From positions 2,377 to 66,376 of the forward strand of contig CAUJJW010000274.1 of the NCBI GenBank assembly GCA_963205105.1: 64,000 nucleotides of DNA. The letters run 5' to 3'. Source of the stretch: Verrucomicrobiota bacterium (lineage in GTDB: Bacteria > Verrucomicrobiota > Verrucomicrobiia > Limisphaerales > CAIMTB01). Shown here in pieces: positions 1 through 64,000 of this stretch. The translations under genes were made by a program, and so were the position numbers. Position 1 is the first letter of the stretch. The number at the start of each line of letters is the position of its first letter. The notes under the pieces were generated by a model that saw nothing but the letters and a program-made list of their open reading frames with translations, was not told where the DNA came from and did not search any database.

Positions 1-744
1 GCCGGTCAGTCCAACTCCGCCAATCACGGGGAAGAAAAGCTGAAGCCCGAATCCGGCAAAGTCGTGACCTTCACCGGAACCGAATGGGTGCCGAGTCACG
101 ATCCTCAGCCGGGCGCCAGCGGCGGTGGCGGCAGCTTCATCCCGCCCTTCGGCGATGCCCTCGCCGCCCGATTCCAGGTGCCCGTGGGCATCCTCGCGAT
201 CGGCGTCGGCGCCACCAGCGTGCGCGAATGGCTTCCGCGCGGCACCCGCTTCCCCAACCCGCCCACCTTGACCGGGAATGTCACCCAACTCGCCCCCACC
301 GAATGGGAAAGCAAAGGAACCCTCTTCGACCGGTTCACCCAACGCACCGCCGCACTGGGACCCCAGGGATTCCGGGCCGTGCTCTGGCATCAGGGCGAGT
401 CGGACGCGAATCAGAAGGACACGACCCGAACCCTTTCGGGCGAACTCTACCGCCAGCACATGGAACTGCTGATCCACGAGAGCTCCCGTGCGATGGGTTG
501 GAACCCACCCTGGTTTGTTGCCCTGGTCAGTTACCACACCCCCGACGATGCCGGCTCCCCGGACATCCGCGCGGCTCAGAAGGCTCTCTGGACGTCAGGC
601 GTTGCGTTGGAAGGGCCGGATTCCGACGCCCTGACCGGCGACCTCCGCGACGGTGGAGGTCAGGGGGTGCATTTCAGCGGAAAAGGCCTGCGCGAACATG
701 GCGCGCGTTGGGCGGAGAAAGTGGGGGCGTGGTTGAGTCGCTGA
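1..744 (+). CDS. Sialate O-acetylesterase / SASA (SGNH, CE6-like) domain protein, 5'-truncated by window edge
   Basis: Frame 1 is open from base 1 (AGQSNSANHGEEK...), giving the GQSN catalytic motif. It also has WHQGESD and a C-terminal D..G.H motif (DGGGQGVHF). The ORF track start at 64 is internal. Confidence 0.8.
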   Translation, partial: AGQSNSANHGEEKLKPESGKVVTFTGTEWVPSHDPQPGASGGGGSFIPPFGDALAARFQVPVGILAIGVGATSVREWLPRGTRFPNPPTLTGNVTQLAPTEWESKGTLFDRFTQRTAALGPQGFRAVLWHQGESDANQKDTTRTLSGELYRQHMELLIHESSRAMGWNPPWFVALVSYHTPDDAGSPDIRAAQKALWTSGVALEGPDSDALTGDLRDGGGQGVHFSGKGLREHGARWAEKVGAWLSR

Positions 745-747
745 ACG

Positions 748-1746
748 TCAGGCCCCGCCCGTCTCCTGGGCCAGGGCTCTGGCGGCGCGGCGCCGGACCG
801 CATACCGCTTCACCAGCTCGTCGGCAATCACGCCGATCAGAATCACCGCACCGATGATCGCGAACTCGATGTTGTTCCGGGTGGTGACCAGCGTGATCAT
901 GTTGCGCAGCACCTGCATCAGGGCGGTTCCGATGATCACCCCCAGGATGGTCGCTTCCCCGCCGCGCAGACTGCACCCACCCAGCACGGCGGCGGCAATG
1001 GCGTACAATTCGTAGAAATTCCCGAAATCGACCGGTTGCGCCGAGTTGACGTCGAGCACGAAGAGCAATCCGCCAAAGCCGGCCAGGGTGGAACTGATCA
1101 CATACGCGAGAATGGTCATCCGCTCGGTATTGATGCCGCTGTACCGGGCCGCCTCCTCGTTGCGACCCAACGCCAGCAGGTACCTGCCGTAAATCGTGCG
1201 GTTCAGGAAGATCGCCGCCGCCACCGCGACCACGAAGAGGAACACCCAGGGCGCCGGCAGCGCGAACCCGTCGATGAACGGCAGCTTGATCTGCCCGGTC
1301 GCCAATGTGCGCAGGCTTCGAAACTCCATGCCGAAGCCGACCGTTTGGTCGTTGGTGAACCCGCGCGCGATGCCGCGGTAGAGCAGCAACCCGCACAACG
1401 TGACCACGAACGGCTGAAGCTTGAGCTTCGTGATGAGCAACCCGTGACCCAACCCGATGCCCGCCGACACTCCCATGACCGCAATCACGGCCGCTGGTAC
1501 CGACCACCCGTGCTTGGTCAGAAGCCAGGGCAGACCGCACCCCACCAGACAGACCACCGATCCAATGGAAAGATCGATGCCGCCGGTCACGATGACGAAC
1601 GTCACCCCGACGCTGATGATGCCGAACAACGCGGTGCGGCGGACGAGGTTCTCCAGGTTGTAGCCGCTCAGGAAACTGTCGCTGGCCATCGCGGTGACCA
1701 TGCAGACGACCGCCAGGAGGATGGAGATGCCAAGAATCTTCTTCAT
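748..1746 (-). CDS. Sugar (ribose/xylose-type) ABC transporter permease
   Basis: Very hydrophobic, with GGIDLSIGS and YELYAIAAAVLGGCSLRGG motifs typical of RbsC-type permeases. ATG at 1746 lies just after the ATPase stop. Confidence 0.9.
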   Translation of the reverse strand: MKKILGISILLAVVCMVTAMASDSFLSGYNLENLVRRTALFGIISVGVTFVIVTGGIDLSIGSVVCLVGCGLPWLLTKHGWSVPAAVIAVMGVSAGIGLGHGLLITKLKLQPFVVTLCGLLLYRGIARGFTNDQTVGFGMEFRSLRTLATGQIKLPFIDGFALPAPWVFLFVVAVAAAIFLNRTIYGRYLLALGRNEEAARYSGINTERMTILAYVISSTLAGFGGLLFVLDVNSAQPVDFGNFYELYAIAAAVLGGCSLRGGEATILGVIIGTALMQVLRNMITLVTTRNNIEFAIIGAVILIGVIADELVKRYAVRRRAARALAQETGGA

Positions 1747-1750
1747 GGGT

Positions 1751-3253
1751 TTACGCCGCCAAACGTTCACTGCCGGTGGCGAGGTGCATCACCGCCTCCT
1801 CGCTCAAGGCGCCCCGGGCCAATTCACCGGCCAACCGTCCTTCATGCAGGACCAAGGCCCGGTCGGACATGCCGAGGATCTCTTCCATTTCACTGGAGAC
1901 AAACAGGATGGCCACTCCCTGGTCGGCCAGTTCCTCCATCAACCGGTAAATCTCCTGCTTGGCCCCGATATCCACACCCCGGGTCGGCTCATCCAGCAAC
2001 AAGACCTTGGGCTTCAGAGCCAGCCACTTTCCCAGGACCACCTTCTGCTGGTTGCCACCGGACAGGAACTGAACCACCTGCCGGTCATGCGGGGTCTTGA
2101 TGCGCAACGCCGCCACCATGTCCGCACTCAACCGGGCCATGCCGGTCGGACTGAGGAACCCAAAGCGCTGGTCCCGTCGCAGACGCGCCAGACACAGGTT
2201 CTCCCGCACCGCCATCTCCAGGATCACCCCCTGCTTCTTCCGGTCCTCGGGCACCAACGCCAATCCGGCCGCGATTGCCTCCTTCGGCGACCGGGGTGCC
2301 AGGGCACAACCGCCAATCCGCATCACGCCACCCACCGCTGGCAGCACGCCAAACAGCGCCTCCAGCAATTCGGTGCGCCCGGCCCCCACCAACCCGGCGA
2401 CTCCCACGATTTCCCCCGCGCGCACTTCGAAACTCAGCGCATGCCGCGGGTGGGCCCGGGTCTGCAACCGTTCGACCTTCAAAACCACCTCGCCCGGCTT
2501 CCGTGGCACGTGCGGGTAAAACTGAGAAAGATCCCGACCCACCATCAGCTTCACCATCCGGGAATGATCAATCTCGGTCTTCTCCAGGTTCCCCGCGTTC
2601 TCACCGTCGCGCAGCACCGTCACCCGATCCGCCAACGCCCTCACTTCACCCAATCGATGAGACACATAAACTAGGCTCACCCCCCGGGATCGCAGATCCC
2701 GGATCACCTTGAACAGATTTTCCGCCTCGTGACTGGAGAGGCTTGAGGTCGGCTCGTCCATGATCAGAACCCGGGCGTTCACCGACAACGCCTTGGCGAT
2801 CTCGACCAACTGCTGATGACCGATGGTCAGGGTGCTCACCAGGGTCGCCGGATCCACCACCAGTCCCACCGCCTCCAGAAACTGCCGCGCTTCCCGCCGC
2901 ATCCGCGCCGTGTCAATCAACCCGCCCTTGAGCGGTTCGCGCCCCAGGAAGATGTTGGCGGCCACGTCCAGGTTGTCCGCCAGGTTCAGTTCCTGGTGAA
3001 TCAGGGCGATGCCCGCCCGCAGGGAATCGTGGACATTCCGAAGTTCAACCGTAGTCCCATCCAGGGCGATCTCCCCGGAATCCGGGCGCTGCACCCCCGC
3101 GAGAATCTTCATCAGGGTGCTCTTGCCCGCCCCGTTCTCGCCGATCACCGCCAGGAGTTCACCCCGCCCCAGCGAGAGACTCACGCCCTTCAGGGCGCGG
3201 ACCCCGGGGAAGGACTTGATCAGCTTCCGAACCTCCAGCAGCGGCGCGGTCAT
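1751..3253 (-). CDS. Sugar ABC transporter ATP-binding protein (two ABC domains, RbsA/MglA type)
   Basis: Walker [18 protein letters not shown]-type Walker B (VLIMDEPT), second domain [15 protein letters not shown] and [10 protein letters not shown]. Start taken at MTAPLLEV (ATG 3253). Confidence 0.92.
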
Positions 3254-3270
3254 GTCGACGCACGCCCCCG

Positions 3271-4320
3271 TTAGTTCGCCGGCACAACCTTGGCCTTCAG
3301 ATCCGCCCAGAACTCGTCGACGTTGTCCTTGCGAATCTGGCGAGCGGGGATGTCCATGAACTTCGAGGGCGGGATCACTCCCATGTTGCCCCTGGCGAGT
3401 TCCGCCAGAATCTCCACCGACTTGTAGCCGTACATGTAGGGGTTCTGGACCACCGTTCCGTGGACCGCACCACTTTTGACGCCAGCCAGCGTCGCGTCGT
3501 CCTCGTCGAAAGCCACGCACTTCACCACTCCAAGCTTGTTGGCTTGCCCCAGAGCCTCCAGCAGCAGCGGCGGGTTGTACGCAAACATCCCCACCATGCA
3601 GCCGATGTCGGGGAACTTCGCCAGGGTGTCCTCCGCGTTGGCCTTGCCCTTGGCCCGGTCGAACTGGTCGGTCAGCGTGCCCACGATCTTGAATCCGTTC
3701 GCACTCACCACGTCCGAGGGAGGATCGAACCGGGTCGGGTCTTCGGTGCGCCCCAGGATCGCGTCGATCACCCCCTGGCGGCGCCGTTTGGCGTTGTCCT
3801 GTTCCAACCGACCAATGAACAGCATCACCGAACCGCCCTTCGGCATGGATTCACGCACCAATTCGCCGCACAGCCGCCCCGCCTTGTAGTTGTCCATGCC
3901 AATGTACAACAAGCGGTCGCTTTCAGGCGCGTCGGAGTCGTGCGTGATCAGTTTTGTCCGCTTCGCCGCCTCGTTCAGGATGTCCCGCTGGTTGGCCGGA
4001 TCGATCGGACTCACGGCGATGCCATCGATGCCGCGGGTCAGCAGATCCTCGATCATCCGCTTCTGGTCGCTGATGCCTTCCACCGGCATGAGGGTCGAGG
4101 CGTCGACATCGTACTTCTCGCCAGCCGCCTTCACCCCGGCGGCGGCGATGGTCCAGAACGAGGCCACGCCGTTGGTCACGAAGGCCACCCGCTTGCGCTT
4201 GCCGGCCGCGGGAGCAGCGGCTGAATCGGCGGGCCCATTGGACGGTTTGCAACCCGGCAACAGGGCGGCAGCGATGGGCAGGGGCAGGGAAGCCAGGAAT
4301 TCGCGCTTGGTGAGTTTCAT
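3271..4320 (-). CDS. Sugar ABC transporter substrate-binding lipoprotein (type I periplasmic binding fold)
   Basis: N-terminal TKREFL (Tat-like) plus lipobox LLPGC. It has RbsB-like segments ([27 protein letters not shown]) and sits in the ABC operon. Confidence 0.88.
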
Positions 4321-4388
4321 GATGCGAAAAGGATTCGGGTTGCAGGGACTTCGGAAAGGGATTTGGGGTCGGATCGGTGAACCTCAAC

Positions 4389-5162
4389 TCAATGAACAGT
4401 CATGCCGCCGTTCACATGAAGGTTCTGCGCGGTGACAAACGAGGAGGCGTTGCTCGCCAGAAACACAATCGCTCCGCTCAGGTCGTCCGGAATACCCCAG
4501 CGCCCTGCCGGAATCAGCGCCCGATAGCCTTCCTTCACGTCCGCGGGATCGTTCTCGTGCCGTTCCACCGGAATCCAACCCGGCGCAATCATGTTCACCG
4601 TGATGCCCCACGGGGCAACTTCGGTCGCCAATCCCCGGTTGAAACCATTCTGCGCTCCCTTGGCGGCGATGTAGGCCGTGAAGTTGGGCACCCCGCGCGC
4701 GACCACCTCCGAACCGATGTTGATGATCCGACCCCAACGCTGCGCCTTCATGTGCGGCAGGCAGGCACGGCTCAGCAGGTAGGGGCTCTTGACGAAGAAA
4801 TCCAGCATCTGCTGGTAGAAGGCCCAGTCGTACTCCTCGATAGGCTTCAGCGGCTGCGCCGGCGTCGCATTCAACACCAGGATGTCCACCGCACCGATCC
4901 CCTGCGTCACCTCCCCCACGATCCGGTCCACTTCCACCGGGTCGGTGACATCGCCCCGTACCAGCATCCCGTCACAACCGGCTGCGCGGAAGTCCGCGAG
5001 CGCCTTCTCAGCGCGTCCCACGTTGTTCTGGTAGTTCAGGGCCACTTTCGCCCCAGCCCGCCCCAGCGCCACCGCCATGCTGCGCCCCAAACCCGTGGTG
5101 CTGCCTGTCACCAAGGCCACCCGGCCCGCCAGGGAAAAGCTTTCAAGTGAGGCGTTCGGCAT
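4389..5162 (-). CDS. Short-chain dehydrogenase/reductase (SDR)
   Basis: TGSTTGLG Rossmann motif, YIAAK catalytic YxxxK and VNMIAPG. Start taken at MPNASLE. Confidence 0.9.
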   Translation of the reverse strand: MPNASLESFSLAGRVALVTGSTTGLGRSMAVALGRAGAKVALNYQNNVGRAEKALADFRAAGCDGMLVRGDVTDPVEVDRIVGEVTQGIGAVDILVLNATPAQPLKPIEEYDWAFYQQMLDFFVKSPYLLSRACLPHMKAQRWGRIINIGSEVVARGVPNFTAYIAAKGAQNGFNRGLATEVAPWGITVNMIAPGWIPVERHENDPADVKEGYRALIPAGRWGIPDDLSGAIVFLASNASSFVTAQNLHVNGGMTVH

Positions 5163-5265
5163 GGATCGGCAGTCGGTTCGTGTCGCGGTCAAGGGTGAAC
5201 ACCGCGGAACCTAGACAAGCCGATAGCGCACGACAATGCCGCAGCGCGAAAAGCTCCACCTTCCA

Positions 5266-5292
5266 GAAGACCTTGAAGACCAAGAAGAACTA
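5266..5292. repeat. Three tandem degenerate 9-mers (GAAGACCTT GAAGACCAA GAAGAACTA)
   Basis: Read directly from the sequence. The run abuts the left end of the MITE-like element. Confidence 0.6.
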
Positions 5293-5495
5293 AGCGGAAC
5301 GATTCAGATGAGATCCATGGAGTTCACGCAAAGACGCTGAGACGCCAAGAAATGGGACGAACAAGATGAGCCGGGAGCACTCCGACACCCACACCTTTTG
5401 GTTCGCGATTCCTTCTGGGCGCGAGCCGCTTTCTCGGCCGCTCCGCCTTTGAGTCTTCGCGTCTTGGCGTGAGATGCAAAGGAAGCGTTCCGCTA
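5291..5495. mobile_element. MITE-like / ERIC-like non-autonomous element, copy 1 (~205 bp)
   Basis: Imperfect terminal inverted repeats (TAAGCGGAACGATTCAG ... GCGTTCCGCTA) and inner inverted 8-mer arrays (CACGCAAAGACGC ... GCGTCTTGGCGTGAG). A 42-bp core matches 48781-48822 at 40/42 positions. Confidence 0.7.
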
Positions 5496-8400
5496 CGCCC
5501 CCGCCGGGGCCGGCATCGGGGGCGCCATGTGCGGCGCCTCCGTGGTGGCCTGGCGCCGACTCGTCAGCAGCACATACATCGCCGGAATCACGAACAGCGT
5601 CAGCGCCCCCCCGAACACCAGCCCACCAATCACCGCGATGCCCATGGATACCCGGCTCTCCGAGCCCGCCCCCAGCGCCAAAGCAATCGGCAGAATCCCA
5701 AGAATCGTCGCCAGGGTGGTCATCAGGATCGGACGCAACCGAGCCGTCGCCGCTTCCTGAACCGCCGCCAGGGCGCTGCCCACACCCGCTTCACGCCGTT
5801 GATTGGCGAATTCGACGATGAGAATGCCGTTCTTGGTCACCAAACCGATCAGCATGATTAACCCGATCTGCGAAAAGACATTCAGGGTCTGCCCAAACCA
5901 CGACAACGCCCACAGCGCCCCCGCCAGGGCCAGCGGCACGGTCAGCAGAATCACCAAGGGGTCCATGAAGCTCTCGAACTGCGCCGCCAGCACCAGGTAG
6001 ATCAACACCAGCGCCAGCAGAAAGACGTACCCCAGGGAGGATGAACTCTCGACGAAGTCCAGCGCCGCACCCGTCAGCGACGTGGTGAACCGATCGTCCA
6101 GGGTGGTCTTGGCCACTTCGCGCAACGCCGTAATCCCGTCTCCCATCGTCTTACCCCGCGCCAGTGTCCCCGAGATCGTCGCGGAACTGTAGCGGTTGTA
6201 CCGGTAGAGTTCCGGAGGCGAACTGCTCTCGGACATCGTCACCAGGTTGTCGAGCTGCACCATCTCACCCCCCGCCGCCGGCACCGCGATCCCGGTCAAA
6301 TCACCCGGCCTCGACCGGAATTGCCGGGTCAACTGACCGATCACGTCGTACTGCTTGTCGTGAAGAATGAAGTACCCGAACCGTTGCCCGCTCAGGGATG
6401 CCTGAAGGGTCTGGGCAATGTCCAACGCGGTCACGCCGAGCGTCTGTGCCTTGTCCCGATCCAGCGAAACGCGAACCTCCGGCTTGCTGAATTTCAGGTC
6501 GCTGTCCACGAAGCTGAACGCAGGGCTCTTCCTCGCCTCTTCCAGGAATTTGGGAAGAACTTCCTGCAGGGTGCTGAGGTCGGGCGCCTGAATCACGAAC
6601 TGCACACCGCTCTGACCCGAACGTCGTTCACCAATGCTCGCCTCCTGCGTCACATTGACCCGCGCACCGGTCAGTTCGCGCTGAAGACTCTGCAAGTCCG
6701 CAGCGATCTCCTGCTGGGTCCGGTCCCGCAGCTGTTTGTCGGGCAGAAACACACGCACAAAACCTGAGTTGATCGCCCCCTGCACCCCCTGCGCACCTCC
6801 CGATCCCGGCACCTGGGTCATCATCAGCCTTGCTTCCGGCACTCGGTCCGCCGCCGCCTTCGCCAGGTCATCGATGAAGTTCTGCATGTAATCGTAACTC
6901 ACCCCCTCGGCGGCCGTCGCCCTCAGCCACAATCGCGCCCGATCCTCCAGCGGTGACAGTTCTCGTGGCAGTTGACCCAGAAAGAACTGAATCGCGACAG
7001 CTGCCACCGCCAAAACCCCCACCGCCAGCCATCGCATCCGCAGAAAGTTCGCCAACCCCCTCGCATACCCGGATTCCATCCCGGCAAAGAACGGCTCCGT
7101 CTTCCGGAAGAGCCAGCCCTGCCCCGCATGGGCCTTCAGCATGCGAGAACTCAGCATCGGCGTCAGCGTCAGCGCCACCACCGCCGAGATCAGCACCGCC
7201 CCCGCAATGGTCACCCCGAATTCCCGGAACAACCGGCCCGACAACCCGCCCATGAACAACAACGGCAGAAACACCACCGCCAGCGTGATGGTCGTCGACA
7301 CCACCGCCGTGAAAATCTCCTTGGTGCCTTCGATGCCCGCCGTCATGGGGGCCATCCCGCCTTCCACCTTCTTGTAGATGTTCTCCAGCACGACGATCGC
7401 GTCATCCACCACCAGTCCGATCGCCAGCACGATCCCCAACAGGGTCAGTGTGTTGCTCGAGAACCCGGCCGCCGCCATGATCGCGAACGTCCCCACAATC
7501 GACACCGGAATCGCGATCACCGGAATCAACGTGGTCCGCCATTCACGCAGGAAGGCAAACACCACCAGCACCACCAGGCCGAAGGCGATGAAGATCGTTT
7601 CTGTCACCTCCAGGAGTGAGCGACGCACATAGGCCGTGTTGTCATAAGCCACTTCCAGGGAAATGTCCGCCGGCAGTTCCTGCCGGATTCGGTCCAGCCG
7701 CCGCATGATTTCGTCGACGATCTCAATCTGGTTCGCGCCCGGTTGCGGCCGGAAATACAGGCCCGCAATCGGACGTCCGTCCACCTTGAGAGCTCCACGT
7801 TCATTCTGCGGACCAAGCTCCGCGTAACCCACGTCCCGGAAGCGCACGATCCGATCGCCCTCCCGCTTCACAATCATCGCGTTGAAATCGGACGGCGTGT
7901 TCAGCCGCGACATCGTCTTCACCGGAAGTTCCACCGACTCACCCTCGATCCGGCCCGAAGGAAGCTCGATGTTCTCCCGCGCCAACGCCCGACGCACATC
8001 CATCGGCGACAGCCCATAGGCCGACAGTTTCTCCGGGTCCATCCACAGCCGCATCGCGTAGCGCTTTTCCGCCGGCTGATCCACCGACGCGATCCCTGGA
8101 ACGGTCTGGAGGCGTTCCCGCAACGAGTCGGCGAATGCCGACAATTCCAATTGGGGACGGCGCTCACTGCGCAAAGCGAGACCCAGAATCGGGCTCGAAT
8201 CCGCGAAGGCTTTGTTGAGCACGGGAGGATTGGAGTCCGGCGGAAGATTCCGGACCGCCCGGCTCAATTGGTCGCGGACATCACTGGCGGCGGTGTCCAG
8301 GTCGGTATCGAGGGTGAACTCGACGGTGATCTGGCTCACGCCCTCGCGGCTGGTGGAGGTGAGAGTGCGAATGCCGGCGACGGTGTTCACCGCCTCCTCA

Positions 8401-8600
8401 ATGGGTTCGGTGATCTGCGCCTGAACCACTTCCGCCGCCGCTCCCGGATAGGTCGTGGCGATGGAAATGGTCGGTGGATCCACCGCCGGATATTCCCGCA
8501 CGCCCAACCGCGACAGGGACAACGCCCCGAAGATCGTGATCAGGAGAGAGATCACCACGGTCAGGACCGGCCGCCGTACACTCGTTTCAGCAAGGCTCAT
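5493..8600 (-). CDS. RND efflux transporter permease subunit (AcrB/AcrD/AcrF family)
   Basis: About 1035 aa. Starts SVRRPVLTVV and has GVREYP, proton-relay GLVVDDAIVVLEN, TKNGILIVEFA and RLRPILMTT. Start taken at MSLAETS. Confidence 0.95.
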   Translation of the reverse strand: MSLAETSVRRPVLTVVISLLITIFGALSLSRLGVREYPAVDPPTISIATTYPGAAAEVVQAQITEPIEEAVNTVAGIRTLTSTSREGVSQITVEFTLDTDLDTAASDVRDQLSRAVRNLPPDSNPPVLNKAFADSSPILGLALRSERRPQLELSAFADSLRERLQTVPGIASVDQPAEKRYAMRLWMDPEKLSAYGLSPMDVRRALARENIELPSGRIEGESVELPVKTMSRLNTPSDFNAMIVKREGDRIVRFRDVGYAELGPQNERGALKVDGRPIAGLYFRPQPGANQIEIVDEIMRRLDRIRQELPADISLEVAYDNTAYVRRSLLEVTETIFIAFGLVVLVVFAFLREWRTTLIPVIAIPVSIVGTFAIMAAAGFSSNTLTLLGIVLAIGLVVDDAIVVLENIYKKVEGGMAPMTAGIEGTKEIFTAVVSTTITLAVVFLPLLFMGGLSGRLFREFGVTIAGAVLISAVVALTLTPMLSSRMLKAHAGQGWLFRKTEPFFAGMESGYARGLANFLRMRWLAVGVLAVAAVAIQFFLGQLPRELSPLEDRARLWLRATAAEGVSYDYMQNFIDDLAKAAADRVPEARLMMTQVPGSGGAQGVQGAINSGFVRVFLPDKQLRDRTQQEIAADLQSLQRELTGARVNVTQEASIGERRSGQSGVQFVIQAPDLSTLQEVLPKFLEEARKSPAFSFVDSDLKFSKPEVRVSLDRDKAQTLGVTALDIAQTLQASLSGQRFGYFILHDKQYDVIGQLTRQFRSRPGDLTGIAVPAAGGEMVQLDNLVTMSESSSPPELYRYNRYSSATISGTLARGKTMGDGITALREVAKTTLDDRFTTSLTGAALDFVESSSSLGYVFLLALVLIYLVLAAQFESFMDPLVILLTVPLALAGALWALSWFGQTLNVFSQIGLIMLIGLVTKNGILIVEFANQRREAGVGSALAAVQEAATARLRPILMTTLATILGILPIALALGAGSESRVSMGIAVIGGLVFGGALTLFVIPAMYVLLTSRRQATTEAPHMAPPMPAPAGA

Positions 8601-8622
8601 GGGTTCGGTTGGTTGACCCGGT

Positions 8623-9819
8623 TCAGCGCAACGTAGTACCCGCCCCATCGGCGGCCCCCCCGCCGGGCGCGGTTCCACCACTTCCCACCGCAGCGACAGG
8701 CGGACTTTCACGCCCCTTTTCCCGGGCCATGCCGCTCGAATCGTCTCTTCCCACGGTGGTGAACACCGGCTCCACCGCCAACCCGACCCGCATCTGCTGC
8801 AATCCCGAGGTGATCACCACATCGCCGACTTTCAGCCCCGAAAGCACCTGAACCATCGTCTCCGTCCGCGTTCCGGTCTCCACCACCCGCCGCACCACCT
8901 TGCCTTCGGAGGCCACGAACACGTTGCGGTCGGTCACCCCCGGAACCACTGCCACCGACGGCACCAGGATCGCCTCCTCCAGCCGGGAGAGCGTGATCTC
9001 CACGCTCGCGAAAGTCCCCGGCAACAACCGACCCTCCGGGTTCGGACAAATCGCGCGGACCAGAAGGGTTCGGGTGCTGGCATCAATGCGGGGATCGGTC
9101 GCCTGAACCTGACCGGTGAACTTGCGTTCGCCCCCGGCCACCGTGAAGGCCACCGGACTGCCCACTCCCACCTTGCCCGCATAGCGCTCGGGCACCGAGA
9201 AATCGACCTTCAGATGATCCAAACGCTGCAAGGTGGCGATCCGTGTCGAAGCGTTCACGAAGGCGCCCTCACTGACAAAGCGAAGCCCGACGACCCCGTC
9301 AAATGGGGCCCGTATCTCGGTCTTGCCGATCTGGGCCTGCATCAACTCGATCTCGGCCTCCTGGACCGCCACCTCGTTCAGAACGGCATCGTATTCGTCC
9401 TGGTTCGCGATGCCGTCCTTGAAGAGTTGCTCGATCCGCACCTCCCGCCGTTTGGCCAGTTCACGCCGGCTTGTCGCCCGGGCGAGGGTCGCCTTGAGGT
9501 CGGCATCGTTCAGTTTGACCAGGAGATCGCCTTTTTTGACACGGCTCCCTTCGGTAAAGGGAATGGCAACGATCTTGCCATTGATCTCGGCCTGCAATTC
9601 CACGCCTTCCTCAGCCCGCAATGTGCCCGTGGAGACCACCGTCTCTAGGAACGGCTCGGGGGCAACCACCACCGCCGACACCTTCAATGGCGCGACGGGT
9701 TTGGTGGAACCCCCTCCACCCTTGGCCGCAGCCGCCGGTTTGGATCGGCTCTGCGACAGCCACCAGCCGCCGCCAGCCAGGATTCCCAGGATCACCACCC
9801 ACTTGACGATGTACTTCAT
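8623..9819 (-). CDS. RND efflux periplasmic adaptor (membrane fusion protein)
   Basis: N-terminal TM, lipoyl-like G.IV.I.F.EG..VKKGDLLVKL, TEIRAPFDGVVG and DPRIDASTRT. Adjacent to the RND gene. Confidence 0.93.
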   Translation of the reverse strand: MKYIVKWVVILGILAGGGWWLSQSRSKPAAAAKGGGGSTKPVAPLKVSAVVVAPEPFLETVVSTGTLRAEEGVELQAEINGKIVAIPFTEGSRVKKGDLLVKLNDADLKATLARATSRRELAKRREVRIEQLFKDGIANQDEYDAVLNEVAVQEAEIELMQAQIGKTEIRAPFDGVVGLRFVSEGAFVNASTRIATLQRLDHLKVDFSVPERYAGKVGVGSPVAFTVAGGERKFTGQVQATDPRIDASTRTLLVRAICPNPEGRLLPGTFASVEITLSRLEEAILVPSVAVVPGVTDRNVFVASEGKVVRRVVETGTRTETMVQVLSGLKVGDVVITSGLQQMRVGLAVEPVFTTVGRDDSSGMAREKGRESPPVAAVGSGGTAPGGGAADGAGTTLR

Positions 9820-9853
9820 TCGAGGATGCGAAGGTCTTCCGATAAATGTTGGA

Positions 9854-11632
9854 TCAATGCGTGTCGAAGATCGCCTGGTAGGCCTTCACCTTCGCCCGGA
9901 TCGCCGACAGTTCGTCGGTCGTGGGCTTGGCTGGGTCCTTGGCCGGAGGCAGCGCGCCCAATTTGAGCAGAGAAGCCATTAAGAGCAAACGGGCCTTGGT
10001 CGCGGTCAGGTTGTTGCCTTCGATGATCAAGTCTTCCTCGTTGCGCCGCATAAAACCCTGGGGATTCCCACGGTTCACTTTCACCACCGGAAACCCGGTC
10101 AGTGCCGCGAGCCGCAACGAATCCTCCACCGGCGCCGTGAGTCCCCCGCCGGTCACGCCTTCCTGAACAAACCCCGCCAGGGGTTCTTCCTTCAGGTTCG
10201 CCTCCACCCGGGCCATCACATCGACTTCGGTTTCCCCTGACGCGAAGGGGTCCGTGTCCCGCCAGCGGGAGGCCTTTACGATGCCGACAAAAGGCATCGC
10301 CTCCGGCCGCAGCGTCCCATCCGGCTCCTTCACCAACACTTCCACCGTTTGAATCCCCGCACCCTCCCGTTTCACCCCGGTCACTTTCGCAGGCAACGCC
10401 GTGACCCGGACATCCGAGAGGTAGGTGTGCTTCCGGTTGGGAATGAAGGTGACCACCGTGTCGTAACCCACGGCACCCAGGATGCCGCCGAAGCCGCCAC
10501 TCGCCACATAGCCACCCGGGCGAGCGTCGCCCTTCTGCACTTCCCGCCCTGAGAACACCACCTGATCGACGATCAACACGCCACCCAGACGGTTCCGGCC
10601 CGCATCGTCCGCCCATTTCTTGGAGAGAATGTACTGCACGCCATGGACGATGTTGCCATCGCCGTCCGCGCTGATGTAACCGCGTGCCCGCTGGGCACTG
10701 TGACACACCAACGGGTACGTGGTGTCGATCAGCAGATGGAGCCAGTAGGTGGTTTCCTCCACGTTCGGACTGCCTTCCAGCCAGACACCTCCAGCGTACT
10801 CACCGCTCGCCATGGCCTTCTGGATCATCATCGTCGCCAAAGCCAAACGCCCCCGTGGCGCATCGGCCCGATGCTCCCCGTAGCGGAAGAAATCCTTCCC
10901 TCTCGTCTCCGGAGGAATGTCGCCGGTCCCATGGTCCGTGCGTTTCGACGCCGACAGCCCCTTGGTGTAGCCACCCGAAGGAGCCGCCCGATAGAAATCG
11001 AAATCCGCCAGGCCCAGAATCTTCCCGCCATTGCGCTCGATCTCTTCCACAATGCGCGAGGCATCGGGATAGAACGTCTGACGGGATTGTTCGAAAGGTG
11101 CCCCCTTGTAAGCGCCCGCTTCGTCCCACGGCTTGCCATCCTTCTGAACCGCCATGTAGGGCAGCGGGTACAGACCATCTTCAGGCTTCAGCTGAATGGC
11201 GTAAACGGGTCGGTCTGTCGCTGCCACCCAGTTGGTCCGGAACGCGCCGCTCGCGTCCAGATAACCGTCCGGTGGACCGTACAGTTCCGCGACATCCGCT
11301 TCCAACGGGTGCGCTGAAAACGCCTCGACGTACACCGTCGCCGGCGCCGCCAGACGTTGCGGATAGAGCCGATCGAACGGCAGCGGCTTGCCGTCCGCTC
11401 CCTTGAGAAGCTCCAAGCCGCGCTCGCGGCGTGCCTTGTTGCTGGTGATCAGCGCATAGGAGTTCTGAATCGTCGCCGTCGGCCCCGAGAAGATGGCGAT
11501 CTTCGGTTTCGGACCGGTTGCCGCCGGCTTCGACTCAGCTGCGCCAGCCACCGATGCGGTGAAGGAGAGGGCGGCCACCGCCGCCGCCCACAACCATTGA
11601 CCAGTTCTCTCCGGCGCCGCTCGCCTGTCCAT
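9854..11632 (-). CDS. Exported, divergent asparaginase-fold protein (~590 aa, large insertion)
   Basis: Signal-like N-terminus (MDRRAA...WLWAAAVAALSFTASVAGA). It has IFSGPTATIQNS where GGTI is expected, WLEGSPNVEET where HGTDT is expected, VQKGDA (conserved Lys) and a C-terminal NNLTATKARLLLMASL. The ORF-track extension to 11866 overlaps the upstream gene and a repeat. Confidence 0.72.
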   Translation of the reverse strand: MDRRAAPERTGQWLWAAAVAALSFTASVAGAAESKPAATGPKPKIAIFSGPTATIQNSYALITSNKARRERGLELLKGADGKPLPFDRLYPQRLAAPATVYVEAFSAHPLEADVAELYGPPDGYLDASGAFRTNWVAATDRPVYAIQLKPEDGLYPLPYMAVQKDGKPWDEAGAYKGAPFEQSRQTFYPDASRIVEEIERNGGKILGLADFDFYRAAPSGGYTKGLSASKRTDHGTGDIPPETRGKDFFRYGEHRADAPRGRLALATMMIQKAMASGEYAGGVWLEGSPNVEETTYWLHLLIDTTYPLVCHSAQRARGYISADGDGNIVHGVQYILSKKWADDAGRNRLGGVLIVDQVVFSGREVQKGDARPGGYVASGGFGGILGAVGYDTVVTFIPNRKHTYLSDVRVTALPAKVTGVKREGAGIQTVEVLVKEPDGTLRPEAMPFVGIVKASRWRDTDPFASGETEVDVMARVEANLKEEPLAGFVQEGVTGGGLTAPVEDSLRLAALTGFPVVKVNRGNPQGFMRRNEEDLIIEGNNLTATKARLLLMASLLKLGALPPAKDPAKPTTDELSAIRAKVKAYQAIFDTH

Positions 11633-11643
11633 GAACCGGTCGT

Positions 11644-11699
11644 CCGTAGCGGCGGGCGTCTCGCCTGCCGTAGAGGGGGGCGTCTCGCCCCCCGGAATC
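11644..11699. repeat. 56-bp REP-like palindromic element, copy 1
   Basis: The reverse complement matches 52725-52780 with 3 mismatches. Internal hairpin GGGGGGCGTCTCGCCCCCC plus a second GGCGGGCGTCTCGCCTGCC unit. Confidence 0.8.
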
Positions 11700-11787
11700 A
11701 ACGATGCATGAGCGGAGGGCATAGCTCCGAAACCCAAGTGTCTGCCCATGATCCCAGGGTGCACCGTTCGCATCGGGGTTCGCATGT

Positions 11788-13425
11788 TCAGATCGGTACG
11801 GGTTGATAGCCGCCCAACGCCTTTTCGAGATGCGCCATCGCCGCAAAGACCACGTGCTCGGTCCACGGCCGTCCCACCACCTGGACCCCGATGGGAAGCT
11901 TGTTCTTGCAGGAGCCTCCCCGGACGACGCCCGCCGGGTATCCCGTGATGTTGTAGATGGACGTGAAGCTCGCTCCGGGCAGTTCGGTCACCTTGTCCGG
12001 ATCACCGATCATCGGGAGCGGGGTGGAACGAACGGGCGAGATCAGGAGGTCATACTTCTCCATGAAGGTGAGAATCTCTGTTTTGATCGCGTCCTGCGTC
12101 TCCAGCATCGCGATGTACTCGGCCACCGGCACCTGCGGTTGGTCGAATTTGCGCGCCGGTCCCGGAACAATGGTCTTGTACCGCTCCGTCAGGCGCTTCT
12201 GCCATGCGTTGCCGTCGCCGGTCGTCAACTTTCGGCGCAGTTCGTTGGCCTCCATGATCCGGGGCGGAACATCTTCCGCCATGGAACAGCCAGCCGCTTC
12301 CAGTGCCTTGGCCGCGGCCTGGATCACCGCCACCACTTCGCTCGCGGAACCAGCCGCCCCGGGTCCCTGCTGCGTGTAGAACGCCACCCGAAGCCCCCCG
12401 ATCTTCACCACTTTCATGTCCTCCAACGGCACGGCCTGAATTGCCGCGTCGATGTAGTCAGGACCGCTGATGATCGGCAGAATCGTCGCCAAATCCTCCA
12501 CCCGCCGCGCCATCGGCCCCAGCTGCTGGTAGCTGTCGAATGTACCACCGTAGTCGATGATGTGACCCGTGCGAGGAACCCGGCCCGAAGTGGGCTTGAT
12601 CCCGGCAATCCCGCAGGCATGCGACGGACCCCGGATGCTGCCACCAAAGTCCGATCCGATGTCGAACGAAGCACCACCCGCAGCGACAATCGCTCCCGCC
12701 CCACCGCTGGACCCATAGACCGTGTAGCGCGGGTCGTAGGGGTTTCGGGTCATCCCGTAGAGGATATTGGCCGTGGTTCCCAGACCGGAAACACCGCCGG
12801 TGGTGAACTCCGGGGTGTTGGTCTTGCCCAACAAAATGGCACCGGCGGCACGCAGGCGGGCGACAACGGTCGCGTCTCGTGGAGGAACGTAATGCGAGCG
12901 ACCCTGCGTGCCACCGGTGGAAATCACACCTTCCGTCTCAATGGAGTCCTTAATGGTCATCGGCACCCCGTGCAGCGGGCCCTTGACCTGACCTTTCGAA
13001 AGCGCTTCATCCGCCGACTTCGCCTCGGCGAGCGCCCGTTCGAAGCACGGCATCACCACCGCGTTCAGCATCGGATCGACCTTCTGGATCCGATCGATGT
13101 GCAGCTTCACGACTTCCGTCGACGATATCTTCTTTTCCCGAATCATCTGGGCCAGACGCGTCGCCGACATGAACAACGGGTTGTCCGAGGTGTCGGCCGA
13201 CGCGCGATAGGTCCCCGCGGCCAGAGCGCCGCCGATGACGCCGCTCACCGAAGCCACGGCGGAGGGGCGGGTGCGGGTGCGGCGGCGGAAGAGGTCGCGA
13301 CGTGAGATCCCCGGCCGGGATTCGGCGGTGCGCGGCGTGGAACCAACGGCAGGACTTACGGTTTCAGGAGAGGTGTGCATGGGTTGAGGAGGAGGAAAGG
13401 GTTTCGGTGATCGGGACCAGGGCAT
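11788..13425 (-). CDS. Amidase-signature (AS) family amidase, Tat-type clade
   Basis: PMTIKDS (Lys), GSSGGAGA (cis-Ser) and GSDFGGSIRGP (nucleophile Ser). Twin-Arg motif SRRDLF. ATG overlaps the upstream TGA (TGATG). Confidence 0.93.
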   Translation of the reverse strand: MPWSRSPKPFPPPQPMHTSPETVSPAVGSTPRTAESRPGISRRDLFRRRTRTRPSAVASVSGVIGGALAAGTYRASADTSDNPLFMSATRLAQMIREKKISSTEVVKLHIDRIQKVDPMLNAVVMPCFERALAEAKSADEALSKGQVKGPLHGVPMTIKDSIETEGVISTGGTQGRSHYVPPRDATVVARLRAAGAILLGKTNTPEFTTGGVSGLGTTANILYGMTRNPYDPRYTVYGSSGGAGAIVAAGGASFDIGSDFGGSIRGPSHACGIAGIKPTSGRVPRTGHIIDYGGTFDSYQQLGPMARRVEDLATILPIISGPDYIDAAIQAVPLEDMKVVKIGGLRVAFYTQQGPGAAGSASEVVAVIQAAAKALEAAGCSMAEDVPPRIMEANELRRKLTTGDGNAWQKRLTERYKTIVPGPARKFDQPQVPVAEYIAMLETQDAIKTEILTFMEKYDLLISPVRSTPLPMIGDPDKVTELPGASFTSIYNITGYPAGVVRGGSCKNKLPIGVQVVGRPWTEHVVFAAMAHLEKALGGYQPVPI

Positions 13426-15002
13426 CACTTCGACGCGAACATTGTTCCGGGCGGTTTCCAGCCACCGGTCTTTTCGAGGTGATGAGCGGCGGCCAGGATG
13501 ACGTCTTCTTTCCAGGGTTGGCCCACGATTTGAATGCCGAGGGGCAAGCCTTCAGCGGAGGTTCCATAGCGCACCACGACGGCGGGCCAGGTGGTCAGGT
13601 TGTAGATGGAGGTGTACCCGGCGTTCTGCGGGACCGGCTTGGCATGCGCCGGGGCCGGGAACGCGTTCGTCGGGCAGAGAATCAAGTCGTAGTCCTTCAT
13701 CCAGCCCAGCAACCGACTGCGCAGCGCATCCTGACGCTCCATATAATCGGTGAATTCCGAGGTCGGGATGGTGATCCCGGTCAGGTTGTCCTTGATGCCT
13801 GGCGACGGCTCCTTCGTTCCGGCGCGATCGAGCAGCCGCTGGTACCAGGCGCCGCCATCGGCCTTGGTCAGTTTGTTCCGGATCTGGTTGCCAAGGGCGT
13901 CTCCCCCATGGAAGTCCTCCTTCACCCGGGCACCCAGTTCCGCGAAGACCTTCGCAGCCGCGCGGACCATCGCCTGCGTCTCCGGGGTGGGAGTGACCAC
14001 CTGATTGTCCACGTAGTAGGCCACCCGCAGCCCCTTCAGATCGACGGACGCCGGGTCGCCCAACGGCGCGGGAACTGCGGCTGCGTCCCGGAAATCCGGC
14101 CCCGAAATGATCGGAAGGATGGTGACGATATCCTCCACCCAGCGCGCCAGAGGCCCGAGCTGCTGGTAGGAGTCGAACGCACCTCCGTACCCCGGCCAAT
14201 GGCCCGTGCGAGGCACCCGGCCCGTGGTCGGTTTCAAACCCACGATGCCGCAGGCATGGGCTGGCGACCGGATGCTACCACCGAAATCGGACCCGATATC
14301 GAACGCCGAACCGCAGGCCGACACAATGGCGCCGGCGCCACCGCTCGAACCCCGAGGCGTGTGTGCCGTGTTGTAAGGGTTGTTGGTCTGTCCGTAGACC
14401 AGGTTGTAGGTGCCGCGCGTGCCGCCGCCCAAGGTGAATTCAGGGGTGTTGCTCTTTCCCAGCAGGATCGCCCCGCCTTTCCTGAGTCGCGCCACCACCG
14501 TCGCGTCCTTCGAAGGAATGTACTTCTTCAGTCCAAGCGAACCCGCGGTGCTCAGCACACCCTCGGTTTCCAGCGAGTCCTTGATGGTGAACGGGACGCC
14601 ATGGAGCGGACCCGCCACCTCACCCCGGGCCAGCTTGGCATCCGCCGCTTTCGCCTCGGCCTTGGCGCGGTCGGCGCACAAGGCCACCACCGCGTTGATC
14701 CGTGGATTCACCACCTCAATCTGCTTCAGGTAGGCTTCCACCACTTCCACCGACGACACCTGCTTCTCCCGAATCATCCGGCCGAGTTCGGTCGCTGATT
14801 TCGACACGAGATCGGAACCGGTGGGTACTGCGAAACCCGACGGCGTGAAGCGCGTCATCGCCATCGCGCCACCCGCTACGGCCGCGGCTCCGATGAATCG
14901 CCGACGAGAAACGGACGACCGGGCTCCCTGCGTGCGGCCTTCCAGGGAGGGTTCAGGTGGGACGGAGGGATCAAGAGGCTGATGGGACATGGCAGGATGC
15001 AT
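13425..15002 (-). CDS. AS family amidase, Tat-type clade
   Basis: PFTIKDS, RGSSGGAGA and GSDFGGSIRSP. SRRRFIGAAAVAGG twin-Arg signal. Alternative start at 14990. Confidence 0.94.
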   Translation of the reverse strand: MHPAMSHQPLDPSVPPEPSLEGRTQGARSSVSRRRFIGAAAVAGGAMAMTRFTPSGFAVPTGSDLVSKSATELGRMIREKQVSSVEVVEAYLKQIEVVNPRINAVVALCADRAKAEAKAADAKLARGEVAGPLHGVPFTIKDSLETEGVLSTAGSLGLKKYIPSKDATVVARLRKGGAILLGKSNTPEFTLGGGTRGTYNLVYGQTNNPYNTAHTPRGSSGGAGAIVSACGSAFDIGSDFGGSIRSPAHACGIVGLKPTTGRVPRTGHWPGYGGAFDSYQQLGPLARWVEDIVTILPIISGPDFRDAAAVPAPLGDPASVDLKGLRVAYYVDNQVVTPTPETQAMVRAAAKVFAELGARVKEDFHGGDALGNQIRNKLTKADGGAWYQRLLDRAGTKEPSPGIKDNLTGITIPTSEFTDYMERQDALRSRLLGWMKDYDLILCPTNAFPAPAHAKPVPQNAGYTSIYNLTTWPAVVVRYGTSAEGLPLGIQIVGQPWKEDVILAAAHHLEKTGGWKPPGTMFASK

Positions 15003-15053
15003 GGATTCGCTTGGGGTTGGATGAGGTTGGAGTTGGAGGTTGTTGGGCTCGCC

Positions 15054-16142
15054 CTACGGGACGCGGGTGGTCGGAGTGAACCAATACGGCTTGGAATCCT
15101 GGGTGAAGGCCCGCTTCGGGATCATGCCATGGATGCCTTTGGTGCCATCCACGACCTGTGTCACCCGGAAATCCACGCCGATGCTGGAGAAGGTGAATGA
15201 CTTGAAGAAATCCCAGCCACGCCATTCACCGAGAAAATCCACCGTTTCGAGAATGGCCATGCGCATGGCGTCGTCGAGGTCGGGATCCAGGCCGAAAGTC
15301 AGGTAGTGGGTCGCCGTCTCGGCGCGCGGCGCCTTGAGGGTTCGCCCCTTGTGGAGAAAGAACTGAAGCACCGCGGTATTGGCGGTTTCGATGGCGTTGA
15401 CCGTCACTTCGCCATCGCCCTGCGCGGCGTGGGCATCCCCGGTGAAAAACAGTCCGCCCTTGTGGAAGACCGGCAGATACAGCGTTGCGCCCGTGGTGAG
15501 TTCCTTGCAGTCCAGGTTGCCACCGAACCGTCCGGGAGGACCGCTTCGGCGGTTTGCACCTTCCTCGGCCGGGGGCAGAGTTCCCATCACACCCATGAAG
15601 GGCCCCAGGGGGATCTCCACACCGGGCTCGAAAAGGCCCACGTTCCGTTCCAAGTCCAGGTGCACCACCTTGGTGAACGGCCGCGGCACTTTATCCGGGA
15701 TACCACCCCGCCCCGGCATGGTCCCCACCGTCCCGTAAGGGATGCGCGGCACCACTGAAAGAATCCGAACCTCAATCGAATCTCCCGGTTCAGCCCCTTC
15801 GATGGCCACAGGCCCGACCAGGAGATGGCCATTGGTGATGCCAGCATAGCGCGGCGTCTCCGCCAGCACCCGGATCGTCTCGGCAAGACAGGCCTGATTC
15901 GTCGTGATCGCGACTCCATTGTCCTTCAACCACTCCGTCGGCCCCTTGTCGGTGGTCCAGCGAGCACCCCCGCCCGTGTCGAACGTCACGGTATCCCCCG
16001 AGCGAACCGTTAGGATGGGCTGCTTCTGCGACGGGAAGTTGCCAATGGCCGAGTTCTCGGGGGTGAGCGCCACGTGGTGCTCAGCCGCCCCAGAACTCAC
16101 AAGAGTGGCTGCCAGCACCAGAATAAGACGAAGTAGGGTCAT
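15054..16142 (-). CDS. Acetamidase/formamidase (FmdA/AmdA) family protein with signal peptide
   Basis: GHLLVGPVAIEGAEPGD, PFMGVMG, GRFGGNLD and GDAHAAQGDGEV..AIET family motifs. N-terminus MTLLRLILVLAATLVSSGAA is Sec-like. Confidence 0.88.
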   Translation of the reverse strand: MTLLRLILVLAATLVSSGAAEHHVALTPENSAIGNFPSQKQPILTVRSGDTVTFDTGGGARWTTDKGPTEWLKDNGVAITTNQACLAETIRVLAETPRYAGITNGHLLVGPVAIEGAEPGDSIEVRILSVVPRIPYGTVGTMPGRGGIPDKVPRPFTKVVHLDLERNVGLFEPGVEIPLGPFMGVMGTLPPAEEGANRRSGPPGRFGGNLDCKELTTGATLYLPVFHKGGLFFTGDAHAAQGDGEVTVNAIETANTAVLQFFLHKGRTLKAPRAETATHYLTFGLDPDLDDAMRMAILETVDFLGEWRGWDFFKSFTFSSIGVDFRVTQVVDGTKGIHGMIPKRAFTQDSKPYWFTPTTRVP

Positions 16143-16181
16143 GGAAAGAGTGGGTGGGAGACTGTGATGAAGGAGACTATG

Positions 16182-16272
16182 ATAGGACGCATGAGACCAA
16201 TGGGACCTATAGTGAGTGCGCTCGGGGCTGAGTGACGGTCGACATAGGTCCCATAGGTCGTATTGGTCCCAT
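16182..16272. repeat. Inverted pair of 9-bp periodic arrays (ATRGGACCW x3 ... inverse x3)
   Basis: Left arm ATAGGACGC ATGAGACCA ATGGGACCT AT and right arm ATAGGTCCC ATAGGTCGT ATTGGTCCC AT form an intergenic, potentially long stem-loop. Confidence 0.75.
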
Positions 16273-16288
16273 TCCCCATTCCCCAGCC

Positions 16289-17869
16289 TCAGTACTCAAA
16301 GTCCTCCCCGGGCAGTGCCGGCGTCGTGGCTGGCACCCGGCGTTGCGGGTACACCGCCTCAAAGCCCGCCGCGACCCGGAGCAGTTTTGGCTCGGTCCAG
16401 GGACGCCCGAGGATCTCGAGCCCGATCGGTAGTCCTGCCGGCGTAAAGCCCGCCGGGACAATGAACGCCGGCAAGCCGGTCACCGGGCTCGTCTGGTTCG
16501 GCTGATACTTGCTCGTCGGAGCATCCCGATGGCCGATCAGCAGAGGACCATGGAGCTTGTGCGGGTAGATGAGGGCATCCAGCCGGTAGCGGTCCATGAG
16601 TTCGATCAACATCTCCTTGAGCGCAGCCTTCGCCTCCAAAGCGGCGCGATACTCAGGGTCACGGTTCAGATCACGCGGTTTCGCCGCCGCCTGGATGATT
16701 TCCGGCCGCACCGGGTGGATGGTGTTGGCGATCATTTCCTGCACGTTCTTGAACTTGGCCGTCGGACCCTGCCTCGCCAGATACCGGTTGATCGCATCCA
16801 CCCGCTCGTAGCGACTGGGCGAGGCATTGGTGAGATATCGAGGGAGATCAATGCCCAGGCTGACACCACGCACGACCTGCGCGCCGGCCTTCTCGATGGC
16901 GGCGTACGCCTTGTCGAAAAGTTCCACAGCGCCATCCTCCACGGGCTTGAAGTCGTAGGCTTCCTTCAACACACCCAGACGCGCCCCTCGCAGACCGTTG
17001 GTCACCACAAAACTCGTGTACGGCTCCAGCGGCATCTTTCCCAGACTCTGGGCGGTCCAAAGATCCGCCGAATCGAATCCCGCAATCACATCCAACATGG
17101 CGGCGACGTCGTACACCGATCTCGCCATCGGGCCACCGCGCTCACCGGTGATGTAGCTCCACATCTGACCGTCGCGGCTGATCAGACCGGAGGTGGTGGA
17201 AATGCCGCACAGATTCCCATCCGAGGTCGGCGTCCGTATCGAGAATCCGGTTTCGCTGCCCAGGCCGACCGGGGCGAAATAAGCGGCCAATCCGGCCGAA
17301 GTCCCGCTGCTGGACCAGCCTGGAGTGCGATCCAAGGCATGCGGGTTGAGCGAGGATCCCCCCAGGCTGCTGCTGGCGATGATGTCCGTCGCCCCGTACC
17401 AGTCGCTCTGGTTCACCTTCGCCAAAATGATCGCACCGGCTTCCCGCAGCTTCGCGATGATGAAGGCATCCTTGGTCGGTTGCGCATCCGCCATCGCCTT
17501 GAACCCGCCGCTGGTCGGCATGTCGGCCGTGTCGAACACATCTTTGGCGATCACCGGAACCCCATGCAGCGGACTCCGGGGCCCCTTGGCTCGACGCTCC
17601 GCATCCAAGGCTCTGGCCGTCTCCAGGGCCTTGGGATTCAGAGCCAGAACCGCCTTGATCGTTGGTCCCTTCTGATCGTAGGCCTCGATCCGGTTCAGGT
17701 AGAGCTGCACGAGCTTCTCCGACGTCAGCGCTCCTGCCTCGAAGGCAGCCTGAATGTCTCGAAGCGAAGCGTTGCGAAGTTGAAATTGGGCCGCCCCAGC
17801 GCTCAGCACCGCCAGCGTCAGGGCCGCACTCGCGAGCGAAAAACTCTTCCACCAGGTTCGGTAAGTCAT
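16289..17869 (-). CDS. AS family amidase, Sec-type (peptide-amidase-like) clade
   Basis: PVIAKDVFD, GWSSSGTSA and GSETGFSIRTP. Signal ...AALTLAVLSAGA, then LRNASLRDIQAAF. Start taken at MTYRTWW. Confidence 0.92.
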   Translation of the reverse strand: MTYRTWWKSFSLASAALTLAVLSAGAAQFQLRNASLRDIQAAFEAGALTSEKLVQLYLNRIEAYDQKGPTIKAVLALNPKALETARALDAERRAKGPRSPLHGVPVIAKDVFDTADMPTSGGFKAMADAQPTKDAFIIAKLREAGAIILAKVNQSDWYGATDIIASSSLGGSSLNPHALDRTPGWSSSGTSAGLAAYFAPVGLGSETGFSIRTPTSDGNLCGISTTSGLISRDGQMWSYITGERGGPMARSVYDVAAMLDVIAGFDSADLWTAQSLGKMPLEPYTSFVVTNGLRGARLGVLKEAYDFKPVEDGAVELFDKAYAAIEKAGAQVVRGVSLGIDLPRYLTNASPSRYERVDAINRYLARQGPTAKFKNVQEMIANTIHPVRPEIIQAAAKPRDLNRDPEYRAALEAKAALKEMLIELMDRYRLDALIYPHKLHGPLLIGHRDAPTSKYQPNQTSPVTGLPAFIVPAGFTPAGLPIGLEILGRPWTEPKLLRVAAGFEAVYPQRRVPATTPALPGEDFEY

Positions 17870-17873
17870 GGAA

Positions 17874-19016
17874 TCAGTACTGTTCAAAAACCCGCCGCAC
17901 ACCGTTCAGATCCGCACCCTTCGCCAAGGCCATCTGCAGCAACATCCGCGCTTTCTCAGGTTGGAAGTTGTCGCCGGGGACGATGGACGATTCGCGCCGA
18001 CGCGGGGTGTCCTGCACCCGACCGCTCCGAGTCCGGGTGGTCGCCACAACAATGACTCCCTTTTCCTGAGCTCGCTTTACCGCCTCGGATTGCCCACCGG
18101 CCAGGGCGCCGGCCCCTGTCCCGTCAATCACCACGCCCTTCGCCCCATTCGAAACCATCGCATCCAGCAAATAGCCGGGGGCATCGGTGTAGCCGTAAAG
18201 AATCTCCACCGCGGGGAGTGCTTCCGGCAGACCCGCCAAATGGAACTCCGAGGCATGGGTGTGCCGCCTGAGTGGTGCGGTGTGGAACACCACACGATCC
18301 GGATCCACCACCCCGAGAATCCCAAGGTCCGGACTGCGAAACGCCTCCACGCGGTAGGCGCTCATCTTCATCACGTCCCGGGCGGCGTTGATGTTCTGGT
18401 TCATCACGTGAAGAACCCCCATTCCCTCCGCGGACGGCGTCGCCGCCACCCGAACCGCATTGAAGAGATTCAAGGGACCATCGCCGCTCAACCCGGACCA
18501 GGGCCGCTGGGAACCCACAAAAACAATGGGCTTCCGGGTGTTCACCGCCAGGTTCATGAACCAGGCAGTCTCCGCCATGGTGTTGGTCCCGTGGGTCACC
18601 ACCACGCCGTCCACGGTCGGATCATTGACCAGTTCCTGAACACGGGCCGTCACCTTGCGAATATGTGCCGTGGTCATCCCGCCCGCCGACCGTCCCGCCA
18701 CGTCTTCGGGCGCTCGCTGGTCGTCCGGTGTCACGCGGGCCACCAGGGCAAGTTCCGGCAAGGCATCCACCCAATCCTGGGGCGCCACCCGATTGCCGGG
18801 GCCGCCGTAGTTGTTCAGGTTCATCCGGCTCGTCGCCTTGCTGGCGATCGTGCCCCCCATGGACACCAACATCACCCGCGGGAGATTCAGACCCGGAGGC
18901 AAAACCTTTGGGATCTCCTGACCTCGTACACTGCGGCCAATACCCGCCAACACTGCCCCTCCGAGCAGCGCCTGACGCAACGCCGACCGTCGATTCATGG
19001 TTCGTTCAAGGCTCAT
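17874..19016 (-). CDS. Type II asparaginase/glutaminase-fold protein with Tat signal
   Basis: SMGGTIAS, VVTHGTNTMAET, VFVGSQRP, RDVMK and PEKARMLL. NRRSALRQALLGG twin-Arg signal. Alternative start at 18998. Confidence 0.88.
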   Translation of the reverse strand: MSLERTMNRRSALRQALLGGAVLAGIGRSVRGQEIPKVLPPGLNLPRVMLVSMGGTIASKATSRMNLNNYGGPGNRVAPQDWVDALPELALVARVTPDDQRAPEDVAGRSAGGMTTAHIRKVTARVQELVNDPTVDGVVVTHGTNTMAETAWFMNLAVNTRKPIVFVGSQRPWSGLSGDGPLNLFNAVRVAATPSAEGMGVLHVMNQNINAARDVMKMSAYRVEAFRSPDLGILGVVDPDRVVFHTAPLRRHTHASEFHLAGLPEALPAVEILYGYTDAPGYLLDAMVSNGAKGVVIDGTGAGALAGGQSEAVKRAQEKGVIVVATTRTRSGRVQDTPRRRESSIVPGDNFQPEKARMLLQMALAKGADLNGVRRVFEQY

Positions 19017-19025
19017 GGTCGTGTT

Positions 19026-20093
19026 TCAGTACTCGTTGAAGATCCGTTGCAGTTCCCGCGGCTCCTTGGTCTTGGTCAGGGCCACCCTCAGAAGAATCCG
19101 CGCCTTTTGGGCGTTCAGGCTGTCAGCCGTCACCACACCGCGTCCGGCCTGGCGTTCGCTGAGCAACACCCGGCCCGATCCCTTTCGATCGCTCTGAACC
19201 ACAGCCACTCCCTTGGAAACCGCACCCAAAAGGGCCTGGGTCACCGCTGGCGACCCGTCCGCCAGCACGATCCCAGCCGCACCCGCCGTCACCAGTGCCT
19301 TCAGAGGTTCGGCCGATGCCTCCTGGTACCCGTAGACCACGTCCACGGGCGGCAGGTTGGTCAGGGTGCTGACATCAAACTCGGACTTCGCGGTGTGCCG
19401 GGTCAGCGGGGTTCGGTAAAACACCACCTTGTCGGCATCCGCATATCCCAGGGGGCCGATTTCCCTCGAAACGAAGGTCTCCACGCGGGTGGTGTTTCCC
19501 TTGGTCACCCAGCGCGCCGAATGAATGGTGTCGTCGAGCAGGACGAAGACCCCCTTCCCCACCGCCTCGGGCGTCACCGCCGTGCGCACGGCATTGTAGA
19601 GATTCAACGGGCCGTCACGGCTGATCGCCGACCAAGGACGCATGGCGCCGACCACGACCACCGGCTTTTCCGAACGTACGACCAAGTGCAGGAAATAGGC
19701 TGTTTCCTCCAGGGTGCCCGTTCCATGAGTGACCACCGCGCCGGCGACATCCGGACGGGACAAGGCTTCGTTGATGCCCTTGGCCAGTTTCAGCTGGAGT
19801 TCGGTGGTCATGTTGCCACTGCCGAGGTTGCTGACCTCGCGCACCTCCACCCGGGCGATCTCGCTCAATTCCGGGAGATCGGCCAACAACTCCAGGGGAG
19901 TCACCCGGCCGTCGCTGTATTCCGAGAGCTTCTGACGGTGCGCTCCCTTGCTCTGAATCGTCCCGCCCGTGGTGAAGACCACCACTCCAGGCAGCGACTC
20001 CGCCGCTTGCGCCGGAGAACCCGGGCCGGTTAGTCCCATCAGAACGGTCGCGCAGACCGTGCCCAACCATCGCTGGATCATCGTGCGTCGCAT
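19026..20093 (-). CDS. Type II asparaginase/glutaminase-fold protein, exported
   Basis: TTGGTIQS, VVTHGTGTLEET, VVVGAMRP, RWVTKGNTT and LNAQKARILL. Signal peptide ending ...PAQA. Confidence 0.9.
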   Translation of the reverse strand: MRRTMIQRWLGTVCATVLMGLTGPGSPAQAAESLPGVVVFTTGGTIQSKGAHRQKLSEYSDGRVTPLELLADLPELSEIARVEVREVSNLGSGNMTTELQLKLAKGINEALSRPDVAGAVVTHGTGTLEETAYFLHLVVRSEKPVVVVGAMRPWSAISRDGPLNLYNAVRTAVTPEAVGKGVFVLLDDTIHSARWVTKGNTTRVETFVSREIGPLGYADADKVVFYRTPLTRHTAKSEFDVSTLTNLPPVDVVYGYQEASAEPLKALVTAGAAGIVLADGSPAVTQALLGAVSKGVAVVQSDRKGSGRVLLSERQAGRGVVTADSLNAQKARILLRVALTKTKEPRELQRIFNEY

Positions 20094-20099
20094 GGTGTG

Positions 20100-21692
20100 T
20101 CAGTAGTCCAAGGTTTCTCCGGGAAGCGCCGGCGTGGTGGCCGGGGTCTTTCGATGTTTCGTTTGCTGTTCGTAGGCGTAGGCGAGACCGATGACCGTCG
20201 GCTCGGCGTAAAGACGCCCCGTGAATTCGAGACCCAGGGGAAGCCCATCCGGTGTGTAGCCACAGGGAACAATAACCGTCGGGTAACCTGTCACCGTGCT
20301 CAACCGCGCGGAACTGCCGCGGGAACGCTGCTCCGCCACCGGCGTGTTGCCGTTGTTGGGCGCCGCCTCAGCAATGGTGGGAATGGGTTGGGTGCGATGC
20401 GGGTAGACCAGGGCGTCCAACCCGTAGCGATCCATCATCCCGGTCACCACCTCACGGGCCACGGCACGTCCCCGCACCTTGGCAGCGTATTCGGGATTCT
20501 CCTCCATCCGGGGCTCCGCATCGCACGCGATGTAGCGGGTCTTCAATCGTCCCAGGTACTTCCCGGTCGCAATCAGTTCGGTGAGGCTCTTGACCGGTAC
20601 CGTCCCGCGACGTGTCGCCAGATAGGCGTTCAAGCCCCACTTGTACTCGTCGTCGCTCATGTTGACGTCCCGCAGGAGGGCCCAGAGATCGGTGTCCGGA
20701 GCCACCGGGTCCACCAGGACGGCTCCCGCCTTCTTGAGATCCGCCAACGCCTTCTTGAAGAGGTTCAGTGCCGCCTGATGCTCCGGCCCTTCCCCGTTCA
20801 ACTGCCACAACACACCCAGTCGGGCCCCTTTCAATCGTTGCGCGTCCAGAAACGGGAGGTAACCGCCCGCCGGTTTCTTGCCGGCCGACTTCAAGGTGAC
20901 CAGGTCCGCCGCATCGACACCCGACATCGCCGACAGCAACGCCGCGGCATCCGTCACGTTGCGGGCCATCGGCCCCACCCGATCCAGGGTCAGCGAAATC
21001 GGAATCACCCCATCCCGGCTCACCAAACCCTCCGACGGCGAGATGCCCACCAGTCCGTTGTTGTTGCTTGGACTGCGCACCGAGGAGCCCGTCTCCGTAC
21101 CCAAACCGCCCTGGGCGAGCACGCCGCTCACCGCTGCTCCAGTGCCGGCGCTGGACCCACCGGGAATGTGGTCGAGTTGATAGGGGTTCTTCGTCTGTCC
21201 GCCCAGGGAACTGGTGCCGGAACCGCCCCGTGCAAATTCGTCCAGATTCACCGCAGCGAGAATGATCGCTCCGGCATCCCGAAGGCGCGCGACGGTGAAG
21301 GCATCATCGGGAGGCAGGCAGTCCTTGAGGGCCAGTGAACCGCCGGTGGTCGGGAGATCCACCACATCAATGTTGGCTTTGATCACCACCGGCACCCCGT
21401 GAAGCACCGAGCGGGGTCCCTTCTGCTTGCGTTCCGCATCGAGCGCTTTTGCCACCTCCAGCGCGCGGGCGTTGAGCGAGAGAACAGAGTTGAGGGCCGG
21501 TCCCTTCTGATCATAGGCGTCAATCCGCGCGAGGTAGAGCCGGGTCAGTTGCTCGGCCGAAAGTTTCCCCGAATCCATCGCCGCCTGGATGTCCAGCACG
21601 GTGGAACTCCCCAGATCAAAGGACGCCGCTCCAGACGAGACGGACAACGAAACAGCAAGCCAACCTGCCATCCACCGGATCGTTCTGTTCAT
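20100..21692 (-). CDS. AS family amidase, Sec-type clade
   Basis: PVVIKAN, GGSSAGTGA and GTETGSSVRSP. Signal MNRTIRWMAGWLAVSLSVSSGA. Start uncertain (21692/21698). Confidence 0.92.
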   Translation of the reverse strand: MNRTIRWMAGWLAVSLSVSSGAASFDLGSSTVLDIQAAMDSGKLSAEQLTRLYLARIDAYDQKGPALNSVLSLNARALEVAKALDAERKQKGPRSVLHGVPVVIKANIDVVDLPTTGGSLALKDCLPPDDAFTVARLRDAGAIILAAVNLDEFARGGSGTSSLGGQTKNPYQLDHIPGGSSAGTGAAVSGVLAQGGLGTETGSSVRSPSNNNGLVGISPSEGLVSRDGVIPISLTLDRVGPMARNVTDAAALLSAMSGVDAADLVTLKSAGKKPAGGYLPFLDAQRLKGARLGVLWQLNGEGPEHQAALNLFKKALADLKKAGAVLVDPVAPDTDLWALLRDVNMSDDEYKWGLNAYLATRRGTVPVKSLTELIATGKYLGRLKTRYIACDAEPRMEENPEYAAKVRGRAVAREVVTGMMDRYGLDALVYPHRTQPIPTIAEAAPNNGNTPVAEQRSRGSSARLSTVTGYPTVIVPCGYTPDGLPLGLEFTGRLYAEPTVIGLAYAYEQQTKHRKTPATTPALPGETLDY

Positions 21693-21759
21693 GCGCATAC
21701 AGGGAAATTCCGCCACCGTATTCACCGATCTCCGACCGAGCCACAGGGACCCGCGCCGA

Positions 21760-23376
21760 TCACATCCCGAGCGCTTCACCCGCCAGAGCGGGAGTGCTCT
21801 TGGGGGACTTGCGGTGTCCCGTCTTGGCTTCGAAACCCGAGGCCACCTTGATCAAGGTCGGTTCACTGAACGGCCGTCCAAGGAACTGGACCGCGAAGGG
21901 CATTCCGTCGGCGGCAAAGAAACCACCAGGAACGATGATCGTGGGAAGACCGGTGTAGGAACTGAGGTTGTTGCGGATGTCCGGAGGCCGGTCCGCGCCC
22001 ACCGGAATGTCCTCCGTGAGAAAAGTACGGAAGGGAAGAATGATTCCGTCCAACTGGTACTTGTCCATCAGCCCGACCAGGGCGGCCACCAGCACTTGCT
22101 TTTGGCGAATGGCAGCGAACAAGGGCTTGTGATGATCCAGCGACTCGATTTTGGCCGCCTCGATGATGGTCGGCTTCACGATATCGCGGGCCTTGGCGAT
22201 CATTTCTTCCACGGTCCGGATGGGCGCGTTGGGTCCCAGGCCCGCGAGGTAGTGGTTGATCGCGAACGCCCTCTCGTAAGTCGCCGATCCGGCGTCGGCC
22301 TGAGCTTCAATCAGATTCAGACCGGTGAGCACCGGATCGACCAGAATGGCGCCTGCAGCCTTCATGTCCTTCATGGCTTGTTCCATCAGCGCCAGTCCCT
22401 GCTCGTGCTTGGGGCCCTTTCGGAACATTTCCCGAAGCACACCCAGCCGGGCCCCAGAGAGGCCGTTGGTGGAAACGAAGGAGGTGTAGGGGTGGTCGGG
22501 CATCTTCCCGAGCCCCTCCAGGGTCACCAAGTCCGCGGCGTCAAACCCGGCAATCACATCCAGCACCGCCGCACAATCGTACACCGAGCGACCCATGGGC
22601 CCACCGTTCTCCTGAAATGGCGAACTCCACATCATGCCGGAGCGACTCACCAACCCGTGGCTGGCGGAAATTCCCACGATGTTGTTCAACGTGCTGGGAA
22701 TGACAATCGACCCACCCGTGTCCGACCCCAGGCCCACGGTTCCCAGCCAGGCAGCCATCGCGGCTCCAGTACCGGAGCTGGAGCCACCGGGAAATTTCTT
22801 CGCGTTGTACGGACTTAGTACCTGCCCGCCCAGGGTGCTGCCACCCGTCGGCGCCGTCCCGTACCAGTCGGATTGATTCAGTTTCGCCAGTATGATCGCG
22901 CCCGCCTTCCGGAGCCGGTCGATGACGAACGAATCCTTCAGCGGTTGGGAGGTTGCCATCGGCTTGAAACCACCCGTCGTCGGCATGTCCGACGTGTCGA
23001 ACACGTCCTTCGCCATGACCGGGATCCCGTGCAGCACCGAACGCGGCCCCTTCTCCTTGCGCTCCTGATCCAGAGCGCGCGCGGTCTCCAGCGCCTTGGC
23101 GTTCAGGGTGATCACCGTGTTCAGCGCTGGCCCCTTCTTGTCGTAGGCCTCAATCCGCGCCAGATACAACTGCACCAAACGTTCCGCGGTGAGCGTTCCC
23201 TGGGTCATCGCCGCCTGAAGATCGGCAATGGTGGCTGTTTCCAACGCCAGCGGCGCCGCCCCCGAGGAACGCGCCACCAGCATCCCGGGCAACGCCATCA
23301 GGATGGCGAGCCCGATCCCACCCGCCGAACCGGACAAAGGCCGGGTGGGACGCGGCCGGGGCCATAAATGTCGCAC
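21760..23376 (-). CDS. AS family amidase, Sec-type clade (start uncertain; frame open to 23592)
   Basis: PVMAKDVFD, GGSSSGTGA and GSDTGGSIVIP. Hydrophobic signal GIGLAILMALPGMLVA. The in-frame GTG at 23376 was chosen; the upstream stretch is low-complexity Arg/Gly. Confidence 0.9.
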   Translation of the reverse strand: MRHLWPRPRPTRPLSGSAGGIGLAILMALPGMLVARSSGAAPLALETATIADLQAAMTQGTLTAERLVQLYLARIEAYDKKGPALNTVITLNAKALETARALDQERKEKGPRSVLHGIPVMAKDVFDTSDMPTTGGFKPMATSQPLKDSFVIDRLRKAGAIILAKLNQSDWYGTAPTGGSTLGGQVLSPYNAKKFPGGSSSGTGAAMAAWLGTVGLGSDTGGSIVIPSTLNNIVGISASHGLVSRSGMMWSSPFQENGGPMGRSVYDCAAVLDVIAGFDAADLVTLEGLGKMPDHPYTSFVSTNGLSGARLGVLREMFRKGPKHEQGLALMEQAMKDMKAAGAILVDPVLTGLNLIEAQADAGSATYERAFAINHYLAGLGPNAPIRTVEEMIAKARDIVKPTIIEAAKIESLDHHKPLFAAIRQKQVLVAALVGLMDKYQLDGIILPFRTFLTEDIPVGADRPPDIRNNLSSYTGLPTIIVPGGFFAADGMPFAVQFLGRPFSEPTLIKVASGFEAKTGHRKSPKSTPALAGEALGM

Positions 23377-23588
23377 CCAGGCCAGGAGTTTCCCTCCCGC
23401 TTTTCCCGGATGAAACGGGGTTGACCCGCCAACCGCACCGACGCCCAACCATCCGCCAACGCCACCACGGGACCGACCGGGACGATGAACGCCGTGCTTT
23501 CGGGATCCCGCCCGTTGGTTCCGGCGGGTCGGCCGGACTGCCGGAGCGGTATGGGTCCTCGGGGATCTTCGGGGGGCGGGGCGCATGG

Positions 23589-25181
23589 TCACTTGGAGCT
23601 GAGGGTTCGCTCGAAAGTTTCCCCCGGGAGGGCCGGCGTGCTTTCCGGTGGTTTCCGTCGGCGGGTGGCCTGTTCGACGCCGTAGGCCACCTGCAATAGC
23701 TTCAGGTCGTCGAAGGATTTCCCGACCAACTGGATACCCACCGGAAGGTTCTGGCTGGTGTAGCCTCCCGGAAGAATGATGCCCGGCAACCCTGTCGTGG
23801 ACGTCAGGTTGTTCAGGGAACTGGCCGGTCCCGGGCTCGACGGTTCACCGTTCTTCGGCGGCGTCGAACGATAGAGCAGGACCAGGGCGTCAAGATCGTG
23901 ACGAACGATGAGGGAATCGATCAGGTCGCGGATGGATTTGCGGCTGCGGTAACGCGCTTCAAATTCCGGGTTCTTGTCAGCCGGCGGATACGTGAGGCCC
24001 TTGATGTAGCGTTCACTGAACTTCTCAGGGCCAACCTTCGCGATCATCTCCTCCATGGTCTTGTAGGGACGGTTCGGTCCGAGGCGTGAGAGGTACACGT
24101 TGCCGGCAGAAATCACTTCAAACTCCGCAACGCCGCTGAAGGCGCTGGAAGACTGACGTCGCAGATCAATGCCGGTGAGGATCGGGTCCATCACCTGGGC
24201 GCCCGCTTTCACCATGTCCGAAAGGAACGATTCAAACACCGCCTTGGCGGGAGCGTCTTCAGGAGCGGTGCTCACCATCTCGCGCAGAACACCGATCCGG
24301 CGCCCCCTGAGGGATCCGGAACCCAGTTGTTCCGCCCATTCCATCTTCGGGAACCGGCCGATGCCTTGGTAAGTGTCGAGGTCCTCGGGATCCCAACCGG
24401 CCATGCAGCCCAGCAGAACCGTCATGTCATACACATTTCGCGCCATCGGACCTGCCCGGTCCTGGGTGGGACCGCGCGGCACAATGCCGGTGCGGGTGAG
24501 CAAACCCTGGGTGGCCACCATGCCAGCCAGACTGCAAAAGGCGGAAGGGTTCTGCACCGAACCACCGGTGTCCGTGCCCACACCCACCGTCGCGAACCAG
24601 CAGGCAATGGCCGCACCCACCCCGTTGCTGGAACCGCCTGGTTGGTAGTCTTCGTTGTAGGGGTTCTCGGTGGCCCCAATCGGATGGGTCTCACCGAAGC
24701 CGTCCGCGCCGAACCAGTTCACCGTCGCCACCTTGGCGATGATGACCGCTCCCGCTTCCCGGAGGCGTGCCACCACACCCGCGTCGCGTTCGGGCATAGG
24801 ACTACCGAACGGCTTGAACCCAGCCGTGGTGGGAAGGCCTTCCATGTCGATCAGATCCTTGATCACGACGGGAATGCCGTGCATCGGGGATCGGCGACCT
24901 TTGGCGCGGCGTTCCGCATCCAACAGACGGGCCTCCTCCAACGCCTTGGGATTGGCGGTGATGACCGAGTTGATCTTGGGTCCTTGTTTGTCGTAGGCGT
25001 CGATGCGCGCGAGGTACATCTTCACCAGTTTTTCCGACGACAAAGTTCCCCCATCCATCGCCGCTTGAAGATCGGCGATGGTGGCGTTGGAGAGGTCCAC
25101 GGCCGCGGCATGGGCTTTGGAAGCCGCACACGTGAGCACAAGGAGGGCGATTAACCGCAGAAGCAAGGGGCAGGCGTTCAT
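23589..25181 (-). CDS. AS family amidase, Sec-type clade
   Basis: PVVIKDLID, GGSSNGVGA and GTDTGGSVQNP. Signal ...LLRLIALLVLTCAASKAHA. Confidence 0.93.
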   Translation of the reverse strand: MNACPLLLRLIALLVLTCAASKAHAAAVDLSNATIADLQAAMDGGTLSSEKLVKMYLARIDAYDKQGPKINSVITANPKALEEARLLDAERRAKGRRSPMHGIPVVIKDLIDMEGLPTTAGFKPFGSPMPERDAGVVARLREAGAVIIAKVATVNWFGADGFGETHPIGATENPYNEDYQPGGSSNGVGAAIACWFATVGVGTDTGGSVQNPSAFCSLAGMVATQGLLTRTGIVPRGPTQDRAGPMARNVYDMTVLLGCMAGWDPEDLDTYQGIGRFPKMEWAEQLGSGSLRGRRIGVLREMVSTAPEDAPAKAVFESFLSDMVKAGAQVMDPILTGIDLRRQSSSAFSGVAEFEVISAGNVYLSRLGPNRPYKTMEEMIAKVGPEKFSERYIKGLTYPPADKNPEFEARYRSRKSIRDLIDSLIVRHDLDALVLLYRSTPPKNGEPSSPGPASSLNNLTSTTGLPGIILPGGYTSQNLPVGIQLVGKSFDDLKLLQVAYGVEQATRRRKPPESTPALPGETFERTLSSK

Positions 25182-25186
25182 GAGGG

Positions 25187-26860
25187 TTAGCGGGTCGAGG
25201 TGAGCAGATCCAAGGTGAGGGTCTCTCCAGGCAGAGGAGGCGTGAGGGGCGGTGACTTGCGGTGCTGGGTCACGGCTTCATAGCCGCTCGCCACTTTGAT
25301 CAAGGTGGGCTCCGAGAAGGGTCTCCCGATAACTTGCATCGCGAACGGCATGCCGTCCGAGGGGAAGAATCCGCCGGGAACAATGATCGTCGGCAGTCCG
25401 GTGAAGGAGTGGAGCGTGTTGCGGGTCTCATTGCTGATGCCGCTGCTGCCGTTCACCCGAACATCGGTCGTGTAATCTTGGGGAATGGCTGTTCGGTACG
25501 GCAGCACCAGACAGTCCAGGCGATGTTTGTCCATCAGACCCACCAGGGCTGCCTTCAGCATTTCCTGGTGTTCCTTGATGGCCGCAAACCCGGCATGCCG
25601 GTCCAGCGTCTTGATCTTCGCGGTCTCGATGATCACCGGCTTCACCAGACTCCCACCCTTCGCGATCATTTCCTCAACGCTCCGGATCGGCGCATCCGCC
25701 GGCAGTCCCGCAAGGTAGGCATCAATAGCCAGGGCGCGTGAGTACTTGGCCTCGCCGCCGTCGTTCTGGGTTTCGACCAGATTCAGTCCCGTGAGCACCG
25801 GATCCACGATGACGGCGCCCGCTTCCTTCATGTCGGCCAGCGCCTTTTCAGCCAGGGCTAGGCCTTCGGTATGGATGGGGCCGCTTCGGAACATCTCGCG
25901 CAGCACACCGACCCGCGCTCCGGCCAGCCCCTTTGGGTCCACAAAACTGGTGTACGGACGGTCCGGTAGTTTCCCGATGGACGATTCCGTGATCAGGTCG
26001 CCCGGGTCATAGCCCGCGATGGCATCCAGAACGGCGGCGCAGTCATAGACGCTGCGACCCATGGGCCCGCCCTTCTCCTGGCCTGGCGAACTCCACATCA
26101 TGCCGCGACGGCTGATCAGCCCCTCGGTCATGGCGAAACCGACCAGATTTCCGTGAGCGCTGGGATTGACGATCGAACCGCTGGTGTCGCTGCCGAGTCC
26201 AACCGTGCCGAACCACGCAGCCATGGCGGCGCCAGTACCGGAACTCGATCCACCGCCGTATTTCTTCGGGTTGTACGGGCTCACCACCGGCCCCATCCAG
26301 GTGCTCCCACCTGGAGCCGCCACCCCGTACCAATCCGACTGGTTCAATTTGGCGAGAATGATCGCGCCCGCCTGGCGCAGACGCTCGATCACGAACGCGT
26401 CCCGGGAGGGCTGCGACGTCGCCATCGGTTTGAACCCACCGCTGGTCGGCATGTCTTTCGTGTCGAAGACGTCCTTGGCCATGACCACGATCCCGTGCAA
26501 CGGCGACCGAGGACCCTTCACCCGTCGTTCCGCATCGAGCGCACGCGCCTCTTCCAGGGCCTTCGAGTTCAGCGTCAAAACGGTGTTCAGCTTGGGACCC
26601 TTCTGGTCGTAGGCCTCGATTCGCGCCAGGTAGAGCTGCACCAGCTTCTCAGCCGTCAGCCCACCCGACTCCATCGCCTTCTGCAGTTCCGCCACCGTGG
26701 CGGTCCCCAGGTCGATGGAAACCACGCCATAGGCCGGCAGCGCCATGCCGATCGCCGCAGCAAGGGCCAAAGCCCACCCGTGCGAGCGTCGGGGCGATGG
26801 GGCACGTGACGCCAACCGGTGTTCCGAGGGGATACTCTTGGGGTGAATCGTCGATTTCAT
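25187..26860 (-). CDS. AS family amidase, Sec-type clade
   Basis: VVMAKDVFD, GGSSSGTGA and GSDTSGSIVNP. Signal ...WALALAAAIGMALPAYG. ATG at 26860 overlaps the upstream TGA (ATGA). Confidence 0.92.
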   Translation of the reverse strand: MKSTIHPKSIPSEHRLASRAPSPRRSHGWALALAAAIGMALPAYGVVSIDLGTATVAELQKAMESGGLTAEKLVQLYLARIEAYDQKGPKLNTVLTLNSKALEEARALDAERRVKGPRSPLHGIVVMAKDVFDTKDMPTSGGFKPMATSQPSRDAFVIERLRQAGAIILAKLNQSDWYGVAAPGGSTWMGPVVSPYNPKKYGGGSSSGTGAAMAAWFGTVGLGSDTSGSIVNPSAHGNLVGFAMTEGLISRRGMMWSSPGQEKGGPMGRSVYDCAAVLDAIAGYDPGDLITESSIGKLPDRPYTSFVDPKGLAGARVGVLREMFRSGPIHTEGLALAEKALADMKEAGAVIVDPVLTGLNLVETQNDGGEAKYSRALAIDAYLAGLPADAPIRSVEEMIAKGGSLVKPVIIETAKIKTLDRHAGFAAIKEHQEMLKAALVGLMDKHRLDCLVLPYRTAIPQDYTTDVRVNGSSGISNETRNTLHSFTGLPTIIVPGGFFPSDGMPFAMQVIGRPFSEPTLIKVASGYEAVTQHRKSPPLTPPLPGETLTLDLLTSTR

Positions 26861-28413
26861 GTCGTGAAGTCCTTGGGTTTCTGCCATCCGCCAAACCGCG
26901 TCTCCATCTCCTGCGCCACGGCGATCGACACATCTTCCCGCCACGGGCGGGCCACCACTTGCAGGCCGATGGGAAGTCCTTCCGGGGAGGTGCCAGCCCG
27001 CACCACCAAGGCCGGCCATCCCGTGACGTTGAAGAGGCTTCGGTAACTGGTCGTCTCAGGCGCCTTCTGACCAATCACCCGCGCGGGGGCGGCATCGGTC
27101 GGACACAGCAGCACGTCGTATTTGGAGAACCAGGTCAGCATCCGCGAACGGATTTCATCCTGTTGCTCCAGCGCCTCCTCAAACTCCGGCACCGACAGCG
27201 AAGGACCGTCGAAGACGCGTCCGGGAGAAGGCGGGTGGGTTCCCACACGCGCATTGACCCGGCCGATGAACGCGCCACCGTCCGCACTCCGCACCCGCGG
27301 TAGCAGACCATAGGCTTCCATGTATCCGGAGGGCGCCGATTCCTCGACCACGCAACCCAGGGATTCCATGGCCTTCGCCGCGGCCCGCACCATCGCCACG
27401 GTCTCTGCGGTCGGACCGTGGTAACCGTTCACGTCGGTGAAGAACGCGACGCGAAGCTTCTTGAGATCCACCTTCCACGGATCCAGCACCGGCATCGGCT
27501 TGATCGCGGCGTCCTGAAAGTCCGGCCCCGCCAGGATGGGAAGGAGCAGCGCGATGTCCTCCACCCGGCGCGCCATCGGCCCGATCTGCTGGTAGGCATC
27601 GTAGACGCCGCCGTAATCCACCACGTGACCGGTCCGGGGAACGCGACCTGAGGTGCCCTTCAAGCCGACAATCCCGTTGCAATGAGCCGGATTGCGGATG
27701 CTGCCGCCGAAATCACTGCCAATGTCGAAGGCCGCCCCGCCCGCAGCCACGATGGATCCCGCCCCACCGCTGCTGCCACCGCAGGACCGCGAGGGATCGT
27801 AGGGATTGCGGGTCACTCCGAAGAGGATGTTGACCGTGGTTCCCAGATCCCGAAGTCCAGGACTGCCCAGGGTGAACTCGGGCGTGTTGGTCTTGCCCAG
27901 GAGGATGGCGCCAGCAGCCCGGGCCCTCGCCACCGCGGTGGCGTCGGTGTCCGGAACGCGGGTCAACCACCCGAGAGTGCCACCCGTGGTCCGCACCCCG
28001 GCGGTGTCCAAGGAATCCTTGATGGTCATCGGAACCCCGTGCAGCGGCCCGAGAACTTCCCCTTTTGCCAGGCGTTCATCGGCGAGTTTGGCCTCCAACA
28101 GGGCACGGTCGCCGCACACGGTCACCACGGCATTCAAGATGGGGTTCACCTTGTCGATCTGCTTGAGGAAGGCTTGGACGGCTTCCACCGCCGAAACCTT
28201 CTTGGTCCGGATTTCCTGCGCCAACCGTGACGCCGACATGGAGGTGATCTCTGTCGAGGTGTCGCGCACCAGAGGGGCTACGACCGACGATGCGCGTGCG
28301 TGGACGGCCGTCGCGGACGCCAGAACCGCGGCGACCCGGGACATCGGCTTGAACAAGCTGCGGCGATTCATCGATCCGCGCCGCGTGGTGGAAGAGGTAG
28401 GAGGCATGCTCAT
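26857..28413 (-). CDS. AS family amidase, Tat-type clade
   Basis: PMTIKDS, GGSSGGAGS and GSDFGGSIRNP. NRRSLFK twin-Arg motif. Confidence 0.92.
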   Translation of the reverse strand: MSMPPTSSTTRRGSMNRRSLFKPMSRVAAVLASATAVHARASSVVAPLVRDTSTEITSMSASRLAQEIRTKKVSAVEAVQAFLKQIDKVNPILNAVVTVCGDRALLEAKLADERLAKGEVLGPLHGVPMTIKDSLDTAGVRTTGGTLGWLTRVPDTDATAVARARAAGAILLGKTNTPEFTLGSPGLRDLGTTVNILFGVTRNPYDPSRSCGGSSGGAGSIVAAGGAAFDIGSDFGGSIRNPAHCNGIVGLKGTSGRVPRTGHVVDYGGVYDAYQQIGPMARRVEDIALLLPILAGPDFQDAAIKPMPVLDPWKVDLKKLRVAFFTDVNGYHGPTAETVAMVRAAAKAMESLGCVVEESAPSGYMEAYGLLPRVRSADGGAFIGRVNARVGTHPPSPGRVFDGPSLSVPEFEEALEQQDEIRSRMLTWFSKYDVLLCPTDAAPARVIGQKAPETTSYRSLFNVTGWPALVVRAGTSPEGLPIGLQVVARPWREDVSIAVAQEMETRFGGWQKPKDFTT

Positions 28414-28435
28414 AGGGGGGTCAAGTGGCTGAGTT

Positions 28436-30031
28436 TCAAATGGCCGGGGGTTTCCAACCGCCAAGGACACTCTCGAGGTGTTCCGCGACTGCGAACGCCA
28501 CGTCTTCGCGAAATGGTCGGGCAACCACTTGCAGACCGATCGGCAGCCCTTCACCCGTGCCGCAGCGCACCACCACCGAAGGCCAGCCGGTCAGATTGTA
28601 GATCGTCGTGTAACCCGCACCCGACGGCGCGTCCTCGCCAATCAGACGGGCTGGCGAAGAATTGGTCGGACAAATCAGCACGTCGTAGTCCTTGAACCAC
28701 GCCAGATACTGTCGCTTGAGCAGATCGCGCTTCTCCACGATCTCGCTGAGTTCCGGCATCGAAAGCACCGGACTATCGAACTTGCGACCCGCCGCGGGGA
28801 ACGTTGTCCCCACCTTCTCCGCCAACCGCTTGATCCAAAGGCTGCTGTCGGCGAAACGCAGCTTCGGGTAGAGCGGCCAGATTTCGGTATAACCCGTCGG
28901 TGCAGATTCCTTGACGGACTGGCAGGCGGCCTCCAGCACCTTGGCCGCTGACGTCACCGTCTTCACCGTCTCCGCGGTCGGCTTGTGGTAGTTCTCCACA
29001 TCGGAGAAAAACGCCACCCGCAGCTTCTTGAGATCGACGTCGGCAGCGGACCGGAAAGGAGCCGGCACGATGGCGGCATCCAGGTAATCCTGTCCGGCGA
29101 TGATGGGCGTGATGAGGATCAGATCCTCGACCTTGCGGGCCATGGGTCCGATCTGCTGCTGGTTGTCGTAGATGCCACCGTAGTCGACGGCATGCCCGGT
29201 GCGAGGCACGCGCCCCGAGGTGGGTTTGATGCCGGCGATGCCGTTGTGATGGCATGGTGACCGGATGCTGCCGCCGAAATCGCTGCCGATATCGAACCCG
29301 GACCCGTAGGCGGCCACGATGGCCCCTGCCCCACCGCTGCTGCCGGCGCAGCTTCGCTTGGTGTCGTAGGGATTGCGGGTCAGCCCGAACACCAGGTTCA
29401 TCGTCGTTCCGATCGAGTAGGAACCGCTGCCGATGGTGAATTCCGGTGTGTTGGTCTTCCCCAGCAGGATGGCTCCCGCGGCGCGGGCCCTGCCGACCGA
29501 CGTGGCGTCGTGTTGGGGAATGAAATTGAAGCGACCCAGCGTGCCCCAGGTGGACCGGACACCCGCGGTGTCGAGCGAGTCCTTGATGGTCATCGGCACG
29601 CCATGAAGAGGACCCTTGAGCTTGCCTTGAGCCAGGAGTTCGTCGGCCGATTTGGCTTCCTTCAACGCCAGGTCGAAGGATTTGGTCACCACCGCGTTCA
29701 AATGCGGGTTCACCTGTTCAATCCGATCGATGTAGGCTTTCACCACCTCGGTCGCGGACACCTTCTTGGTCCGGATCAACTCCGCCAAACGTGTCGCGGA
29801 GCATTGGGTGAGGACTTCGGTCTTGTCCTTCGAAGCCATGAAGCCGCCGGCCGGGGCTGCGGCAGCCTTGGCGCGCATCGGACTTTGCAGCGCCAACACC
29901 GTCGGGGCCGCCCATGCCTTGGCGCGGGCGATGAATGCCCGCCGACTATCCACGGCGGGTGAGCGGCGTCCGGAGCGTTCCGGGCGCGAAGCGGAAGGTA
30001 CCATTCCTGATTGGGGTTCGGAATTGTGCAT
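28436..30031 (-). CDS. AS family amidase, Tat-type clade
   Basis: PMTIKDS, AGSSGGAGA and GSDFGGSIRSP. SRRAFIARA twin-Arg motif. Start taken at MHNSEPQ. Confidence 0.92.
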   Translation of the reverse strand: MHNSEPQSGMVPSASRPERSGRRSPAVDSRRAFIARAKAWAAPTVLALQSPMRAKAAAAPAGGFMASKDKTEVLTQCSATRLAELIRTKKVSATEVVKAYIDRIEQVNPHLNAVVTKSFDLALKEAKSADELLAQGKLKGPLHGVPMTIKDSLDTAGVRSTWGTLGRFNFIPQHDATSVGRARAAGAILLGKTNTPEFTIGSGSYSIGTTMNLVFGLTRNPYDTKRSCAGSSGGAGAIVAAYGSGFDIGSDFGGSIRSPCHHNGIAGIKPTSGRVPRTGHAVDYGGIYDNQQQIGPMARKVEDLILITPIIAGQDYLDAAIVPAPFRSAADVDLKKLRVAFFSDVENYHKPTAETVKTVTSAAKVLEAACQSVKESAPTGYTEIWPLYPKLRFADSSLWIKRLAEKVGTTFPAAGRKFDSPVLSMPELSEIVEKRDLLKRQYLAWFKDYDVLICPTNSSPARLIGEDAPSGAGYTTIYNLTGWPSVVVRCGTGEGLPIGLQVVARPFREDVAFAVAEHLESVLGGWKPPAI

Positions 30032-30039
30032 GGGGTTTG

Positions 30040-31572
30040 TCAGATCGAAGGTTTCTTCCAGCCGCCCGTCCGTTCCTCGATGAATTTGGCCACCGCCAGG
30101 GTCACATCGTCCTTCCAGGGTTGGCCGACGATTTGCAGTCCGATCGGGAGACCGTCGGGGCTGGTGCCGGCGCGCACGACCGATCCTGGCCAGCCCGTCA
30201 CGTTGTAGATCCGGGTGTAATTCGCATCGCGCGGTGCCGGCTGATCGAGCCGGGCCGCGGGCACGCCACTCACCGGGCAGAGAATCACATCGTAGTTCTT
30301 CACCCACTGAAGCATCCGGCTCCGCGCGTGATCGACCTCCTCCATGATCTCCAGGAAGTCCGGCGTCGCCGCGTACTTGCCGCTGATCCGCTGTTTGAGT
30401 CCGGGATCCGCCACGACCGTGCCGTAACGCTTGAGCAACCGAACCTGCCAGGCGCCACCCTCAGCTTCCCGCGCCTTATTGGAGATCTCGTAGTCCGACT
30501 TGTAGTTCGGGTGGATGTCCTCCCGCACTTCCGCCCCAGCTTCCCTCAGCCAGCCCGCGGCCGCTTTGACCGTGGCCTGGGTTTCCGGGGTCGGGGTGAA
30601 GACGCCGTTGTCGACGTAGAAGGCCACTCTCAGGCCCGAAAGCTTAACCAGGCTCGGATCCCCCAGTGGAACATCGTAACAAAACGCGTCCTCCATGTCC
30701 TCGCCGCAGATGATCGGCATCAACAGCGCCACATCCTCCACCCGGCGCGCCAATGGCCCGAGTTGCTGCCAGGAGTCGAACAACCCGCCATAGCCCGGGA
30801 CATGCCCCGTACGGGGCGTTCGCCCGGAGGTTGGCTTGATGCCCGCCACCCCGTTGGCGTGGCAGGGCATGCGCACACTGCCACCCAGATCGCTGCCGAT
30901 ATCGAACGCGGCACCGCCCGCGGCCACAATCGCTCCGGCTCCGCCCGAACTGCCCGCCGGCGAATGCGCCAGGTTGTACGGATTGTAGGTTTGCCCGTAG
31001 AGCAGATTCGAGGTGCCCCGGGAGCCTCCACCCATGGTGAACTCCGGCGTGTTCGACTTGCCCAAAAGGATCGCACCGGCCGCCCGCACCCGCGCCACCA
31101 CGGTCGCATCCTTGGCCGGCACATAAAAAGCCCGCCCCAAGGTGCCGGACGTGCTTCGAACTCCCGCAGTCTCCAGCGAATCCTTGATGGTGAACGGAAC
31201 TCCGTGCAGCGGTCCGAGTTTGGCGCCCTTGGCCACCGCTTCGTCCGCCGCCTTGGCTTCCGCCAGGGCCCGCTCAGCGCAGAGGGTCACCACCGCGTTG
31301 ATCTTGGGATTCACTTCGTCGATCCGGCGCAAGTAGGCCTGCACCGCCTCGACCGCTGACACCTTCTTCAGCCGAATGGCCGCGGCCAGCTTGGTCGCCG
31401 ACAGGTAGATCAGTTCATCCGTCGCCTCACCGACGGCTGGTGCTGCCCACGCGCCACCGCCCTTGCTGATGGCCATGGCCCCCAGGGCCGTGGCTCCTGC
31501 GGCGACGAAATGACGCCGGTTCACTGCCCAACCCGGTTGGCTGGGTTTCGAAGTTTTGCTGGAAGTCTTCAT
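30040..31572 (-). CDS. AS family amidase, Tat-type clade
   Basis: PFTIKDS, AGSSGGAGA and GSDLGGSVRMP. NRRHFVAAGATALG twin-Arg signal. Start at 31572 or 31596. Confidence 0.93.
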   Translation of the reverse strand: MKTSSKTSKPSQPGWAVNRRHFVAAGATALGAMAISKGGGAWAAPAVGEATDELIYLSATKLAAAIRLKKVSAVEAVQAYLRRIDEVNPKINAVVTLCAERALAEAKAADEAVAKGAKLGPLHGVPFTIKDSLETAGVRSTSGTLGRAFYVPAKDATVVARVRAAGAILLGKSNTPEFTMGGGSRGTSNLLYGQTYNPYNLAHSPAGSSGGAGAIVAAGGAAFDIGSDLGGSVRMPCHANGVAGIKPTSGRTPRTGHVPGYGGLFDSWQQLGPLARRVEDVALLMPIICGEDMEDAFCYDVPLGDPSLVKLSGLRVAFYVDNGVFTPTPETQATVKAAAGWLREAGAEVREDIHPNYKSDYEISNKAREAEGGAWQVRLLKRYGTVVADPGLKQRISGKYAATPDFLEIMEEVDHARSRMLQWVKNYDVILCPVSGVPAARLDQPAPRDANYTRIYNVTGWPGSVVRAGTSPDGLPIGLQIVGQPWKDDVTLAVAKFIEERTGGWKKPSI

Positions 31573-31628
31573 TGGAATGTTGCCGTCCCGCATCATATGT
31601 CCTTGGGATTCGCCACTAGGCCGCCGAC

Positions 31629-33161
31629 TCAAACTGCCGGTGGCTGCCAGCCGCCCGTCATTGCCTCAATCGCACCCATGACCGCGTAAACCACGTCTTC
31701 GCGCCATGGCCGCCCGATCACTTGGATGCCCATCGGCATGCCTTCCGGTGAAGTGCCCGCCCGAACCACACCAGCCGGCCAGCCGTTGAGGTTGTAGATG
31801 GTGCGATAACTCGCCGTGGAGGGATTGGGCGCGTCGTGGAACGGAGCCGAATACGCATGAACGGGGCAGATCACCACGTCGTACTTCTTCAGCCATCCCA
31901 ATTGCTGCTTCCGGATTCGGTCCTCTTCCTCGAGCAGGAAGGTGAATTCGCCCGCCTTCAGGGTCTTGCCGTTCACCCGGCTCTGGACCATGTGAAACAG
32001 CTTCTCCGTACCCGCCTTCTGGGCGGTGCGGGTGATGTGGCTCCCGCCGCCAGCCGACCGCGACTTCTGCATGATCGCCAACCCCTCGGCGATGGCGGGT
32101 GGTGCGCTCTCTTCGATCGAGGCGACTTCCCCTTCCATGCGGTGAAGAATGCCTCGAACCATCGCCACGGTTTCCGGCCGGGGTTGATGATACCCCTCGC
32201 TGTCGGTGTAGAAGGCCACTCGAAGTTCCTTCAGCTTCACCGCACCAACCGGCCCCAGGGGAACATCGACGACGTGGCTGTCGATCATGTCCGTTCCCTG
32301 AATCACCCGCAGCACCAAGTCGAGATCCTCGACCCGACGGGCGATGGGTCCCAGCTGGGTGCGGGTGTTGAAGATGCCATGCAGGTCCACGATGTGGCCC
32401 GTCCTAGGAACCCGGCAGTTGGTCGGTTTGATTCCAGCCACTCCGTTGAAGTGGCATGGCGACCGAATGCTCCCGCCTGTGTCCGAACCGATGTCGAACG
32501 GCGTGCCCGCCGCAGCCACCAGGGCACCGGAGCCGCCGCTGCTGCCGCCCGGAATCCGCGCGGTGTCGTAGGGATTGTTGGTGCGCCCGTACACGAGATT
32601 ATCCGTGAACGAGCCCATGGTGAATTCGGGGGTATTGGTTTTCCCGAGCAGGATGGCTCCGGCCGCCCTCAACCGAGCAGTCACCGTCGCATCCTCAGCA
32701 GGAACGAAACCCTTCCTGCCCAGGGTACAGCCGGTGCTGACCACCCCCGCGGTATCGATGGAGTCCTTCAACGTCATCGGAACTCCATGGAGCACGCCCA
32801 GTTTGCCGCCTTTGGCTCGGAGTTCATCCGCAGCCCGGGCTTCGGAACGAGCCCTGTCGAAACAGGGCATGACCAGCGCATTGAGACTTGGGTTCACCGA
32901 CTCGATCCGCCGGATGTAGGCCTCGACCACCTCGGTGGAGGAGACTTTGCCGGCACGAATCATCTCGGCGATCTTCACGGCGGACTGGCTCACCAGATCC
33001 CCGGGAGCAGCCGCCGCGGTCGCCCGCGACGCACCACCCCACGAGGCGGCAGCCATCACCGCCATGCCACCGCCCACCCGTGCCAGGAACTCACGCCGGC
33101 AACTCACTCCGGCTCCTGTCTCCGTTCCTACTTCCTGAGAATCTTGTTCGGTGATCGTCAT
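31629..33161 (-). CDS. AS family amidase, Tat-type clade
   Basis: PMTLKDS, GGSSGGSGA and GSDTGGSIRSP. CRREFLARVGGG twin-Arg signal. ATG is 1 nt after the TBDR stop. Confidence 0.93.
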   Translation of the reverse strand: MTITEQDSQEVGTETGAGVSCRREFLARVGGGMAVMAAASWGGASRATAAAAPGDLVSQSAVKIAEMIRAGKVSSTEVVEAYIRRIESVNPSLNALVMPCFDRARSEARAADELRAKGGKLGVLHGVPMTLKDSIDTAGVVSTGCTLGRKGFVPAEDATVTARLRAAGAILLGKTNTPEFTMGSFTDNLVYGRTNNPYDTARIPGGSSGGSGALVAAAGTPFDIGSDTGGSIRSPCHFNGVAGIKPTNCRVPRTGHIVDLHGIFNTRTQLGPIARRVEDLDLVLRVIQGTDMIDSHVVDVPLGPVGAVKLKELRVAFYTDSEGYHQPRPETVAMVRGILHRMEGEVASIEESAPPAIAEGLAIMQKSRSAGGGSHITRTAQKAGTEKLFHMVQSRVNGKTLKAGEFTFLLEEEDRIRKQQLGWLKKYDVVICPVHAYSAPFHDAPNPSTASYRTIYNLNGWPAGVVRAGTSPEGMPMGIQVIGRPWREDVVYAVMGAIEAMTGGWQPPAV

Positions 33162-33162
33162 G

Positions 33163-35844
33163 TCAGAAGGTCCTTCCAAGGGTGAACTCGAAGTTGATCG
33201 GCTGGCGCACGCCGACCATCATTCCGTTGTTGGCGCCGCGAACGTAGAACTGCTCGTCGGTCAGGTTGTTGACATCGAACTTCGCGCTCCAGGCTCCCTT
33301 GGCGTAGAAGAGTGAAGCGTTGAGAACCGTGGCCGATGGAAGATTCCAGATCAGAGTACGGTCAGCAGCGAATCCACCTTGGTGCGACACACCAAACGCG
33401 CCGCCCAGACCCGAGCTGTGATTGTAGGTGACGAAGAGGTTCAGGATTTTGTCCGGAATACCAGGAACCTCGGAGTACACGTCGCCGCCCAGGATGCGGA
33501 TCTGGGGAACACCACCCCAACCGAACGCTTCGGCAGGCGCGATGATTTCGCCGGTCGCCGGATCCCGCACGTCCGAGAAACCAGCGTACCGCCCATTGAT
33601 GCGCACGGTTTGGTCGGAGCCATCCAGGTACTCGGCTTTGCTGAATGAGCCGGAAGCGACAATGCTCACGCTGGGGATCGGCACATAGCGCAGTTCGACC
33701 TCGATGCCTCGGCTCTCGGTCTTGTCCACGGAGGCCTCGGCATCGCCTTGGGCGAACGAGATGCGGTTCTGTTCGAACACCGCGAAGGTTGCGAAGAGCT
33801 TGTTCTCCAAAAGCTGGGTCTTCACACCCACTTCCATGATTTGCGATTGCCCATAGGCACCGCCGCGCCAGGTGGCAGGGGCAATCGACGCATCCGAGGT
33901 GTCCACGATGAGCGCGGCTTGCTGGGCCATCGTGAAGTAGGGACGGATGTTCAGCGGGAGAGCGTAGCTCACACTCGCATTCCACGAGAGCGCCGAGTCA
34001 CTGCCGCGGGTGGTCGACGGACTGGTGGTGAGACGACTGTCCAAGGCGTCGGTCGTGCCAATGTTCGCGGCGTTCTTCCCAGCAAACACGCCCGCAGGTT
34101 GGGTATGATCGCCGTCCACATAGTCAAACCGGCCGCCCAGGATCAGGTTCACCTTCTCGAAGAAGGTCTGGTCCGTGAGCAAACCGACGCCCGCCTCGAT
34201 GTACTGGGAATCGTTGATCTGGGTGATGGCACTTCCATCCAGTCCCCGCTTCTCGAGGAAGCTGTAGAAGGTGTCGTTCGGGGTGAAGTTCCCGTTCGAG
34301 CCACCCATCAGATCGCGGCGCTGATCGAAGTCCGAATTGGTGGTGTTCTCGCGGAAGGTGTCGGTGTACCGAATGTTCGGTGAGGCCAGGATCTGACCTT
34401 CCCACCATTCCGGCAGGTAGTCCGCCTTGTGGGCTGCCGTGAATTTCTCCTCAAACAGTCGTGGCTTTTGGATCTGCGAGAAGGGATTCCGGCCGTCCTT
34501 GATCTGATTGTAGAAGTGATAATAGAGCTGGTTCTTGAGCGTGAGTTCCTCGTTCGAGTCGTTGATGACGTCGAAGAAGAAGTCATACACGTCCGCGTCG
34601 TAGTAATCTTCGCCCAAAGTCTTGGAGGTGTCCGCGTCCACCAGACGGAAGGAGGAGTAGTCCAGCTGCCAGGGTTCCGGCAGTCCGTTCAGTGCGGACG
34701 TTCCGGTGCCAATCGGCGCACCGGTCACGATGTTGACGAGGGGACCATTCGGCCGACCGTTGGCGTCCACGCTTTGTTTCTTCAGATTATTGACCTGATC
34801 GGGCGTGGAAATCGTCCCGAAGCTGACGAAGATCGGGTTGTAGGTGGCCGTCGCGGGACGGGACCCGAACAGTTCCCGTTCCGAGATCCGGCCGTTGCCG
34901 TCCGCGTCGAGCTGGTTGGCGAACCCGCCGCTCCAGTACTTCCCCTGGGTGAACAGTTCCTCGGTCACGCGGTTGATACCGCCGTTGAGGCCGCCCTTGG
35001 AGAACTGGGCCACTCCGCCGAATTCGGCGCGCCAGCTGTCGGTCAGCTCCGCCGAGACGGCGATCTGGTTGACGAAGTGTTTGTCGAAAGCGGTCTCGTA
35101 ATACGAACCCGAGTCTTCGAGGTAGCCGTAATAGTAAAAGCCGGCCTTGCGATCCCCGGGTAGACCCTTGATCGGGCCGCCGAAGTCAAAGGTCGCCACG
35201 CGCCGGTCCCAGGACCCGACACTGAGCGAGACCTTGCCCTCCGCCTTCTCCATGTATTTCCCGGTCACACTTCGGGAGGTCTTCGGATTGAAGTTCAGGT
35301 ACCCACCGATTCGGCCGCCGCCGAAGATCGGCGACGCGGGGCCGCGCACGACTTCGATGCTGTCGAAGGCGGTGAAGATGGTGCGGTAATTGCCCTGCGG
35401 ATCGGGCTTCTTCATGCCGCGGAAGTAATAGTCGCCCGCCTGGTTGCGGACGTTGATGCCGCCTTGCAGGCCGAAGCGGAAATTGGTGTAGGTGCTGGGA
35501 GCAACGCGGTAGAGGTCCTCCACGTTTTCCACGCCCGCCGCGTTCAGCAGTTCCGCGCTGAGCACCGTGACCGACCGCGGTGTCTCCAGCAGAGACTTGC
35601 CAAAACCGATGACGCTTTCGACCGGCGCCGTGGGCAGGATGAACGTCGGGTCGGTCCCGGCCGTCGACTCCAGCGCCTCGACCTCACCCGAGGGATCTTC
35701 GTTCATCGTGCCGGATGCCGGCAGCGACGATTGGGCCGGAGGCGTGCTGCTGGCCGCGGGAGTCTGGGACAACGCCCGGGTGGTGGTTGCGTCCGCGAGG
35801 GCGCCGAGGGCGACTAGGGTTCCGAGTGACTTAGGTAGGCTCAT
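33163..35844 (-). CDS. TonB-dependent receptor (893 aa)
   Basis: Signal peptide, plug-like LLETPRSVTVLSAELL...VEVVRGPASPIFG..GG.LNF..K, many amphipathic beta-strand patterns, C-terminal FDVNNLTDEQFY and a terminal Phe (..GRTF). Confidence 0.92.
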   Translation of the reverse strand: MSLPKSLGTLVALGALADATTTRALSQTPAASSTPPAQSSLPASGTMNEDPSGEVEALESTAGTDPTFILPTAPVESVIGFGKSLLETPRSVTVLSAELLNAAGVENVEDLYRVAPSTYTNFRFGLQGGINVRNQAGDYYFRGMKKPDPQGNYRTIFTAFDSIEVVRGPASPIFGGGRIGGYLNFNPKTSRSVTGKYMEKAEGKVSLSVGSWDRRVATFDFGGPIKGLPGDRKAGFYYYGYLEDSGSYYETAFDKHFVNQIAVSAELTDSWRAEFGGVAQFSKGGLNGGINRVTEELFTQGKYWSGGFANQLDADGNGRISERELFGSRPATATYNPIFVSFGTISTPDQVNNLKKQSVDANGRPNGPLVNIVTGAPIGTGTSALNGLPEPWQLDYSSFRLVDADTSKTLGEDYYDADVYDFFFDVINDSNEELTLKNQLYYHFYNQIKDGRNPFSQIQKPRLFEEKFTAAHKADYLPEWWEGQILASPNIRYTDTFRENTTNSDFDQRRDLMGGSNGNFTPNDTFYSFLEKRGLDGSAITQINDSQYIEAGVGLLTDQTFFEKVNLILGGRFDYVDGDHTQPAGVFAGKNAANIGTTDALDSRLTTSPSTTRGSDSALSWNASVSYALPLNIRPYFTMAQQAALIVDTSDASIAPATWRGGAYGQSQIMEVGVKTQLLENKLFATFAVFEQNRISFAQGDAEASVDKTESRGIEVELRYVPIPSVSIVASGSFSKAEYLDGSDQTVRINGRYAGFSDVRDPATGEIIAPAEAFGWGGVPQIRILGGDVYSEVPGIPDKILNLFVTYNHSSGLGGAFGVSHQGGFAADRTLIWNLPSATVLNASLFYAKGAWSAKFDVNNLTDEQFYVRGANNGMMVGVRQPINFEFTLGRTF

Positions 35845-35947
35845 GTTTGTGAGTCAGTCTGACAGTGTGGCGGGGGAGTGCCACGGAGTGGGTTCGATCG
35901 GCTGGGCACGTGGGGGTTGCCCGCCGCCTTCGGGAACGACTTCCCAA

Positions 35948-35963
35948 AGCACCGCTCATGCCA
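35948..35963 (-). promoter_or_regulatory. Putative sigma-54 (-24/-12) promoter for the TBDR-amidase arm
   Basis: The minus strand reads (C)TGGCATG-AGCG-GTGCT: correct GG-N10-GC spacing with 2 deviations from TGGCACG-N4-TTGCW. About 105 bp upstream of the TBDR ATG. Confidence 0.55.
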
Positions 35964-36353
35964 GCACTTCACCGGACCCATGAGGGCACCAACACCCGGC
36001 AGAGGCCATGAACCGACATGATGCCACCAGACCCTGTCTGTTCATTCTGCCGACGCACCCGCCCCCTCCAGGTCCATCCCTTCACGCCGGGGCCATCGAA
36101 TGAACCAATCCCATCCGGTGGCATGACTGGTGCTCATGAGTGGAGGCCGACCTGCTTCGCTTGCTTTGTCTCTTATTCGCCAATTTCTGGTACGCCTTTG
36201 CCCATGCTGACCAGATTGCTTCACCGGGGGAGGCTATTCCAAGGAGGGCATGGGTCAGGGAGGGTGGATAGCGGTCGTTCGTGCTGGGGTTCGCATACTT
36301 GAATAGAGGCACATCCCTGTCGGCGGCCTCATTCATGACCTCGACCCACCGAG

Positions 36354-36369
36354 TGGCACGTCGCTTGCT
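36354..36369 (+). promoter_or_regulatory. Putative sigma-54 (-24/-12) promoter for the DUF3450-exb-tonB operon
   Basis: TGGCACG-TCGC-TTGCT is a perfect match to the TGGCACG-N4-TTGCW consensus, 150 bp upstream of the ATG at 36520. Confidence 0.75.
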
Positions 36370-36519
36370 TGGGTGATGTGGTGGGGAATCGGGAGTTCCC
36401 ACAACCCGACCGGACCCATCGATCGGTCGTTACGCACCCCCTAGGCGGTCTGACTGCCGCTCCCGAATCCCCACCCTGCAACGCCACTGGTTGAATATTG
36501 TTCCTCCATCGTCGAACCC

Positions 36520-37299
36520 ATGAAGTCATTCACCTCAAGACTCCCCGCCCTGATCGCCACCGGATTTCTGGTGACCGCGATCACCCCATCGGTTACCAGC
36601 GCAACACCTCTGGAGGATCTCCGAAATCTCTGGAAGGAGTGGTCCAAGGTCAAAGGCACCATCTCGGAGGAAAAGAACAACTGGGCCCGCGAACAACAGT
36701 CCATTGCGGACTCCATCGCGGTTTCACGCCAGGAGGTGGAACTGCTGACCTCCCGGCTCAAGGAACTGAACAGCGGCACCACCGGGACCGAGAAGCAGCG
36801 CTCCGAGCTTCTCGACAAGATCGCGGCCTCCAAGACCAGCCTCGCCGTGTTCGCCGAGGCGATCGATAAGTACGAAACCAAGATGCGCGAACTGGTTCCG
36901 GTGATCCCACCCCAGTTGCGCACCGAGCTGTCCGCCCTACTGCAACGCCTGCCCGCCGAGGGCAAACCCACCGCGCTGCCGGTGTCGCAAAGAATTCAGA
37001 CGGTCATCGCCTTCCTCGCCCAGCTCGACAAGTTCAATGCCGGACCGACGTTGATCAGCGAAATCAAGGAGGTGGAACCCGGCAAGTCGCTGGAAGTCAA
37101 AACGCTCTACTTCGGCCTGGGTGCCGCCTACTTCACGGACGCAGCGGCCACCTATGCGGGCCACGGCTATCCGACGCTGGAAGGCTGGAAATGGACCTCG
37201 GTCGACGCGGCCACCGCCAAGCACATCGCGGAGGCGATCTCGATCTATCAAAACGAAAAGCAGCCCGCCTTTGTCTCCCTGCCCGCCCAAATCCGTTGA
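36520..37299 (+). CDS. DUF3450-family periplasmic coiled-coil protein (TtpB-like)
   Basis: Signal peptide, long heptad-rich helix, and a VKTLYFGLGAAYF beta motif followed by GWKW. First gene of the exb/tonB cluster. Confidence 0.75.
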   Translation: MKSFTSRLPALIATGFLVTAITPSVTSATPLEDLRNLWKEWSKVKGTISEEKNNWAREQQSIADSIAVSRQEVELLTSRLKELNSGTTGTEKQRSELLDKIAASKTSLAVFAEAIDKYETKMRELVPVIPPQLRTELSALLQRLPAEGKPTALPVSQRIQTVIAFLAQLDKFNAGPTLISEIKEVEPGKSLEVKTLYFGLGAAYFTDAAATYAGHGYPTLEGWKWTSVDAATAKHIAEAISIYQNEKQPAFVSLPAQIR

Positions 37300-37338
37300 T
37301 TCACGGCCCGCCGCTCCATTCCCAAACTTCTTCTCCCC

Positions 37339-38823
37339 ATGATCATGTCATCGAAACCCTCGCGCGTTCTTCTCACGCTGTCCCTCCTGGTGGCGCTGAG
37401 CCCCCTGTCCCGCCTCGGCGCCCAGGACATTTCCGGCAACACCACGGCTGCCCAAACTCAGCTCGTTCAAGCGCAGCAGGAGTTGTCCAAGCTGCGCGAC
37501 GAGATTACCGCCGCGAAAATCCCGCTCTCCACCGCGCTGCGGGAGGCCGAAACCGAACTCTTCGCCAAACGCCGCGAATCGGAACGCCTGCAACGCTTGG
37601 CCGACAACCGCAACGTTGACCTTCGCAACCTGGAGAACGAACAGAAGCTTCGCGCCGAGGAAGTCGACTACCTGTCGACGCTCCTCACCGACTACCTCAG
37701 CCGCCTCAATTCGACGGTGGACGCCTCCGAAATCCAGATCGTGGGCGAGTCGCTGACCAAGATGCTCAACGTCGGGGAAACGCCGGACATTGCGCGGGAG
37801 CAGATCTTCAAGACCAAACTGGGCTCCATCGACATGGGGTTTGATCGGATCAAGAACCTGCTCGGTGGCGCCAAGTTTGACGGCAAAGCCATCCTTCCCG
37901 GCGGCAGTCTCCAGGATGGAACCTTCCTTCTTCTTGGGCCGTTGTCTTATTTCGCCAGCAAGGACGGAAAAGTCGCGGGACTCGTCGAACGCGGCGCCGC
38001 CATGCACCCCAAGGTGACGGTGTTCTCCGAAAAGGAAATTCCTGCCATCGCAGCCCTGGCCAGCAAGGGCGAGGGACTGCTCTCCATCGACACCACCATG
38101 GGCAAGGCCAAGGCCATCGCCACCAGCAAGGAGTCGATTAGTGAACACATCAAGAAGGGTGGCATCTGGATGATTCCGATCATCGGTTTCGGCATCGCGG
38201 CGCTCTGCATGGCGCTCTTCAAGTTCGGCGAAATCAGCACCGTGAAAGCCCTGCCCGCCAACGTCCTGGAGAAGGTGCTCGCTCTCGTCAGCCAGGGAAA
38301 CATCCCGGAGGCGGCCAAAATGATCCGCACCCATCCAGGACCGGCGGCCAAGATGCTGTCCGAGGCAGTCAAGAATCTCCACCTGCCCAAGGAAGTCGTC
38401 GAAGAAATGATGTTCGAGACGATGCTCGAGACCCAGCCCAAGCTGGAGCGAGGTCTTTCCTTCATCTCGGTGACCGCTTCGGTGGCTCCGCTGCTCGGTC
38501 TGCTGGGCACCGTCACCGGCATGATGACCACCTTCAACCTCATCACCCTCTTCGGTACCGGCGATGCGAAGTCGCTCTCGTCCGGAATTTCCGAGGCACT
38601 CATCACCACCGAGTACGGCCTGATTGTCGCCATCCCTGCCCTCTTGCTCTACGGCTACCTATCCCGCCGAGTGAACGGCATGATGGGCGATTTGGAGCAG
38701 ATTTCCATCGCGTTCAGCAACGGCGTCTCGGCCATTCGCACGCCGGCTAGCGAACCCACCCTGAACCCGGAATCCGGCAAATCGTCTCCGCCGATGGGTT
38801 CGGGCCTGCCCTCCCCCGCGTGA
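37339..38823 (+). CDS. Long MotA/TolQ/ExbB proton-channel protein with periplasmic N-terminal domain (TtpC-like)
   Basis: Signal peptide and coiled coil, then KGGIWMIPI, APLLGLLGTVTGM and GISEALITTEYGLIVAIP. Confidence 0.88.
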   Translation: MIMSSKPSRVLLTLSLLVALSPLSRLGAQDISGNTTAAQTQLVQAQQELSKLRDEITAAKIPLSTALREAETELFAKRRESERLQRLADNRNVDLRNLENEQKLRAEEVDYLSTLLTDYLSRLNSTVDASEIQIVGESLTKMLNVGETPDIAREQIFKTKLGSIDMGFDRIKNLLGGAKFDGKAILPGGSLQDGTFLLLGPLSYFASKDGKVAGLVERGAAMHPKVTVFSEKEIPAIAALASKGEGLLSIDTTMGKAKAIATSKESISEHIKKGGIWMIPIIGFGIAALCMALFKFGEISTVKALPANVLEKVLALVSQGNIPEAAKMIRTHPGPAAKMLSEAVKNLHLPKEVVEEMMFETMLETQPKLERGLSFISVTASVAPLLGLLGTVTGMMTTFNLITLFGTGDAKSLSSGISEALITTEYGLIVAIPALLLYGYLSRRVNGMMGDLEQISIAFSNGVSAIRTPASEPTLNPESGKSSPPMGSGLPSPA

Positions 38824-38874
38824 ACGTGCTCCGAGAGTTCCCGCAACTCCAACTCCTCAGTCCTAAGCTCCCTT

Positions 38875-39588
38875 ATGCAAGCTGACTTCACCAAAGAGGT
38901 CCTGAAACTCTGGGCGGATGGCGGTTGGTGCATGGTGCCGCTCGCGTTTCAAGCCCTCGCCATTTACTACATCTCCTTCGCGCTCTTCTTCGAAATCCGC
39001 GGTCATCCCGCACTCCGAACGAGCGAAGACGAGTGGGGCCATTGGATCGATCGTCCCGACGACGCCAAAGGCGAGATCGCGCAGATCTTCCGTTTCACAC
39101 AGCAAGGTGTCACCTCCCTGGACACCATCCGCCAGCGGTTCGTGGAGGTCACCAAGGCTTACATTCCCGCCTTGGACCGTCGGATTCGGTTCGTTTTCAT
39201 GATTATTGGCACGGCTCCACTGACGGGCCTGCTCGGAACCGTCACCGGCATGTTGGCGACCTTCGACGGCATCGCCGGTGGTGCCGGCGGAGCGGACACC
39301 GTCGATGTCGTGGCTGGCGGCATCTCTGAGGCTTTGATCACCACGGAAACAGGTCTGGTCATCGCCATCCCTGCTTACGTCGTTCTCGCTCGCATCCGTC
39401 GGTTGCGGGATCAGCTCGAACTGTTCCTGCGCCGGGCGGAAACAATGACACTTCGGCGTTTTGCCCGCGCGCTGCCGGGCGATCCCGATGCCGCAGCTCT
39501 GCCCCCTCACGGGACACCTCCCCATTCGGGACCGACCACTCCCGACGACTTGCCACTACCCATCCCATCCATTCAGCCCGCCACCTAA
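38875..39588 (+). CDS. exbB: ExbB (MotA/TolQ/ExbB family)
   Basis: GGWCMVPL, APLTGLLGTVTGM and GISEALITTETGLVIAIP. Confidence 0.9.
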   Translation: MQADFTKEVLKLWADGGWCMVPLAFQALAIYYISFALFFEIRGHPALRTSEDEWGHWIDRPDDAKGEIAQIFRFTQQGVTSLDTIRQRFVEVTKAYIPALDRRIRFVFMIIGTAPLTGLLGTVTGMLATFDGIAGGAGGADTVDVVAGGISEALITTETGLVIAIPAYVVLARIRRLRDQLELFLRRAETMTLRRFARALPGDPDAAALPPHGTPPHSGPTTPDDLPLPIPSIQPAT

Positions 39589-39627
39589 CCCCACTTCCAG
39601 CAATCTCCCGAACCCGAATCCCCGCTT

Positions 39628-40038
39628 ATGGCCAGACGCTCCCTCTCCCGTGCCATCCAAGTCAGTGACGAGATCAACATCTCGCCCTTGATCGACATGG
39701 TCTTCATTCTGCTCATCTTCTTCATCGTCACCACGGTCTTCGTCGAGGAGACCGGGGTGAATGTGAACAAGCCCCAGGCCAGCGCGGCCATCCCGCTGGA
39801 AGCCAACAGCATCCTCCTCGCCATCACCGACCAGGGCAAGGTGGTGTACGGCGGTCGCGAGGTCGGCATCGCTGGTGTCCGTTCCATCGTCAAACGCCTG
39901 GTTCAGGGCAATGCCGACATGCCCACCATCGTTCAGGCGGACAAAGTCGTGCCTACCGAGCTATTGGTGAAGGTCATCGACGAAGCCAAGCTGGGTGGTG
40001 CCAAGGCCGTGAGCATCTCCACCGAGGGCAACCGCTAG
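39628..40038 (+). CDS. exbD: Biopolymer transporter ExbD
   Basis: [22 protein letters not shown] (conserved Asp in the TM), VQADK and [10 protein letters not shown]. Confidence 0.93.
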
Positions 40039-40053
40039 TCCCCATCACGCACC

Positions 40054-40740
40054 ATGGCATCCCCTTCTCCAACGCGTCTTGCTCCTTTCCGGGTACCGTC
40101 CCGGAGCCGACGGCGACTTGCGCCCACGGTCGCCATGCTCGTTTGCGGCGCCGCAACGTTCCTCCTGCTACCGTTCACCACCCTCATCACCGGAGCAGCC
40201 AGCAACAAGAGGGACCTCACGAGCATCGACCTTAGCCTGCCTCCTCCTCCTCCTCCTCCTCCGGAGATCGACAAACCACCGGAGGAACCACCGCCGCAGG
40301 AGGACACTCCCCCGCCCGACTCCCCCAACAACCAACTGTCACTCGCGCAGATGGATGTGGCTCTCAACGTCGGCTTCGGTGACGCCATGGCCGGTGGCTT
40401 TTCGGTGGAAGGCTTCGCCACCCAGTCCGAGGCCACCACCGTCGCCGACCTCGGGATCTTCGACATCAAGGACCTCGACAAACCCCCGACCCGCACCCGC
40501 ACGGTGACCCCGGTTTACCCCGCGGAACTCAAGCGGGCCCGGGTTCAAGGCAACGTGGTCCTGATGATCATCATCGACCAGAACGGCCGCGTCTCAGTCG
40601 ACAAGGTTGTCGAATCCAGCGCCCGTGAGTTCGAACAATCTGCCATCACGGCGGCTGAACAATGCATCTTCGAGCCTCCCATGAAAGGCGGCCAAGCCGT
40701 TCGCGCCCGTTACCGCATGCAAGTTCCCTTCCGTCTCTGA
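40054..40740 (+). CDS. tonB: Energy transducer TonB
   Basis: N-terminal TM, Pro-rich spacer, and a C-terminal PVYP..LKRARVQGNV...IDQNGRV...FEPPMKGG TonB domain. Confidence 0.9.
   Translation: MASPSPTRLAPFRVPSRSRRRLAPTVAMLVCGAATFLLLPFTTLITGAASNKRDLTSIDLSLPPPPPPPPEIDKPPEEPPPQEDTPPPDSPNNQLSLAQMDVALNVGFGDAMAGGFSVEGFATQSEATTVADLGIFDIKDLDKPPTRTRTVTPVYPAELKRARVQGNVVLMIIIDQNGRVSVDKVVESSAREFEQSAITAAEQCIFEPPMKGGQAVRARYRMQVPFRL
40240..40260 (+). repeat. (CCT)7 trinucleotide microsatellite encoding TonB poly-Pro
   Basis: Seven perfect CCT codons in a row, read directly. Confidence 0.85.
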
Positions 40741-40785
40741 TTTGATCTCATCCCCTGATTTCCAGCTCATCCCGTCTCCCATCCC

Positions 40786-42138
40786 ATGAAACTCAAAATC
40801 TTCGCCTCCAGTCTCGCGCTCGCCTTACTCCCCGCCTCGGGAGCTGACCCGTTGTTCGAAAATTCCTGGAATAATCCCCAGTTCGTCGCCCGTTTCGTCG
40901 GAACCTACGGGTTCGACACCGCCTTGAACCCGGGAATCACCCAGGAGGAGAAGCTGGTGTTCGACAAGTTGGTCCCTCTGATCCAATCCCAGCCCGCCCA
41001 GGCGATAACCGCCCTGAAAGCAGCGATCACCCCCACCAGCAGTGCGGCCCTCGATTTCACCCTGGGCAACCTCTACTTCCAGTCGAAGTCATTTCCCGAA
41101 GCCACCGCCGCCTACCAGGGTGCGCTCAAAAAATTCCCGAACTTCCTCCGGGTTCACAAGAACCTGGGTCGTCTCTTCGTGCAGCAGGGCGATGCCAAGT
41201 CCGCCTTGGCCCACCTCTTGCGCGTGATTGAACTCGGCGGCGCCGAAGGCGACATCTACGGGCTGGTCGGCTACTGCTACCTCCAGGGAGGAGCCGTCAC
41301 CAGCGCCCTCGACGCCTACCGATCCGCCCTCCTGTTCGCTCCCAAGAGCCGGGATTGGCGCATGGGCAAAATCCAGTGTCTGGTGAACCTGGGCGTGCAC
41401 AAAGAAGCCGCCGCCATGCTGGACGAACTCATCACCGAAAAACCCGACGACGCCGGTCTTTGGCTGCTGCAAGCCAACGCCTACGTGGCTTCGGGAAATT
41501 CGGCGGACGCCGCCGTCAATCTGGAGCTGGTGCGTCAGATGGGGAAAGCGACCCCGATCAGCCTTGCGCTCCTCGGCGACATTTACATCAACGCCAACCA
41601 ACCCGACCTCGCTCTCGCCGCCTATCAGGACCTGCTCAAGGGCGAACAAATCGACCAGGAACGAGCCCTCCGTGCCGCCCGCATTCTGGCCTCCCGCGGT
41701 GCTTGGACCGAAGCCGACGCCTACCTCAAGGAACTGAACCAACGCCTGAGCGCGAAACTGCCCGCCTCCGGTCAAAGCGAAGTGGCGTCCCTGCTGGCCA
41801 AAGTTGCTCTCGCCCGTGGTGAGGACGACAAGGCTGCCGCCATGCTCACCAAGGTGCTGGAAACCGACCCGCTCAACGGCAGGGCGCTCCTGCTTCTGGC
41901 CGATTATCACTGGAAAAAGAATGACCGCGAGCGAGCCGACCTCTACTACACTCGCGCCGCGACCGTGGAAGATGTGCGGGTCGAGGCGCTGCTCCAGCAC
42001 GCCCGCATGAATGTCGCCCTCAAGGAGTTTGCGGCCGCCACCAAGCTCCTCGCCCGGGCCCAGTCCATCAAACCCCAGGCCCACGTGGGTGATTTCCTCG
42101 CCAAAGTGGAAGCAGCAGCCCGTGCCACCCGGTTCTGA
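40786..42138 (+). CDS. Tetratricopeptide-repeat protein (TtpD-like), exported
   Basis: Signal peptide and multiple TPR-like helical repeats (LGNLYF..., LGRLFVQQG..., LLGDIYIN...). Last gene of the tonB cluster. Confidence 0.85.
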   Translation: MKLKIFASSLALALLPASGADPLFENSWNNPQFVARFVGTYGFDTALNPGITQEEKLVFDKLVPLIQSQPAQAITALKAAITPTSSAALDFTLGNLYFQSKSFPEATAAYQGALKKFPNFLRVHKNLGRLFVQQGDAKSALAHLLRVIELGGAEGDIYGLVGYCYLQGGAVTSALDAYRSALLFAPKSRDWRMGKIQCLVNLGVHKEAAAMLDELITEKPDDAGLWLLQANAYVASGNSADAAVNLELVRQMGKATPISLALLGDIYINANQPDLALAAYQDLLKGEQIDQERALRAARILASRGAWTEADAYLKELNQRLSAKLPASGQSEVASLLAKVALARGEDDKAAAMLTKVLETDPLNGRALLLLADYHWKKNDRERADLYYTRAATVEDVRVEALLQHARMNVALKEFAAATKLLARAQSIKPQAHVGDFLAKVEAAARATRF

Positions 42139-42163
42139 ATCCTTCCCGTTCGACTCCTGAATC

Positions 42164-43207
42164 ATGTCTGCTGATCCCGTGACCGTTCCTTCCGAAACCC
42201 TCGTCGAGGACGTCGCTGACACCACTCCGGTGGAGCAGTCGGCGTCCTCGACCCCGGCCCCCGAGGAACCCGCGAGCCCTTCGCACCGCTCGCAACAACC
42301 GCTGTTCGACACCCGCCAACTGCTGACCTTCTCCACGCTGGCGCAGACGGGAAGCTTCACCCAGACCGCCCGCGAGTTGCACGTGTCCCAATCCGCGGTC
42401 AGCCACGCCATTGGCGACCTCGAACGGAAGGTCGGCTGTCGGTTGTTCGAACGCACCAGCCGGCGGGTGCTGCTGACCCTCGCCGGCGAGCAACTGCTCC
42501 ATCACGCCGGCAAGATCAGCGCCGAAATGGCGGTAGCCTATGAAAGCCTCCAATCCCTGCGAAACTGGGGCCAGATCCAGCTAAGAATCTCCGCCCCGGC
42601 CTCCATCTGCGACGGCCTCCTGCCCCAATGCCTGCACCAGGTCCGGCGCAGTTACCCTCACGCACGCATCAGCATCGGGGTCGCCGACCGGCGGGAATCC
42701 CTCGCTGAACTCGGCGCCGGCCGGGTGGACGTCGCCGTGTGCCCAGGGTCTGAACCCGACGAGCGCTTCGATCGCATTCCTCTGTTCAACGACGAGCTGG
42801 TGTTCGTGATGGCGCCCTCCCATCCGTGGGCCTCCTCCCCGCCGACCGATCCCGCCGTGATCGGAGCGGAGCCGCTGCTCACCTACCGCCGCCAAACCTA
42901 CACTTGGCAGCTCATTCAGAACCATTTCACCGCGGACGGCATCCACCCAACGATCGCGCTGGACTGCGACAGTGTGGTCACGATCCGGGAGATGGCCCGG
43001 CTGGGCATGGGGGTGGCGGTGCTCGCCCGATGGGCCATCACCGCCGAAGTGGCTGCCGGACACCTTGCGTGGGCTCCGCTGGGAACCCGGCCGCTCGTTC
43101 GCAAGTGGGCCGCTTTCTCGCTGCGCACCCGGAGGCTGTCGCTTGCCCAGACTCTGTTCATCGAACAGCTCCGTCGCACGGCCCTGGACCGACTGGCAAC
43201 ATCCTGA
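42164..43207 (+). CDS. LysR-family transcriptional regulator
   Basis: HTH GSFTQTARELHVSQSAVSHAIGDLERKVGCRLFERTSRRVLLTLAGE and a substrate-binding domain (GRVDVAV, GMGVAVL). Has a ~45-aa acidic N-terminal extension, so the start is uncertain. Confidence 0.92.
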   Translation: MSADPVTVPSETLVEDVADTTPVEQSASSTPAPEEPASPSHRSQQPLFDTRQLLTFSTLAQTGSFTQTARELHVSQSAVSHAIGDLERKVGCRLFERTSRRVLLTLAGEQLLHHAGKISAEMAVAYESLQSLRNWGQIQLRISAPASICDGLLPQCLHQVRRSYPHARISIGVADRRESLAELGAGRVDVAVCPGSEPDERFDRIPLFNDELVFVMAPSHPWASSPPTDPAVIGAEPLLTYRRQTYTWQLIQNHFTADGIHPTIALDCDSVVTIREMARLGMGVAVLARWAITAEVAAGHLAWAPLGTRPLVRKWAAFSLRTRRLSLAQTLFIEQLRRTALDRLATS

Positions 43208-43222
43208 CCCGGCTTTGCGCAG

Positions 43223-44335
43223 TCAGGAAAAACGCGCGACAGCCTCCTGCATCGCCTCCTCCCGTTCGTTCATGGAGGCGATGAGTTTGAACTGCTTCCG
43301 GCAGCGGTCGAGGTTGTGCTGTTCGCGATGGATTCGGAAGTACGCATCCCCTTCCAGGTAATCGGTGAGAAAGCGGATGCCGATGGTGAAGGTGATGAGT
43401 TTGCCGGACAGGACGAGCAACCGCCGCTCGGCCGGCATCAGAAAGCTCCGGGTCGCCTCGAGATAACCCCGGACCAGCGCCTCAAACATCGGCAATTCCA
43501 GTTCCACCCGCTCCAGAAACTGCTCGTCCTCGGCCGTCCGACTCGTGGTGGTGCGCACCATGTCCCCGAAGTCGTACAGCACCAGCCCCGGCATCACGGT
43601 GTCCAAGTCGACCACGCACATGGCTTCGCCGGTGTGACCGTCGAGCATGACGTTGTTGAACTTGGTGTCGTTGTGGGTGACCCGGACCGGCACCTCGCCG
43701 CGGGCTTCCGCATCCACCAGGGCGGACACCAGCGACTTCATGCCGAGGGCGAAGTCGATCTCCTGGCGGGCCAGATCGCAGCGATGAAATTCATCCGACT
43801 CGATGGCCTGGAGCAGACGCTCGAATCGTTTGGGCGTGTGATGAAAGTCCGGAATCGTGGTCGCCAACTCGCCCGCCGGCAGGTCCGACAGCAGGCTTTG
43901 AAACTGCCCAAACGCGTGTCCGGCCTGGTAGGCCTGCCGGGGTGATTCCACGGCATCGTAGCTTCGCACATCATCCACGAAGACAAACGTCCGCCAGTAA
44001 CGTCCGGAGGCATCGACGTGATAAGGTGGCCCTTCCCGCGTCGGAATCACCTGCAAGGCCCGGCGATCCAGCTGATCCACCCCCTGGGCCTGAAGTTTCC
44101 GGCGCAGGTGTTCGGTCACGCGAACCACATTGGACATAAGGCCCACCGGCTCCCGGAACACCTGGGTGTTGATGGTCTGATGAATAACGCGGAACGGGCG
44201 CCCGCCGTCGTCGTAGGTCGCGGCAAATGTTTCGTTGATGTGCCCGATCTTGATCCGGTGTCCGTCCTGGAACCGTCCCGGAATGCAAAACTGCGCGCCA
44301 ATCTGCGTCAGCTTCTCCCGATCCTCTCGATTCAT
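43223..44335 (-). CDS. APH/choline-kinase-like phosphotransferase, N-acetylhexosamine 1-kinase-like
   Basis: GHINETF P-loop, HQTINTQVF, RVTHNDTKFNN (Brenner motif), VDLDTVMPG and YDFGDMVR. Confidence 0.8.
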   Translation of the reverse strand: MNREDREKLTQIGAQFCIPGRFQDGHRIKIGHINETFAATYDDGGRPFRVIHQTINTQVFREPVGLMSNVVRVTEHLRRKLQAQGVDQLDRRALQVIPTREGPPYHVDASGRYWRTFVFVDDVRSYDAVESPRQAYQAGHAFGQFQSLLSDLPAGELATTIPDFHHTPKRFERLLQAIESDEFHRCDLARQEIDFALGMKSLVSALVDAEARGEVPVRVTHNDTKFNNVMLDGHTGEAMCVVDLDTVMPGLVLYDFGDMVRTTTSRTAEDEQFLERVELELPMFEALVRGYLEATRSFLMPAERRLLVLSGKLITFTIGIRFLTDYLEGDAYFRIHREQHNLDRCRKQFKLIASMNEREEAMQEAVARFS

Positions 44336-44395
44336 GCTCCCATCATTCCCTCTCCCCTGCCCGCACCGGGCCTTCCCGGTCGCCTCCGCCCGGCG

Positions 44396-45166
44396 TTACA
44401 TCCCCATGATCTGATACCCGCAGTCGACGTAGATCACCTGCCCGGTGATGGCCGCGGCGCCGTCGCTGGCGAGGAAGGTGCCGGTGGCCCCCAACTCGTC
44501 GGGCACAACATTCCGGCGGAGAGGTGCATGGGCTTCGTAGTGCTTCATCATGTCGGTTAAGCCCGCGATGCCACGTGCGGCGAGCGTGTTCATCGGTCCG
44601 GCGCTGATGCAGTTCACGCGGATGCGTTTGGGACCGAGATCATAGGCCAGATAGCGCGTGCTGGCCTCGAGCGACGCCTTGGCGACACCCATGACGTTGT
44701 AATGAGGGACGACCTTTTCGGCGCCGTAATAGCTCATGGCCACGATGCTGCCGCCCTCGGTCATGAGTGGCTCGGCGGCCCGGGACAGCGCCACCAGCGA
44801 GTAGGCGCTGATGTCATGAGCCACGCGGAAGGCTTCGCGGCTGGTCGCCAGGAAGGTCCCTTCCAGTGCCTCGCGCGGGGCGAAGGCGACGCTGTGCAGC
44901 AGCAGATGCAGCTTCCCGTATTTCGCCCGGATCGCGTCGAACACCGACGCAATCTGGGCGTCGTTCGTGACATCACAGGGCAGGATCATGGTGTCCGGCC
45001 CGAAGGTTCCGGCCAGTTCCTCCACGTTTTCCTTCAGGCGATCGCCCTGGTAGGTGAACGCCAGGGTTGCGCCCGCCTGCTTCCAGGACTGAGCGATCGC
45101 CCAGGCGATCGACCGTTTGTTGGCGACTCCGAAAACCACGCCGATTTTTCCCGCGAGTGTAGACAT
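44396..45166 (-). CDS. fabI: Enoyl-ACP reductase (NADH)
   Basis: GVANKRSIAWAIA, HSVAFAP, YNVMGVAKASLE (Tyr/Lys catalytic pair) and NCISAGPMNTLAA. Confidence 0.95.
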   Translation of the reverse strand: MSTLAGKIGVVFGVANKRSIAWAIAQSWKQAGATLAFTYQGDRLKENVEELAGTFGPDTMILPCDVTNDAQIASVFDAIRAKYGKLHLLLHSVAFAPREALEGTFLATSREAFRVAHDISAYSLVALSRAAEPLMTEGGSIVAMSYYGAEKVVPHYNVMGVAKASLEASTRYLAYDLGPKRIRVNCISAGPMNTLAARGIAGLTDMMKHYEAHAPLRRNVVPDELGATGTFLASDGAAAITGQVIYVDCGYQIMGM

Positions 45167-45244
45167 GTTGATCACCGAATCGTTGGGGGACCCTGACCCA
45201 CCCACCGCTTCCCCTGCAAGCGCGTCGCTAGCCTCCAACAAGAC

Positions 45245-45281
45245 GAATCCCGGAGACGGCTCGTCGCCATCTCCGGGATTC
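45245..45281 (-). terminator. Strong hairpin, candidate intrinsic terminator after the small basic ORF
   Basis: GAATCCCGGAGA-C-GGC/loop/GCC-A-TCTCCGGGATTC stem, followed on the minus strand by GTCTTGTT (weak U tract). Confidence 0.5.
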
Positions 45282-45318
45282 TTGGGACGATTCCGCCCTG
45301 GGGCGGAGGCATCGTGCC

Positions 45319-45444
45319 CTACTTCTTCTTGGTCACCGTCTTCTGAGCAGCGGCCGCCTGCTTCTTCTTTTCAGCGGCGCTGGCGGACTTCACCTGCTTT
45401 TGCTTGCTCTGTTTATTGACGGACTTCGGTGATTTATCGCCCAT
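45319..45444 (-). CDS. Small Lys/Ala/Gln-rich basic protein (41 aa), below the ORF-track cutoff
   Basis: Hand translation gives MGDKSPKSVNKQSKQKQVKSASAAEKKKQAAAAQKTVTKKK*, with ATG...TAG. It occupies an otherwise empty intergenic gap and is followed by a hairpin. Confidence 0.7.
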   Translation of the reverse strand: MGDKSPKSVNKQSKQKQVKSASAAEKKKQAAAAQKTVTKKK

Positions 45445-45691
45445 GGTAGGATTGGTTTGGAGTTAGTTCTTCCGACCCGGGGACGGTGCTCACATTCAGC
45501 GATGACTGGCAACGTTGGCCGATAGGATTATAGTCCCCCGTTCCTCGCACCCGCCTACCTGGCTCCGGAAGGAGACCTTTGGGCATGTGGATCCGCGGAG
45601 CCGGAGAACCTGACCACCCCAGGAAAGAAATGAACCCATCGCATCCAGGCGGACTTCGGCGGTTGGCACGATCGGCCGGAGGAACCCCTTC

Positions 45692-48691
45692 ATGACCTCC
45701 GCCGCATGCCTGCCGGGGGTGGTGTCTCCGGCCGCGGCCTGGATCCTGGGAGCAACCATGTTGGCCCAGACCGCACTGAAGGGCGAAGAACAACACGGCC
45801 TTCATCTGGTGCTGGACGCTGCCGTGCTGGTCCTGTGCGCCACGATTGCCTGGATGCTTTGGCAGCTGGGCCGCCGGGCTCGGCATCCGTTCTCCATGAC
45901 ACTGTCCGTGACCTTCGCGATGGCTTCCGTCCTGATGCTCTACCATCTCGTCGTCAACGCTCAGTGGCCGGACGGCCAACCCACGGGGGAGCAGACTCCG
46001 GGGCCGCAGGCATCCGGCACCTGGGCTTCCGCGATGCATGTTCTGCCGATCGGGCTGAGCGCTGCGGCCTGGTTCAACCGGACTCCCGCCCCACTCCCGC
46101 ACCCACGGCTACTGCTGTTCGGGCTGATGGCGCTGACGGCCGGTCTTCTGACGTTGTTCCGATGGTTGCCCACCTATTCCCCAGCCAATGTGTGGGGCAT
46201 CACACGGCCGGCTCTGGCCTTCGCACCCCTGCTGTGGGCCCTTTGCCTTGGCATGGCGTGGCGCCGGCGCACCGCCCACCCGCTCATGGGCGTGCTCGTC
46301 CTGATCTCCGCCCTCCACATCCCGGCGACCCTGGCCCTGCTCTTCTCCAGCGGACCCCATGATGCCCCGGCTGTTGAAAGCCACCTGCTGTCCGTGTCAG
46401 GCAGCGCCATCTTCCTCGTGCTGTTGATTTCGATGTCCACAGCCGCAGCCGGCGAAGGTCAGCTCGCCTGGATCACCCCCCATCGGCTCGGCCCGCCACC
46501 GGAAGCCTCGCCACCCGCCAACGTCGCAGAACGTCCCGTCGTGACGCCCCCAGTCGACCCGCAGCTGGCATCGACCCTTCGGGAGCTAAGTGAACTGAAG
46601 ACCGCCCTGGACGAGCACGCGATCGTGGCCATCACCGATCCAGCGGGGCGCATCACGTTCGTGAATGCCAGGTTCTGCGCCATCTCGAAGTACAGCGCCG
46701 AGGAACTGCTCGGGCAGGACCATCGCATCATCAATTCCGGACATCATTCCAAGGAGTTCTTCCGGGACCTCTGGACAACCATCCGCCGTGGCCGGGTCTG
46801 GCACGGCGAAGTCAAGAACCGGGCCAAGGACGGCACCCTGTACTGGGTCGACACCACCATCGTGCCGTTCCTGAACGACGAGGGACACCCCCGCCAGTTC
46901 GTGGCGATCCGGGCGGATATCACGGAACGCAAATGGGCCGAGGAAAAGGCCCAGGCCCAATTGGCACGCCTGGATCTGCTCCACCACATCACCCGCGCCA
47001 TCGGGGAACGCCAGGACCTTCAAAGCATCCTGCAAGTCGTCGTCCAAAGCGTGGAAACCAACCTGCCCGTCGACTTCAGCTGCATGTGCCTATACGACGA
47101 AGCCTTTAATAACCTGAAGGTGGCGAGGATCGGCGTCCGCAGCGAATCACTTGCCGAGCAGCTGGGACTCACCTCCAACGCCAGGCTGCCCATCGACGCC
47201 AACGGCCTCTCGCGGAGCGTCGGCGGGGTGCTCGTCCACGAACCAGACGTGGCGGAGGTGCCCGCGGCGTTCCCCTCCCGCCTCGCCCGGGCCGGCATGC
47301 GCTCCCTCGTGATCGCACCGATGCTGGTGGAGAGCCGGGTGTTCGGCGTCCTGATCGTCGCCCGCCGTCAGCCCAACGCGTTCGTCAGCGCAGAATGCGA
47401 ATTCCTCAGGCAACTGTGCGAACACGTGGCTCTTGCCTCGCATCAGTCCCTCCTGCACAGCGCGCTTCAGCAGGCCTACGAGGACCTCCGGCAAACCCAG
47501 CAGGCCGTCGTCCAGCAGGAACGCCTGCGCGCCCTCGGTCAAATGGCCAGCGGCATCGCCCATGACATCAACAACGCCATCACCCCGATCTCCTTGTATG
47601 CGGAGTTGCTGCTGGAAGCGGAACCCGACCTGAGTCGACGCGGGCGGGAACAGCTTCAAACCATCTGCCACGCGATCAACGACGTGGCCCAAACCGTCGC
47701 CCGGATGCGGGAGTTCTACCGGCAGCGCGAGCAGCAATTGCAGCTGGCATCGGTGGACTTGAACCGTCTGGTCCAGCAGGTGATCGATCTCTCCAGGGCC
47801 CGGTGGCACGACATGCCCTTGATGCGGGGCGTCGTGATCCACATGTCCGCCGAACTTCTTCCCCATCTTCCACCCATCCAGGGAGTCGAGAGCGAAATCC
47901 GCGAAGCCCTCATCAACCTCGTCTTCAACGCGGTCGACGCGATGCCCGAGGGAGGCGTGCTCACCCTGCGTACTGCGTTCGACGAGGAACCGGCTCAGTC
48001 CATCGATGGAAAACCTGCCCGTCACGTCTCCATTGAAGTGACCGATTCCGGGATCGGCATGGACGAGGAAACACGCCGTCACTGCCTGGAACCGTTCTTC
48101 ACCACCAAAGGCGAGCGAGGCACCGGCCTGGGACTCGCCATGGTCTACGGAGTCGCCAAACGTCACGGGGCCGACCTTGAAATCGCCAGTGCGGAGGGCG
48201 AAGGGACGACCATCCGCATCACGTTCGACATCTCCGGCCCTGGCTCCGGCCAGACAACGGTCGAGGGTTACCCTGTCGCCACCCCGGGACGCATGCGCAT
48301 CCTCGTGATCGATGACGATCCGCTCCTGATCAAGTCCCTGCGGGACACCCTCGAAAGCGACGGCCACAGCGTGCAGACCCGCAACGGAGGTCAGGCCGGC
48401 ATCGACGCCTTCCGCGAATCCTTGCGTCGCGACGAAGCGTACGCCGTCGTCATCACCGACCTGGGAATGCCCCACGTCGATGGCCGAAAGGTCGCCGCCG
48501 AAATCAAAGCCATGTCGGCGAACACCCCGGTGATCCTCCTCACCGGTTGGGGCCAGCGGCTGGTCGCGGAAGGTGATATCCCTGCCCACGTCGACCGTGT
48601 CCTGAACAAGCCGCCGAAGCTGATCGAACTGCGCAGCGCCCTCAGCAGTGTGACGCGCCCCACGACAGACACCGATCCAAAGCCGGCTTAG
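45692..48691 (+). CDS. Hybrid sensor histidine kinase (multi-TM MASE3-like sensor, PAS, GAF, HisKA, HATPase, REC)
   Basis: About 7 hydrophobic segments, PAS (AIVAITDPAGRITFVN...W.GE.KNRAKDG..YWV), GAF, H-box IAHDINN, NAVDAMP, FFTTKGERGTGLGL and a receiver domain (IDDD, VITDLGMP, K). Start may be slightly downstream. Confidence 0.93.
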   Translation: MTSAACLPGVVSPAAAWILGATMLAQTALKGEEQHGLHLVLDAAVLVLCATIAWMLWQLGRRARHPFSMTLSVTFAMASVLMLYHLVVNAQWPDGQPTGEQTPGPQASGTWASAMHVLPIGLSAAAWFNRTPAPLPHPRLLLFGLMALTAGLLTLFRWLPTYSPANVWGITRPALAFAPLLWALCLGMAWRRRTAHPLMGVLVLISALHIPATLALLFSSGPHDAPAVESHLLSVSGSAIFLVLLISMSTAAAGEGQLAWITPHRLGPPPEASPPANVAERPVVTPPVDPQLASTLRELSELKTALDEHAIVAITDPAGRITFVNARFCAISKYSAEELLGQDHRIINSGHHSKEFFRDLWTTIRRGRVWHGEVKNRAKDGTLYWVDTTIVPFLNDEGHPRQFVAIRADITERKWAEEKAQAQLARLDLLHHITRAIGERQDLQSILQVVVQSVETNLPVDFSCMCLYDEAFNNLKVARIGVRSESLAEQLGLTSNARLPIDANGLSRSVGGVLVHEPDVAEVPAAFPSRLARAGMRSLVIAPMLVESRVFGVLIVARRQPNAFVSAECEFLRQLCEHVALASHQSLLHSALQQAYEDLRQTQQAVVQQERLRALGQMASGIAHDINNAITPISLYAELLLEAEPDLSRRGREQLQTICHAINDVAQTVARMREFYRQREQQLQLASVDLNRLVQQVIDLSRARWHDMPLMRGVVIHMSAELLPHLPPIQGVESEIREALINLVFNAVDAMPEGGVLTLRTAFDEEPAQSIDGKPARHVSIEVTDSGIGMDEETRRHCLEPFFTTKGERGTGLGLAMVYGVAKRHGADLEIASAEGEGTTIRITFDISGPGSGQTTVEGYPVATPGRMRILVIDDDPLLIKSLRDTLESDGHSVQTRNGGQAGIDAFRESLRRDEAYAVVITDLGMPHVDGRKVAAEIKAMSANTPVILLTGWGQRLVAEGDIPAHVDRVLNKPPKLIELRSALSSVTRPTTDTDPKPA

Positions 48692-48890
48692 CCAACGATT
48701 CAGTTGCAATTGATGGAGTTCACGCCAAGACGCAAACGCCAAGGAAAGCCATAAAATCGAGGGATCGCGAACCTTCCAATCACCCACACCTTTTGGTTCG
48801 CAAATCCTTCTGGGCGCGAGCCTCTTTCGCAGACGGTCCCTCTTTGCGTCTCTGCGTCTTGGCGTGAGCTCCAACTGAATCGCTCCGCTA
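48689..48890. mobile_element. MITE-like / ERIC-like element, copy 2 (~202 bp)
   Basis: TAGCCAACGATTCAGTTG ... CAACTGAATCGCTCCGCTA ends, with inner CACGCCAAGACGC/GCGTCTTGGCGTGAG inverted repeats. Shares its core with 5291-5495. It fills the whole gap between two convergent stop codons. Confidence 0.72.
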
Positions 48891-49661
48891 CGCGTGCATG
48901 ACCTGGCCACCGTCGATGTTGATCGTCTGACCGGTGATGTTCCCGGCCCGGTCCGAGGCGAGAAACACCGCCATGGACGCGATTTCTTCCGGCTGCTGCC
49001 ATCGGCCCAGGGGCGAAACCTTGCGAATCTTGGCCTCCGCCCACGCGGCGTATTCCTGCCGCTCCGCCTCGGGAAGCCCCTTCTGACTGGCAGCCCAAAC
49101 CGATTGGTTCAGGTCCGTGCGTACCATCCCGGGAGAGAGCGCGTTCGCGCGCACACCATGCGGCGCAAGGTCTTTCGCCGCACACTGCATGAAGTTGATC
49201 AACCCAGCTTTGGCCGCGCTGTAGGGCGGATCCGTCTGCGACCCGGTCTGGCCCGCCACCGACACGATGAACAACAGCGATCCGCGACCGCGCGAGGCCA
49301 GCCGCGGGGCGAAGGCATGCGCCACGTTCACGGCGCCAATCAAATTGACCTCCAGCACCCGCGGCCAGTCGGCGGGATCCAGGTTCCAAAAAGGAAAGCC
49401 GAACTTTCCAGAGCCGGCTCCCACCGAGTACACGACGTGATTCACCGGACCGGAGTCCTCAGCGAACGCCTTCACCGCGGCGAGCGATGTCACGTCGCCG
49501 GTGGTCATCGAAACCCCCGAATGAAGAGGGCGCGGGCTCGGATCCCGATCAAAGCAGCGCACCCGGCAGCCTTCCGCCGAGAATGCTTCCGCGATCGCTC
49601 GCCCAATCCCTTTCGCCGCGCCGAAGACCGCAACGGCCTGACCTTCCAGCTGCAATTGCAT
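48888..49661 (-). CDS. Short-chain dehydrogenase/reductase (SDR)
   Basis: FGAAKGIG, YSAAK and NALSPG. Start taken at MQLQLEG. Confidence 0.9.
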   Translation of the reverse strand: MQLQLEGQAVAVFGAAKGIGRAIAEAFSAEGCRVRCFDRDPSPRPLHSGVSMTTGDVTSLAAVKAFAEDSGPVNHVVYSVGAGSGKFGFPFWNLDPADWPRVLEVNLIGAVNVAHAFAPRLASRGRGSLLFIVSVAGQTGSQTDPPYSAAKAGLINFMQCAAKDLAPHGVRANALSPGMVRTDLNQSVWAASQKGLPEAERQEYAAWAEAKIRKVSPLGRWQQPEEIASMAVFLASDRAGNITGQTINIDGGQVMHA

Positions 49662-49710
49662 CAACCACCATACCAACCCGGCCAAAGCCCAAAGAAAAGG
49701 CTGCTGACGG

Positions 49711-51345
49711 TCACTGCTGCACCAATTGAATCCGATTCCCGCAGGTGTCCTCGAACACGGCCAGCACCGTCGGCCCCATGCGAGTGGGTTTCATGCTGAA
49801 GACCACCCCCTTCTTCACCAGCGCATCATGGGCCTTCTGCACGTCGCCCACCGACAGCGACGTCAGCGGAATCCCCTGGCGGAACAGCGCCGTCTGATAA
49901 GCCTTGGAAGCCGGGTTTTCATTGGGCTCCAGCACGAGCTGCATTCCTTCGGGATCGTCTGGCGCAACCAGGGTCAGCCATCGGAAGGCTCCCACCGGGA
50001 AGTCGAACTTTTTCTGCAGCCCGAGCACTTCGGTGTAGAACTTCAGGGCTTTCTCCTGGTTGTCGACGAGGATGCTGTTGAGGTCGACGGAGAGCCCGTT
50101 CGGGTCGGTGGCTCCGGACCGCGCCGGCCGCTGATGGAGTTGAATCAGGTTGCCACAGGTGTCCTGAAAGACCGCCAGGGTGGTGTCCCCGGCTTCGGTC
50201 GGTGCCTGGGTGAACACAACTCCAAGGGCTTTCAATCGTTCATAATCCCGCCGCACATCGGTCGTCCCCAGCGAGTTGAGCGGAATCCCCTGTTGAAAGA
50301 TGGCTTGCTGGAAGGCTCTGGCGTCGGGATGGGCGTTCGGCTCGAGCAACAGCTCCAGGTCGCTCCGATCCTTCGCCGCCACGGTGAGCCAGCGAAACGG
50401 ACCCGCAGGCATGTCGCGCTTGCGCTCGAACCCCAGCACTTCGGTGTAGAACTTCAAGGCCTTCTCCTGGTCATCAACCAGAACACTGCTCATTCGGATG
50501 TTCATCGAAAAGGGTCTCCCGGGCGGGGCAACTGGCGTGTCGGACAGGCCCGATGACTTCGGAGGTCTCAGGGCGTAATCACCCACGGCAAGGGCCACCA
50601 GAGCCAGGATCGCCACAATCACCGACTTGGCGGGCAACGGCAGACTGGCGGCCAGCCCGGCTCCGACCTCCGAAACCGCGGCCGAAGCCGCGGCCGGCAG
50701 GGTTCCTTGAGCCACCGAACCTGCCAGCGTCGCCGACCATCCGACAGGCGCCGCAGTGACCGGCATTTTGGCCAGGCCAGCGGCCAGGAGTGCCACGCTG
50801 ATGGTCACCCCCTGGCGCAGGAGCATGGATCGCATCCGTTCCAGGGCGCGTTGGACCCGCTTTTTGGCGGCCTCCTCGGTGGTCCCCAAGGCGACTGCCA
50901 CGTCACGCAGGCTTTTCTGCTGCAGGAACCGCAGCACGATCGCATCGCGGTCCGATTCGCCCAGTTCCGCCAGTGCCCCATCCATGCGCGGTAGCACCTC
51001 ATCGCTCAAGGCGCCTTCGTTGTCGTCCGTGTGGTTTGCCATGGCAGCCTCCTCCTCCCAGTGGCGTCGACGTGCCTCGGCCCGGCGAAGATTCCGCGCG
51101 GCGAAATGAACGGCGCGATGCAGCCAACCCGCGATCAGCGTGGCCCGGGGCAGTTGACCTGCCTTGGAGGCCAGAGTGAGGAATGCGGATTGAACGGCCT
51201 CCTGCGCGGCATGCGGATCGCGGAGTTGCCGGAGCGCCGCCGAGTAAACCACGTCGATGTGACGTTCAACGAGTTCCCGGAAGGCCTCTTCAGAATGCCG
51301 GTTGGCGTAGGCCTCCAGCAGCTCGATGTCGCTCAGTCCTTTCAC
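49711..51345 (-). CDS. ECF sigma-70 factor fused via a hydrophobic segment to two tandem VOC/glyoxalase domains
   Basis: Region 2 (AFRELVERH...AQEAVQSAFL...GWL), region 4 (DRDAIVLRFLQQKSLRDVAVALGTTEEAAKKRVQRALERMR) and a TM-like VIVAILALVALAVG. Two copies of LVD.QEKALKFYTEVLG...DTCGN.IQL follow. Confidence 0.88.
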   Translation of the reverse strand: MKGLSDIELLEAYANRHSEEAFRELVERHIDVVYSAALRQLRDPHAAQEAVQSAFLTLASKAGQLPRATLIAGWLHRAVHFAARNLRRAEARRRHWEEEAAMANHTDDNEGALSDEVLPRMDGALAELGESDRDAIVLRFLQQKSLRDVAVALGTTEEAAKKRVQRALERMRSMLLRQGVTISVALLAAGLAKMPVTAAPVGWSATLAGSVAQGTLPAAASAAVSEVGAGLAASLPLPAKSVIVAILALVALAVGDYALRPPKSSGLSDTPVAPPGRPFSMNIRMSSVLVDDQEKALKFYTEVLGFERKRDMPAGPFRWLTVAAKDRSDLELLLEPNAHPDARAFQQAIFQQGIPLNSLGTTDVRRDYERLKALGVVFTQAPTEAGDTTLAVFQDTCGNLIQLHQRPARSGATDPNGLSVDLNSILVDNQEKALKFYTEVLGLQKKFDFPVGAFRWLTLVAPDDPEGMQLVLEPNENPASKAYQTALFRQGIPLTSLSVGDVQKAHDALVKKGVVFSMKPTRMGPTVLAVFEDTCGNRIQLVQQ

Positions 51346-51391
51346 GTTCTACCGGTTAATAGCCGGTCGATCGGGAAAGGGACACCGGAGT

Positions 51392-52576
51392 TCAGGGCTT
51401 GGGGAGAGCCTGATTGGCTGCTTTTTGGAACGCGCGCCGAACGTCGCTGGCGTCGCTGTTCGGGAAGTTCGCGCGCTGGACCATCAGGACATAGGCCACG
51501 CCCTTCACCGGGTCGATCCAGGCCTGGGTACCCCATGCCCCGCCGTGGCCGAAGGTCCCGGCCGAAAGCACTTCGGCCACGCCATCGTGCGGCACCTTGA
51601 GCACACAGGTGCCGATGCCCCAGCCGTAGTTGGCACCGCGTTTCCCAAAGGTTTCGTTCTGGAAGAAACCCGTCGGCAACGCACCGGTCTGCGACGTGTT
51701 CAGAAACTTCAAACTCTCCGCCCCCAGGTAGCGCCGTCCGTCCAGCGTGCCGCCATGGAGGAGCATCTGGCAAAAACGCGCATAGTCAGGGGCCGTCGAG
51801 TACAACCCGCCATTGCCCTGGGGGGGACGATCGCGCGGACCAAACTCAGGGCGGGGCGGTACCGCATCTAGCATGCCCGTGTCCTTGTTCTTCGCGTAGG
51901 CGGTGACCCACCGGGCCCGTTGCGCCTCGGTCGGATAGAACGTCGTGTCCTTCATGCCGAGCGGGTCAAACAGGCGCTGTTGCAGGAAGGCGTCAAAACT
52001 CATTCCCGACACCACTTCAACGATTCGCCCGGCGGCGTTGATGCCGCTCTGGCAGTACTGCCACTTCGAGCCGGGTTCGAACTGCATGGGCGTCGCCAGC
52101 CAGATCGGCACCAGGTCCGCCAGGGTCTTGGCGCTTTGAGCCTTCGGGCCGCCAGCCTCCCCCAACCCCGAGGTGTGCGTGAGGATCTGCGAAATGGTCA
52201 GATTCGCGGACTTGCCCGAAGGCGTCTTGAGACCGGCGAACTCCGGCAGGTACTTGGCGACGGGATCACTGACATGAAGTTTTCCCTCGTCCTGCAGCAT
52301 CAGGATGGCAACGCCGGTAACCGGCTTGGTCATCGACGCGATCCAAAACAGGGTGTCGGGTGTCATGGGCCGTTTCGCCGCGATGTCCGCCAAGCCATTG
52401 GCTTCCACATGCAGGACACGATCCTTGGCCACCACAACCGTGACCGCCCCGGACACTTCGTTCCGCGAAATCATGTCGTCCATGGCGGCACCGATGCCGG
52501 GGAGCTTTGGGCTCTGGGCGATGACGGACATGGAGACAGCCAGGGTCATTCCGGAGAGCAGGCGTTGAAGTTTCAT
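51392..52576 (-). CDS. Exported serine hydrolase, class C beta-lactamase/esterase family
   Basis: WIASMTK (SxxK), LTHTSGL, PGSKWQY, LFDPLGM.DT, GGLYST and FGHGGAWGT. Has a signal peptide. Confidence 0.88.
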   Translation of the reverse strand: MKLQRLLSGMTLAVSMSVIAQSPKLPGIGAAMDDMISRNEVSGAVTVVVAKDRVLHVEANGLADIAAKRPMTPDTLFWIASMTKPVTGVAILMLQDEGKLHVSDPVAKYLPEFAGLKTPSGKSANLTISQILTHTSGLGEAGGPKAQSAKTLADLVPIWLATPMQFEPGSKWQYCQSGINAAGRIVEVVSGMSFDAFLQQRLFDPLGMKDTTFYPTEAQRARWVTAYAKNKDTGMLDAVPPRPEFGPRDRPPQGNGGLYSTAPDYARFCQMLLHGGTLDGRRYLGAESLKFLNTSQTGALPTGFFQNETFGKRGANYGWGIGTCVLKVPHDGVAEVLSAGTFGHGGAWGTQAWIDPVKGVAYVLMVQRANFPNSDASDVRRAFQKAANQALPKP

Positions 52577-52724
52577 AGCGCGGGAACGGGGGTGAGAATC
52601 CTCCAACGGGACGGCCTGGAAAGGACAGAATCAGGGAGAGGTCGGATTAGGATGACGATGACGAAGGGATGTCCATGGGAAGCCCCCTGTTCAAGAATGA
52701 CCTGCTCACGGGCCATGAACCGGG

Positions 52725-52780
52725 GATTCCAGGGGGCGAGACGCCCCCTTCTACGGCAGGCGGGACGCCCGCCGCTACGG
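52725..52780. repeat. 56-bp REP-like palindromic element, copy 2
   Basis: GATTCCAGGGGGCGAGACGCCCCCTTCTACGGCAGGCGGGACGCCCGCCGCTACGG matches the reverse complement of 11644-11699 at 53/56 positions. It lies 10 bp past a stop codon. Confidence 0.8.
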
Positions 52781-52789
52781 AGGCGAGGT

Positions 52790-54322
52790 TTACGGAGTCC
52801 GTCGTTGCACCGCGGAATTGGTGGAGACAGGCAGCGGCGTCACGGAGGCCGGGGGCGCGTTGGTCGCGGCCCGCGGCGGGGGAGGCGGAAGACCGAGGGC
52901 GGTCCGCAACTGCGCGGCCAGCGTCTCGTCCAGGTAGCCCGCGTCGGGGTTCAACATCTGGTCCAGCACCCGTTGTCGAATCAGCGGCATCGGATCGAGA
53001 TCCACCCGGTCGACGCGGACCTTTTCGTTGCCGCGCATGGTGGTGAAAGCGGTGCCCTTGGTGTACGTCTCCCAGATCTTGATCGCTAGCCTTTGATAGC
53101 CTTCGGCCTGATCGTCCTCGCCGATGGCCTGGTAGAAGAGTGAACGCTGGACCAGGCCCTCCACCATGAGGGTGGTCTTGTTGCGGGAGGTTTCGCCGGC
53201 GTACTCGGTGACCCGGGCGAGCGCATAATCGTCGAGCGTCATCTCGGATGGCACCGCATTGGTGTACGTGACCTTGAGCTTGGCAAACCACTTCTGGGCG
53301 TCGGTGATCCTGTTGTGGGTGTAGAGCGCCCAGGAGACGTCACGGAGGAAGTTTTTGTGCCCGGTCTGGATGTTTTGACGCATCTCGACGTCGTCCCGGA
53401 TCTGGTCTTCGTAAGCCTGGTCGGCCTTCTCGACGAGCGCCACGTTCGGGCTGATCTCGAACCGTTTTGTTTCGGTGTCGGCGGAGGCGATCGACAACAG
53501 GCGCCCGCGGACGCAGGCGAGATGCAGGGACTGGTAAATCACTCGGCGCAACTGGATGAGTTGCTCCCTGGTCTTGGCGTTTTCGAGGCCCAGCATGGCC
53601 CAGTAAATCGCGTGGGTCTCGGGCAGGCGCCACTCCAGCGGACCGTACTTGCCGTCGACTTTCCGCATGAACGTCGGGTCGAGCTTGTAGTCCTCACGGA
53701 GCATCCGGGACTTGGCCTTTTGCTCGTCGGTCTTGGGCTGGATCAGGGCATCCCAGTCGGGTCGTCCGTCGCCGAGCAGGAACGACATTTCATAGGCCCA
53801 CTGGCGCTTGTAGATCCAGTGCGCGTCGTCGAGGTCCTGACCCATCTTGTGTTGGAAGTGCCAGGCGAGTTCCCGGTAGATGAGGATGTCGTGCGGGTTG
53901 TAACGCAGTCCTTCGTCCCGCAGGAGCTCGATGCCGCGCCGGACCCAGGGCCAGCGGGCCGCGAGGTCCGGGATCTGCACCGAGACGTTGTAGGACATGT
54001 TCCAGGCCAGATGCACCCAGGCCTGCGGTGCGGTGGGCTGGAGTTTGCTGATCCAATCGGCGAGTTGGACCATTTCGAAGTACTTCCCCTCCTGTTGAAG
54101 CTCGTCCATCCGGATCCAGAGGGCGTTGGCGATCAGTCCCCGGAACCCGCCCAAAGCGACCGTGGTGAAGGCAAGGACCGGCGGCGCATTCTCCAGCGGC
54201 GTGGCCCGGGTCAACCCGATCACTTCGCGGTCGCGGTTGAGCCGTTCCTGCATCCACGAGGAACCCAGCAAACCCAGGAGGATCAGCGCCACCAGGAACC
54301 CATGTAAAATGCGGCCGTGCAT
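52790..54322 (-). CDS. Membrane-anchored helical protein of unknown function (510 aa)
   Basis: N-terminal TM, with LGGFRGLIANALW and AWVHLAWNMSYNVS segments and a mostly helical, TPR-like character. ATG at 54322 lies 11 nt after the permease stop. It resembles a family I recall next to ABC permeases in PVC genomes (unverified). Confidence 0.75.
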   Translation of the reverse strand: MHGRILHGFLVALILLGLLGSSWMQERLNRDREVIGLTRATPLENAPPVLAFTTVALGGFRGLIANALWIRMDELQQEGKYFEMVQLADWISKLQPTAPQAWVHLAWNMSYNVSVQIPDLAARWPWVRRGIELLRDEGLRYNPHDILIYRELAWHFQHKMGQDLDDAHWIYKRQWAYEMSFLLGDGRPDWDALIQPKTDEQKAKSRMLREDYKLDPTFMRKVDGKYGPLEWRLPETHAIYWAMLGLENAKTREQLIQLRRVIYQSLHLACVRGRLLSIASADTETKRFEISPNVALVEKADQAYEDQIRDDVEMRQNIQTGHKNFLRDVSWALYTHNRITDAQKWFAKLKVTYTNAVPSEMTLDDYALARVTEYAGETSRNKTTLMVEGLVQRSLFYQAIGEDDQAEGYQRLAIKIWETYTKGTAFTTMRGNEKVRVDRVDLDPMPLIRQRVLDQMLNPDAGYLDETLAAQLRTALGLPPPPPRAATNAPPASVTPLPVSTNSAVQRRTP

Positions 54323-54333
54323 GGTGGGCGGGG

Positions 54334-56130
54334 TCAGTGATTCGACTGCGCGGTCGCCAGTTCGCGGCGGGTGAAGGCGGTGATCCCCAAGGCGGCAAAC
54401 AACCCGCCCATCACTCCAATCACCAAAAACGTCGACCGGGCCACGTCCGCCCAGGTCACGCTCCGACCGCTGCTCACGGCGTCGATGGGCGAAAACTGGT
54501 GCACCAGGTTGACCGTCTTCAGCAGCAACTCGAAAAGCGGCACCATGACGGCGTCGACCACGGGATAGAGCTGGGTGTTGGTGTCGTGCTCGAAGCCCAT
54601 CACGGTCCGGTCCTCCACCACGGACTTCAAGGTCCCGGACGAGAGACCCAGGATCAGCACGGTGGTGGCGAGGAATGCGGCGACTGGGAACGAGAGAAAA
54701 CTGGCGGCGAACAACCCGATGGCGGCCAGAAGACCGAGGGCACATCCCAGCACGATGACCGCCCGGATGTAGTTCAGACCGAACCCGCCTTCGCGATAGA
54801 GCACCTCAAACCCATCCTCCATGGGGAAGATCAGCGGTGTGTCGCTTCGATTGGCGATTTCGACGATCAGAAAACCGCGCGCGTCCAGGACGGCGTTCCC
54901 AAGCTCAATCTCATGGGAGGCCTCCGCCGCCAGGCTGCGATAAGCACCCACCCGTTGAGGGCTTTCGGGAGGTCCGGCGACCACTTCAATGTCGTAGGGG
55001 CGTTTGGCGCTCAGCTCGGGCGTATGAAACTTCACCCGCACGAAGATCGGGTTCTTTTTCAGCACCTCCTGGGCGCCCCGAAAATCGAGTTCGAACCGGC
55101 GGAAGTACGAGGGCGGCACGACCTGCTCGCGGGCCTTGATCATCTCGCGGGCCTGGGCCCGGAAGGTGCGCAGGTCCACTCCCTTGGCCTCCAATTCCGC
55201 CCGGCGGGTGGCCAGCATGTCCTCGACTTTGGCATCCAGGTCGGGGTCCGTTTCGCGACCCGAGGCCCGTGCCGTCAAAACGTTGCTGCGCAGCGCTTCC
55301 TGAACCTCCATGGGAAGCTGGGTGGCCCTCCATTGCAACAGGAGGAACACCGCCCCGCTCGATACCGACAACAGGATGGCGTTCAGCAGCATCACTCCCA
55401 GCCACTTCCCGAGCCAGATCTGCCAGCGGGGGATCGGTTTGGTGGCCACGACCTGCATCTGGCATTCATCGACATCCCGCGCCAGCGTTCCGCAGGCCAG
55501 CCAAAGGGTCACCAGGCTGAGCAAGGCGGTGATCACCCCCAAGGTGTAGGTCAGCAAAATCTGGGTGAATCCCTGGGCCGTGCCGTCGTGCTTGATCACC
55601 ATCGGCAGCACCACCACCGCCCCCACCAGCAACGCCATCAGCACCACCACCAAACGATAGCGAAACGCCGCCCGCACCGTCAGCCAGGCCACCGACCACA
55701 TCGGCCGGAAGGACGCCGGTGGAAATGCCCAGGGCGACGACTCACGCCGCGGCCGGCGGTCCGAAGGAATCACGCCCCCCGCCCGCGCCGTGTGAGCGAT
55801 CGCGTCGGATTTGGAAGCGCCCACAATCTCGCCGAGGTACTCCCAACCCCGGTTCTCACAGGCCTCGGCGACCCAGGCATGTCCGCGACTCAGGCAGATC
55901 AGACGGGGCACCAGCAGCACGAGTCCGAGCGCCATCGGTTGCGTTCCCAACAATGAGGGCACCAGCACCGCGACCAATCCGTCGACCGCCAGCATGGCCA
56001 GACCGCGAAACCAGAGTCCCTGGGCAAACGCCCAGAGCCAGGGCAGCGGCAAGCTGGCCCAGGCAGCCCCCGTGCCAACGGCATGGAGCGCCGCATCGCT
56101 TTTGCGGAAAATCTGGAAGACGCGCGTCAT
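54334..56130 (-). CDS. ABC-2-type permease with N-terminal DUF2628-like domain and large extracytoplasmic domain
   Basis: N-terminal PWLWAFAQGLW...RGWEYLGEIVGA (DUF2628-like), then a TM core with VVATKPIPRWQIWLGKWLG, a soluble insert and a C-terminal FTRRELA. Confidence 0.78.
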   Translation of the reverse strand: MTRVFQIFRKSDAALHAVGTGAAWASLPLPWLWAFAQGLWFRGLAMLAVDGLVAVLVPSLLGTQPMALGLVLLVPRLICLSRGHAWVAEACENRGWEYLGEIVGASKSDAIAHTARAGGVIPSDRRPRRESSPWAFPPASFRPMWSVAWLTVRAAFRYRLVVVLMALLVGAVVVLPMVIKHDGTAQGFTQILLTYTLGVITALLSLVTLWLACGTLARDVDECQMQVVATKPIPRWQIWLGKWLGVMLLNAILLSVSSGAVFLLLQWRATQLPMEVQEALRSNVLTARASGRETDPDLDAKVEDMLATRRAELEAKGVDLRTFRAQAREMIKAREQVVPPSYFRRFELDFRGAQEVLKKNPIFVRVKFHTPELSAKRPYDIEVVAGPPESPQRVGAYRSLAAEASHEIELGNAVLDARGFLIVEIANRSDTPLIFPMEDGFEVLYREGGFGLNYIRAVIVLGCALGLLAAIGLFAASFLSFPVAAFLATTVLILGLSSGTLKSVVEDRTVMGFEHDTNTQLYPVVDAVMVPLFELLLKTVNLVHQFSPIDAVSSGRSVTWADVARSTFLVIGVMGGLFAALGITAFTRRELATAQSNH

Positions 56131-56170
56131 CCGGCTTGGACGTTCTCGTTCAACGGTGCGGAAACGACGC

Positions 56171-57460
56171 TCACTTTTTGCCGTCCCCACCGAGCAGCGA
56201 GGAAAGCTTGTCGTCGGCTTTGGCCAGATCCGCCGCAGAAGGTGTCGGAGCGGGGACCGGTCCCTGGGTGGGCGTGGGCCGAGGTGTTGGTGTGGCCGTG
56301 TTGGGCACGGCCCGGGTCAGGGCATCCAGGCGTTGGGAATCGGCAGCGGCGGCGGGTTCAACCTGTGAGGCACCCGCAGCAGGTTCCACCACCGGCGCGG
56401 CGGAAGGCATCGCGAGCCGTTCCAGGACGTTCTCGCCCGCTTCGGCATGCGCCTCGGCGTCTCCTTTGAGATAGGCCGCCACCCGCCCACCCGACGTGGC
56501 GCCGGAGGTCTTGGCTTCCGCGGCCCGGGCTCGCTGAACCACGCTGAGGAAATAGCTCTCCAGATTCTGTGTCGGGGAATCGACCCGGATCGAGTCGGCG
56601 CCCATTTCGGCCCGGAGGATTTCCAGGACGCGTTCGAGAATTCGCGGGGGCAGGACCGGCGAAGTGATCTGGACCGAATCGCGTTCGGTCAGCAGTTCCC
56701 CCAGCGACCCCATGGCTTGGATGCGACCGCCGTAATAGATGACAACGCGGTCGCAGACGTCCTGAACATCGGCAAGCAGGTGACTGCTGAGAATCACGGT
56801 CTTGCCGCGCCTGGCGAGGGCGAGAATGAGGTCCTTCACCTCGCGGCATCCAATCGGGTCCAACCCCGCGGTCGGTTCGTCGAGAATGACCAAGTCGGGG
56901 TCGTTGATCAGGGCCTGGGCCAGACCGATGCGGCGCTGCATGCCCTTGGAGAACTCGCCCACCACCCGGCGCTGCACATTCTTGAGCCCCACCATTTCGA
57001 GCAGTTGCTCGGTGCGATCCTTCCGCTTGTCGCTCGGCAACTGGAACAGGTTGCCGAAGAACTCCAGAGTCTCGCGGGAGTCGAGGTAGCGATACAGGTA
57101 GCTCTCTTCGGGCAGGTAACCGATGCGCGCCTTGGTGGCCACATGGCGCGGGGACCGTCCAAAGACCTCCACCACCCCCTTGGTCGGGTACAACAGGCCG
57201 AGCAGCATCTTGACCGTGGTCGACTTGCCGGAACCGTTGGGTCCCAGCAGGCCGAAGACTTCACCCCGCTTGACCTCGAAGCTGACGCCCTCGACCGCGC
57301 GAGCCTTGGGTCGTCCCCAGAAATCCTTGAACACCTTGCCCAGGCCCGAGACCCGCACCACCGACTCGGCGGCAGCCAGGTTCATCGCCCGTCCGCTGGA
57401 ACCCGGCCCGGACGCCGCGGAAGGCAGGGGCGCTTGGAGATCGCTCAGGGAAGTTGCCAT
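56171..57460 (-). CDS. ABC transporter ATP-binding protein with Pro/Ala-rich C-terminal tail
   Basis: GPNGSGKST, FSKGMQRRIGLAQAL, VILDEPTAGLD and SSHLL. Alternative start at 57385. Confidence 0.92.
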   Translation of the reverse strand: MATSLSDLQAPLPSAASGPGSSGRAMNLAAAESVVRVSGLGKVFKDFWGRPKARAVEGVSFEVKRGEVFGLLGPNGSGKSTTVKMLLGLLYPTKGVVEVFGRSPRHVATKARIGYLPEESYLYRYLDSRETLEFFGNLFQLPSDKRKDRTEQLLEMVGLKNVQRRVVGEFSKGMQRRIGLAQALINDPDLVILDEPTAGLDPIGCREVKDLILALARRGKTVILSSHLLADVQDVCDRVVIYYGGRIQAMGSLGELLTERDSVQITSPVLPPRILERVLEILRAEMGADSIRVDSPTQNLESYFLSVVQRARAAEAKTSGATSGGRVAAYLKGDAEAHAEAGENVLERLAMPSAAPVVEPAAGASQVEPAAAADSQRLDALTRAVPNTATPTPRPTPTQGPVPAPTPSAADLAKADDKLSSLLGGDGKK

Positions 57461-57490
57461 GGGAGGGTAAGGCTCGGGGAATCGGGAACA

Positions 57491-59590
57491 CTAGGCCGGC
57501 GTGGTCGCCAGCCGCGGACGGCCCACGGGAGCCTCGCTGGGGGCCGCTCCACCCGCGGCGTCCGCGTGGGGTGCGGTCTGGATGAACGGCTCCAGCTCCT
57601 CGCCCTGGCGGACCAATCGGAAGCTGTTGAAGACCACCAAAAGCGCACCCAGGACATGCATGATGGCCGCCACAATAGGCGAGATGATCTTCATCGCCGC
57701 CAGCACCAGGCCGCCGATCACGAAAATCACGCCGATCAGGAAGTTCTGGTTGATGACCGCGCGGGTCATGCGCGACAGCCGGATGAGGAACGGCAAACGC
57801 CGCAGGTCATTGTTCATGAGCGCGATCGAGGCGCTGTTGATGGCCACTTCACTGCCCGCGGCTCCCATCGCCACGCCCAGATCGCCGGCTGCCAGCGCCG
57901 GCGCGTCGTTCACACCGTCGCCGACCACCGCCACCCGATAGCCCTTGCTGCGAACGGCCTTCACAAATTCGACCTTGTTTTGCGGCAGGCACTCGCCGAC
58001 GACCTCATCGCAGCCGACTTCCGCACCCACGCGACGCGCCACGGGTGCGCGGTCACCGCTGACCATGGCCAGGCGACGCACCCCAATGGCCTTCAATTCT
58101 GCCAGCGCTTCCTTGGCCTCGGCCCGGGTCTGGTCCTGCAGCCCCACCCAGCCGATGCAGTGGCCGTCCACCGCCACGAAGACCAGACTAAATCCCTCGG
58201 TCTCGTTGAGGTCCACCGAGCCCTGAAAATCCTGGGGAACACCGTTGTCCACCAGCCACTGGGCACGGCCGACATGCACCCGGCGACCGTCCACGGTGGC
58301 GCTCACGCCGCGCCCGGCTGTTTCCGCAAAATCGGCGGGTTCCGCCATCGGCACGCCGGCCTCACCGGCGAGCGAGGACAGCGCCTTGGCCGTCGGGTGA
58401 TTGCTGTAGCGTTCAGCCGAAGCCGCGATCCGCAGCAATTCCGCCGGTTTGGTCGATCCCAGCGGGGCAAGTCGGCTGACCACCAGGCGTCCGTGGGTCA
58501 ACGTCCCGGTCTTGTCGAACACGAAGGCGTTGATCCGGGCCGCGAGTTCGATGTTGGCCACGTTCTTGATCAGGATGCCCAGTCGCGCCGCGGCGGACAG
58601 GGCGGCGACCATGGCGGTCGGGGTCGCGAGAATGAAGGCGCACGGACAGGCGACGATGAAGACCGCGATCACCCGGCTGAGTTCGTGGGTGAAGGTCCAC
58701 ACCAGGGCGCCGATCACCAGCACCAGGGGCGTGTAAAAGCCCATGTACTGATCGACGATCCGCATGATGGGGAGCTTGGTCTGCTCGGCCGCCAGGATCA
58801 GGGAACGCACCCGTCCCAGGGTGGTGTCCTGGCCTGCCCGACTGACTTTCACCTCCAGCACGCCGGTCAGGTTCTGGGTGCCGGCGAACACTTCGTCGCC
58901 GACCTTTTTATCCACGGGCAGCGATTCACCCGTGATGTTGGCCTGATTGAGTGAGGTCTGGCCGGACTGAATAATGCCGTCTGCCGAGACGTTGTCACCG
59001 GGGCGCACCCGGATGACGTCGTTGATCTGGAGATCGGCGACGGCGACCTCCTCTTCCTTGCCATCGGGCCGGATGCGGCGGGCCTTGGTCGGAGTGAGCT
59101 TGATCAGGGATTCGATCGACTTGCGGGCGCCGTCGGCGGTGCGCGTCTCGATGATTTCGCCCATGAGCATGAAGAACGCCACCATGCCGGCTTCGCGGTA
59201 ATTGCCGGACGCAAAGGAGGCGATGACAGCGAGGGCGACGAGCTCGTTGGTGCTCAACCGTCCGGCGCGCAGGTCCTTCATCGCGGTCATGACGATCGGC
59301 CAGCCGAGGATGACGGCGCCGATCATGGCGGAAGCGTCGGCCGCCATGGTGCCCTTCTCGAAGAACCACTCCACGAGAAAGCCGTTGATGACAAAGAGCA
59401 GGCCGAGAACGACCTGGGTCAGCTTCACCTCGGAATGGGAATGGTCGTGCCCGCAGGACGAACACGATTCACCGGCCCCATGGTGGTGGTGATCATGATC
59501 GTGATCATGGTGGTGGCCGTGATCGTGCGAGTGCCCGGCGTCGTGACCGGGCTTCGGCTCCTGCCGGTTCAAGAGAGAGGTGACTTGCAT
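57491..59590 (-). CDS. Heavy-metal P1B-type ATPase with His-rich N-terminus
   Basis: TGES, CPC, DKTGT, SNHP and GDGVNDAPAL motifs. The N-terminus has 16 His plus CSSC. Confidence 0.93.
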   Translation of the reverse strand: MQVTSLLNRQEPKPGHDAGHSHDHGHHHDHDHDHHHHGAGESCSSCGHDHSHSEVKLTQVVLGLLFVINGFLVEWFFEKGTMAADASAMIGAVILGWPIVMTAMKDLRAGRLSTNELVALAVIASFASGNYREAGMVAFFMLMGEIIETRTADGARKSIESLIKLTPTKARRIRPDGKEEEVAVADLQINDVIRVRPGDNVSADGIIQSGQTSLNQANITGESLPVDKKVGDEVFAGTQNLTGVLEVKVSRAGQDTTLGRVRSLILAAEQTKLPIMRIVDQYMGFYTPLVLVIGALVWTFTHELSRVIAVFIVACPCAFILATPTAMVAALSAAARLGILIKNVANIELAARINAFVFDKTGTLTHGRLVVSRLAPLGSTKPAELLRIAASAERYSNHPTAKALSSLAGEAGVPMAEPADFAETAGRGVSATVDGRRVHVGRAQWLVDNGVPQDFQGSVDLNETEGFSLVFVAVDGHCIGWVGLQDQTRAEAKEALAELKAIGVRRLAMVSGDRAPVARRVGAEVGCDEVVGECLPQNKVEFVKAVRSKGYRVAVVGDGVNDAPALAAGDLGVAMGAAGSEVAINSASIALMNNDLRRLPFLIRLSRMTRAVINQNFLIGVIFVIGGLVLAAMKIISPIVAAIMHVLGALLVVFNSFRLVRQGEELEPFIQTAPHADAAGGAAPSEAPVGRPRLATTPA

Positions 59591-59615
59591 GGCGGTGCGG
59601 GGTTGAGGGTCCGGA

Positions 59616-60890
59616 TCAGGGCAACATCTTCTTCTCCGGCTTGGCCGGTTCGCGGTTCAACAGCAGCCGGAGTTCGTCGCCCGACCCCAGCGGCGCAAAG
59701 AACTTGTCCTGGGCGTTCGTATACACCCGGCGCACGGTTTCCACCAGAAGCCGGTCCCGGAAGAATTCCGGGTTCTTGCGGTACTCGGGGAGCAGGCTGG
59801 TGAATTTCTGGGCCTCCGAGGACACCGCCTGGACCATGCGATTCCGGTCGGTCTCACCGGAGTTGACGATGGCGGTGGCCTGGCCGCGGGCCTCATTCAC
59901 CACCCGGTTCGCATAGCCCTGGGCTTCGCTGATGGCCTTGGACCGTTCGGCTTCAGCCGAGAGCACGGCATCGAAGTCCGTCTTCACCTGACGGGGAGGC
60001 GCCACCAGGATGTCGCTGGGCTCAATGGTCACCCCCAGATCATGGGCCACGACCAGATCATTCACCCGGCGCATCACGACTTCCTTGAACCCGGCCACAT
60101 CGCGACGCAGGGCGTCGTCCACCCGATACCGCGCCGCAGCGAAGGTGAGCGCGTTGTCCAAAACGTTGGTCATCACCGCCGCGCCTTCGCGGTGGTTGAG
60201 GAAGAATTTCAGCGGTTCCGTGATGCGATACCGGACGATGGCGCGGGCATGGATGATGTTGCCGTCACCCGAAATCGCGTAGCCCTCCGACGCCGGATTC
60301 AGCGAGCCACCGGCGTCAGGAACGATTCCCGCCGCCTCTTCCTCCGCGGAAACCGCGTACCAGCCCACCGACGACTGGACGTTCTGCAGTTGGGCAACCG
60401 GCATCTTGATGACCTCGTCGATCGGATACGGGTAGGCCCAATGGAGTCCGGGACCGACCTCCACCTGACCGGCGGTGCGGACCGGCTTGCCGAAGCGCAA
60501 GACGATGGCGCGCTCCTGGGAGGTCACGGTGAAGACGCCGCTGGCAAGAAAGTAGATGACCAACGCGGCGAGCAGGACCCGGACGATGACGAAGCTGCTC
60601 TGGAGCGCTTCCGCCAGGGCGACGGAACCGGCGTCCTCCGAGGCGCTGGCATGCGCCGGGGGCGTGGGCTCCGTGGGAGCGGCCTTGGGGATTAGACCCA
60701 GCCCTGCCTCAGGCCCGGTAGGGGGGTGCGAGTGACCGTGATCATGATCATGATCATGGTCATGCCCGTGGGCGTGAGCATGGTCATGATGGTGACCATG
60801 GTCATGCGGGTGATCATGCCCGTGGGCGTGGCTGTCGCCACCCTGGGGACCCGACCCGGAACCGGGCTTTTTGGGATTGTCGGAGCTCAT
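59616..60890 (-). CDS. hflK: HflK-like SPFH/band-7 protein with His-rich N-terminus
   Basis: Single TM, then ERAIVLRFGK, GLHWAYPYPID, SGDGNII and a coiled coil AEAERSKAISEAQGYAN. There are 19 His in residues 21-55. Confidence 0.85.
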   Translation of the reverse strand: MSSDNPKKPGSGSGPQGGDSHAHGHDHPHDHGHHHDHAHAHGHDHDHDHDHGHSHPPTGPEAGLGLIPKAAPTEPTPPAHASASEDAGSVALAEALQSSFVIVRVLLAALVIYFLASGVFTVTSQERAIVLRFGKPVRTAGQVEVGPGLHWAYPYPIDEVIKMPVAQLQNVQSSVGWYAVSAEEEAAGIVPDAGGSLNPASEGYAISGDGNIIHARAIVRYRITEPLKFFLNHREGAAVMTNVLDNALTFAAARYRVDDALRRDVAGFKEVVMRRVNDLVVAHDLGVTIEPSDILVAPPRQVKTDFDAVLSAEAERSKAISEAQGYANRVVNEARGQATAIVNSGETDRNRMVQAVSSEAQKFTSLLPEYRKNPEFFRDRLLVETVRRVYTNAQDKFFAPLGSGDELRLLLNREPAKPEKKMLP

Positions 60891-60897
60891 CGCGGGC

Positions 60898-61812
60898 TCA
60901 GTGGGTTCCGTGATCGTCGTTGCCCGATCGTTTCTCCGGCTGGACGAGCAGGTCGAAGGGCGGCGTGCGCGGGTCGACGATCAGGGTGGCGCGCTCCTTC
61001 AGGGTGCCTTCCAAGGCATTGAGCTTCAGGATCAGGATCGCCAGTTCGGGGTTCTGCTGAAAGACCGAGAAGGACTTGGCGGCCTCGGCGTCGCCGTCAC
61101 CACGGATGCGGGTGGCCTGGGCGTCGGCTTCAGCCAGCAGCTTGTCCCGTTCAAGATCGGCCGCCGACCGGATAGTGATGGCTTCCTTTTCGCCTTCGGC
61201 CTTGAGTCGGGCGACTTCCTTGGCGCGCTCGGCACGCATGCGATCGAACACCTTTTCAGTGACGCTTTCGGGAATGCCGAGGCGCTTGATGCGGGCGATT
61301 TCGACGAGGATTCCCTGGGTTTTGGCGTCTTTTTGGACGCCTTCGAGGATCTCCTTCTCGATCTCGTCGAACTTGAGATCGCCGGACTGGGTGGAGATGA
61401 AGTCGGCGAAGTTGTGGCGGCCCACGGCGGCGTTCTTATGGTTCCGCACGATGTTATCGAGGCTGCGTTCGGCCTCGATCATCGAGCCACCGGCGAAACG
61501 GCTGTAGAACAGGGCCGGATCCTCGATGCGCCAACCGGTGAAGACCATGATGAGCAGGTTGCGGGAATCGCGGGTGAAGGTCTCCTCGAACTTGCCTTCA
61601 AAGGGCTGAAGCCGGCGGTCGAGTTTGGTGACCTTCTGCACCGGCCAGGGCCACTTCAGATAGAGCCCGGGCTCGGTGATCGGCCGGGTGGCCTTGCCGA
61701 AGGTCGTGACCACGGCCACTTCGGTCTGGCGGACCTGGAAGAGGAACAGGAGCAGCAGGAAGAGGCCCAGCAGCAGGGTGCCGATGATGAGGTTCAGTCG
61801 ACTGGTCTTCAT
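60898..61812 (-). CDS. hflC: HflC-like SPFH protein
   Basis: N-terminal TM, AVVTTFGK, PGLYLKWPWPVQ, VFDRMRAER...GEKEA..IRS.AD and IRGDGDAEAA. Confidence 0.88.
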   Translation of the reverse strand: MKTSRLNLIIGTLLLGLFLLLLFLFQVRQTEVAVVTTFGKATRPITEPGLYLKWPWPVQKVTKLDRRLQPFEGKFEETFTRDSRNLLIMVFTGWRIEDPALFYSRFAGGSMIEAERSLDNIVRNHKNAAVGRHNFADFISTQSGDLKFDEIEKEILEGVQKDAKTQGILVEIARIKRLGIPESVTEKVFDRMRAERAKEVARLKAEGEKEAITIRSAADLERDKLLAEADAQATRIRGDGDAEAAKSFSVFQQNPELAILILKLNALEGTLKERATLIVDPRTPPFDLLVQPEKRSGNDDHGTH

Positions 61813-61849
61813 GTCGTTGCGGTGCGGATGGAGTCGGGAAAAGGGCAGC

Positions 61850-63718
61850 CTAGCGTTTCGGTTCGACGACGGCGTCCAGGAGGTCGGGGCGCAGCTTGTC
61901 TTCGAGATTGAGCTGCAGGACTTGTTGGGCGTTGGTGGAGGTCAGCACGATCTTGCGGGCCTGGCTGCTGCCGAGGGCCAGCGAGGTCAGGTAGGCGCGT
62001 TCCGAAAACACGCGGGGCGACTGCTGGTAGGCGAGGAACTGGTTGGTGAACTGGGCGGCGCGGGCGAACTGATCGGCGATCACCCGGGTCCGGTAGGCCT
62101 CGGCCTTGCGCACCCGCTGGGTGGCTTCCGCCCGGGCGAGAATGACATTCGTCAGCGCGTAGGTTCTGGAATGCTCAATGATGGCCTCCTTTTCCTGAAT
62201 GGCGGCCACCACGGAATTGAAATCTTTCCCGACCTTCACCGGGGGGTGCACGTCCTGAAGCCCCACGAACAGGATTTCAGCGCCCAGATTGCGTGCGTCC
62301 GCCTCCTTTTGAATGCGCTCCTTAAGATCCATGGCCGCCTTGTCCCGGCCCACGGACATCATTTCGAAGAAATCGACCCCCACCAGGTAGAGGACCACTT
62401 CGCGGCTGGCGATCTTCTCCAGGAGGTTGGTGGCGTTGGCGTGCTGGGTGGCCCAGGCGCGGAGGTCCTTGATCTGGTACTGCACCGGGATGCTGACCGT
62501 GAGCAGGTTGACCGGAGGAGCCTGTTCCTGGCCGTCGGCGCTGGGGGCGGAGGTTTCCCGGCTGGCGACCAGCAGGTTGTACTCCTCCTCGTAGTGGCTG
62601 ACCGTCCACAGCACCGTGCGTTCGTTCTCCTTCTTCGGATCCGGCACGATGCCGATGGTGAAACTGCGCACCTCCAGAGTCCGTTCCCGGTAGATTTCAT
62701 CGACCGGCCACGGGAGCTTGAAATGGATGCCCGGCCCGAGGACTTCGCGGCCGGCGACCGGCTTGCCGTTTCGCTCCAACAGAGCCTCTTCGCCGGCATC
62801 GATGAACACCACACACGTCGAGAGCAGAAGCACGGCGAGTTGTCCGAGAACCATGGCCCCGGCGGCACGCTGCACGAACTGGTAGAACCACGTGTCGGAG
62901 ACCTTGAACCCGAATTGGTAATCCAAGGCCTGAGCCATGGTCTTGAACAGGCCTGCCGGTTGACCGAGCAGACCGACCAGTCGGCTCTCGTAGATGACCC
63001 GGGTGTCCACCCTGCCCTTCACCCGCGGCCGGTACACTTCGAGAACCAACGTCACCAGCGTCTCCACGGCGGCCACTCCGGCCAGAATTGAAAACGCCCG
63101 GGCCAGATAGAGATCCACCCGTGGGAAACCGGCTTCCACCGCCCCGATTCCCAACGCGATGAGGAAGGAGACCGCCGATCCCAGCAGCACATACGCGGAG
63201 CCGGGACGCAGCAGGCGCTGGTTGTCCAATTGCGCCAGTTTTACCCCGTACTTGCCGATCAACAGCAGCACCAGGGAGAACATGCCGAAGAGCGCCATCA
63301 GCAGCATCGGCTGGCTCAGCCTGGCCGGCAGTTCGTTCTGCAACCACCACCAGACCCCCACCGACCCCGCCGCCTGCAACAGAAACAGAACCACCGTCGC
63401 CGCCGGCACAATGAACCGCTCGAATTGCTCACGCGCCCGCTGGGCCGGAAAAATCTCGGCATCGCCCGTGTCAAATAGCGTCGAGCCCTTCGCCGAACGG
63501 GCCAATTCGTCGAGCTCCAGCTTCTCGAGGCGCTCGCGCTCCTCCAGACGCATCTGGAACCAGCTCAAGATGGCGACCAGCAGGCCGGTGCCGACGAAGA
63601 CCATTCCCGCCTGACCGGCGAAGGATCCCCCCTGGCGCGCCAGATAAAGGCCCGACGCACCGGCGATGAGAAGCATCACCAGATTCACCAACCCGATCCG
63701 TGTGAGATTCCGCTGCAT
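61850..63718 (-). CDS. Polytopic membrane domain fused to HflK-like SPFH domain (622 aa)
   Basis: About 7 hydrophobic segments in the first ~300 aa, then GEEALLERNGK, GPGIHFKLPWPVD, DVHPP and a coiled coil A..EKEAII..ARAEA. Confidence 0.82.
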   Translation of the reverse strand: MQRNLTRIGLVNLVMLLIAGASGLYLARQGGSFAGQAGMVFVGTGLLVAILSWFQMRLEERERLEKLELDELARSAKGSTLFDTGDAEIFPAQRAREQFERFIVPAATVVLFLLQAAGSVGVWWWLQNELPARLSQPMLLMALFGMFSLVLLLIGKYGVKLAQLDNQRLLRPGSAYVLLGSAVSFLIALGIGAVEAGFPRVDLYLARAFSILAGVAAVETLVTLVLEVYRPRVKGRVDTRVIYESRLVGLLGQPAGLFKTMAQALDYQFGFKVSDTWFYQFVQRAAGAMVLGQLAVLLLSTCVVFIDAGEEALLERNGKPVAGREVLGPGIHFKLPWPVDEIYRERTLEVRSFTIGIVPDPKKENERTVLWTVSHYEEEYNLLVASRETSAPSADGQEQAPPVNLLTVSIPVQYQIKDLRAWATQHANATNLLEKIASREVVLYLVGVDFFEMMSVGRDKAAMDLKERIQKEADARNLGAEILFVGLQDVHPPVKVGKDFNSVVAAIQEKEAIIEHSRTYALTNVILARAEATQRVRKAEAYRTRVIADQFARAAQFTNQFLAYQQSPRVFSERAYLTSLALGSSQARKIVLTSTNAQQVLQLNLEDKLRPDLLDAVVEPKR

Positions 63719-63719
63719 A

Positions 63720-64000
63720 TCAGCTCAATTCCCGATTCTCGAACAAGAGCAACGCCAGCGCCAGTGCCGCGGCCAGATAGCACGCCATGTACACAAACGC
63801 CCGCAACACATACGCCGTCGGAATGGTGTTGGTGCCCTTCAGGGCGTCCGCCATCCAAAACAGCTGCCAGTTCGGCACCACCGTGTAGATCAACCGCGCC
63901 GACCACGACCCGCTCAGGCCGGCGGCTTTCAACGACCGCAAATCCTCCGCGGTCAACGAGCTTTCCTCGCCCGGTTCCAACCGCCCCGATTCGTTCTTGT
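63720..64000 (-). CDS. C-terminal part of an ABC-2-type permease (5' end outside the window)
   Basis: The frame is open to the window edge. It ends VVPNWQLFW...YMACYLAAALALALLLFENRELS, a typical permease C-terminus. The stop is 1 nt before the next ATG. Confidence 0.7.
   Translation of the reverse strand, partial: KNESGRLEPGEESSLTAEDLRSLKAAGLSGSWSARLIYTVVPNWQLFWMADALKGTNTIPTAYVLRAFVYMACYLAAALALALLLFENRELS

Follow-up and report, generated by a model that had tools for sequence, protein, structure and literature searches.

A putative amide utilisation locus: one TonB-dependent receptor and fifteen exported C-N hydrolases in a Verrucomicrobiota genome

What could a bacterium gain from keeping fifteen exported C-N hydrolases behind a single outer-membrane receptor? 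The question is raised by a 36-kb gene cluster in the genome of a Verrucomicrobiota bacterium (assembly GCA_963205105.1, contig CAUJJW010000274.1) that derives from biofilm, wastewater and activated-sludge metagenomes. A related strain is present in other wastewater studies. All positions refer to the window, the whole stretch of 64,000 nt that was analysed. Assignment of gene content by a Pfam domain search revealed 18 minus-strand genes, all co-directional and with intergenic gaps of -4 to about 212 nt: a TonB-dependent receptor (TBDR), then the hydrolases (11 amidase-signature, or AS, amidases, 2 type-II-asparaginase-like proteins, 1 FmdA/AmdA protein and an asparaginase-fold protein that we call AsnX), then an MFP/RND pair. 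A divergent plus-strand operon (36520-42138) encodes a DUF3450 protein, a long MotA/ExbB protein (TtpC-like), ExbB, ExbD, TonB_C and TPR proteins. The Pfam content thus confirms the inventory drawn up in a preliminary description of this DNA, namely a TBDR, 11 AS amidases, three asparaginase-fold proteins, one FmdA protein, an MFP/RND pair and a divergent Exb/TonB operon. An independent per-run assembly produced a 37-kb contig spanning positions 16500-36400; because it matches about 20 kb of the array with 0 differences, the array is not a misassembly, as that description had already argued. No RNA run was found to contain the locus. Elsewhere in the window lie a beta-lactamase-family gene and a gene for a glyoxalase/bleomycin-resistance-like fusion.

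The 11 PF01425 amidases score 245-357 bits (cut-off 27) and all retain the Lys/cis-Ser/Ser triad (11/11). They fall into two clades, with paralogue identities of 41-62% inside and 25-31% between them. The Tat-type clade A comprises AmiT6 (31629-33161, minus strand like all genes of the array; 357 bits; N-terminus SCRREFLARV), which sits 1 nt from the TBDR stop, AmiT5 (30040-31596; 347 bits; VNRRHFVAAG), AmiT4 (28436-30031; 314 bits; DSRRAFIARA), AmiT3 (26857-28413; 332 bits; MNRRSLFKPM), AmiT2 (13425-15002; 331 bits; VSRRRFIGAA) and AmiT1 (11788-13380; 313 bits; ISRRDLFRRR). The Sec-type clade a begins with the peptide-amidase-like AmiS5 (25187-26860; 245 bits; hydrophobic signal ALALAAAIGMAL), whose start shares 4 nt with the AmiT3 stop and whose post-nucleophile motif, SGSIVNP, has no Arg, a residue absent after the nucleophile from three of the five Sec-type paralogues. 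It is followed by AmiS4 (23589-25181; 262 bits; signal sequence MNACPLLLRLIALLVLTCAASKAHA), with peptide amidase 1M21/5AC3 and 5EWQ as nearest solved structures, AmiS3 (21760-23376; 250 bits; hydrophobic stretch LAILMALPGMLV), for which the start codon may be GTG 23376 or TTG 23337, AmiS2 (20100-21698; 300 bits) and AmiS1 (16289-17869; 253 bits). The closest PDB relatives of clade A are metagenomic urethanases (UMG-SP; E about 1e-44 to 1e-48) and the nylon cyclic-dimer hydrolase NylA, and the nearest solved relatives of the amidases as a whole include GatA, urethanase, biuret hydrolase and peptide amidase as much as FAAH.

The remaining enzymes belong to other folds. Asn1 (19026-20093; PF00710, PF17763) exceeds the TIGR00520 cut-off (363 against 314), whereas Asn2 (17874-19016; PF00710, PF17763; Tat-like N-terminus MNRRSALRQALLGGAVLAG) falls under it with 297. 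Asn1 carries HGTGT in place of HGTDT, the Asp being replaced in all orthologues, and Asn2 carries HGTNT, likewise conserved in orthologues. The FmdA/AmdA-family amidase (15054-16142; PF03069, 111 bits; signal sequence MTLLRLILVLAATLVSSGAA) falls well short of the formamidase equivalog (70 against 500). AsnX (9854-11632), a 592-aa exported protein with a ~200-aa insertion, gives weak Pfam asparaginase matches, but its AlphaFold model (pLDDT 84) has a core that fits type II asparaginases at TM 0.8, and hhalign relates it to Asn1/Asn2 with a probability of 99.2. It reads EGSPN at the HGTDT position, so that the motif's Asp is missing from all three asparaginase-fold types. AsnX shares 55-60% identity with homologues from other phyla; further homologues, devoid of a signal, immediately precede the alpha and beta genes of Co-type nitrile hydratase in Binatia, Deltaproteobacteria and Chloroflexota. 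The exported copies in arrays and the signal-less copies adjoining nitrile hydratase support an amide-hydrolase role for AsnX, which is the signature gene of this locus type. None of the 15 enzymes reaches a curated NCBIfam equivalog, and thus no substrate can be named.

Tat or Sec signals are predicted on all 15 enzymes, in agreement with the earlier claim of export. Six amidases and Asn2 have a twin-arginine motif of the [ST]RRxF[LIV] type followed by a hydrophobic stretch, and the N-termini of Asn1, FmdA, AsnX and the remaining five amidases are hydrophobic and of Sec type. The Tat motif of clade A is conserved in orthologues from Cyclobacterium (Bacteroidota), Hydrocarboniphaga (Gammaproteobacteria) and Opitutaceae, and TatC is encoded in the genome.

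At the operon head, the 893-aa TBDR (33163-35844, minus strand; Plug domain PF07715) is the sole member of its clade among the 6 TBDRs of the genome. Its weak best NCBIfam and PDB matches are siderophore receptors, yet it stays below every curated siderophore/heme receptor cut-off (102 against 223 bits), and it is not SusC-type, since it has neither a CarboxypepD_reg domain nor a SusD partner. The plus-strand operon encodes a TtpB-like DUF3450 protein (36520-37299; PF11932, 91 bits), a TtpC-like long MotA/ExbB-family protein with a coiled-coil N-terminus (37339-38823; PF01618, 110 bits), ExbB (38875-39588; PF01618), ExbD (39628-40038; PF02472), TonB with a proline-rich spacer (40054-40740; PF03544) and an exported TtpD-like TPR protein (40786-42138; TPR families), found at the same position in loci L001, L002 and L004. 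A second copy of this TonB system lies on contig C275 next to another TBDR. The minus-strand operon ends with the MFP (8623-9819; HlyD_D23, HlyD_3) and an AcrB-type RND permease (5493-8600; PF00873, 976 bits); no outer-membrane factor for the pump was found within the locus.

Is this arrangement an accident of one genome? AS amidases follow the TBDR in six out of six homologous contexts, down to a TBDR identity of 34% (range 79-34%), a synteny that the preliminary description had proposed to look for. In Cytophagia (Bacteroidota), all 12 loci read SusC-SusD-A-A-A-A-FmdA-AsnX-a, that is four Tat-type amidases, an FmdA homologue in the equivalent place, AsnX and one Sec-type amidase, with no RND pump; as the enzyme set stands directly behind SusC/SusD, the analogy once drawn with polysaccharide utilisation loci (PULs) becomes literal. 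The Hydrocarboniphaga (Nevskiales) locus combines amidases, one of them fused to a lipocalin-like domain, with AsnX-MFP-RND, an ECF sigma/FecR/STN-TBDR set, a second TBDR and the same TonB system. The AsnX-MFP-RND adjacency is found again in Nevskia soli, Puniceicoccaceae and one Verrucomicrobiota MAG, and the adjoining TonB system, rightly described as dedicated, in L001, L002 and Hydrocarboniphaga. Carriers include marine and saline Cyclobacterium, marine Cytophagia, freshwater and soil Opitutales, and Nevskiales. Cross-phylum orthologous subgroups in the amidase tree, within one clade of 100% support, indicate an old array that travels as one block. The layout is therefore a recurrent locus type, its enzyme set standing behind import channels in three phyla. 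A description of such a locus was not found in the searchable literature, in line with the earlier remark that none was known; the arrangement is not unique to this genome, being present in several phyla. With its enzyme set behind importers in three phyla, it looks like an undescribed, widespread amide-nitrogen harvesting system.

Promoter motifs give a further indication. A sigma-54-like -24/-12 motif, TGGCATGAGCGGTGCT (35948-35963, minus strand), lies 104 nt upstream of the TBDR start and has counterparts upstream of the TBDR in L001, L005 and L013, with similar sites in L002, L015, L020 and L035, against a background of 0.09 sites per kb. On the plus strand, a perfect consensus, TGGCACGTCGCTTGCT (36354-36369), precedes the DUF3450 gene by 151 nt and aligns at conserved positions with TGGCATGCGGATTGCT in the orthologous locus L001; 36119-36134 is a further, weaker site. 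The whole 8.2-Mb genome has only 7 perfect sites, one of the others lying ahead of flgB. The genome encodes 16 enhancer-binding proteins, 0 of them on this contig. A LysR-type regulator (42164-43207, plus strand; HTH_1, LysR_substrate), in the same place in L001, is a possible local regulator. Such promoters are compatible with nitrogen control but no proof of it: sigma-54 also drives non-nitrogen regulons, as at flgB here, which counts against a nitrogen reading, and in this genome no convincing motif was found at glnA, and one of the amt genes has just a weak motif nearby. In the Bacteroidota and Gammaproteobacteria loci sigma-54 sites were not seen, and ECF sigma/FecR genes occur instead.

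We consider it rather probable that the cluster is a PUL-like, TonB-dependent amide utilisation locus acting on C-N bonds. Amide-bearing organic compounds would cross the outer membrane through the TBDR, energised by the adjacent TtpB/TtpC-ExbB-ExbD-TonB-TPR system, and the periplasmic hydrolases of three folds would attack heterogeneous amides to release ammonia or amines. The battery would consist of six Tat and five Sec Ser-cisSer-Lys amidases, two asparaginase-like enzymes that lack the alpha-amino-binding Asp, one FmdA-type enzyme and AsnX. Within the arrays we found no peptidases, glycoside hydrolases or inner-membrane importer, solely C-N hydrolases and transport genes, which fits a harvest of ammonia rather than of the carbon skeleton; both the class of substrate and nitrogen scavenging as the purpose are inferred. 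As no dedicated inner-membrane importer is encoded, the ammonia would be assimilated by general systems, and the MFP/RND pump probably rids the periplasm of the acid left after de-amidation or of toxic substrates. If both operons are transcribed from their sigma-54 promoters, expression would need an enhancer-binding activator encoded elsewhere, most plausibly one under nitrogen control. Further points count against amide utilisation: the genome has two more Sec-type amidase arrays with no TBDR adjoining, the pump is without an outer-membrane factor in the locus, and the ligands of TBDRs are as a rule scarce or large, whereas the small amides hydrolysed by several related characterised amidases would pass through porins.

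The pump lends itself to another reading, in which the cluster serves to catabolise or clear a single defined class of hydrophobic N-acyl or fatty-acid amides; lipoamino acids, primary fatty amides, lipopeptides and sphingolipid-like compounds would be examples. Its amidases would cleave the acyl chain and its RND pump export the amphiphilic acid, and the cell would gain the amine or amino-acid part or be rid of a bioactive lipid. Amphiphiles are among the substrates of RND pumps, and the AsnX-MFP-RND adjacency is conserved; the lipocalin-like fusion in Hydrocarboniphaga, the presence of fatty-acid amide hydrolase among the solved relatives of clade A, and hydrocarbon- and surface-film-associated Nevskiales among the carriers point the same way. 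We nevertheless regard this reading as unlikely, because small polar amides are the known substrates of FmdA-type and asparaginase-fold enzymes, the Cytophagia version has no pump, and GatA, urethanase, biuret hydrolase and peptide amidase are as near as FAAH. A defensive battery, in which exported amidases inactivate amide antibiotics, toxins or signals, the pump expels them and the TBDR is only loosely connected, would account for the efflux pump at the operon end and for the beta-lactamase-family and glyoxalase/bleomycin-resistance-like genes elsewhere in the window. It is hardly credible, since the link to a TBDR or SusC/SusD pair is the most conserved feature (6/6 and 12/12 contexts), importing a toxin for destruction would be uneconomical, and the Cytophagia loci are again without the pump.

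The origin of the genome in wastewater material might instead point to an array recently assembled under pollutant selection for the breakdown of man-made polyamides, polyurethanes or acrylamide/polyacrylamide. The proximity of clade A to UMG-SP urethanases and NylA in the PDB fits this proposal, as does the import of polyethylene glycol by a sphingomonad TBDR (PMC11644497). However, the urethanase similarity is modest, the array also occurs in marine, saline, freshwater and soil carriers, and paralogues only 25-62% identical, with orthologous subgroups across phyla, indicate an ancient array, and we consider this reading very improbable. We give equally little credence to uptake of a siderophore or metal chelate, whereby a peptide or hydroxamate chelate would enter through the TBDR, powered by the TonB system, and have its amide backbone cut by periplasmic amidases, which would free the metal. 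Iron uptake typically involves dedicated TonB systems and ECF sigma/FecR/STN-TBDR sets like those of Hydrocarboniphaga, and siderophore receptors are the best, if weak, matches of the TBDR. Against this stand its score far below the siderophore cut-offs, the lack of a chelate reductase, ABC importer or periplasmic binding protein, the SusC/SusD partner in Cytophagia and promoters of sigma-54 rather than Fur type; to our knowledge, asparaginase and FmdA folds have no part in iron release.

The amide utilisation reading draws together traits of several known systems. Periplasmic asparaginases/glutaminases (E. coli AnsB; Pseudomonas glutaminase-asparaginase, reported to be sigma-54 dependent) release ammonia from an amide before uptake, have the same type II asparaginase fold and, in the Pseudomonas case, find a parallel in the sigma-54 promoters of this locus; they are single genes acting on free Asn/Gln, whereas here a 15-enzyme array has its own importer and its asparaginase-fold members have lost the HGTDT Asp. 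Among solved structures, the five Sec-type amidases come closest (E about 1e-62 over the full length, a remote similarity reaching no family cut-off) to the peptide amidase Pam of Stenotrophomonas maltophilia (1M21/1M22, 5AC3), an exported AS enzyme that frees ammonia from an amide; we know of no TBDR array that contains Pam. The divergent operon matches the Vibrio TonB2 system (ttpB-ttpC-exbB2-exbD2-tonB2-ttpD) in gene order and domain content, but belongs to another phylum and is divergently paired with a single receptor operon, whereas the Vibrio system serves several iron receptors. In nitrile hydratase/amidase clusters, a signal-less AsnX homologue stands upstream of nitrile hydratase, in the slot usually occupied by the pathway amidase; the window has no nitrile hydratase, and its AsnX is exported and placed among other amidases. 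The sphingomonad polyethylene glycol operon provides a precedent for a TBDR, PegB, importing an organic compound that is neither sugar nor metal for periplasmic enzymatic attack (PMC11644497), although with oxidative chemistry on a polyether (a periplasmic PEG dehydrogenase), few enzymes and no amidases.

The broadest likeness is with PULs (SusC/SusD, Bacteroidota) and Xanthomonas TBDR CUT loci, in which one TonB-dependent importer likewise heads co-directional exported hydrolases of many specificities. The amide locus differs from these systems in having no carbohydrate-active enzymes or inner-membrane sugar importer, in its attached RND pump and in the receptor of the window, which is not SusC-type; its hydrolases are C-N amidohydrolases of three folds. 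It resembles PULs in that the Cytophagia version has a true SusC/SusD pair before the enzyme set, and both PULs and CUT loci in the ECF sigma/FecR/STN-TBDR control found in some of its versions.

Pfam scans of the window confirmed, gene by gene, the gene list of the preliminary description. On the minus strand, the gene of a TonB-dependent receptor with a Plug domain only (TBDR, 33163-35844) is followed by those of AmiT6, AmiT5, AmiT4 and AmiT3, AS amidases with twin-arginine signals, then by those of AmiS5, AmiS4, AmiS3 and AmiS2, AS amidases with Sec-type signals, and of two type-II-asparaginase-like proteins, Asn1 (19026-20093) and Asn2 (17874-19016). A further AS amidase, AmiS1, lies between Asn2 and an FmdA/AmdA-family amidase (15054-16142), and two more, AmiT2 and then AmiT1, separate the latter from AsnX (9854-11632), a long and weakly asparaginase-like protein. 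A membrane-fusion protein (MFP, 8623-9819) and an AcrB-type RND permease (5493-8600) complete the series; these are the two parts of a tripartite RND system found, there being no outer-membrane factor within the locus. With the most plausible start codons, neighbours among these 18 minus-strand genes overlap by up to 4 nt or lie up to about 212 nt apart. The 15 enzymes all belong to PF01425, PF00710/PF17763 or PF03069, and the locus carries no carbohydrate-active enzymes.

A divergent plus-strand series of genes begins 675 nt from the receptor gene and encodes, in turn, a DUF3450 protein, a 494-amino acid MotA/ExbB-family protein, ExbB, ExbD, TonB, an exported TPR protein and a LysR regulator, the first six matching the TonB2-type gene order (DUF3450, MotA_ExbB, MotA_ExbB, ExbD, TonB_C, TPR). 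A second such set (DUF3450-TtpC-ExbB-ExbD-TonB-TPR), 29-60% identical to that of the window, adjoins another TBDR on a different contig of the genome (C275:2500-8900); the genome has only six Plug-domain receptors. The remaining genes of the window are unrelated and include a sugar ABC transporter, a short-chain dehydrogenase, a hybrid histidine kinase, a P-type ATPase and SPFH proteins, among others. One open frame on the minus strand (49711-51345) encodes ECF-type sigma-70 regions 2 and 4 fused with two glyoxalase/bleomycin-resistance-like domains and adjoins a beta-lactamase-family gene (51392-52606).

Misassembly, which the preliminary description already thought unlikely, does not explain the array: a contig of 37,095 nt, assembled separately from a single run, spans positions 16500-36400 without a difference, and two contigs from another run likewise match the array without a difference. 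A misassembly of near-identical repeats is ruled out by the paralogue identities (25-62%) together with the match to this independent 37-kb contig. A related strain in a different wastewater study shows scattered base differences (58 across one 3.5-kb piece).

All 11 AS proteins score 245-357 bits against PF01425 (cut-off 27) and contain the G(G/S)S(S/A)G motif, and their alignment reveals a complete Ser-cisSer-Lys triad in each, namely Lys (xKD/xKA), cis-Ser (GSS) and nucleophile Ser (G[GFS]S[IV]). They form two clades, A (AmiT1-6, 46-59% internal identity) and a (AmiS1-5, 41-62%), with 25-31% identity between them. Three neighbouring Sec-type amidases (21760-26860) lack the Arg after the nucleophile Ser and read GGSIVIP, GGSVQNP and SGSIVNP; the remaining eight have GGSIRxP or a close variant. 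The genome contains 25 PF01425 matches in total, among them two more arrays, one of six genes (C299:28600-39500) and one of three (C212:61200-66200), made up of Sec-type, peptide-amidase-like AS amidases. No TBDR, RND or TonB genes lie beside these two arrays, which therefore add nothing on import. The FmdA/AmdA protein scores 111 bits against PF03069 (cut-off 27) and 70 against the formamidase equivalog NF045496 (cut-off 500).

Export of the enzymes, another claim of the preliminary description, is supported by the signals at their predicted N-termini. The clade A amidases carry [ST]-R-R-x-F-[LIV] followed by a moderately hydrophobic stretch; signals of the classical hydrophobic kind are present on clade a, Asn1, FmdA and AsnX, and a Tat-like one on Asn2, so that six amidases and Asn2 have the twin-arginine motif. 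The motif is kept in clade A orthologues of three phyla (Cyclobacterium, Hydrocarboniphaga, Opitutaceae), and TatC is encoded in the genome. Clade A and Asn2 are thus predicted to be Tat-exported. That the motif might be an artefact of G+C-rich upstream sequence was rejected because it is present on these orthologues, including those of Cyclobacterium, a member of another phylum with another base composition.

The asparaginase-fold proteins depart from the canonical enzyme. Against TIGR00520, the curated type II asparaginase subfamily (cut-off 314), Asn1 scores 363, Asn2 297 and AsnX 55. All three have lost the Asp of the HGTDT motif, which reads HGTGT in Asn1, HGTNT in Asn2 and EGSPN in AsnX, and the replacements are kept in orthologues: in Opitutales, Puniceicoccaceae and Hydrocarboniphaga the Asn1 type consistently has HGT[G/S/A]T and the Asn2 type HGTNT. 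In E. coli AnsB, the Asp of HGTDT helps to hold the alpha-amino group of the substrate. Given this role and the loss of the residue, we infer from the motifs that free L-asparagine is not the substrate of Asn1, Asn2 or AsnX. The assignment of AsnX to the fold relies on a profile-profile alignment (probability 99.2), which places EGSPN at the position of HGTDT and retains the Lys (REVQKGDA), and on an AlphaFold model (pLDDT 84, pTM 0.80) that matches type II asparaginases over their full length with a TM-score of about 0.8 relative to the target; the query-normalised score is low because AsnX has more than 200 extra residues.

The expected synteny of TBDR and AS amidases was found in all six TBDR homologues inspected (79% down to 34% identity), in each of which AS amidases directly follow the receptor. 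L001, the closest of these loci, shows the entire arrangement again, with the TonB operon running divergently and the LysR gene present. In Opitutaceae EW11 (L002), ExbB-ExbD-ExbD-TonB-TPR genes, three small genes, two asparaginases and two amidases precede the receptor, which is followed by at least six amidases. AsnX, 55-60% identical across phyla, is the best marker of the locus type and was found in 198 species in a scan of one genome per species. Classification of the 80 best AsnX loci by blastp against the window proteins revealed arrays with as many as 14 C-N hydrolase genes in succession in Opitutia (8/9 loci) and C-N hydrolase arrays in Gammaproteobacteria (five of nine loci, in Nevskiales, Steroidobacteraceae and a bog MAG). 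In Cytophagia-type Bacteroidota (Cyclobacterium, Marinoscillum, Catalinimonas and MAGs) the order SusC-SusD-A-A-A-A-FmdA-AsnX-a was invariant in 12 of 12 loci. The SusC/SusD pair that marks a polysaccharide utilisation locus in the strict sense is absent from the locus in the window, where the TBDR lacks CarboxypepD_reg and no SusD gene follows it, but the adjacency is present in these homologous Cytophagia loci. The related arrays are pure, with essentially no other ORFs and no peptidase, glycoside hydrolase or inner-membrane importer between the classified genes. A one-off tandem expansion in the host genome is ruled out by this recurrence across phyla with orthologous subgroups.

Several of these loci have features of their own. 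The Hydrocarboniphaga locus continues after the amidases and AsnX with MFP-RND, an ECF sigma factor, FecR, an STN-bearing TBDR, a second TBDR and the DUF3450-to-TPR TonB set; in H. daqingensis (L004) an AS amidase is fused to a lipocalin-like domain (PF13924, L004:1-772) and a JmjC/cupin gene lies after the RND pump. Nevskia soli, a Puniceicoccaceae MAG and a Verrucomicrobiota MAG likewise have AsnX adjoining MFP-RND. In the complete genome of Cyclobacterium xiamenense ac3 (L096:1877-5112) the SusC of the amidase locus is split into open frames of 817 and 249 amino acids; it is intact (1078 amino acids) in a related metagenomic contig, and the split marks a pseudogene or else a sequencing error. 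A JGI metagenome contig (L094:5208-22718) carries an ECF sigma factor, FecR and an STN-TBDR, then two repeats of a TBDR with two amidases, which suggests a modular receptor-plus-amidase unit.

AsnX also occurs without amidase neighbours, in Binatia, Deltaproteobacteria/Myxococcota, Syntrophobacteria and Chloroflexota. Of 56 loci of this kind, 22 have AsnX followed by genes for the alpha (PF02979, E 6.5e-62) and then the beta subunit of a Co-type nitrile hydratase, the alpha gene lying on the same strand after a median gap of 9 nt (for example in L042, L046, L049, L051, L057, L060 and L072, with AsnX at about 10001-11690). In this context AsnX sits downstream of a small cupin-like gene, ahcY, metK, rapZ, ptsN and rpoN. 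Nitrile hydratases produce amides, and an amidase for the hydrolysis of these is normally part of their operons; the association thus supports AsnX as a putative amide hydrolase. No asparaginase-fold partner of nitrile hydratase appears to have been described before. These copies have no signal peptide, there being only about ten codons of open frame ahead of the conserved core, and a signal peptide is predicted on every AsnX copy in TBDR/SusCD arrays. The predicted exported state is therefore specific to importer-linked loci.

In a FastTree phylogeny of 104 amidases drawn from these loci, all Tat-type enzymes fall into a single clade (support 100), within which several subgroups mix sequences of Cyclobacterium/Marinoscillum, Hydrocarboniphaga and Opitutales (support 97-100). 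This mixing indicates that the paralogues diverged before the locus spread and that the array travels as a unit. The clade A genes of the window fall in two subgroups, both expanded in its lineage. The rpoB gene of the host, a Verrucomicrobiota MAG, is nearest to those of MAGs labelled Verrucomicrobiales, Verrucomicrobiae and Limisphaerales, and not Opitutaceae. AsnX is present in only 3 of the 15 species of the host's GTDB family and, across the order, in 2 of 301 genomes sampled; given this sparse occurrence, the locus is an accessory element of the lineage and was probably acquired horizontally.

A search for the sigma-54 consensus (-24 GG/-12 GC, TGGCAC-N5-TTGCW) revealed a perfect site, TGGCACGTCGCTTGCT, at 36354-36369, 151 nt upstream of the DUF3450 gene; the 8.2-Mb genome has only seven perfect sites, another of which precedes flgB. 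A site with two mismatches, TGGCATGAGCGGTGCT, lies 104 nt upstream of the receptor gene, and a similar one at 36119. The orthologous intergenic region of L001, otherwise poorly conserved, has three sigma-54-like sites at corresponding places, and such sites also occur upstream of the receptor or of an amidase sub-operon in L002, L005/L013, L015, L020 and L035, against a background of 0.09 per kb. None of the 16 enhancer-binding proteins of the genome is encoded on the contig of the window, so the activator would act from elsewhere. Such motifs with a distant activator would fit a global nitrogen regulator; in this genome glnA has no clear sigma-54 site and one amt has a weak one 810 nt upstream. 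Simple scans for sigma-70 promoters and intrinsic terminators gave nothing above chance, and a search of RNA runs found none that contains the locus of the window. The Bacteroidota and Gammaproteobacteria versions have ECF sigma/FecR-type control instead, and beside the Cyclobacterium locus there are no regulators, only type-IX-secretion-related genes upstream.

The best-supported model is one of amide utilisation in five steps. Amide-bearing compounds would be imported in a TonB-dependent manner, and exported amidases of several specificities and three folds would hydrolyse them in the periplasm; the freed ammonia or amines would be assimilated by general systems, the RND pump would probably remove the acid remainder, and expression would be driven by sigma-54 promoters. 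The sequence analysis shows the gene content, the catalytic residues, the export signals, the synteny and the promoter motifs; the substrate, the nitrogen purpose and the role of the pump we infer.

Homology cannot narrow the substrate class, as the relatives of solved structure are too distant and varied and no enzyme reaches a curated equivalog: the amidases, FmdA and AsnX are all below every NCBIfam cut-off. The nearest solved structures are GatA, metagenomic urethanases, biuret hydrolase, NylA and FAAH for clade A, and the peptide amidase Pam and 5EWQ for clade a; the SusD and TBDR sequences have generic structural relatives only. The enzymes might instead serve a system for hydrophobic N-acyl amides, the degradation of xenobiotic polyamides or urethanes, the inactivation of antibiotics or signals, or the processing of siderophores, the receptor scoring 102 bits against the siderophore-receptor model TIGR01783 (cut-off 223.5) with a match only in the plug region. 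Each of these is less likely than a general role in amide-nitrogen use, considering the conserved link to an importer, the pumpless Cytophagia loci, the ancient paralogues and the lack of iron-uptake components.

Amide nitrogen is the dominant form of high-molecular-weight dissolved organic nitrogen. It is conceivable, if a little short of probable, that the loci described here make up an unrecognised cross-phylum class of nitrogen (amide) utilisation loci, in which a TonB-dependent or SusC/SusD importer and a periplasmic multi-fold amidase battery let Bacteroidota, Verrucomicrobiota and Gammaproteobacteria strip amide nitrogen from compounds otherwise unconsumed. The tools of such loci would then be three uncharacterised enzyme subfamilies, namely the AS clade exported by Tat, the asparaginases without the Asp, and the AsnX family, which elsewhere partners nitrile hydratase. 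If true, this would provide a set of genetic markers for the scavenging of amide nitrogen in soils, waters and wastewater, a physiological role for many 'amidase family protein' annotations, and three enzyme subfamilies worth biochemistry, some of them near enzymes of interest for polyamide/polyurethane hydrolysis; it would be directly testable in cultured Cyclobacterium species, Hydrocarboniphaga, Nevskia soli and Opitutaceae isolates.

A full-text literature search turned up no account of this locus type, which agrees with the novelty first attributed to it. For glycans, iron chelates and vitamins, utilisation loci of the TonB-dependent sort are well understood, and no equivalent for organic nitrogen in amide bonds was found in the literature. 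As a kind of system the TonB-dependent utilisation locus is known, unlike the chemistry and the set of enzymes.

Follow-up and report, generated by a model that had tools for sequence, protein, structure and literature searches.

A receptor-led operon in a wastewater Verrucomicrobium carries two amidase subfamilies with different predicted export signals

Amide groups account for a large share of the organic nitrogen in soil and water. The peptide amidase Pam of Stenotrophomonas maltophilia (PDB 1m21/1m22, 5ac3) works in the periplasm and is synthesised with a signal peptide that is later cleaved off. The substrates of the Tat pathway include cofactor-free proteins, as well as "hitchhiker" complexes such as the small and large subunits of hydrogenase. 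In receptor-led utilisation loci, represented by the polysaccharide utilisation loci, a receptor heads a series of co-oriented secreted hydrolases, with a dedicated regulator nearby and a hydrolase copy number that varies between relatives. The UMG-SP urethanases, a further group of amidase relatives, cleave urethane and polyamide bonds (PMC11708778).

The window analysed here, a stretch of 64,000 nucleotides from a wastewater Verrucomicrobium, contains one long minus-strand operon with 11 intact amidase ORFs between positions 11788 and 33161, and with an outer-membrane import receptor gene in first place (Table 1). It probably represents a receptor-led operon for an envelope-targeted battery of amidohydrolases, six of Tat type and five of Sec type, in which the export route follows the family. 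The battery would comprise six amidases of the GatA/urethanase side, five Pam-like amidases, three proteins of asparaginase fold and a single FmdA-like one; the operon would be closed by an adaptor and an RND pump, with a dedicated TonB-ExbBD system, a LysR-family regulator and a σ54-like element beside it. The resemblance to polysaccharide utilisation loci extends to the leading receptor, the co-oriented secreted hydrolases, their variable number and the nearby regulator, and a receptor contiguous and co-oriented with secreted hydrolases is conserved in five related loci and in Congregicoccus parvus ASA1. However, the hydrolases here are amidases and asparaginase-fold proteins rather than glycoside hydrolases, the operon encodes neither a SusD-like protein nor an inner-membrane importer, and the locus additionally includes a TonB2-like energiser and an RND pump.

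Table 1. Features of the amidase operon and its flanks, in window positions. For A1 to A11 the upper coordinate is the refined start; signal assignments are predictions.
Feature	Position	Strand	Evidence
AcrB-type RND pump, array 3' end (with adaptor, 5493..9819)	5493-8813	-	Pfam
HlyD-type adaptor, array 3' end	8623-9819	-	Pfam
N3, divergent asparaginase-like, ~590 aa	9854..11632	-	weak Pfam Asparaginase N-/C-terminal matches
A11, Tat-clade amidase, atypical signal ...GISRRDLFRRRTRTRPSAVASVSGVIGGALAAGTYRASA	11788..13380	-	PF01425
A10, Tat-clade amidase, signal ...SSVSRRRFIGAAAVAGGAMAMTRFTPSGFAVP	13425..15002	-	PF01425; RR kept in orthologues
FmdA/AmdA-like, acetamidase/formamidase fold, Sec-type signal	15054..16142	-	PF03069 E 6.9e-32
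A9, Pam-like amidase, signal MTYRTWWKSFSLASAALTLAVLSAGAA|QFQL	16289..17869	-	PF01425; Pam clade
N2, asparaginase-fold, RR-type signal (MNRRSALRQALLGGAVLAG)	17874..19016	-	Pfam
N1, type II asparaginase-like, Sec-type signal	19026..20093	-	Pfam Asparaginase and Asparaginase_C
A8, Pam-like amidase, signal MRMNRTIRWMAGWLAVSLSVSSGAA|SFDL	20100..21698	-	PF01425; Pam clade
A7, Pam-like amidase, start uncertain (~23376)	21760..23376	-	PF01425; frame open up to 23592
A6, Pam-like amidase, signal MNACPLLLRLIALLVLTCAASKAHA|AAVDL	23589..25181	-	full-length Pam match
A5, Pam-like amidase, Sec-type signal	25187..26860	-	PF01425; Pam clade in tree
A4, Tat-clade amidase, signal ...SMNRRSLFKPMSRVAAVLASATAVHARASS	26857..28413	-	PF01425; RR kept in orthologues
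A3, Tat-clade amidase, signal ...AVDSRRAFIARAKAWAAPTVLALQSPMRAKAAAAP	28436..30031	-	PF01425; RR kept in four orthologues
A2, Tat-clade amidase, signal ...WAVNRRHFVAAGATALGAMAISKGGGAWAAP	30040..31596	-	PF01425 E 3.2e-103; RR kept in orthologues
A1, Tat-clade amidase, signal ...GVSCRREFLARVGGGMAVMAAASWGGASRATAAAAP	31629..33161	-	PF01425 E 2.1e-106; triad intact
TonB-dependent receptor, at the operon head	33163..35844	-	Plug domain (Pfam)
σ54-like -24/-12 element TGGCATG-N4-GTGCT, upstream of receptor gene	35948..35963	-
Divergent DUF3450-ExbB-ExbB-ExbD-TonB-TPR set, then LysR-family regulator (42164-43207)	36454..43207	+	Pfam

All 11 amidase ORFs match PF01425 (E 1.8e-72 to 2.1e-106; 245-357 bits, cut-off 27) from model positions 1-2 to 442-445 of 445, with no internal stops. 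Aligned with Pam, GatA and UMG-SP3, each retains the catalytic Lys, the cis-Ser of GSS and the nucleophile Ser, so that the K of xxKD, GSS and GS(I/V) form conserved columns throughout. Six of them (A1-A4, A10 and A11) have T(I/L)KDS and, at the C-terminus, GG(W/Y)xxP; the other five have a helix of the form xxD/E(L/I)Q(A/K)A together with AYDxKGP, A6 having the variant AYDKQGP. From the receptor onwards the genes run as four of RR type, four of Sec type, two of asparaginase fold, one of Sec type, the FmdA-like gene and two of RR type. An earlier note on this DNA had described 11 intact, triad-bearing amidases with these two sets of motifs, blocked by clade in this order, and the description proved correct in each respect. 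The genes are closely packed: a single nucleotide separates the receptor stop from the A1 start, and spacing within the operon ranges from a 4-nt overlap (ATGA, at the A4 stop and A5 start) to 212 nt. Terminator-like sites across the array are no more frequent than chance would give (8 found, 14.4 expected), and none of those found in the same scan lies between genes.

In a tree built from catalytic-domain columns alone, the six and the five fall on opposite sides of a branch with support of 100/99, and this division matches signal type exactly, as the earlier note had proposed. Among the solved structures included, the six-member clade is sister to UMG-SP3/9je9 (100/98), and its side of the deep split also includes GatA; A5-A9 fall within a clade of 29 rows that includes Pam and the Bacillus amidase 5ewq (99/87). 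Identity between the two groups (26-36%) is the same as that of either group to the cell's own GatA, and monophyly of the eleven is rejected by an AU test (ΔlnL 3458, p 0.001). Signal type is therefore a subfamily trait, each subfamily carrying its own type far beyond this genome. The two groups appear to be distinct, old subfamilies that were recruited next to one another, each of which would have brought along its family's usual export route. The earlier note had also spoken of paralogs splitting into clades; the two clades stand, whereas diversification within the locus accompanied by a switch of route does not. Such an origin, by duplication of one ancestral amidase in the operon and a later exchange of Sec for Tat or the reverse in one lineage, would account for genes that are adjacent, co-oriented and blocked by type, for the 67% identity of A5 and A7, and for a copy number that varies among relatives. 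It is nevertheless very hard to reconcile with the between-clade identity and the AU result, with the placement of the six beside UMG-SP3/9je9 and GatA and of the five beside Pam, with the occurrence in other organisms of a separate orthologue for each of A1-A4, A6 and A10, and with the failure to see any Sec-type signal among Tat-clade family members; we regard it as highly improbable.

The five Sec-type genes match Pam over its full length, as illustrated by A6 (residues 32-513 against 1m21, E 3.6e-62; 5ac3 also full length, E ~3e-62). They have the Ser-cisSer-Lys triad in common with it, and A5, A6 and A7, like Pam, lack an Arg after the nucleophile. The predicted cleavage point of A6 aligns with the residues that open the Pam chain in the crystal structure, and its 120 closest homologues have classical Sec-type signals wherever the full N-terminus was called. 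On the other hand, identity to Pam is moderate, none of the four scanned (all but A7) reaches a curated NCBIfam cut-off, and Pam-like genes are present here in five copies in this operon and ~15 in the genome, in linkage with a receptor. By their position in the tree and their best full-length solved relative the five are Pam-like; specificity for C-terminal peptide amides is putative. A9 is sister to C140 of the same genome, and the RR in the n-region of A5 is absent from its L004 orthologue. For A7, a GTG at 23376 behind GGAGGG is a candidate start, yielding an n/h/c signal that aligns with the orthologue in G005.

Against all solved structures, A1 is closest to the uncharacterised amidase 9je9 (E 8.5e-54), and UMG-SP3 (E 4e-48) follows just behind three GatA chains. 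The six have the motifs TIK(D/E)S and GGSSGG/GSDxGGSIR in common with UMG-SP1/2/3 and 9je9, but the crystal chains of the latter lack an N-terminal extension and open directly with the catalytic domain, and the alignment is strong over the N-terminal half only. The kinship of the six to the urethanases is one of sister groups, at the level of the subfamily, and hydrolysis of carbamates by the six is putative. Fold and triad are also those of GatA. Assignment of the six as GatA was rejected, with TIGR00132 scores of 215-231 bits against a cut-off of 481 (168-231 over the ten amidases scanned, all but A7); the genome's true GatA lies elsewhere (contig C336, E 9.5e-154), and unlike GatA the six bear export signals, with neither GatC nor GatB encoded close by. 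None of the same ten reaches a named NCBIfam equivalog.

The signals of the six are predicted to be of Tat type, and from this we infer export by Tat. Against the concern that the twin arginines might lie upstream of the true starts, raised in the earlier note as a possible refutation, the RR falls within the protein, 17-33 codons after the first plausible ATG, in motifs (CRREFL, NRRHFV, SRRAFI, NRRSLF, SRRRFI and SRRDLF) that conform to the Tat consensus (S/T)-R-R-x-F-L-K. RRxΦΦ is present in 6/6 and in every signal-bearing orthologue examined in five related loci, while the remaining N-terminus diverges; for A1 it is kept in orthologues P0001-P0011 and in the G003-G005 loci, and for A11 three orthologues retain the motif as well as a basic insert that precedes the h-region. 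More widely, the RR occurs in 51 of 54 relatives of the six that have an N-terminal extension. Peak 10-residue hydropathy in the six is 1.58-1.97, and reading of the sequences by eye places an R or K directly after the h-region in each. Among homologues, mean h-region hydropathy is 1.77 in the Tat group and 2.58 in the Sec-type group (p 1e-19), with signal lengths of 58 and 37 aa, respectively. The genome encodes TatC (contig C129, E 6e-52, 178 bits) and has ~62 strict [ST]RRxF[LIVM] candidates, and heavy use of Tat by this organism is indicated.

It could be argued that these motifs are non-functional as Tat signals, the six being exported by Sec regardless or starting downstream of the RR and remaining cytoplasmic. 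Start codons were inferred from sequence, the A11 insert is unusual, and profile support is uneven: only A10 exceeds the TIGR01409 cut-off of 16.7 bits (22.5), A2 falls below it (13.2), A1 and A4 give just weak matches to a formate-dehydrogenase Tat-target model, and A3 and A11 have no match in the Tat HMM scan. In addition, over half of the relatives nearest to the six lack any signal, and signal-less orthologues of A3 and A4 exist. We nonetheless consider this reading unlikely. In at least five orthologue sets, the sole invariant of fast-diverging N-termini is the RR with two hydrophobic residues after it; alternative downstream starts leave neither a signal nor a charged n-region; and a weakly hydrophobic h-region, a basic c-region residue and a long n-region make up the classical Tat pattern, significantly unlike that of the Sec group, in a genome with TatC.

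In the relative L016, orthologues of A3 and A4 within the same operon have cleanly lost the signal peptide, at 87% identity and with catalytic motifs intact; L017 has a signal-less A4 orthologue; and on an unrelated contig a signal-less and a Tat-bearing copy lie 10 nt apart. Because the A3 and A4 orthologues in L016 are signal-less, a purely periplasmic battery is evidently not universal. The earlier note had taken Tat use by cofactor-free enzymes to suggest folding or oligomerisation before export. We give this less weight because of the ~62 strict RR candidates in the genome, although the signal-less close relatives, and the signal-less orthologues in the same operon, keep the idea alive. 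In its fullest form it would hold that the Tat-clade amidases are hetero-oligomers, folded and assembled in the cytoplasm and co-exported with signal-less members hitchhiking, and that the locus is a new nitrogen-harvesting "amide utilisation locus". Like known Tat substrates and hitchhikers, the six have RRxFL-type motifs, weak h-regions and a basic c-region residue, and signal-less members occur beside signal-bearing ones; complex formation and dependence on Tat are putative. Were it true, hitchhiking would explain the six diverged paralogues in fixed order across sister species, the clean deletion of two signals in L016, and the paired copies on the unrelated contig. We consider this extended proposal doubtful.

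The partners of the amidases are of several kinds. N1 exceeds the TIGR00520 cut-off of 314.3 bits (362.9), and N2 falls just under it (297). N3 has an orthologue in G005 and a similar protein of 609 aa within an Opitutaceae amidase array. The FmdA-like protein scores far under the formamidase equivalog cut-off, and its gene is found in G004 and missing from G003 and G005. At the head of the operon, the receptor gives weak, sub-threshold matches to siderophore-type receptors and has no paralogue elsewhere in the genome. The σ54-like element recurs as GG-N10-GC ahead of the receptor gene at each of the five genus-level loci, with differing spacer letters, and no σ54 activator gene occurs within the window. 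The adaptor and pump pair also follows A11 or N3 in G003, G004 and G005; in C. parvus none was seen over the ~8 kb that follow the array. The divergent DUF3450-ExbB-ExbB-ExbD-TonB-TPR set and LysR gene occupy the same place in L002-L004 and L016.

The same locus recurs in G003, G004, G005, L004 and L016, a receptor heading the array in these five. Across them the Tat-clade genes are fixed at six, in constant order, and the Pam-like genes vary from one to five; A6 is the sole Pam-like gene found in all, and A7 and A8 are missing from L004 and L016. The cultured C. parvus ASA1 has a comparable array in which ~25 amidase and 6 asparaginase-like genes stand behind a receptor, with TonB-system genes in the equivalent place and the LysR gene missing, and an analogous amidase array occurs in a metagenome-assembled Opitutaceae genome. 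The recurring locus is of an unstudied kind, and no RNA sequencing run was found to contain it. Its distribution is patchy (5/14 species of the genus; 7/301 genomes sampled across the phylum), and the window sequence occurs in biofilm, wastewater and activated-sludge metagenomes. These features, with UMG-SP urethanases (PMC11708778) and NylA among the solved structures nearest the six, might suggest an island acquired in wastewater for degradation of xenobiotics or polymers (nylon or polyamide oligomers, polyurethane carbamates, polyacrylamide) rather than general scavenging of nitrogen. G+C content is uniform, however, over the locus and its flanks, and synteny is preserved at the locus in several congeneric species, with an analogous array in C. 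parvus, a garden-soil isolate (PMC12193912), and in other environmental metagenomes. Moreover, the asparaginase-fold and FmdA-like partners suggest small primary amides, and the similarity to urethanases is at subfamily level only (E ~1e-44 to 1e-48). A xenobiotic island thus seems a rather improbable interpretation.

We favor instead the receptor-led, envelope-targeted battery. The receptor would import amide-bearing compounds, which the enzymes would deamidate in the periplasm; since the operon encodes no inner-membrane importer, ammonium would be the harvested product, and the pump may expel the acid products. A battery of 11 to ~25 periplasmic amidases would amount to dedicated stripping of amide nitrogen, built in the manner of a polysaccharide utilisation locus. 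The locus is directly testable, because a cultured relative, C. parvus ASA1, carries its largest version. The clean partition between Tat and Sec, along with naturally signal-less orthologues, offers a compact setting in which to examine why enzymes without cofactors go through Tat. The view of the earlier note that these genes are a target for enzyme mining is reasonable, the solved neighbours of the six being 9je9, GatA, urethanases, a biuret hydrolase and NylA; as a sister group of polyurethane and polyamide hydrolases, the six-member clade would provide many natural, secretion-competent variants.

The window holds a conserved, previously undescribed, receptor-led battery of amidases in Verrucomicrobiota. 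It corresponds to contig C274 in a Verrucomicrobiae metagenome-assembled genome of 8.2 Mb and 412 contigs, and its sequence was also found in metagenomes from biofilm, wastewater and activated sludge. Eleven of the 15 enzyme genes that follow the receptor gene (A1 to A11, numbered from the receptor end) match the Pfam Amidase model PF01425 across its whole length (E values 1.8e-72 to 2.1e-106) with no internal stops, and alignment with peptide amidase (Pam), GatA and the metagenomic urethanase UMG-SP3 shows an intact triad in each: catalytic Lys, cis-Ser in the GSS motif and nucleophile Ser. The other four encode two type II asparaginase-like proteins, one divergent asparaginase-like protein (~590 aa) and one protein of FmdA/AmdA fold. 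ORF, Pfam and alignment checks bore out the coordinates, motifs and block order set down in an earlier note. Genes for an HlyD-type adaptor and an AcrB-type pump lie downstream in the same direction, and the opposite flank of the receptor gene carries DUF3450-ExbB-ExbB-ExbD-TonB-TPR, followed by a LysR regulator. With refined starts, intergenic spacing runs from a 4-nt overlap (ATGA, A4/A5) to the gap between A6 and A7; a scan of the locus placed no terminator-like sites between genes of the array, such sites showing no excess over chance (8 observed versus 14.4 expected). The start of A7 is ambiguous, its frame being open back to the A6 stop, where the two overlap as GTGA, through an Arg/Pro/Gly-rich stretch absent from the orthologue in the related locus G005. 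The Arg after the nucleophile Ser is absent in A5, A6 and A7 and likewise in Pam (GSIVCP), and is therefore a Pam-like trait rather than an oddity of this locus. Neither a riboswitch nor any other RNA family was found by Rfam in the window, and the idea of the receptor as a corrinoid importer, prompted by a parallel between six primary amides and six amidases, was accordingly dropped. None of the RNA runs searched for the locus contains it.

Features of the amidase locus and of related loci
Feature	Location	Strand	Remark
TonB-dependent receptor gene	window 33163-35844	minus	heads 15 enzyme genes
15 enzyme genes after receptor gene	window, within 35844-9854	minus	
σ54-like element TGGCATG-N4-GTGCT	window 35948-35963	minus	upstream of receptor gene
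A5, A6, A7	window 21760-26860	minus	no Arg after nucleophile Ser
A6-A7 gap, ambiguous A7 start	window 23377-23592		212 nt
N2, asparaginase-fold	window 17874-19016	minus	RR-type signal
A11 signal	window 13171-13380	minus	Arg-rich insert
Further tandem Pam-like array, same genome	C299:28597-39509		6 genes
Amidase with C-terminal extension	C299:33570-35648		~150 aa
Further tandem Pam-like array, same genome	C212:61243-66219		3 genes
A3 and A4 orthologues	L016:13051-15891		no signal peptide
Signal-less A4 form	L017:1118-2527		independent sample
Tat-clade amidase pair	L018:811-3703		ENA ERZ27247320
Congregicoccus parvus array (L010, L012-L015)	AP028972.1, about 2,073,000-2,132,000		tandem amidase-signature genes

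The relationships of the eleven were examined in a maximum-likelihood tree of 76 sequences, built from catalytic-domain columns alone with signal-peptide columns excluded, and comprising the window amidases, 12 others from the same genome, 48 database homologues and five references taken from PDB alignments. A deep split (support 100/99) places A5-A9 with Pam (1m21), the PDB amidase 5ewq and every other tandem amidase of this genome; GatA falls on the second side, together with a clade of 40 rows (99/99) that includes A1-A4, A10 and A11 and is sister to UMG-SP3 and the PDB amidase 9je9 (100/98). Identities are 48-62% among these six (the Tat clade) and 40-67% among the five Pam-like genes; six versus five gives only 26-36%, and either group is no less similar to the cell's own GatA. 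A tree forcing the eleven together was rejected by the AU test (ΔlnL 3458, p 0.001), which, with the low inter-group identity, rules out a single family diversified inside the operon. Phylogenetically, then, the window amidases are two old subfamilies put next to each other. None of the ten amidases scanned (all but A7) reached a named NCBIfam equivalog, all their matches being to generically named "amidase" models and below cut-off. The two further Pam-like arrays of this genome lack receptor, asparaginase and FmdA partners, and were on that ground rejected as copies of the window locus; the array on contig C299 adjoins a gene for a 3625-aa, repeat-rich, surface-type protein, and one of its amidases carries a long C-terminal extension.

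The earlier note's proposal that export route follows lineage holds: the six have RR-type and the five Sec-type signals, matching the tree clades, largely because two long-separate subfamilies each retain their own signal type. In all six Tat-clade amidases, RR and two hydrophobic residues lie 17-33 residues past the first plausible ATG, and a basic residue comes after the ensuing 13-20 uncharged residues, whose hydropathy is modest. Orthologues in five related loci have mature domains 62-94% identical and N-termini otherwise nearly unalignable, and the RR-Φ-Φ motif is kept in all of those that bear a signal. Of the 120 database sequences closest to A1, 54 are extended at the N-terminus, with the motif in 51, and the remaining 66 begin at the catalytic domain without a signal. 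For A6, the 120 nearest relatives show short, strongly hydrophobic, classical Sec-type signals in every case with a complete called N-terminus, and these stop immediately ahead of a conserved FDL-x-TAT motif. Mean peak hydropathy is 1.77 in the Tat-clade family versus 2.58 in the Sec-type group (p 1e-19), and median signal length 58 versus 37 residues. The predicted cleavage point of A6 aligns with the initial residues of the crystallised Pam chain; a lipoprotein reading of A6 was rejected, since the Cys is not kept among orthologues.

TatC is encoded in the genome. Of the six, A10 alone passes a curated Tat-signal HMM, with A2 slightly under cut-off and A3 and A11 unmatched, so that the assignment leans chiefly on motif conservation; Tat targeting is accordingly well supported as a family trait and predicted gene by gene. 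The A11 signal contains an Arg-rich insert (RRRTRTRPS) between RR motif and h-region, and similar basic inserts occur at the corresponding place in its orthologues (n=3). The mixed export pattern reaches beyond amidase-signature genes, as the asparaginase-like N2 has an RR-type signal (MNRRSALRQALLGGAVLAG) beside its Sec-type neighbour N1. A rough genome-wide scan for a strict motif ([ST]RRxF[LIVM] plus an uncharged stretch) returned 62 long ORFs, and a loose motif ~270, which suggests heavy use of Tat export by this organism and makes Tat use per se unremarkable. Whether folding or oligomerisation before export underlies Tat use here is a hypothesis for which some natural variants are suggestive. 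The open-access literature yielded no paper pairing "amidase signature" with "twin-arginine" or "Tat signal".

Signal state clusters in the Tat-clade family, taking 8 changes on a tree of 130 rows versus ~45 with shuffled labels, and no member of that tree has a Sec-type signal. Three extended sequences without RR look like mis-called starts, and reading P0004 from an upstream ATG restores the motif. Signal-less members are basal in the careful 76-row tree, but the quick 130-row tree nests a 61-row signal-less clade within RR-bearing groups; the two trees disagree on whether signals were gained or lost, and the clustering of signal state is the secure result. The same operon occurs in a close relative, on locus L016 (a 230,696-bp contig of JGI 3300015615), where A1 is 80% identical to that of the window. 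Its counterparts of A3 and A4 share 87% identity with the window proteins and lack signal peptides, beginning precisely where the mature protein would (MRYLTSKDK... and MHHSDD...); the frame upstream is closed and catalytic motifs are intact. The signal-less A4 form recurs on contig L017. On the unrelated contig L018, the gene for a truly signal-less Tat-clade amidase of 460 aa lies 10 nt ahead of one for a paralogue whose signal (ISRRDFLGAATFASLL) is clearly of Tat type; a TonB-dependent receptor gene is nearby. These forms indicate that the fold works without export; signal-less members may have a cytoplasmic role or be co-exported with a signal-bearing partner.

Five related loci (G003, G004, G005, L004 and L016) share the order receptor, A1-A2-A3-A4 and one to four Pam-like genes. 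L004 and L016 are covered up to N1-N2; G003-G005, which cover the far end, go on to A10-A11 and then the adaptor and RND pump, with N1-N2-A9 preceding A10 in G004 and G005 and absent from G003. Tat-clade genes keep the window's order wherever covered, all six being present in G003, G004 and G005, and it is the Pam-like, asparaginase-like and FmdA-like genes whose presence varies. A7 and A8, extra in the window and absent from L004 and L016, look like a recent addition. A σ54-like element (TGGCAYR-N4-GTGCT, with varying spacer letters) precedes the receptor gene in each of the five genus-level loci compared (window, L004, G003, G004, G005). Five species of the genus have 24, 15, 13, 12 and 9 amidases, compared with 1-3 in its nine remaining species and likewise 1-3 in genera elsewhere in the order.

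Across the phylum, the Tat-clade family was found in 7 of 301 genomes sampled, mostly as clusters. In Congregicoccus parvus ASA1 (AP028972.1), isolated from soil and grown in culture, there are 32 amidase matches, ~25 of them within 49 kb immediately behind a TonB system and receptor, together with six asparaginase-like genes and the same partition of RR and Sec signals by clade; the σ54-like element was not found there, and the paper describing the species does not mention amidases. An Opitutaceae metagenome-assembled genome combines the same kinds of genes, among them one for the long, divergent asparaginase-like protein. Nothing relevant tying Verrucomicrobia, amidases and TonB-dependent receptors together was found in the open-access literature.

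The block is co-oriented, has export signals on every enzyme and a dedicated receptor and energiser, and is kept across species. We infer that the receptor would import amide-bearing compounds, to be deamidated in the periplasm by the locus's enzymes, every one a member of a family that liberates ammonia from carboxamides. Since the operon lacks a gene for an inner-membrane importer, ammonium would be the product of use to the cell. Nitrogen control would be consistent with the σ54-like element, which has no σ54 activator gene near it, and the RND pump, linked to the array within this genus only, might expel acid products. Breakdown of xenobiotics or polymers is a possible alternative role, given the wastewater origin, a resemblance to NylA and the sister relation of the Tat clade to UMG-SP urethanases (PMC11708778). 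The receptor-led battery is a more notable result than the export split, and is now tied to a culturable organism.

Follow-up and report, generated by a model that had tools for sequence, protein, structure and literature searches.

Two adjacent genes in the stretch of DNA analysed here (64,000 nucleotides; the window) encode proteins of the asparaginase fold in which the aspartate of the HGTDT motif, D90 in E. coli AnsB, is replaced. The locus raises the question of what such proteins hydrolyse, if anything, and whether the two act together. All coordinates in the window refer to its minus strand.

Genes A and B and their active sites

Gene A (17874-19016) encodes an exported type-II-asparaginase-fold protein of 380 aa with the motif HGTNT, and gene B (19026-20093) encodes one of 355 aa with the motif HGTGT. 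The two open reading frames are 9 nt apart and share one reading frame. Both proteins comprise the two-domain asparaginase fold (PF00710 and PF17763; E 1e-49 / 1e-57) and align over their full length with solved type II asparaginases, the top PDB match being 9BAD from B. subtilis, with E. coli AnsB (3ECA) also matched. An AlphaFold model of A superposed on type II asparaginases from Erwinia and E. coli, 1HFJ and 5I48 among them, with a target-normalised TM score of 0.91-0.93; the AlphaFold monomer model of B was poor at residues 189-227. Relative to the type II asparaginase subfamily profile TIGR00520 (cut-off 314.3 bits), B scored above (362.9) and A below (297.3), and both were below the cut-off of 506 bits for the AnsB equivalog NF008304 (B 311.6, A 228.4). 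The scores against the GatD profiles TIGR02153 and NF003217 (cut-offs 324 and 310 bits) were far below, at 131-138 bits for A and 96-103 bits for B. Both genes are publicly annotated as L-asparaginase, and a plant-type asparaginase (PF01112) is present separately, elsewhere in the same genome.

A preliminary description of this DNA had claimed that HGTDT is altered in both genes while both catalytic threonines and the lysine are kept, and the open reading frames, codons and alignment confirmed this. The A motif (18579-18593) reads VVTHGTNTMAETA, with T89 kept and D90 replaced by Asn (codon AAC). The B motif (19713-19727) reads VVTHGTGTLEETA, with T89 kept and D90 replaced by Gly (codon GGC). 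By alignment, the nucleophilic threonine, equivalent to T12, lies in the GGTI of A (18846-18857) and of B (19956-19967), and the K162 equivalent lies in VMKMS of A (18360-18374) and VTKGN of B (19494-19508). In sets of 120 database homologues per gene (59-95% identity; 121 sequences each with the query included), the equivalents of T12, Y25, T89 and K162 were invariant (121/121 in both sets). All 121 sequences of the A set have Asn at position 90; in the 121 sequences of the B set the residue was Gly (95), Ser (13), Ala (12) or Thr (1), and Asp in none. As Asp is absent across the 120 homologues of each gene, its loss is real and far beyond chance or sequencing error.

D90 is a substrate-binding residue and a member of the catalytic triad (Lubkowski et al.), in agreement with the earlier statement that it helps to bind the substrate. 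D90 of the T89-K162-D90 triad is reported to be invariant in all L-asparaginases, with the binding of canonical substrates depending critically on it, and E283 is reported to repel anionic ligands (PMC6667453).

The preliminary description had also proposed an alignment to AnsB, which revealed changes beyond D90. The alpha-ammonium ligands of E. coli AnsB are Q59 and D90, together with N248' and E283' of the partner subunit, and all of them are altered in A and B. Q59 is replaced by Gly in both proteins. The 248 loop is altered in A and deleted in B, where profile-profile alignment with canonical enzymes showed a 5-residue deletion of the GNGN loop. By the same approach the 283 loop is two residues shorter in both, with a gap at or beside E283, and has changed from acidic to Arg-rich (RRR in A, R in B). 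The placement of the E283 equivalent is uncertain, as MAFFT and hhalign differ by 1-2 residues, and no acidic residue occupied the position under any alignment; in A, a conserved Glu comes after the RRR. The alpha-carboxylate ligand S58 is kept in B (121/121), and A has Ala, Gly or a gap at this position, which lies inside a loop insertion. The replacements at positions 59, 90, 248 and 283, and at 58 in A, are themselves conserved across 240 homologues.

Phylogenetic analysis placed A and B in separate clades (support 0.91 and 1.0, respectively), both inside a clade in which 47 of 48 members are non-Asp. This clade is nested in one of 85 leaves, 82 of them non-Asp (support 0.82), apart from the canonical TYSQTDKNE enzymes. 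In this tree, A and B appear as neighbouring clades within a non-Asp90 radiation of the asparaginase family that is large and uncharacterised. A wider search yielded roughly 7,300 members of the family.

Pairing of B and A within an amidase operon

The pair described earlier stands as described; what had been overlooked was the large operon of exported amidases that contains it, and the fusion of B to an amidase in relatives. The operon extends over 5493-35844. In order, it encodes a TonB-dependent receptor, eight amidases, B, A, an amidase, an FmdA/AmdA-like protein, two amidases, a large asparaginase-like protein, an RND membrane-fusion protein and an AcrB-type pump, giving 11 amidase-signature genes, one acetamidase-like gene, three asparaginase-like genes and the RND pump. 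Immediately upstream of B is a Sec-type amidase-signature enzyme resembling peptide amidase (Pam) (20100-21779; 1M21, E 3e-89), and a second Sec-type amidase-signature enzyme, downstream, overlaps the end of A (16289-17902). The amidases flanking the pair are most similar to the S. maltophilia peptide amidase. The third asparaginase-like protein is a highly divergent 670-aa open reading frame (9854-11866), which also precedes the RND pump in related loci. Every enzyme of the operon has a Tat- or Sec-type leader as read by eye, and sigma-54-like -24/-12 sites are present within the divergent promoter region. The TonB receptor showed weak similarity to NCBIfam siderophore receptors, far under the cut-off, and gave no clue to the substrate.

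The order B then A was found in the window, three congeners, Nibricoccus, Congregicoccus ASA1, a Verrucomicrobiae MAG and G310, and at each of these loci the pair is surrounded by amidase-signature genes. B directly precedes A in every locus examined, with a 9-nt gap or a gene overlap. Congregicoccus ASA1 has three consecutive pairs (B-A-B-A-B-A). The between-pair distances of B to B and of A to A are correlated (r = 0.74, 45 comparisons), and subtypes of the pair that are orthologous correspond between genera; the B-A pair has been inherited and duplicated as a unit. Fusions of an amidase to B occur in two lineages (L030, 4281-6851, 856 aa; P0422, 838 aa, 63% identity, with a different linker); the amidase moiety is the orthologue of the Pam-like enzyme upstream of B. 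The nearest non-Asp outgroups have Tyr (P0248) or Asn (P0397) at position 90, and no amidase arrays were found in their neighbourhoods, so the amidase operon context is specific to the A and B clades. A phylum-wide census with the A profile identified the true A type in at least 4 of 401 genomes; with four candidates scored per genome, this is a lower bound and gives no reliable count of A without B. Literature searches on motif variants, heteromeric asparaginases, Opitutales/Verrucomicrobia amidase clusters and the description of Congregicoccus did not find the system.

The leaders were also read by eye, including their Tat, Sec and cleavage assignments. The signal peptide of A (18921-19016; aa 1-32) carries the twin-arginine motif NRRSAL; the leader, MNRRSALRQALLGGAVLAGIG, is a plausible twin-arginine sequence, with NRRSALR set against the consensus S/T-R-R-x-F-L-K and LLGGAVLAGIG following where a weakly hydrophobic h-region is expected. 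That of B (20004-20093; aa 1-30) also begins with MRR and has a hydrophobic h-region and a predicted cleavage site AQA/AE. The combination of a Tat and a Sec-like leader had been taken earlier to suggest a hetero-oligomer. This argument was rejected, as the twin-arginine motif is present in only approximately 39 of 121 A homologues, the remainder having ordinary Sec-type leaders; differing export routes would, if anything, speak against co-assembly before export. The mature protein A begins with an N-terminal extension, QEIPKVLPPGLNLP (18879-18920), kept in approximately 110 of 121 A homologues. The extension is present in every A seen after a B, with one partial variant (the second Nibricoccus pair, AEIP without PPG), and the solitary A-type copies seen (G253, Nibricoccus) have neither the extension nor a B.

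The alternative that survives best, which we consider possible but somewhat doubtful, is that A and B are active as independent homo-oligomers with different substrates, their adjacency reflecting an old tandem duplication retained in one operon. Type II asparaginases are homotetramers, yet at every examined locus B is followed by an extended A, save for the partial variant. The extension-less A-type genes that occur alone fit independent function and indicate that not all A-type proteins need a B partner. Among long proteins with a B-like domain no B-A fusion was found, only amidase-B and unrelated fusions, and the two leaders look different in the window. Independent assembly is harder to reconcile with a pair duplicated as a unit and matched across genera, with gaps of 9 nt or overlaps between its members, and with half-site losses that are complementary, B being without the 248 loop and A without S58. 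Strict adjacency, duplication as a unit, the extension in pair-borne A and the complementary losses make a B-A heteromer plausible, in which each active site would probably be formed by the N-domain of one protein and the C-domain loops of the other.

Proposed substrate and role

Since the Q59, D90, N248' and E283' sites have been rebuilt, we infer that A and B have physiological substrates other than free L-Asn and L-Gln. The suggestion made earlier was that these proteins act on amides lacking an alpha-amino group rather than on Asn/Gln; its second half gains from the further altered amino-group ligands and, as a reading of the sequence, stays a suggestion. In A, a hydrogen bond from Asn90 to an amino group and to K162 is still conceivable, and residual activity of A on L-Asn is therefore possible.

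It is considered distinctly unlikely that A and B are ordinary periplasmic L-asparaginases or glutaminase-asparaginases, in which other residues (Asn90 in A; a water or neighbouring residue in B) compensate for the lost aspartate. The full-length similarity to AnsB-type enzymes, the score of B above the TIGR00520 cut-off, the four invariant residues together with S58 in B, and the public annotations are all in keeping with such enzymes. They are outweighed by the reported invariance of D90 and its need in binding canonical substrates (PMC6667453), by the consistent alteration of Q59, N248' and E283' across 240 homologues, and by scores (A 228 bits, B 312 bits) under the AnsB equivalog cut-off. 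A single substrate is also hard to square with genomes that contain as many as three diverged pairs, and the genome has its separate plant-type asparaginase. That one or both proteins are dead pseudoenzymes, serving as a binding or scaffold subunit for neighbouring amidases, is very unlikely: the loss of a triad residue, the further loss of S58 in A, and the B-amidase fusions, as might be formed by a scaffold or substrate-binding module, would fit, but an invariant nucleophilic Thr, lid Tyr, second Thr and Lys (121/121 per clade) over up to 40% divergence would not be expected without catalysis.

The reading that we favour, with moderate confidence, is that A and B are exported non-Asp90 amidohydrolases acting on carboxamides that are N-substituted or have no amino group, probably heteromeric, within a periplasmic battery that strips amide nitrogen. 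The strict retention of T12, Y25, T89 and K162 indicates that they are most likely active, and they would most likely release ammonia from a carboxamide in the periplasm. An old uncharacterised branch of the type II L-asparaginase family would have lost Asp90 and given rise to both. The likely substrates are carboxamides with an 'alpha' position that is either acylated or uncharged, or else anionic with more bulk; Asn/Gln in N-acyl or peptidyl form and acids resembling succinamate would be examples. Because B is fused to the upstream Pam-like enzyme in two lineages, it probably docks physically to the amidase battery. The battery would be fed by the dedicated TonB-dependent receptor and followed by the RND pump, and the combination of receptor, amidases and pump suggests that amide nitrogen is stripped in the periplasm. 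From the gene content and the sigma-54-like motifs we infer a role in nitrogen scavenging.

A more elaborate version is speculative and, taken as a whole, unlikely. A and B would be joined in an obligate heteromer whose two active sites are not equivalent and which is docked to the Pam-like enzyme; with around a dozen further exported amidases it would constitute a periplasmic 'amide utilisation locus'. The dedicated TonB receptor would take up organic nitrogen rich in amides, for instance peptide amides or Asn and Gln with an N-acyl or peptidyl group, ammonia would be stripped, and the RND pump would expel the deamidated skeleton. If true, the locus would be the nitrogen-mining equivalent of polysaccharide utilisation loci, and the substrate class would be new to the asparaginase fold.

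Significance and comparison with known systems

Asp90 is treated as invariant and indispensable in the asparaginase literature, and the branch described here is large, conserved and apparently functional without it. The rebuilt alpha-amino subsite points towards substrates of a class as yet unexplored for this heavily studied fold, which is in medical and industrial use, and the conserved pairing and the B-amidase fusion suggest that a class 1 asparaginase here takes, for the first time, a heteromeric or multi-enzyme form. Through the operon, Verrucomicrobia of soil and fresh water could harvest amide nitrogen, a major form of organic N, and this route is open to testing. Experiments are feasible with carriers already in culture (Nibricoccus aquaticus, Congregicoccus parvus ASA1 and Opitutaceae EW11).

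The E. coli (AnsB/EcAII, 3ECA) and Erwinia/Dickeya (1HFJ, 5F52) L-asparaginases share with A and B the two-domain fold, the periplasmic location, approximately 36-45% identity, and the GGTI nucleophilic Thr, lid Tyr25, Thr89 and Lys162. In contrast to these enzymes, A and B are without D90, have Gly for Q59, an altered or deleted N248' site and a shorter, Arg-rich E283' loop, and A additionally is without S58 and has a loop insertion and the N-terminal extension. The known enzymes are each the homotetramer of one gene, whereas A and B come from two paralogous genes that have diverged and occur as a pair. B. subtilis AnsZ (L-asparaginase II, 9BAD) is the best solved-structure match of both proteins, at E 4e-66 for A and E 2e-86 for B; unlike them, it retains HGTDT in canonical form and binds its substrate through the usual ligands. 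The Pseudomonas 7A glutaminase-asparaginase (3PGA/4PGA) is of the same family and has relaxed specificity, which shows that the asparaginase pocket can be retuned; however, its alpha-amino group contacts are still made through the conserved Asp and Glu, and its substrates are free amino acids.

Pam of S. maltophilia (1M21/1M22) is periplasmic, hydrolyses the C-terminal carboxamides of peptides, and is the nearest solved relative of the flanking and B-fused amidases, although it is not homologous to A and B themselves. It is a stand-alone enzyme, unlike the B-fused amidases, and no association of Pam with asparaginase-fold proteins or TonB-receptor operons was found in the literature. GatD and GatA employ the same two families, asparaginase fold and amidase signature, as ammonia-releasing modules; unlike A and B, they are cytoplasmic and tRNA-dependent, and HGTDT is kept.

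Genes A and B and the residue at position 90

Gene A (17874-19016, minus strand, 380 aa) lies 9 nt downstream of gene B (19026-20093, minus strand, 355 aa), and the two have a common frame. The Pfam families PF00710 (Asparaginase) and PF17763 (Asparaginase_C) matched the full length of both proteins. B scored above the cut-off of the NCBIfam type II asparaginase subfamily (362.9 vs 314.3 bits) and A slightly below it (297.3 bits); neither attained the 506 bits set as the cut-off for the AnsB equivalog. The solved type II asparaginases aligned end to end with both proteins, B. subtilis AnsZ (9BAD) being the top solved-structure match of each, and B matched E. coli L-asparaginase II (AnsB, whose residue numbers are used here) at about 2.5e-78. 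The AlphaFold model of A (pLDDT 81) superposed onto the Erwinia and E. coli enzymes with a TM-score of 0.91-0.93. The model of B had a pLDDT of 76 and was poor at residues 189-227.

The preliminary description had read the HGTDT motif as HGTNT in A and HGTGT in B, with the two catalytic threonines and the lysine kept. The altered motifs were confirmed at 18579-18593 (A) and 19713-19727 (B), and GGTI, the lid tyrosine and the lysine were present in both proteins. We compared each with 120 database sequences (identity 59-95%), the named ones being from Verrucomicrobiae MAGs, Opitutaceae, Nibricoccus aquaticus, Opitutaceae EW11, Horticoccus and Congregicoccus ASA1. T12, Y25, T89 and K162 were invariant in both sets. 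Residue 90 was Asn throughout the A set (121/121), and Gly (95), Ser (13), Ala (12) or Thr (1), never Asp, in the B set. As read from these alignments, the loss of the aspartate, reported as invariant among L-asparaginases and critical to canonical substrate binding (Lubkowski et al., PMC6667453), is real and selected.

With B as the query, 7,298 relatives were found among 1.84 billion cluster representatives, and 141 sequences of at least 300 aa, drawn from the nearest 150 (P0241-P0390), were aligned and placed in a FastTree phylogeny. Asp90 was absent in 48 of the 141 (about a third), with N, S, A, G, Y, F, W or V instead. The A clade (support 0.91) and the B clade (support 1.0) were neighbours, and together with five representatives formed one clade (support 0.92) that was non-Asp in 47 of 48 members. 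The enclosing clade of 85 leaves (82 non-Asp, support 0.82) was separate from the canonical TYSQTDKNE enzymes. This nesting points to a single ancient loss of Asp90 with later radiation of the branch. Positions 59, 248 and 283 varied widely among the non-Asp90 representatives within P0241-P0390, and many of these had no signal peptide and came from other phyla such as Chloroflexota. The nameable members of the branch were metagenomic (e.g., Chloroflexota) and annotated just as 'L-asparaginase', and no paper on these variants was found. The branch is a large uncharacterised radiation within the asparaginase fold.

Operon and genome context

The pair sits inside a single long minus-strand operon. 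A TonB-dependent receptor (33163-35844) comes first, followed by eight amidase-signature (PF01425) genes, B and A, and then by one amidase, an FmdA/AmdA-like gene and two further amidases. A divergent asparaginase-like protein (9854-11866, minus strand, 670 aa) precedes the RND membrane-fusion protein and AcrB-type pump (5493-9819, minus strand) that end the operon. A Tat- or Sec-type leader, read by eye, was predicted on all of the operon enzymes. The divergent genes encode DUF3450, two ExbB, TonB and TPR proteins; a gene for a LysR-type regulator comes next. The promoter region common to both operons contained sigma-54-like -24/-12 sites on either strand (TGGCA-N8-TGC; 35963, minus; 36119 and 36354, plus), the one at 36354 being a perfect match to TGGCAC-N5-TTGC. 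The operon probably serves a periplasmic harvest of amide nitrogen, as judged from its gene content.

The operon amidases fell into two groups. Those with Tat leaders were closest to GatA, biuret hydrolase, the nylon-oligomer hydrolase NylA and urethanases, and the Sec-type enzymes beside A and B were closest to the S. maltophilia peptide amidase (1M21, E 3e-89). The longest ORFs at 21760-23592, 25187-27019, 26857-28554 and 28436-30307 (minus strand) begin a long way upstream and overlap the gene before them. Translation probably begins at the internal Met or Val directly before the leaders, and the listed lengths (565-623 aa) are therefore overestimates. The 8.2-Mb genome had 25 amidase-signature matches, 11 of them in the operon (11788-33179, minus strand) and nine in two other tandem arrays of six and three genes (G000 contigs C299:28693-39335 and C212:61336-65934). 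The three PF00710 matches were all within the operon, and a plant-type asparaginase gene was present elsewhere in the genome. The third asparaginase-like protein matched PF00710 at E 5e-7 and PF17763 at E 6e-6, and lacked both the GGTI and HGTDT motifs; its gene was kept directly upstream of the RND pump at locus L006 (16118-17818) and in genomes G005, G008, G217 and G253.

The B-A pair and fusions of B to an amidase

The B-A order recurred at all loci examined. B was directly followed by A in three congeners, one Verrucomicrobiae MAG and genome G310; Nibricoccus had two such pairs, and Congregicoccus ASA1 three in succession. All of the pairs found sit amid amidase genes, and several loci terminate in the gene for the large asparaginase-like protein and the RND pump. 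The distribution was patchy, covering four of the 14 genomes of the genus and at least four of the 401 sampled across the phylum. A conserved mature N-terminal extension, QEIPxxxPPGxxLP, was present in about 110 of the 121 A homologues and in nearly all A copies following a B, the exception being Nibricoccus pair 2 (a partial AEIP, no PPG). A-type genes without it were solitary (G253) or an extra Nibricoccus copy. These form a sub-clade, A', with a mature start of AKPKVV (G253:C4:39705-40718; L004 10001-11077, protein P0068, in Nibricoccus), and have no adjoining B or are an additional copy preceding a B-A pair.

The B-B and A-A distances were correlated (r = 0.74, ten pairs), and ASA1 pair 1 and Nibricoccus pair 2 were mutually nearest for both B and A, so that subtypes matched across genera. 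By this sequence comparison, the pairs are units of duplication and inheritance. The divergence between paralogous pairs (26-42%) suggests several specificities. In the three consecutive ASA1 pairs (L005 7784-14461), residue 90 was T, G and S in B and N, S and N in A, which suggests several specificities inside one organism.

The upstream amidase (20100-21779, minus strand) has an orthologue in congener G008 that continues into the B domain with no stop or signal peptide between (L030 4281-6851, contig C113, 856 aa; junction ...TPALPGENL-AETPGTGPTVA-LFTTGGTIQSR...). Another fusion, P0422 (838 aa, HGTAT, three member sequences), was 63% identical to it in the B part and had a different linker. 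Both join a Pam-like amidase-signature enzyme to a B-type domain, with the internal signal peptide lost. The existence of two diverged fusions argues that the amidase and B would act jointly, in one pathway or on one substrate.

The preliminary description had also taken a Tat leader on one protein and a Sec-like leader on the other as a hint of a hetero-oligomer. This argument fails because only about one in three A homologues had the twin-arginine motif; the idea is still alive through other evidence. A heteromer of A and B is probable, with two unlike active sites: one would pair the N-domain of B with the C-loops of A, and the other the N-domain of A with the truncated C-loops of B.

The alpha-amino subsite and candidate substrates

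AnsB and a profile built from 21 canonical relatives served as references for aligning the A and B clades. All ligands of the substrate alpha-amino group differed (a prime denotes the partner subunit). Q59 was Gly in both clades (some Ser in A, some Pro in B), and D90 was Asn in A and Gly, Ser or Ala in B. At N248', the A clade had GTGAG(S/A) for GVGNGN, and the B clade a loop deletion of five residues. The E283' loop (AEVDD) was two residues shorter in both, reading PRRRE in A and SER-QAGR in B; MAFFT and hhalign disagreed by 1-2 residues on the E283 equivalent, and neither placed an acidic residue there. Glu283 from the partner protomer disfavours anionic ligands (Lubkowski et al., PMC6667453). 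The alpha-carboxylate ligand S58 was kept in B (121/121) and lost in A, within a loop insertion carrying invariant D99 and R101. Lid positions 14-15, residue 115 (M to Q in A) and residue 118 (S to W or F) also carried shared or clade-specific changes.

A and B are best described as a conserved, putatively exported asparaginase-fold pair whose catalytic set is intact and whose alpha-amino subsite has been rebuilt. The pair is linked, and B in places fused, to peptide-amidase-like enzymes, and lies inside a TonB-receptor/amidase/RND operon. We infer that both are putative active amidohydrolases on carboxamides other than free L-Asn or L-Gln. Fitting substrates would be N-substituted (acyl or peptidyl) Asn or Gln, or deamino acids such as succinamate, since B retains the ligand of the carboxylate, the pocket is widened by Gly at 59 and 90, Arg stands in place of the acidic loop, and a peptide-amidase-like enzyme is the partner. 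The earlier proposal of amides lacking an alpha-amino group is reasonable and now has stronger support. Compared with AnsB and its canonical relatives, the fold core and catalytic set are unchanged, and the altered positions concentrate in substrate recognition.
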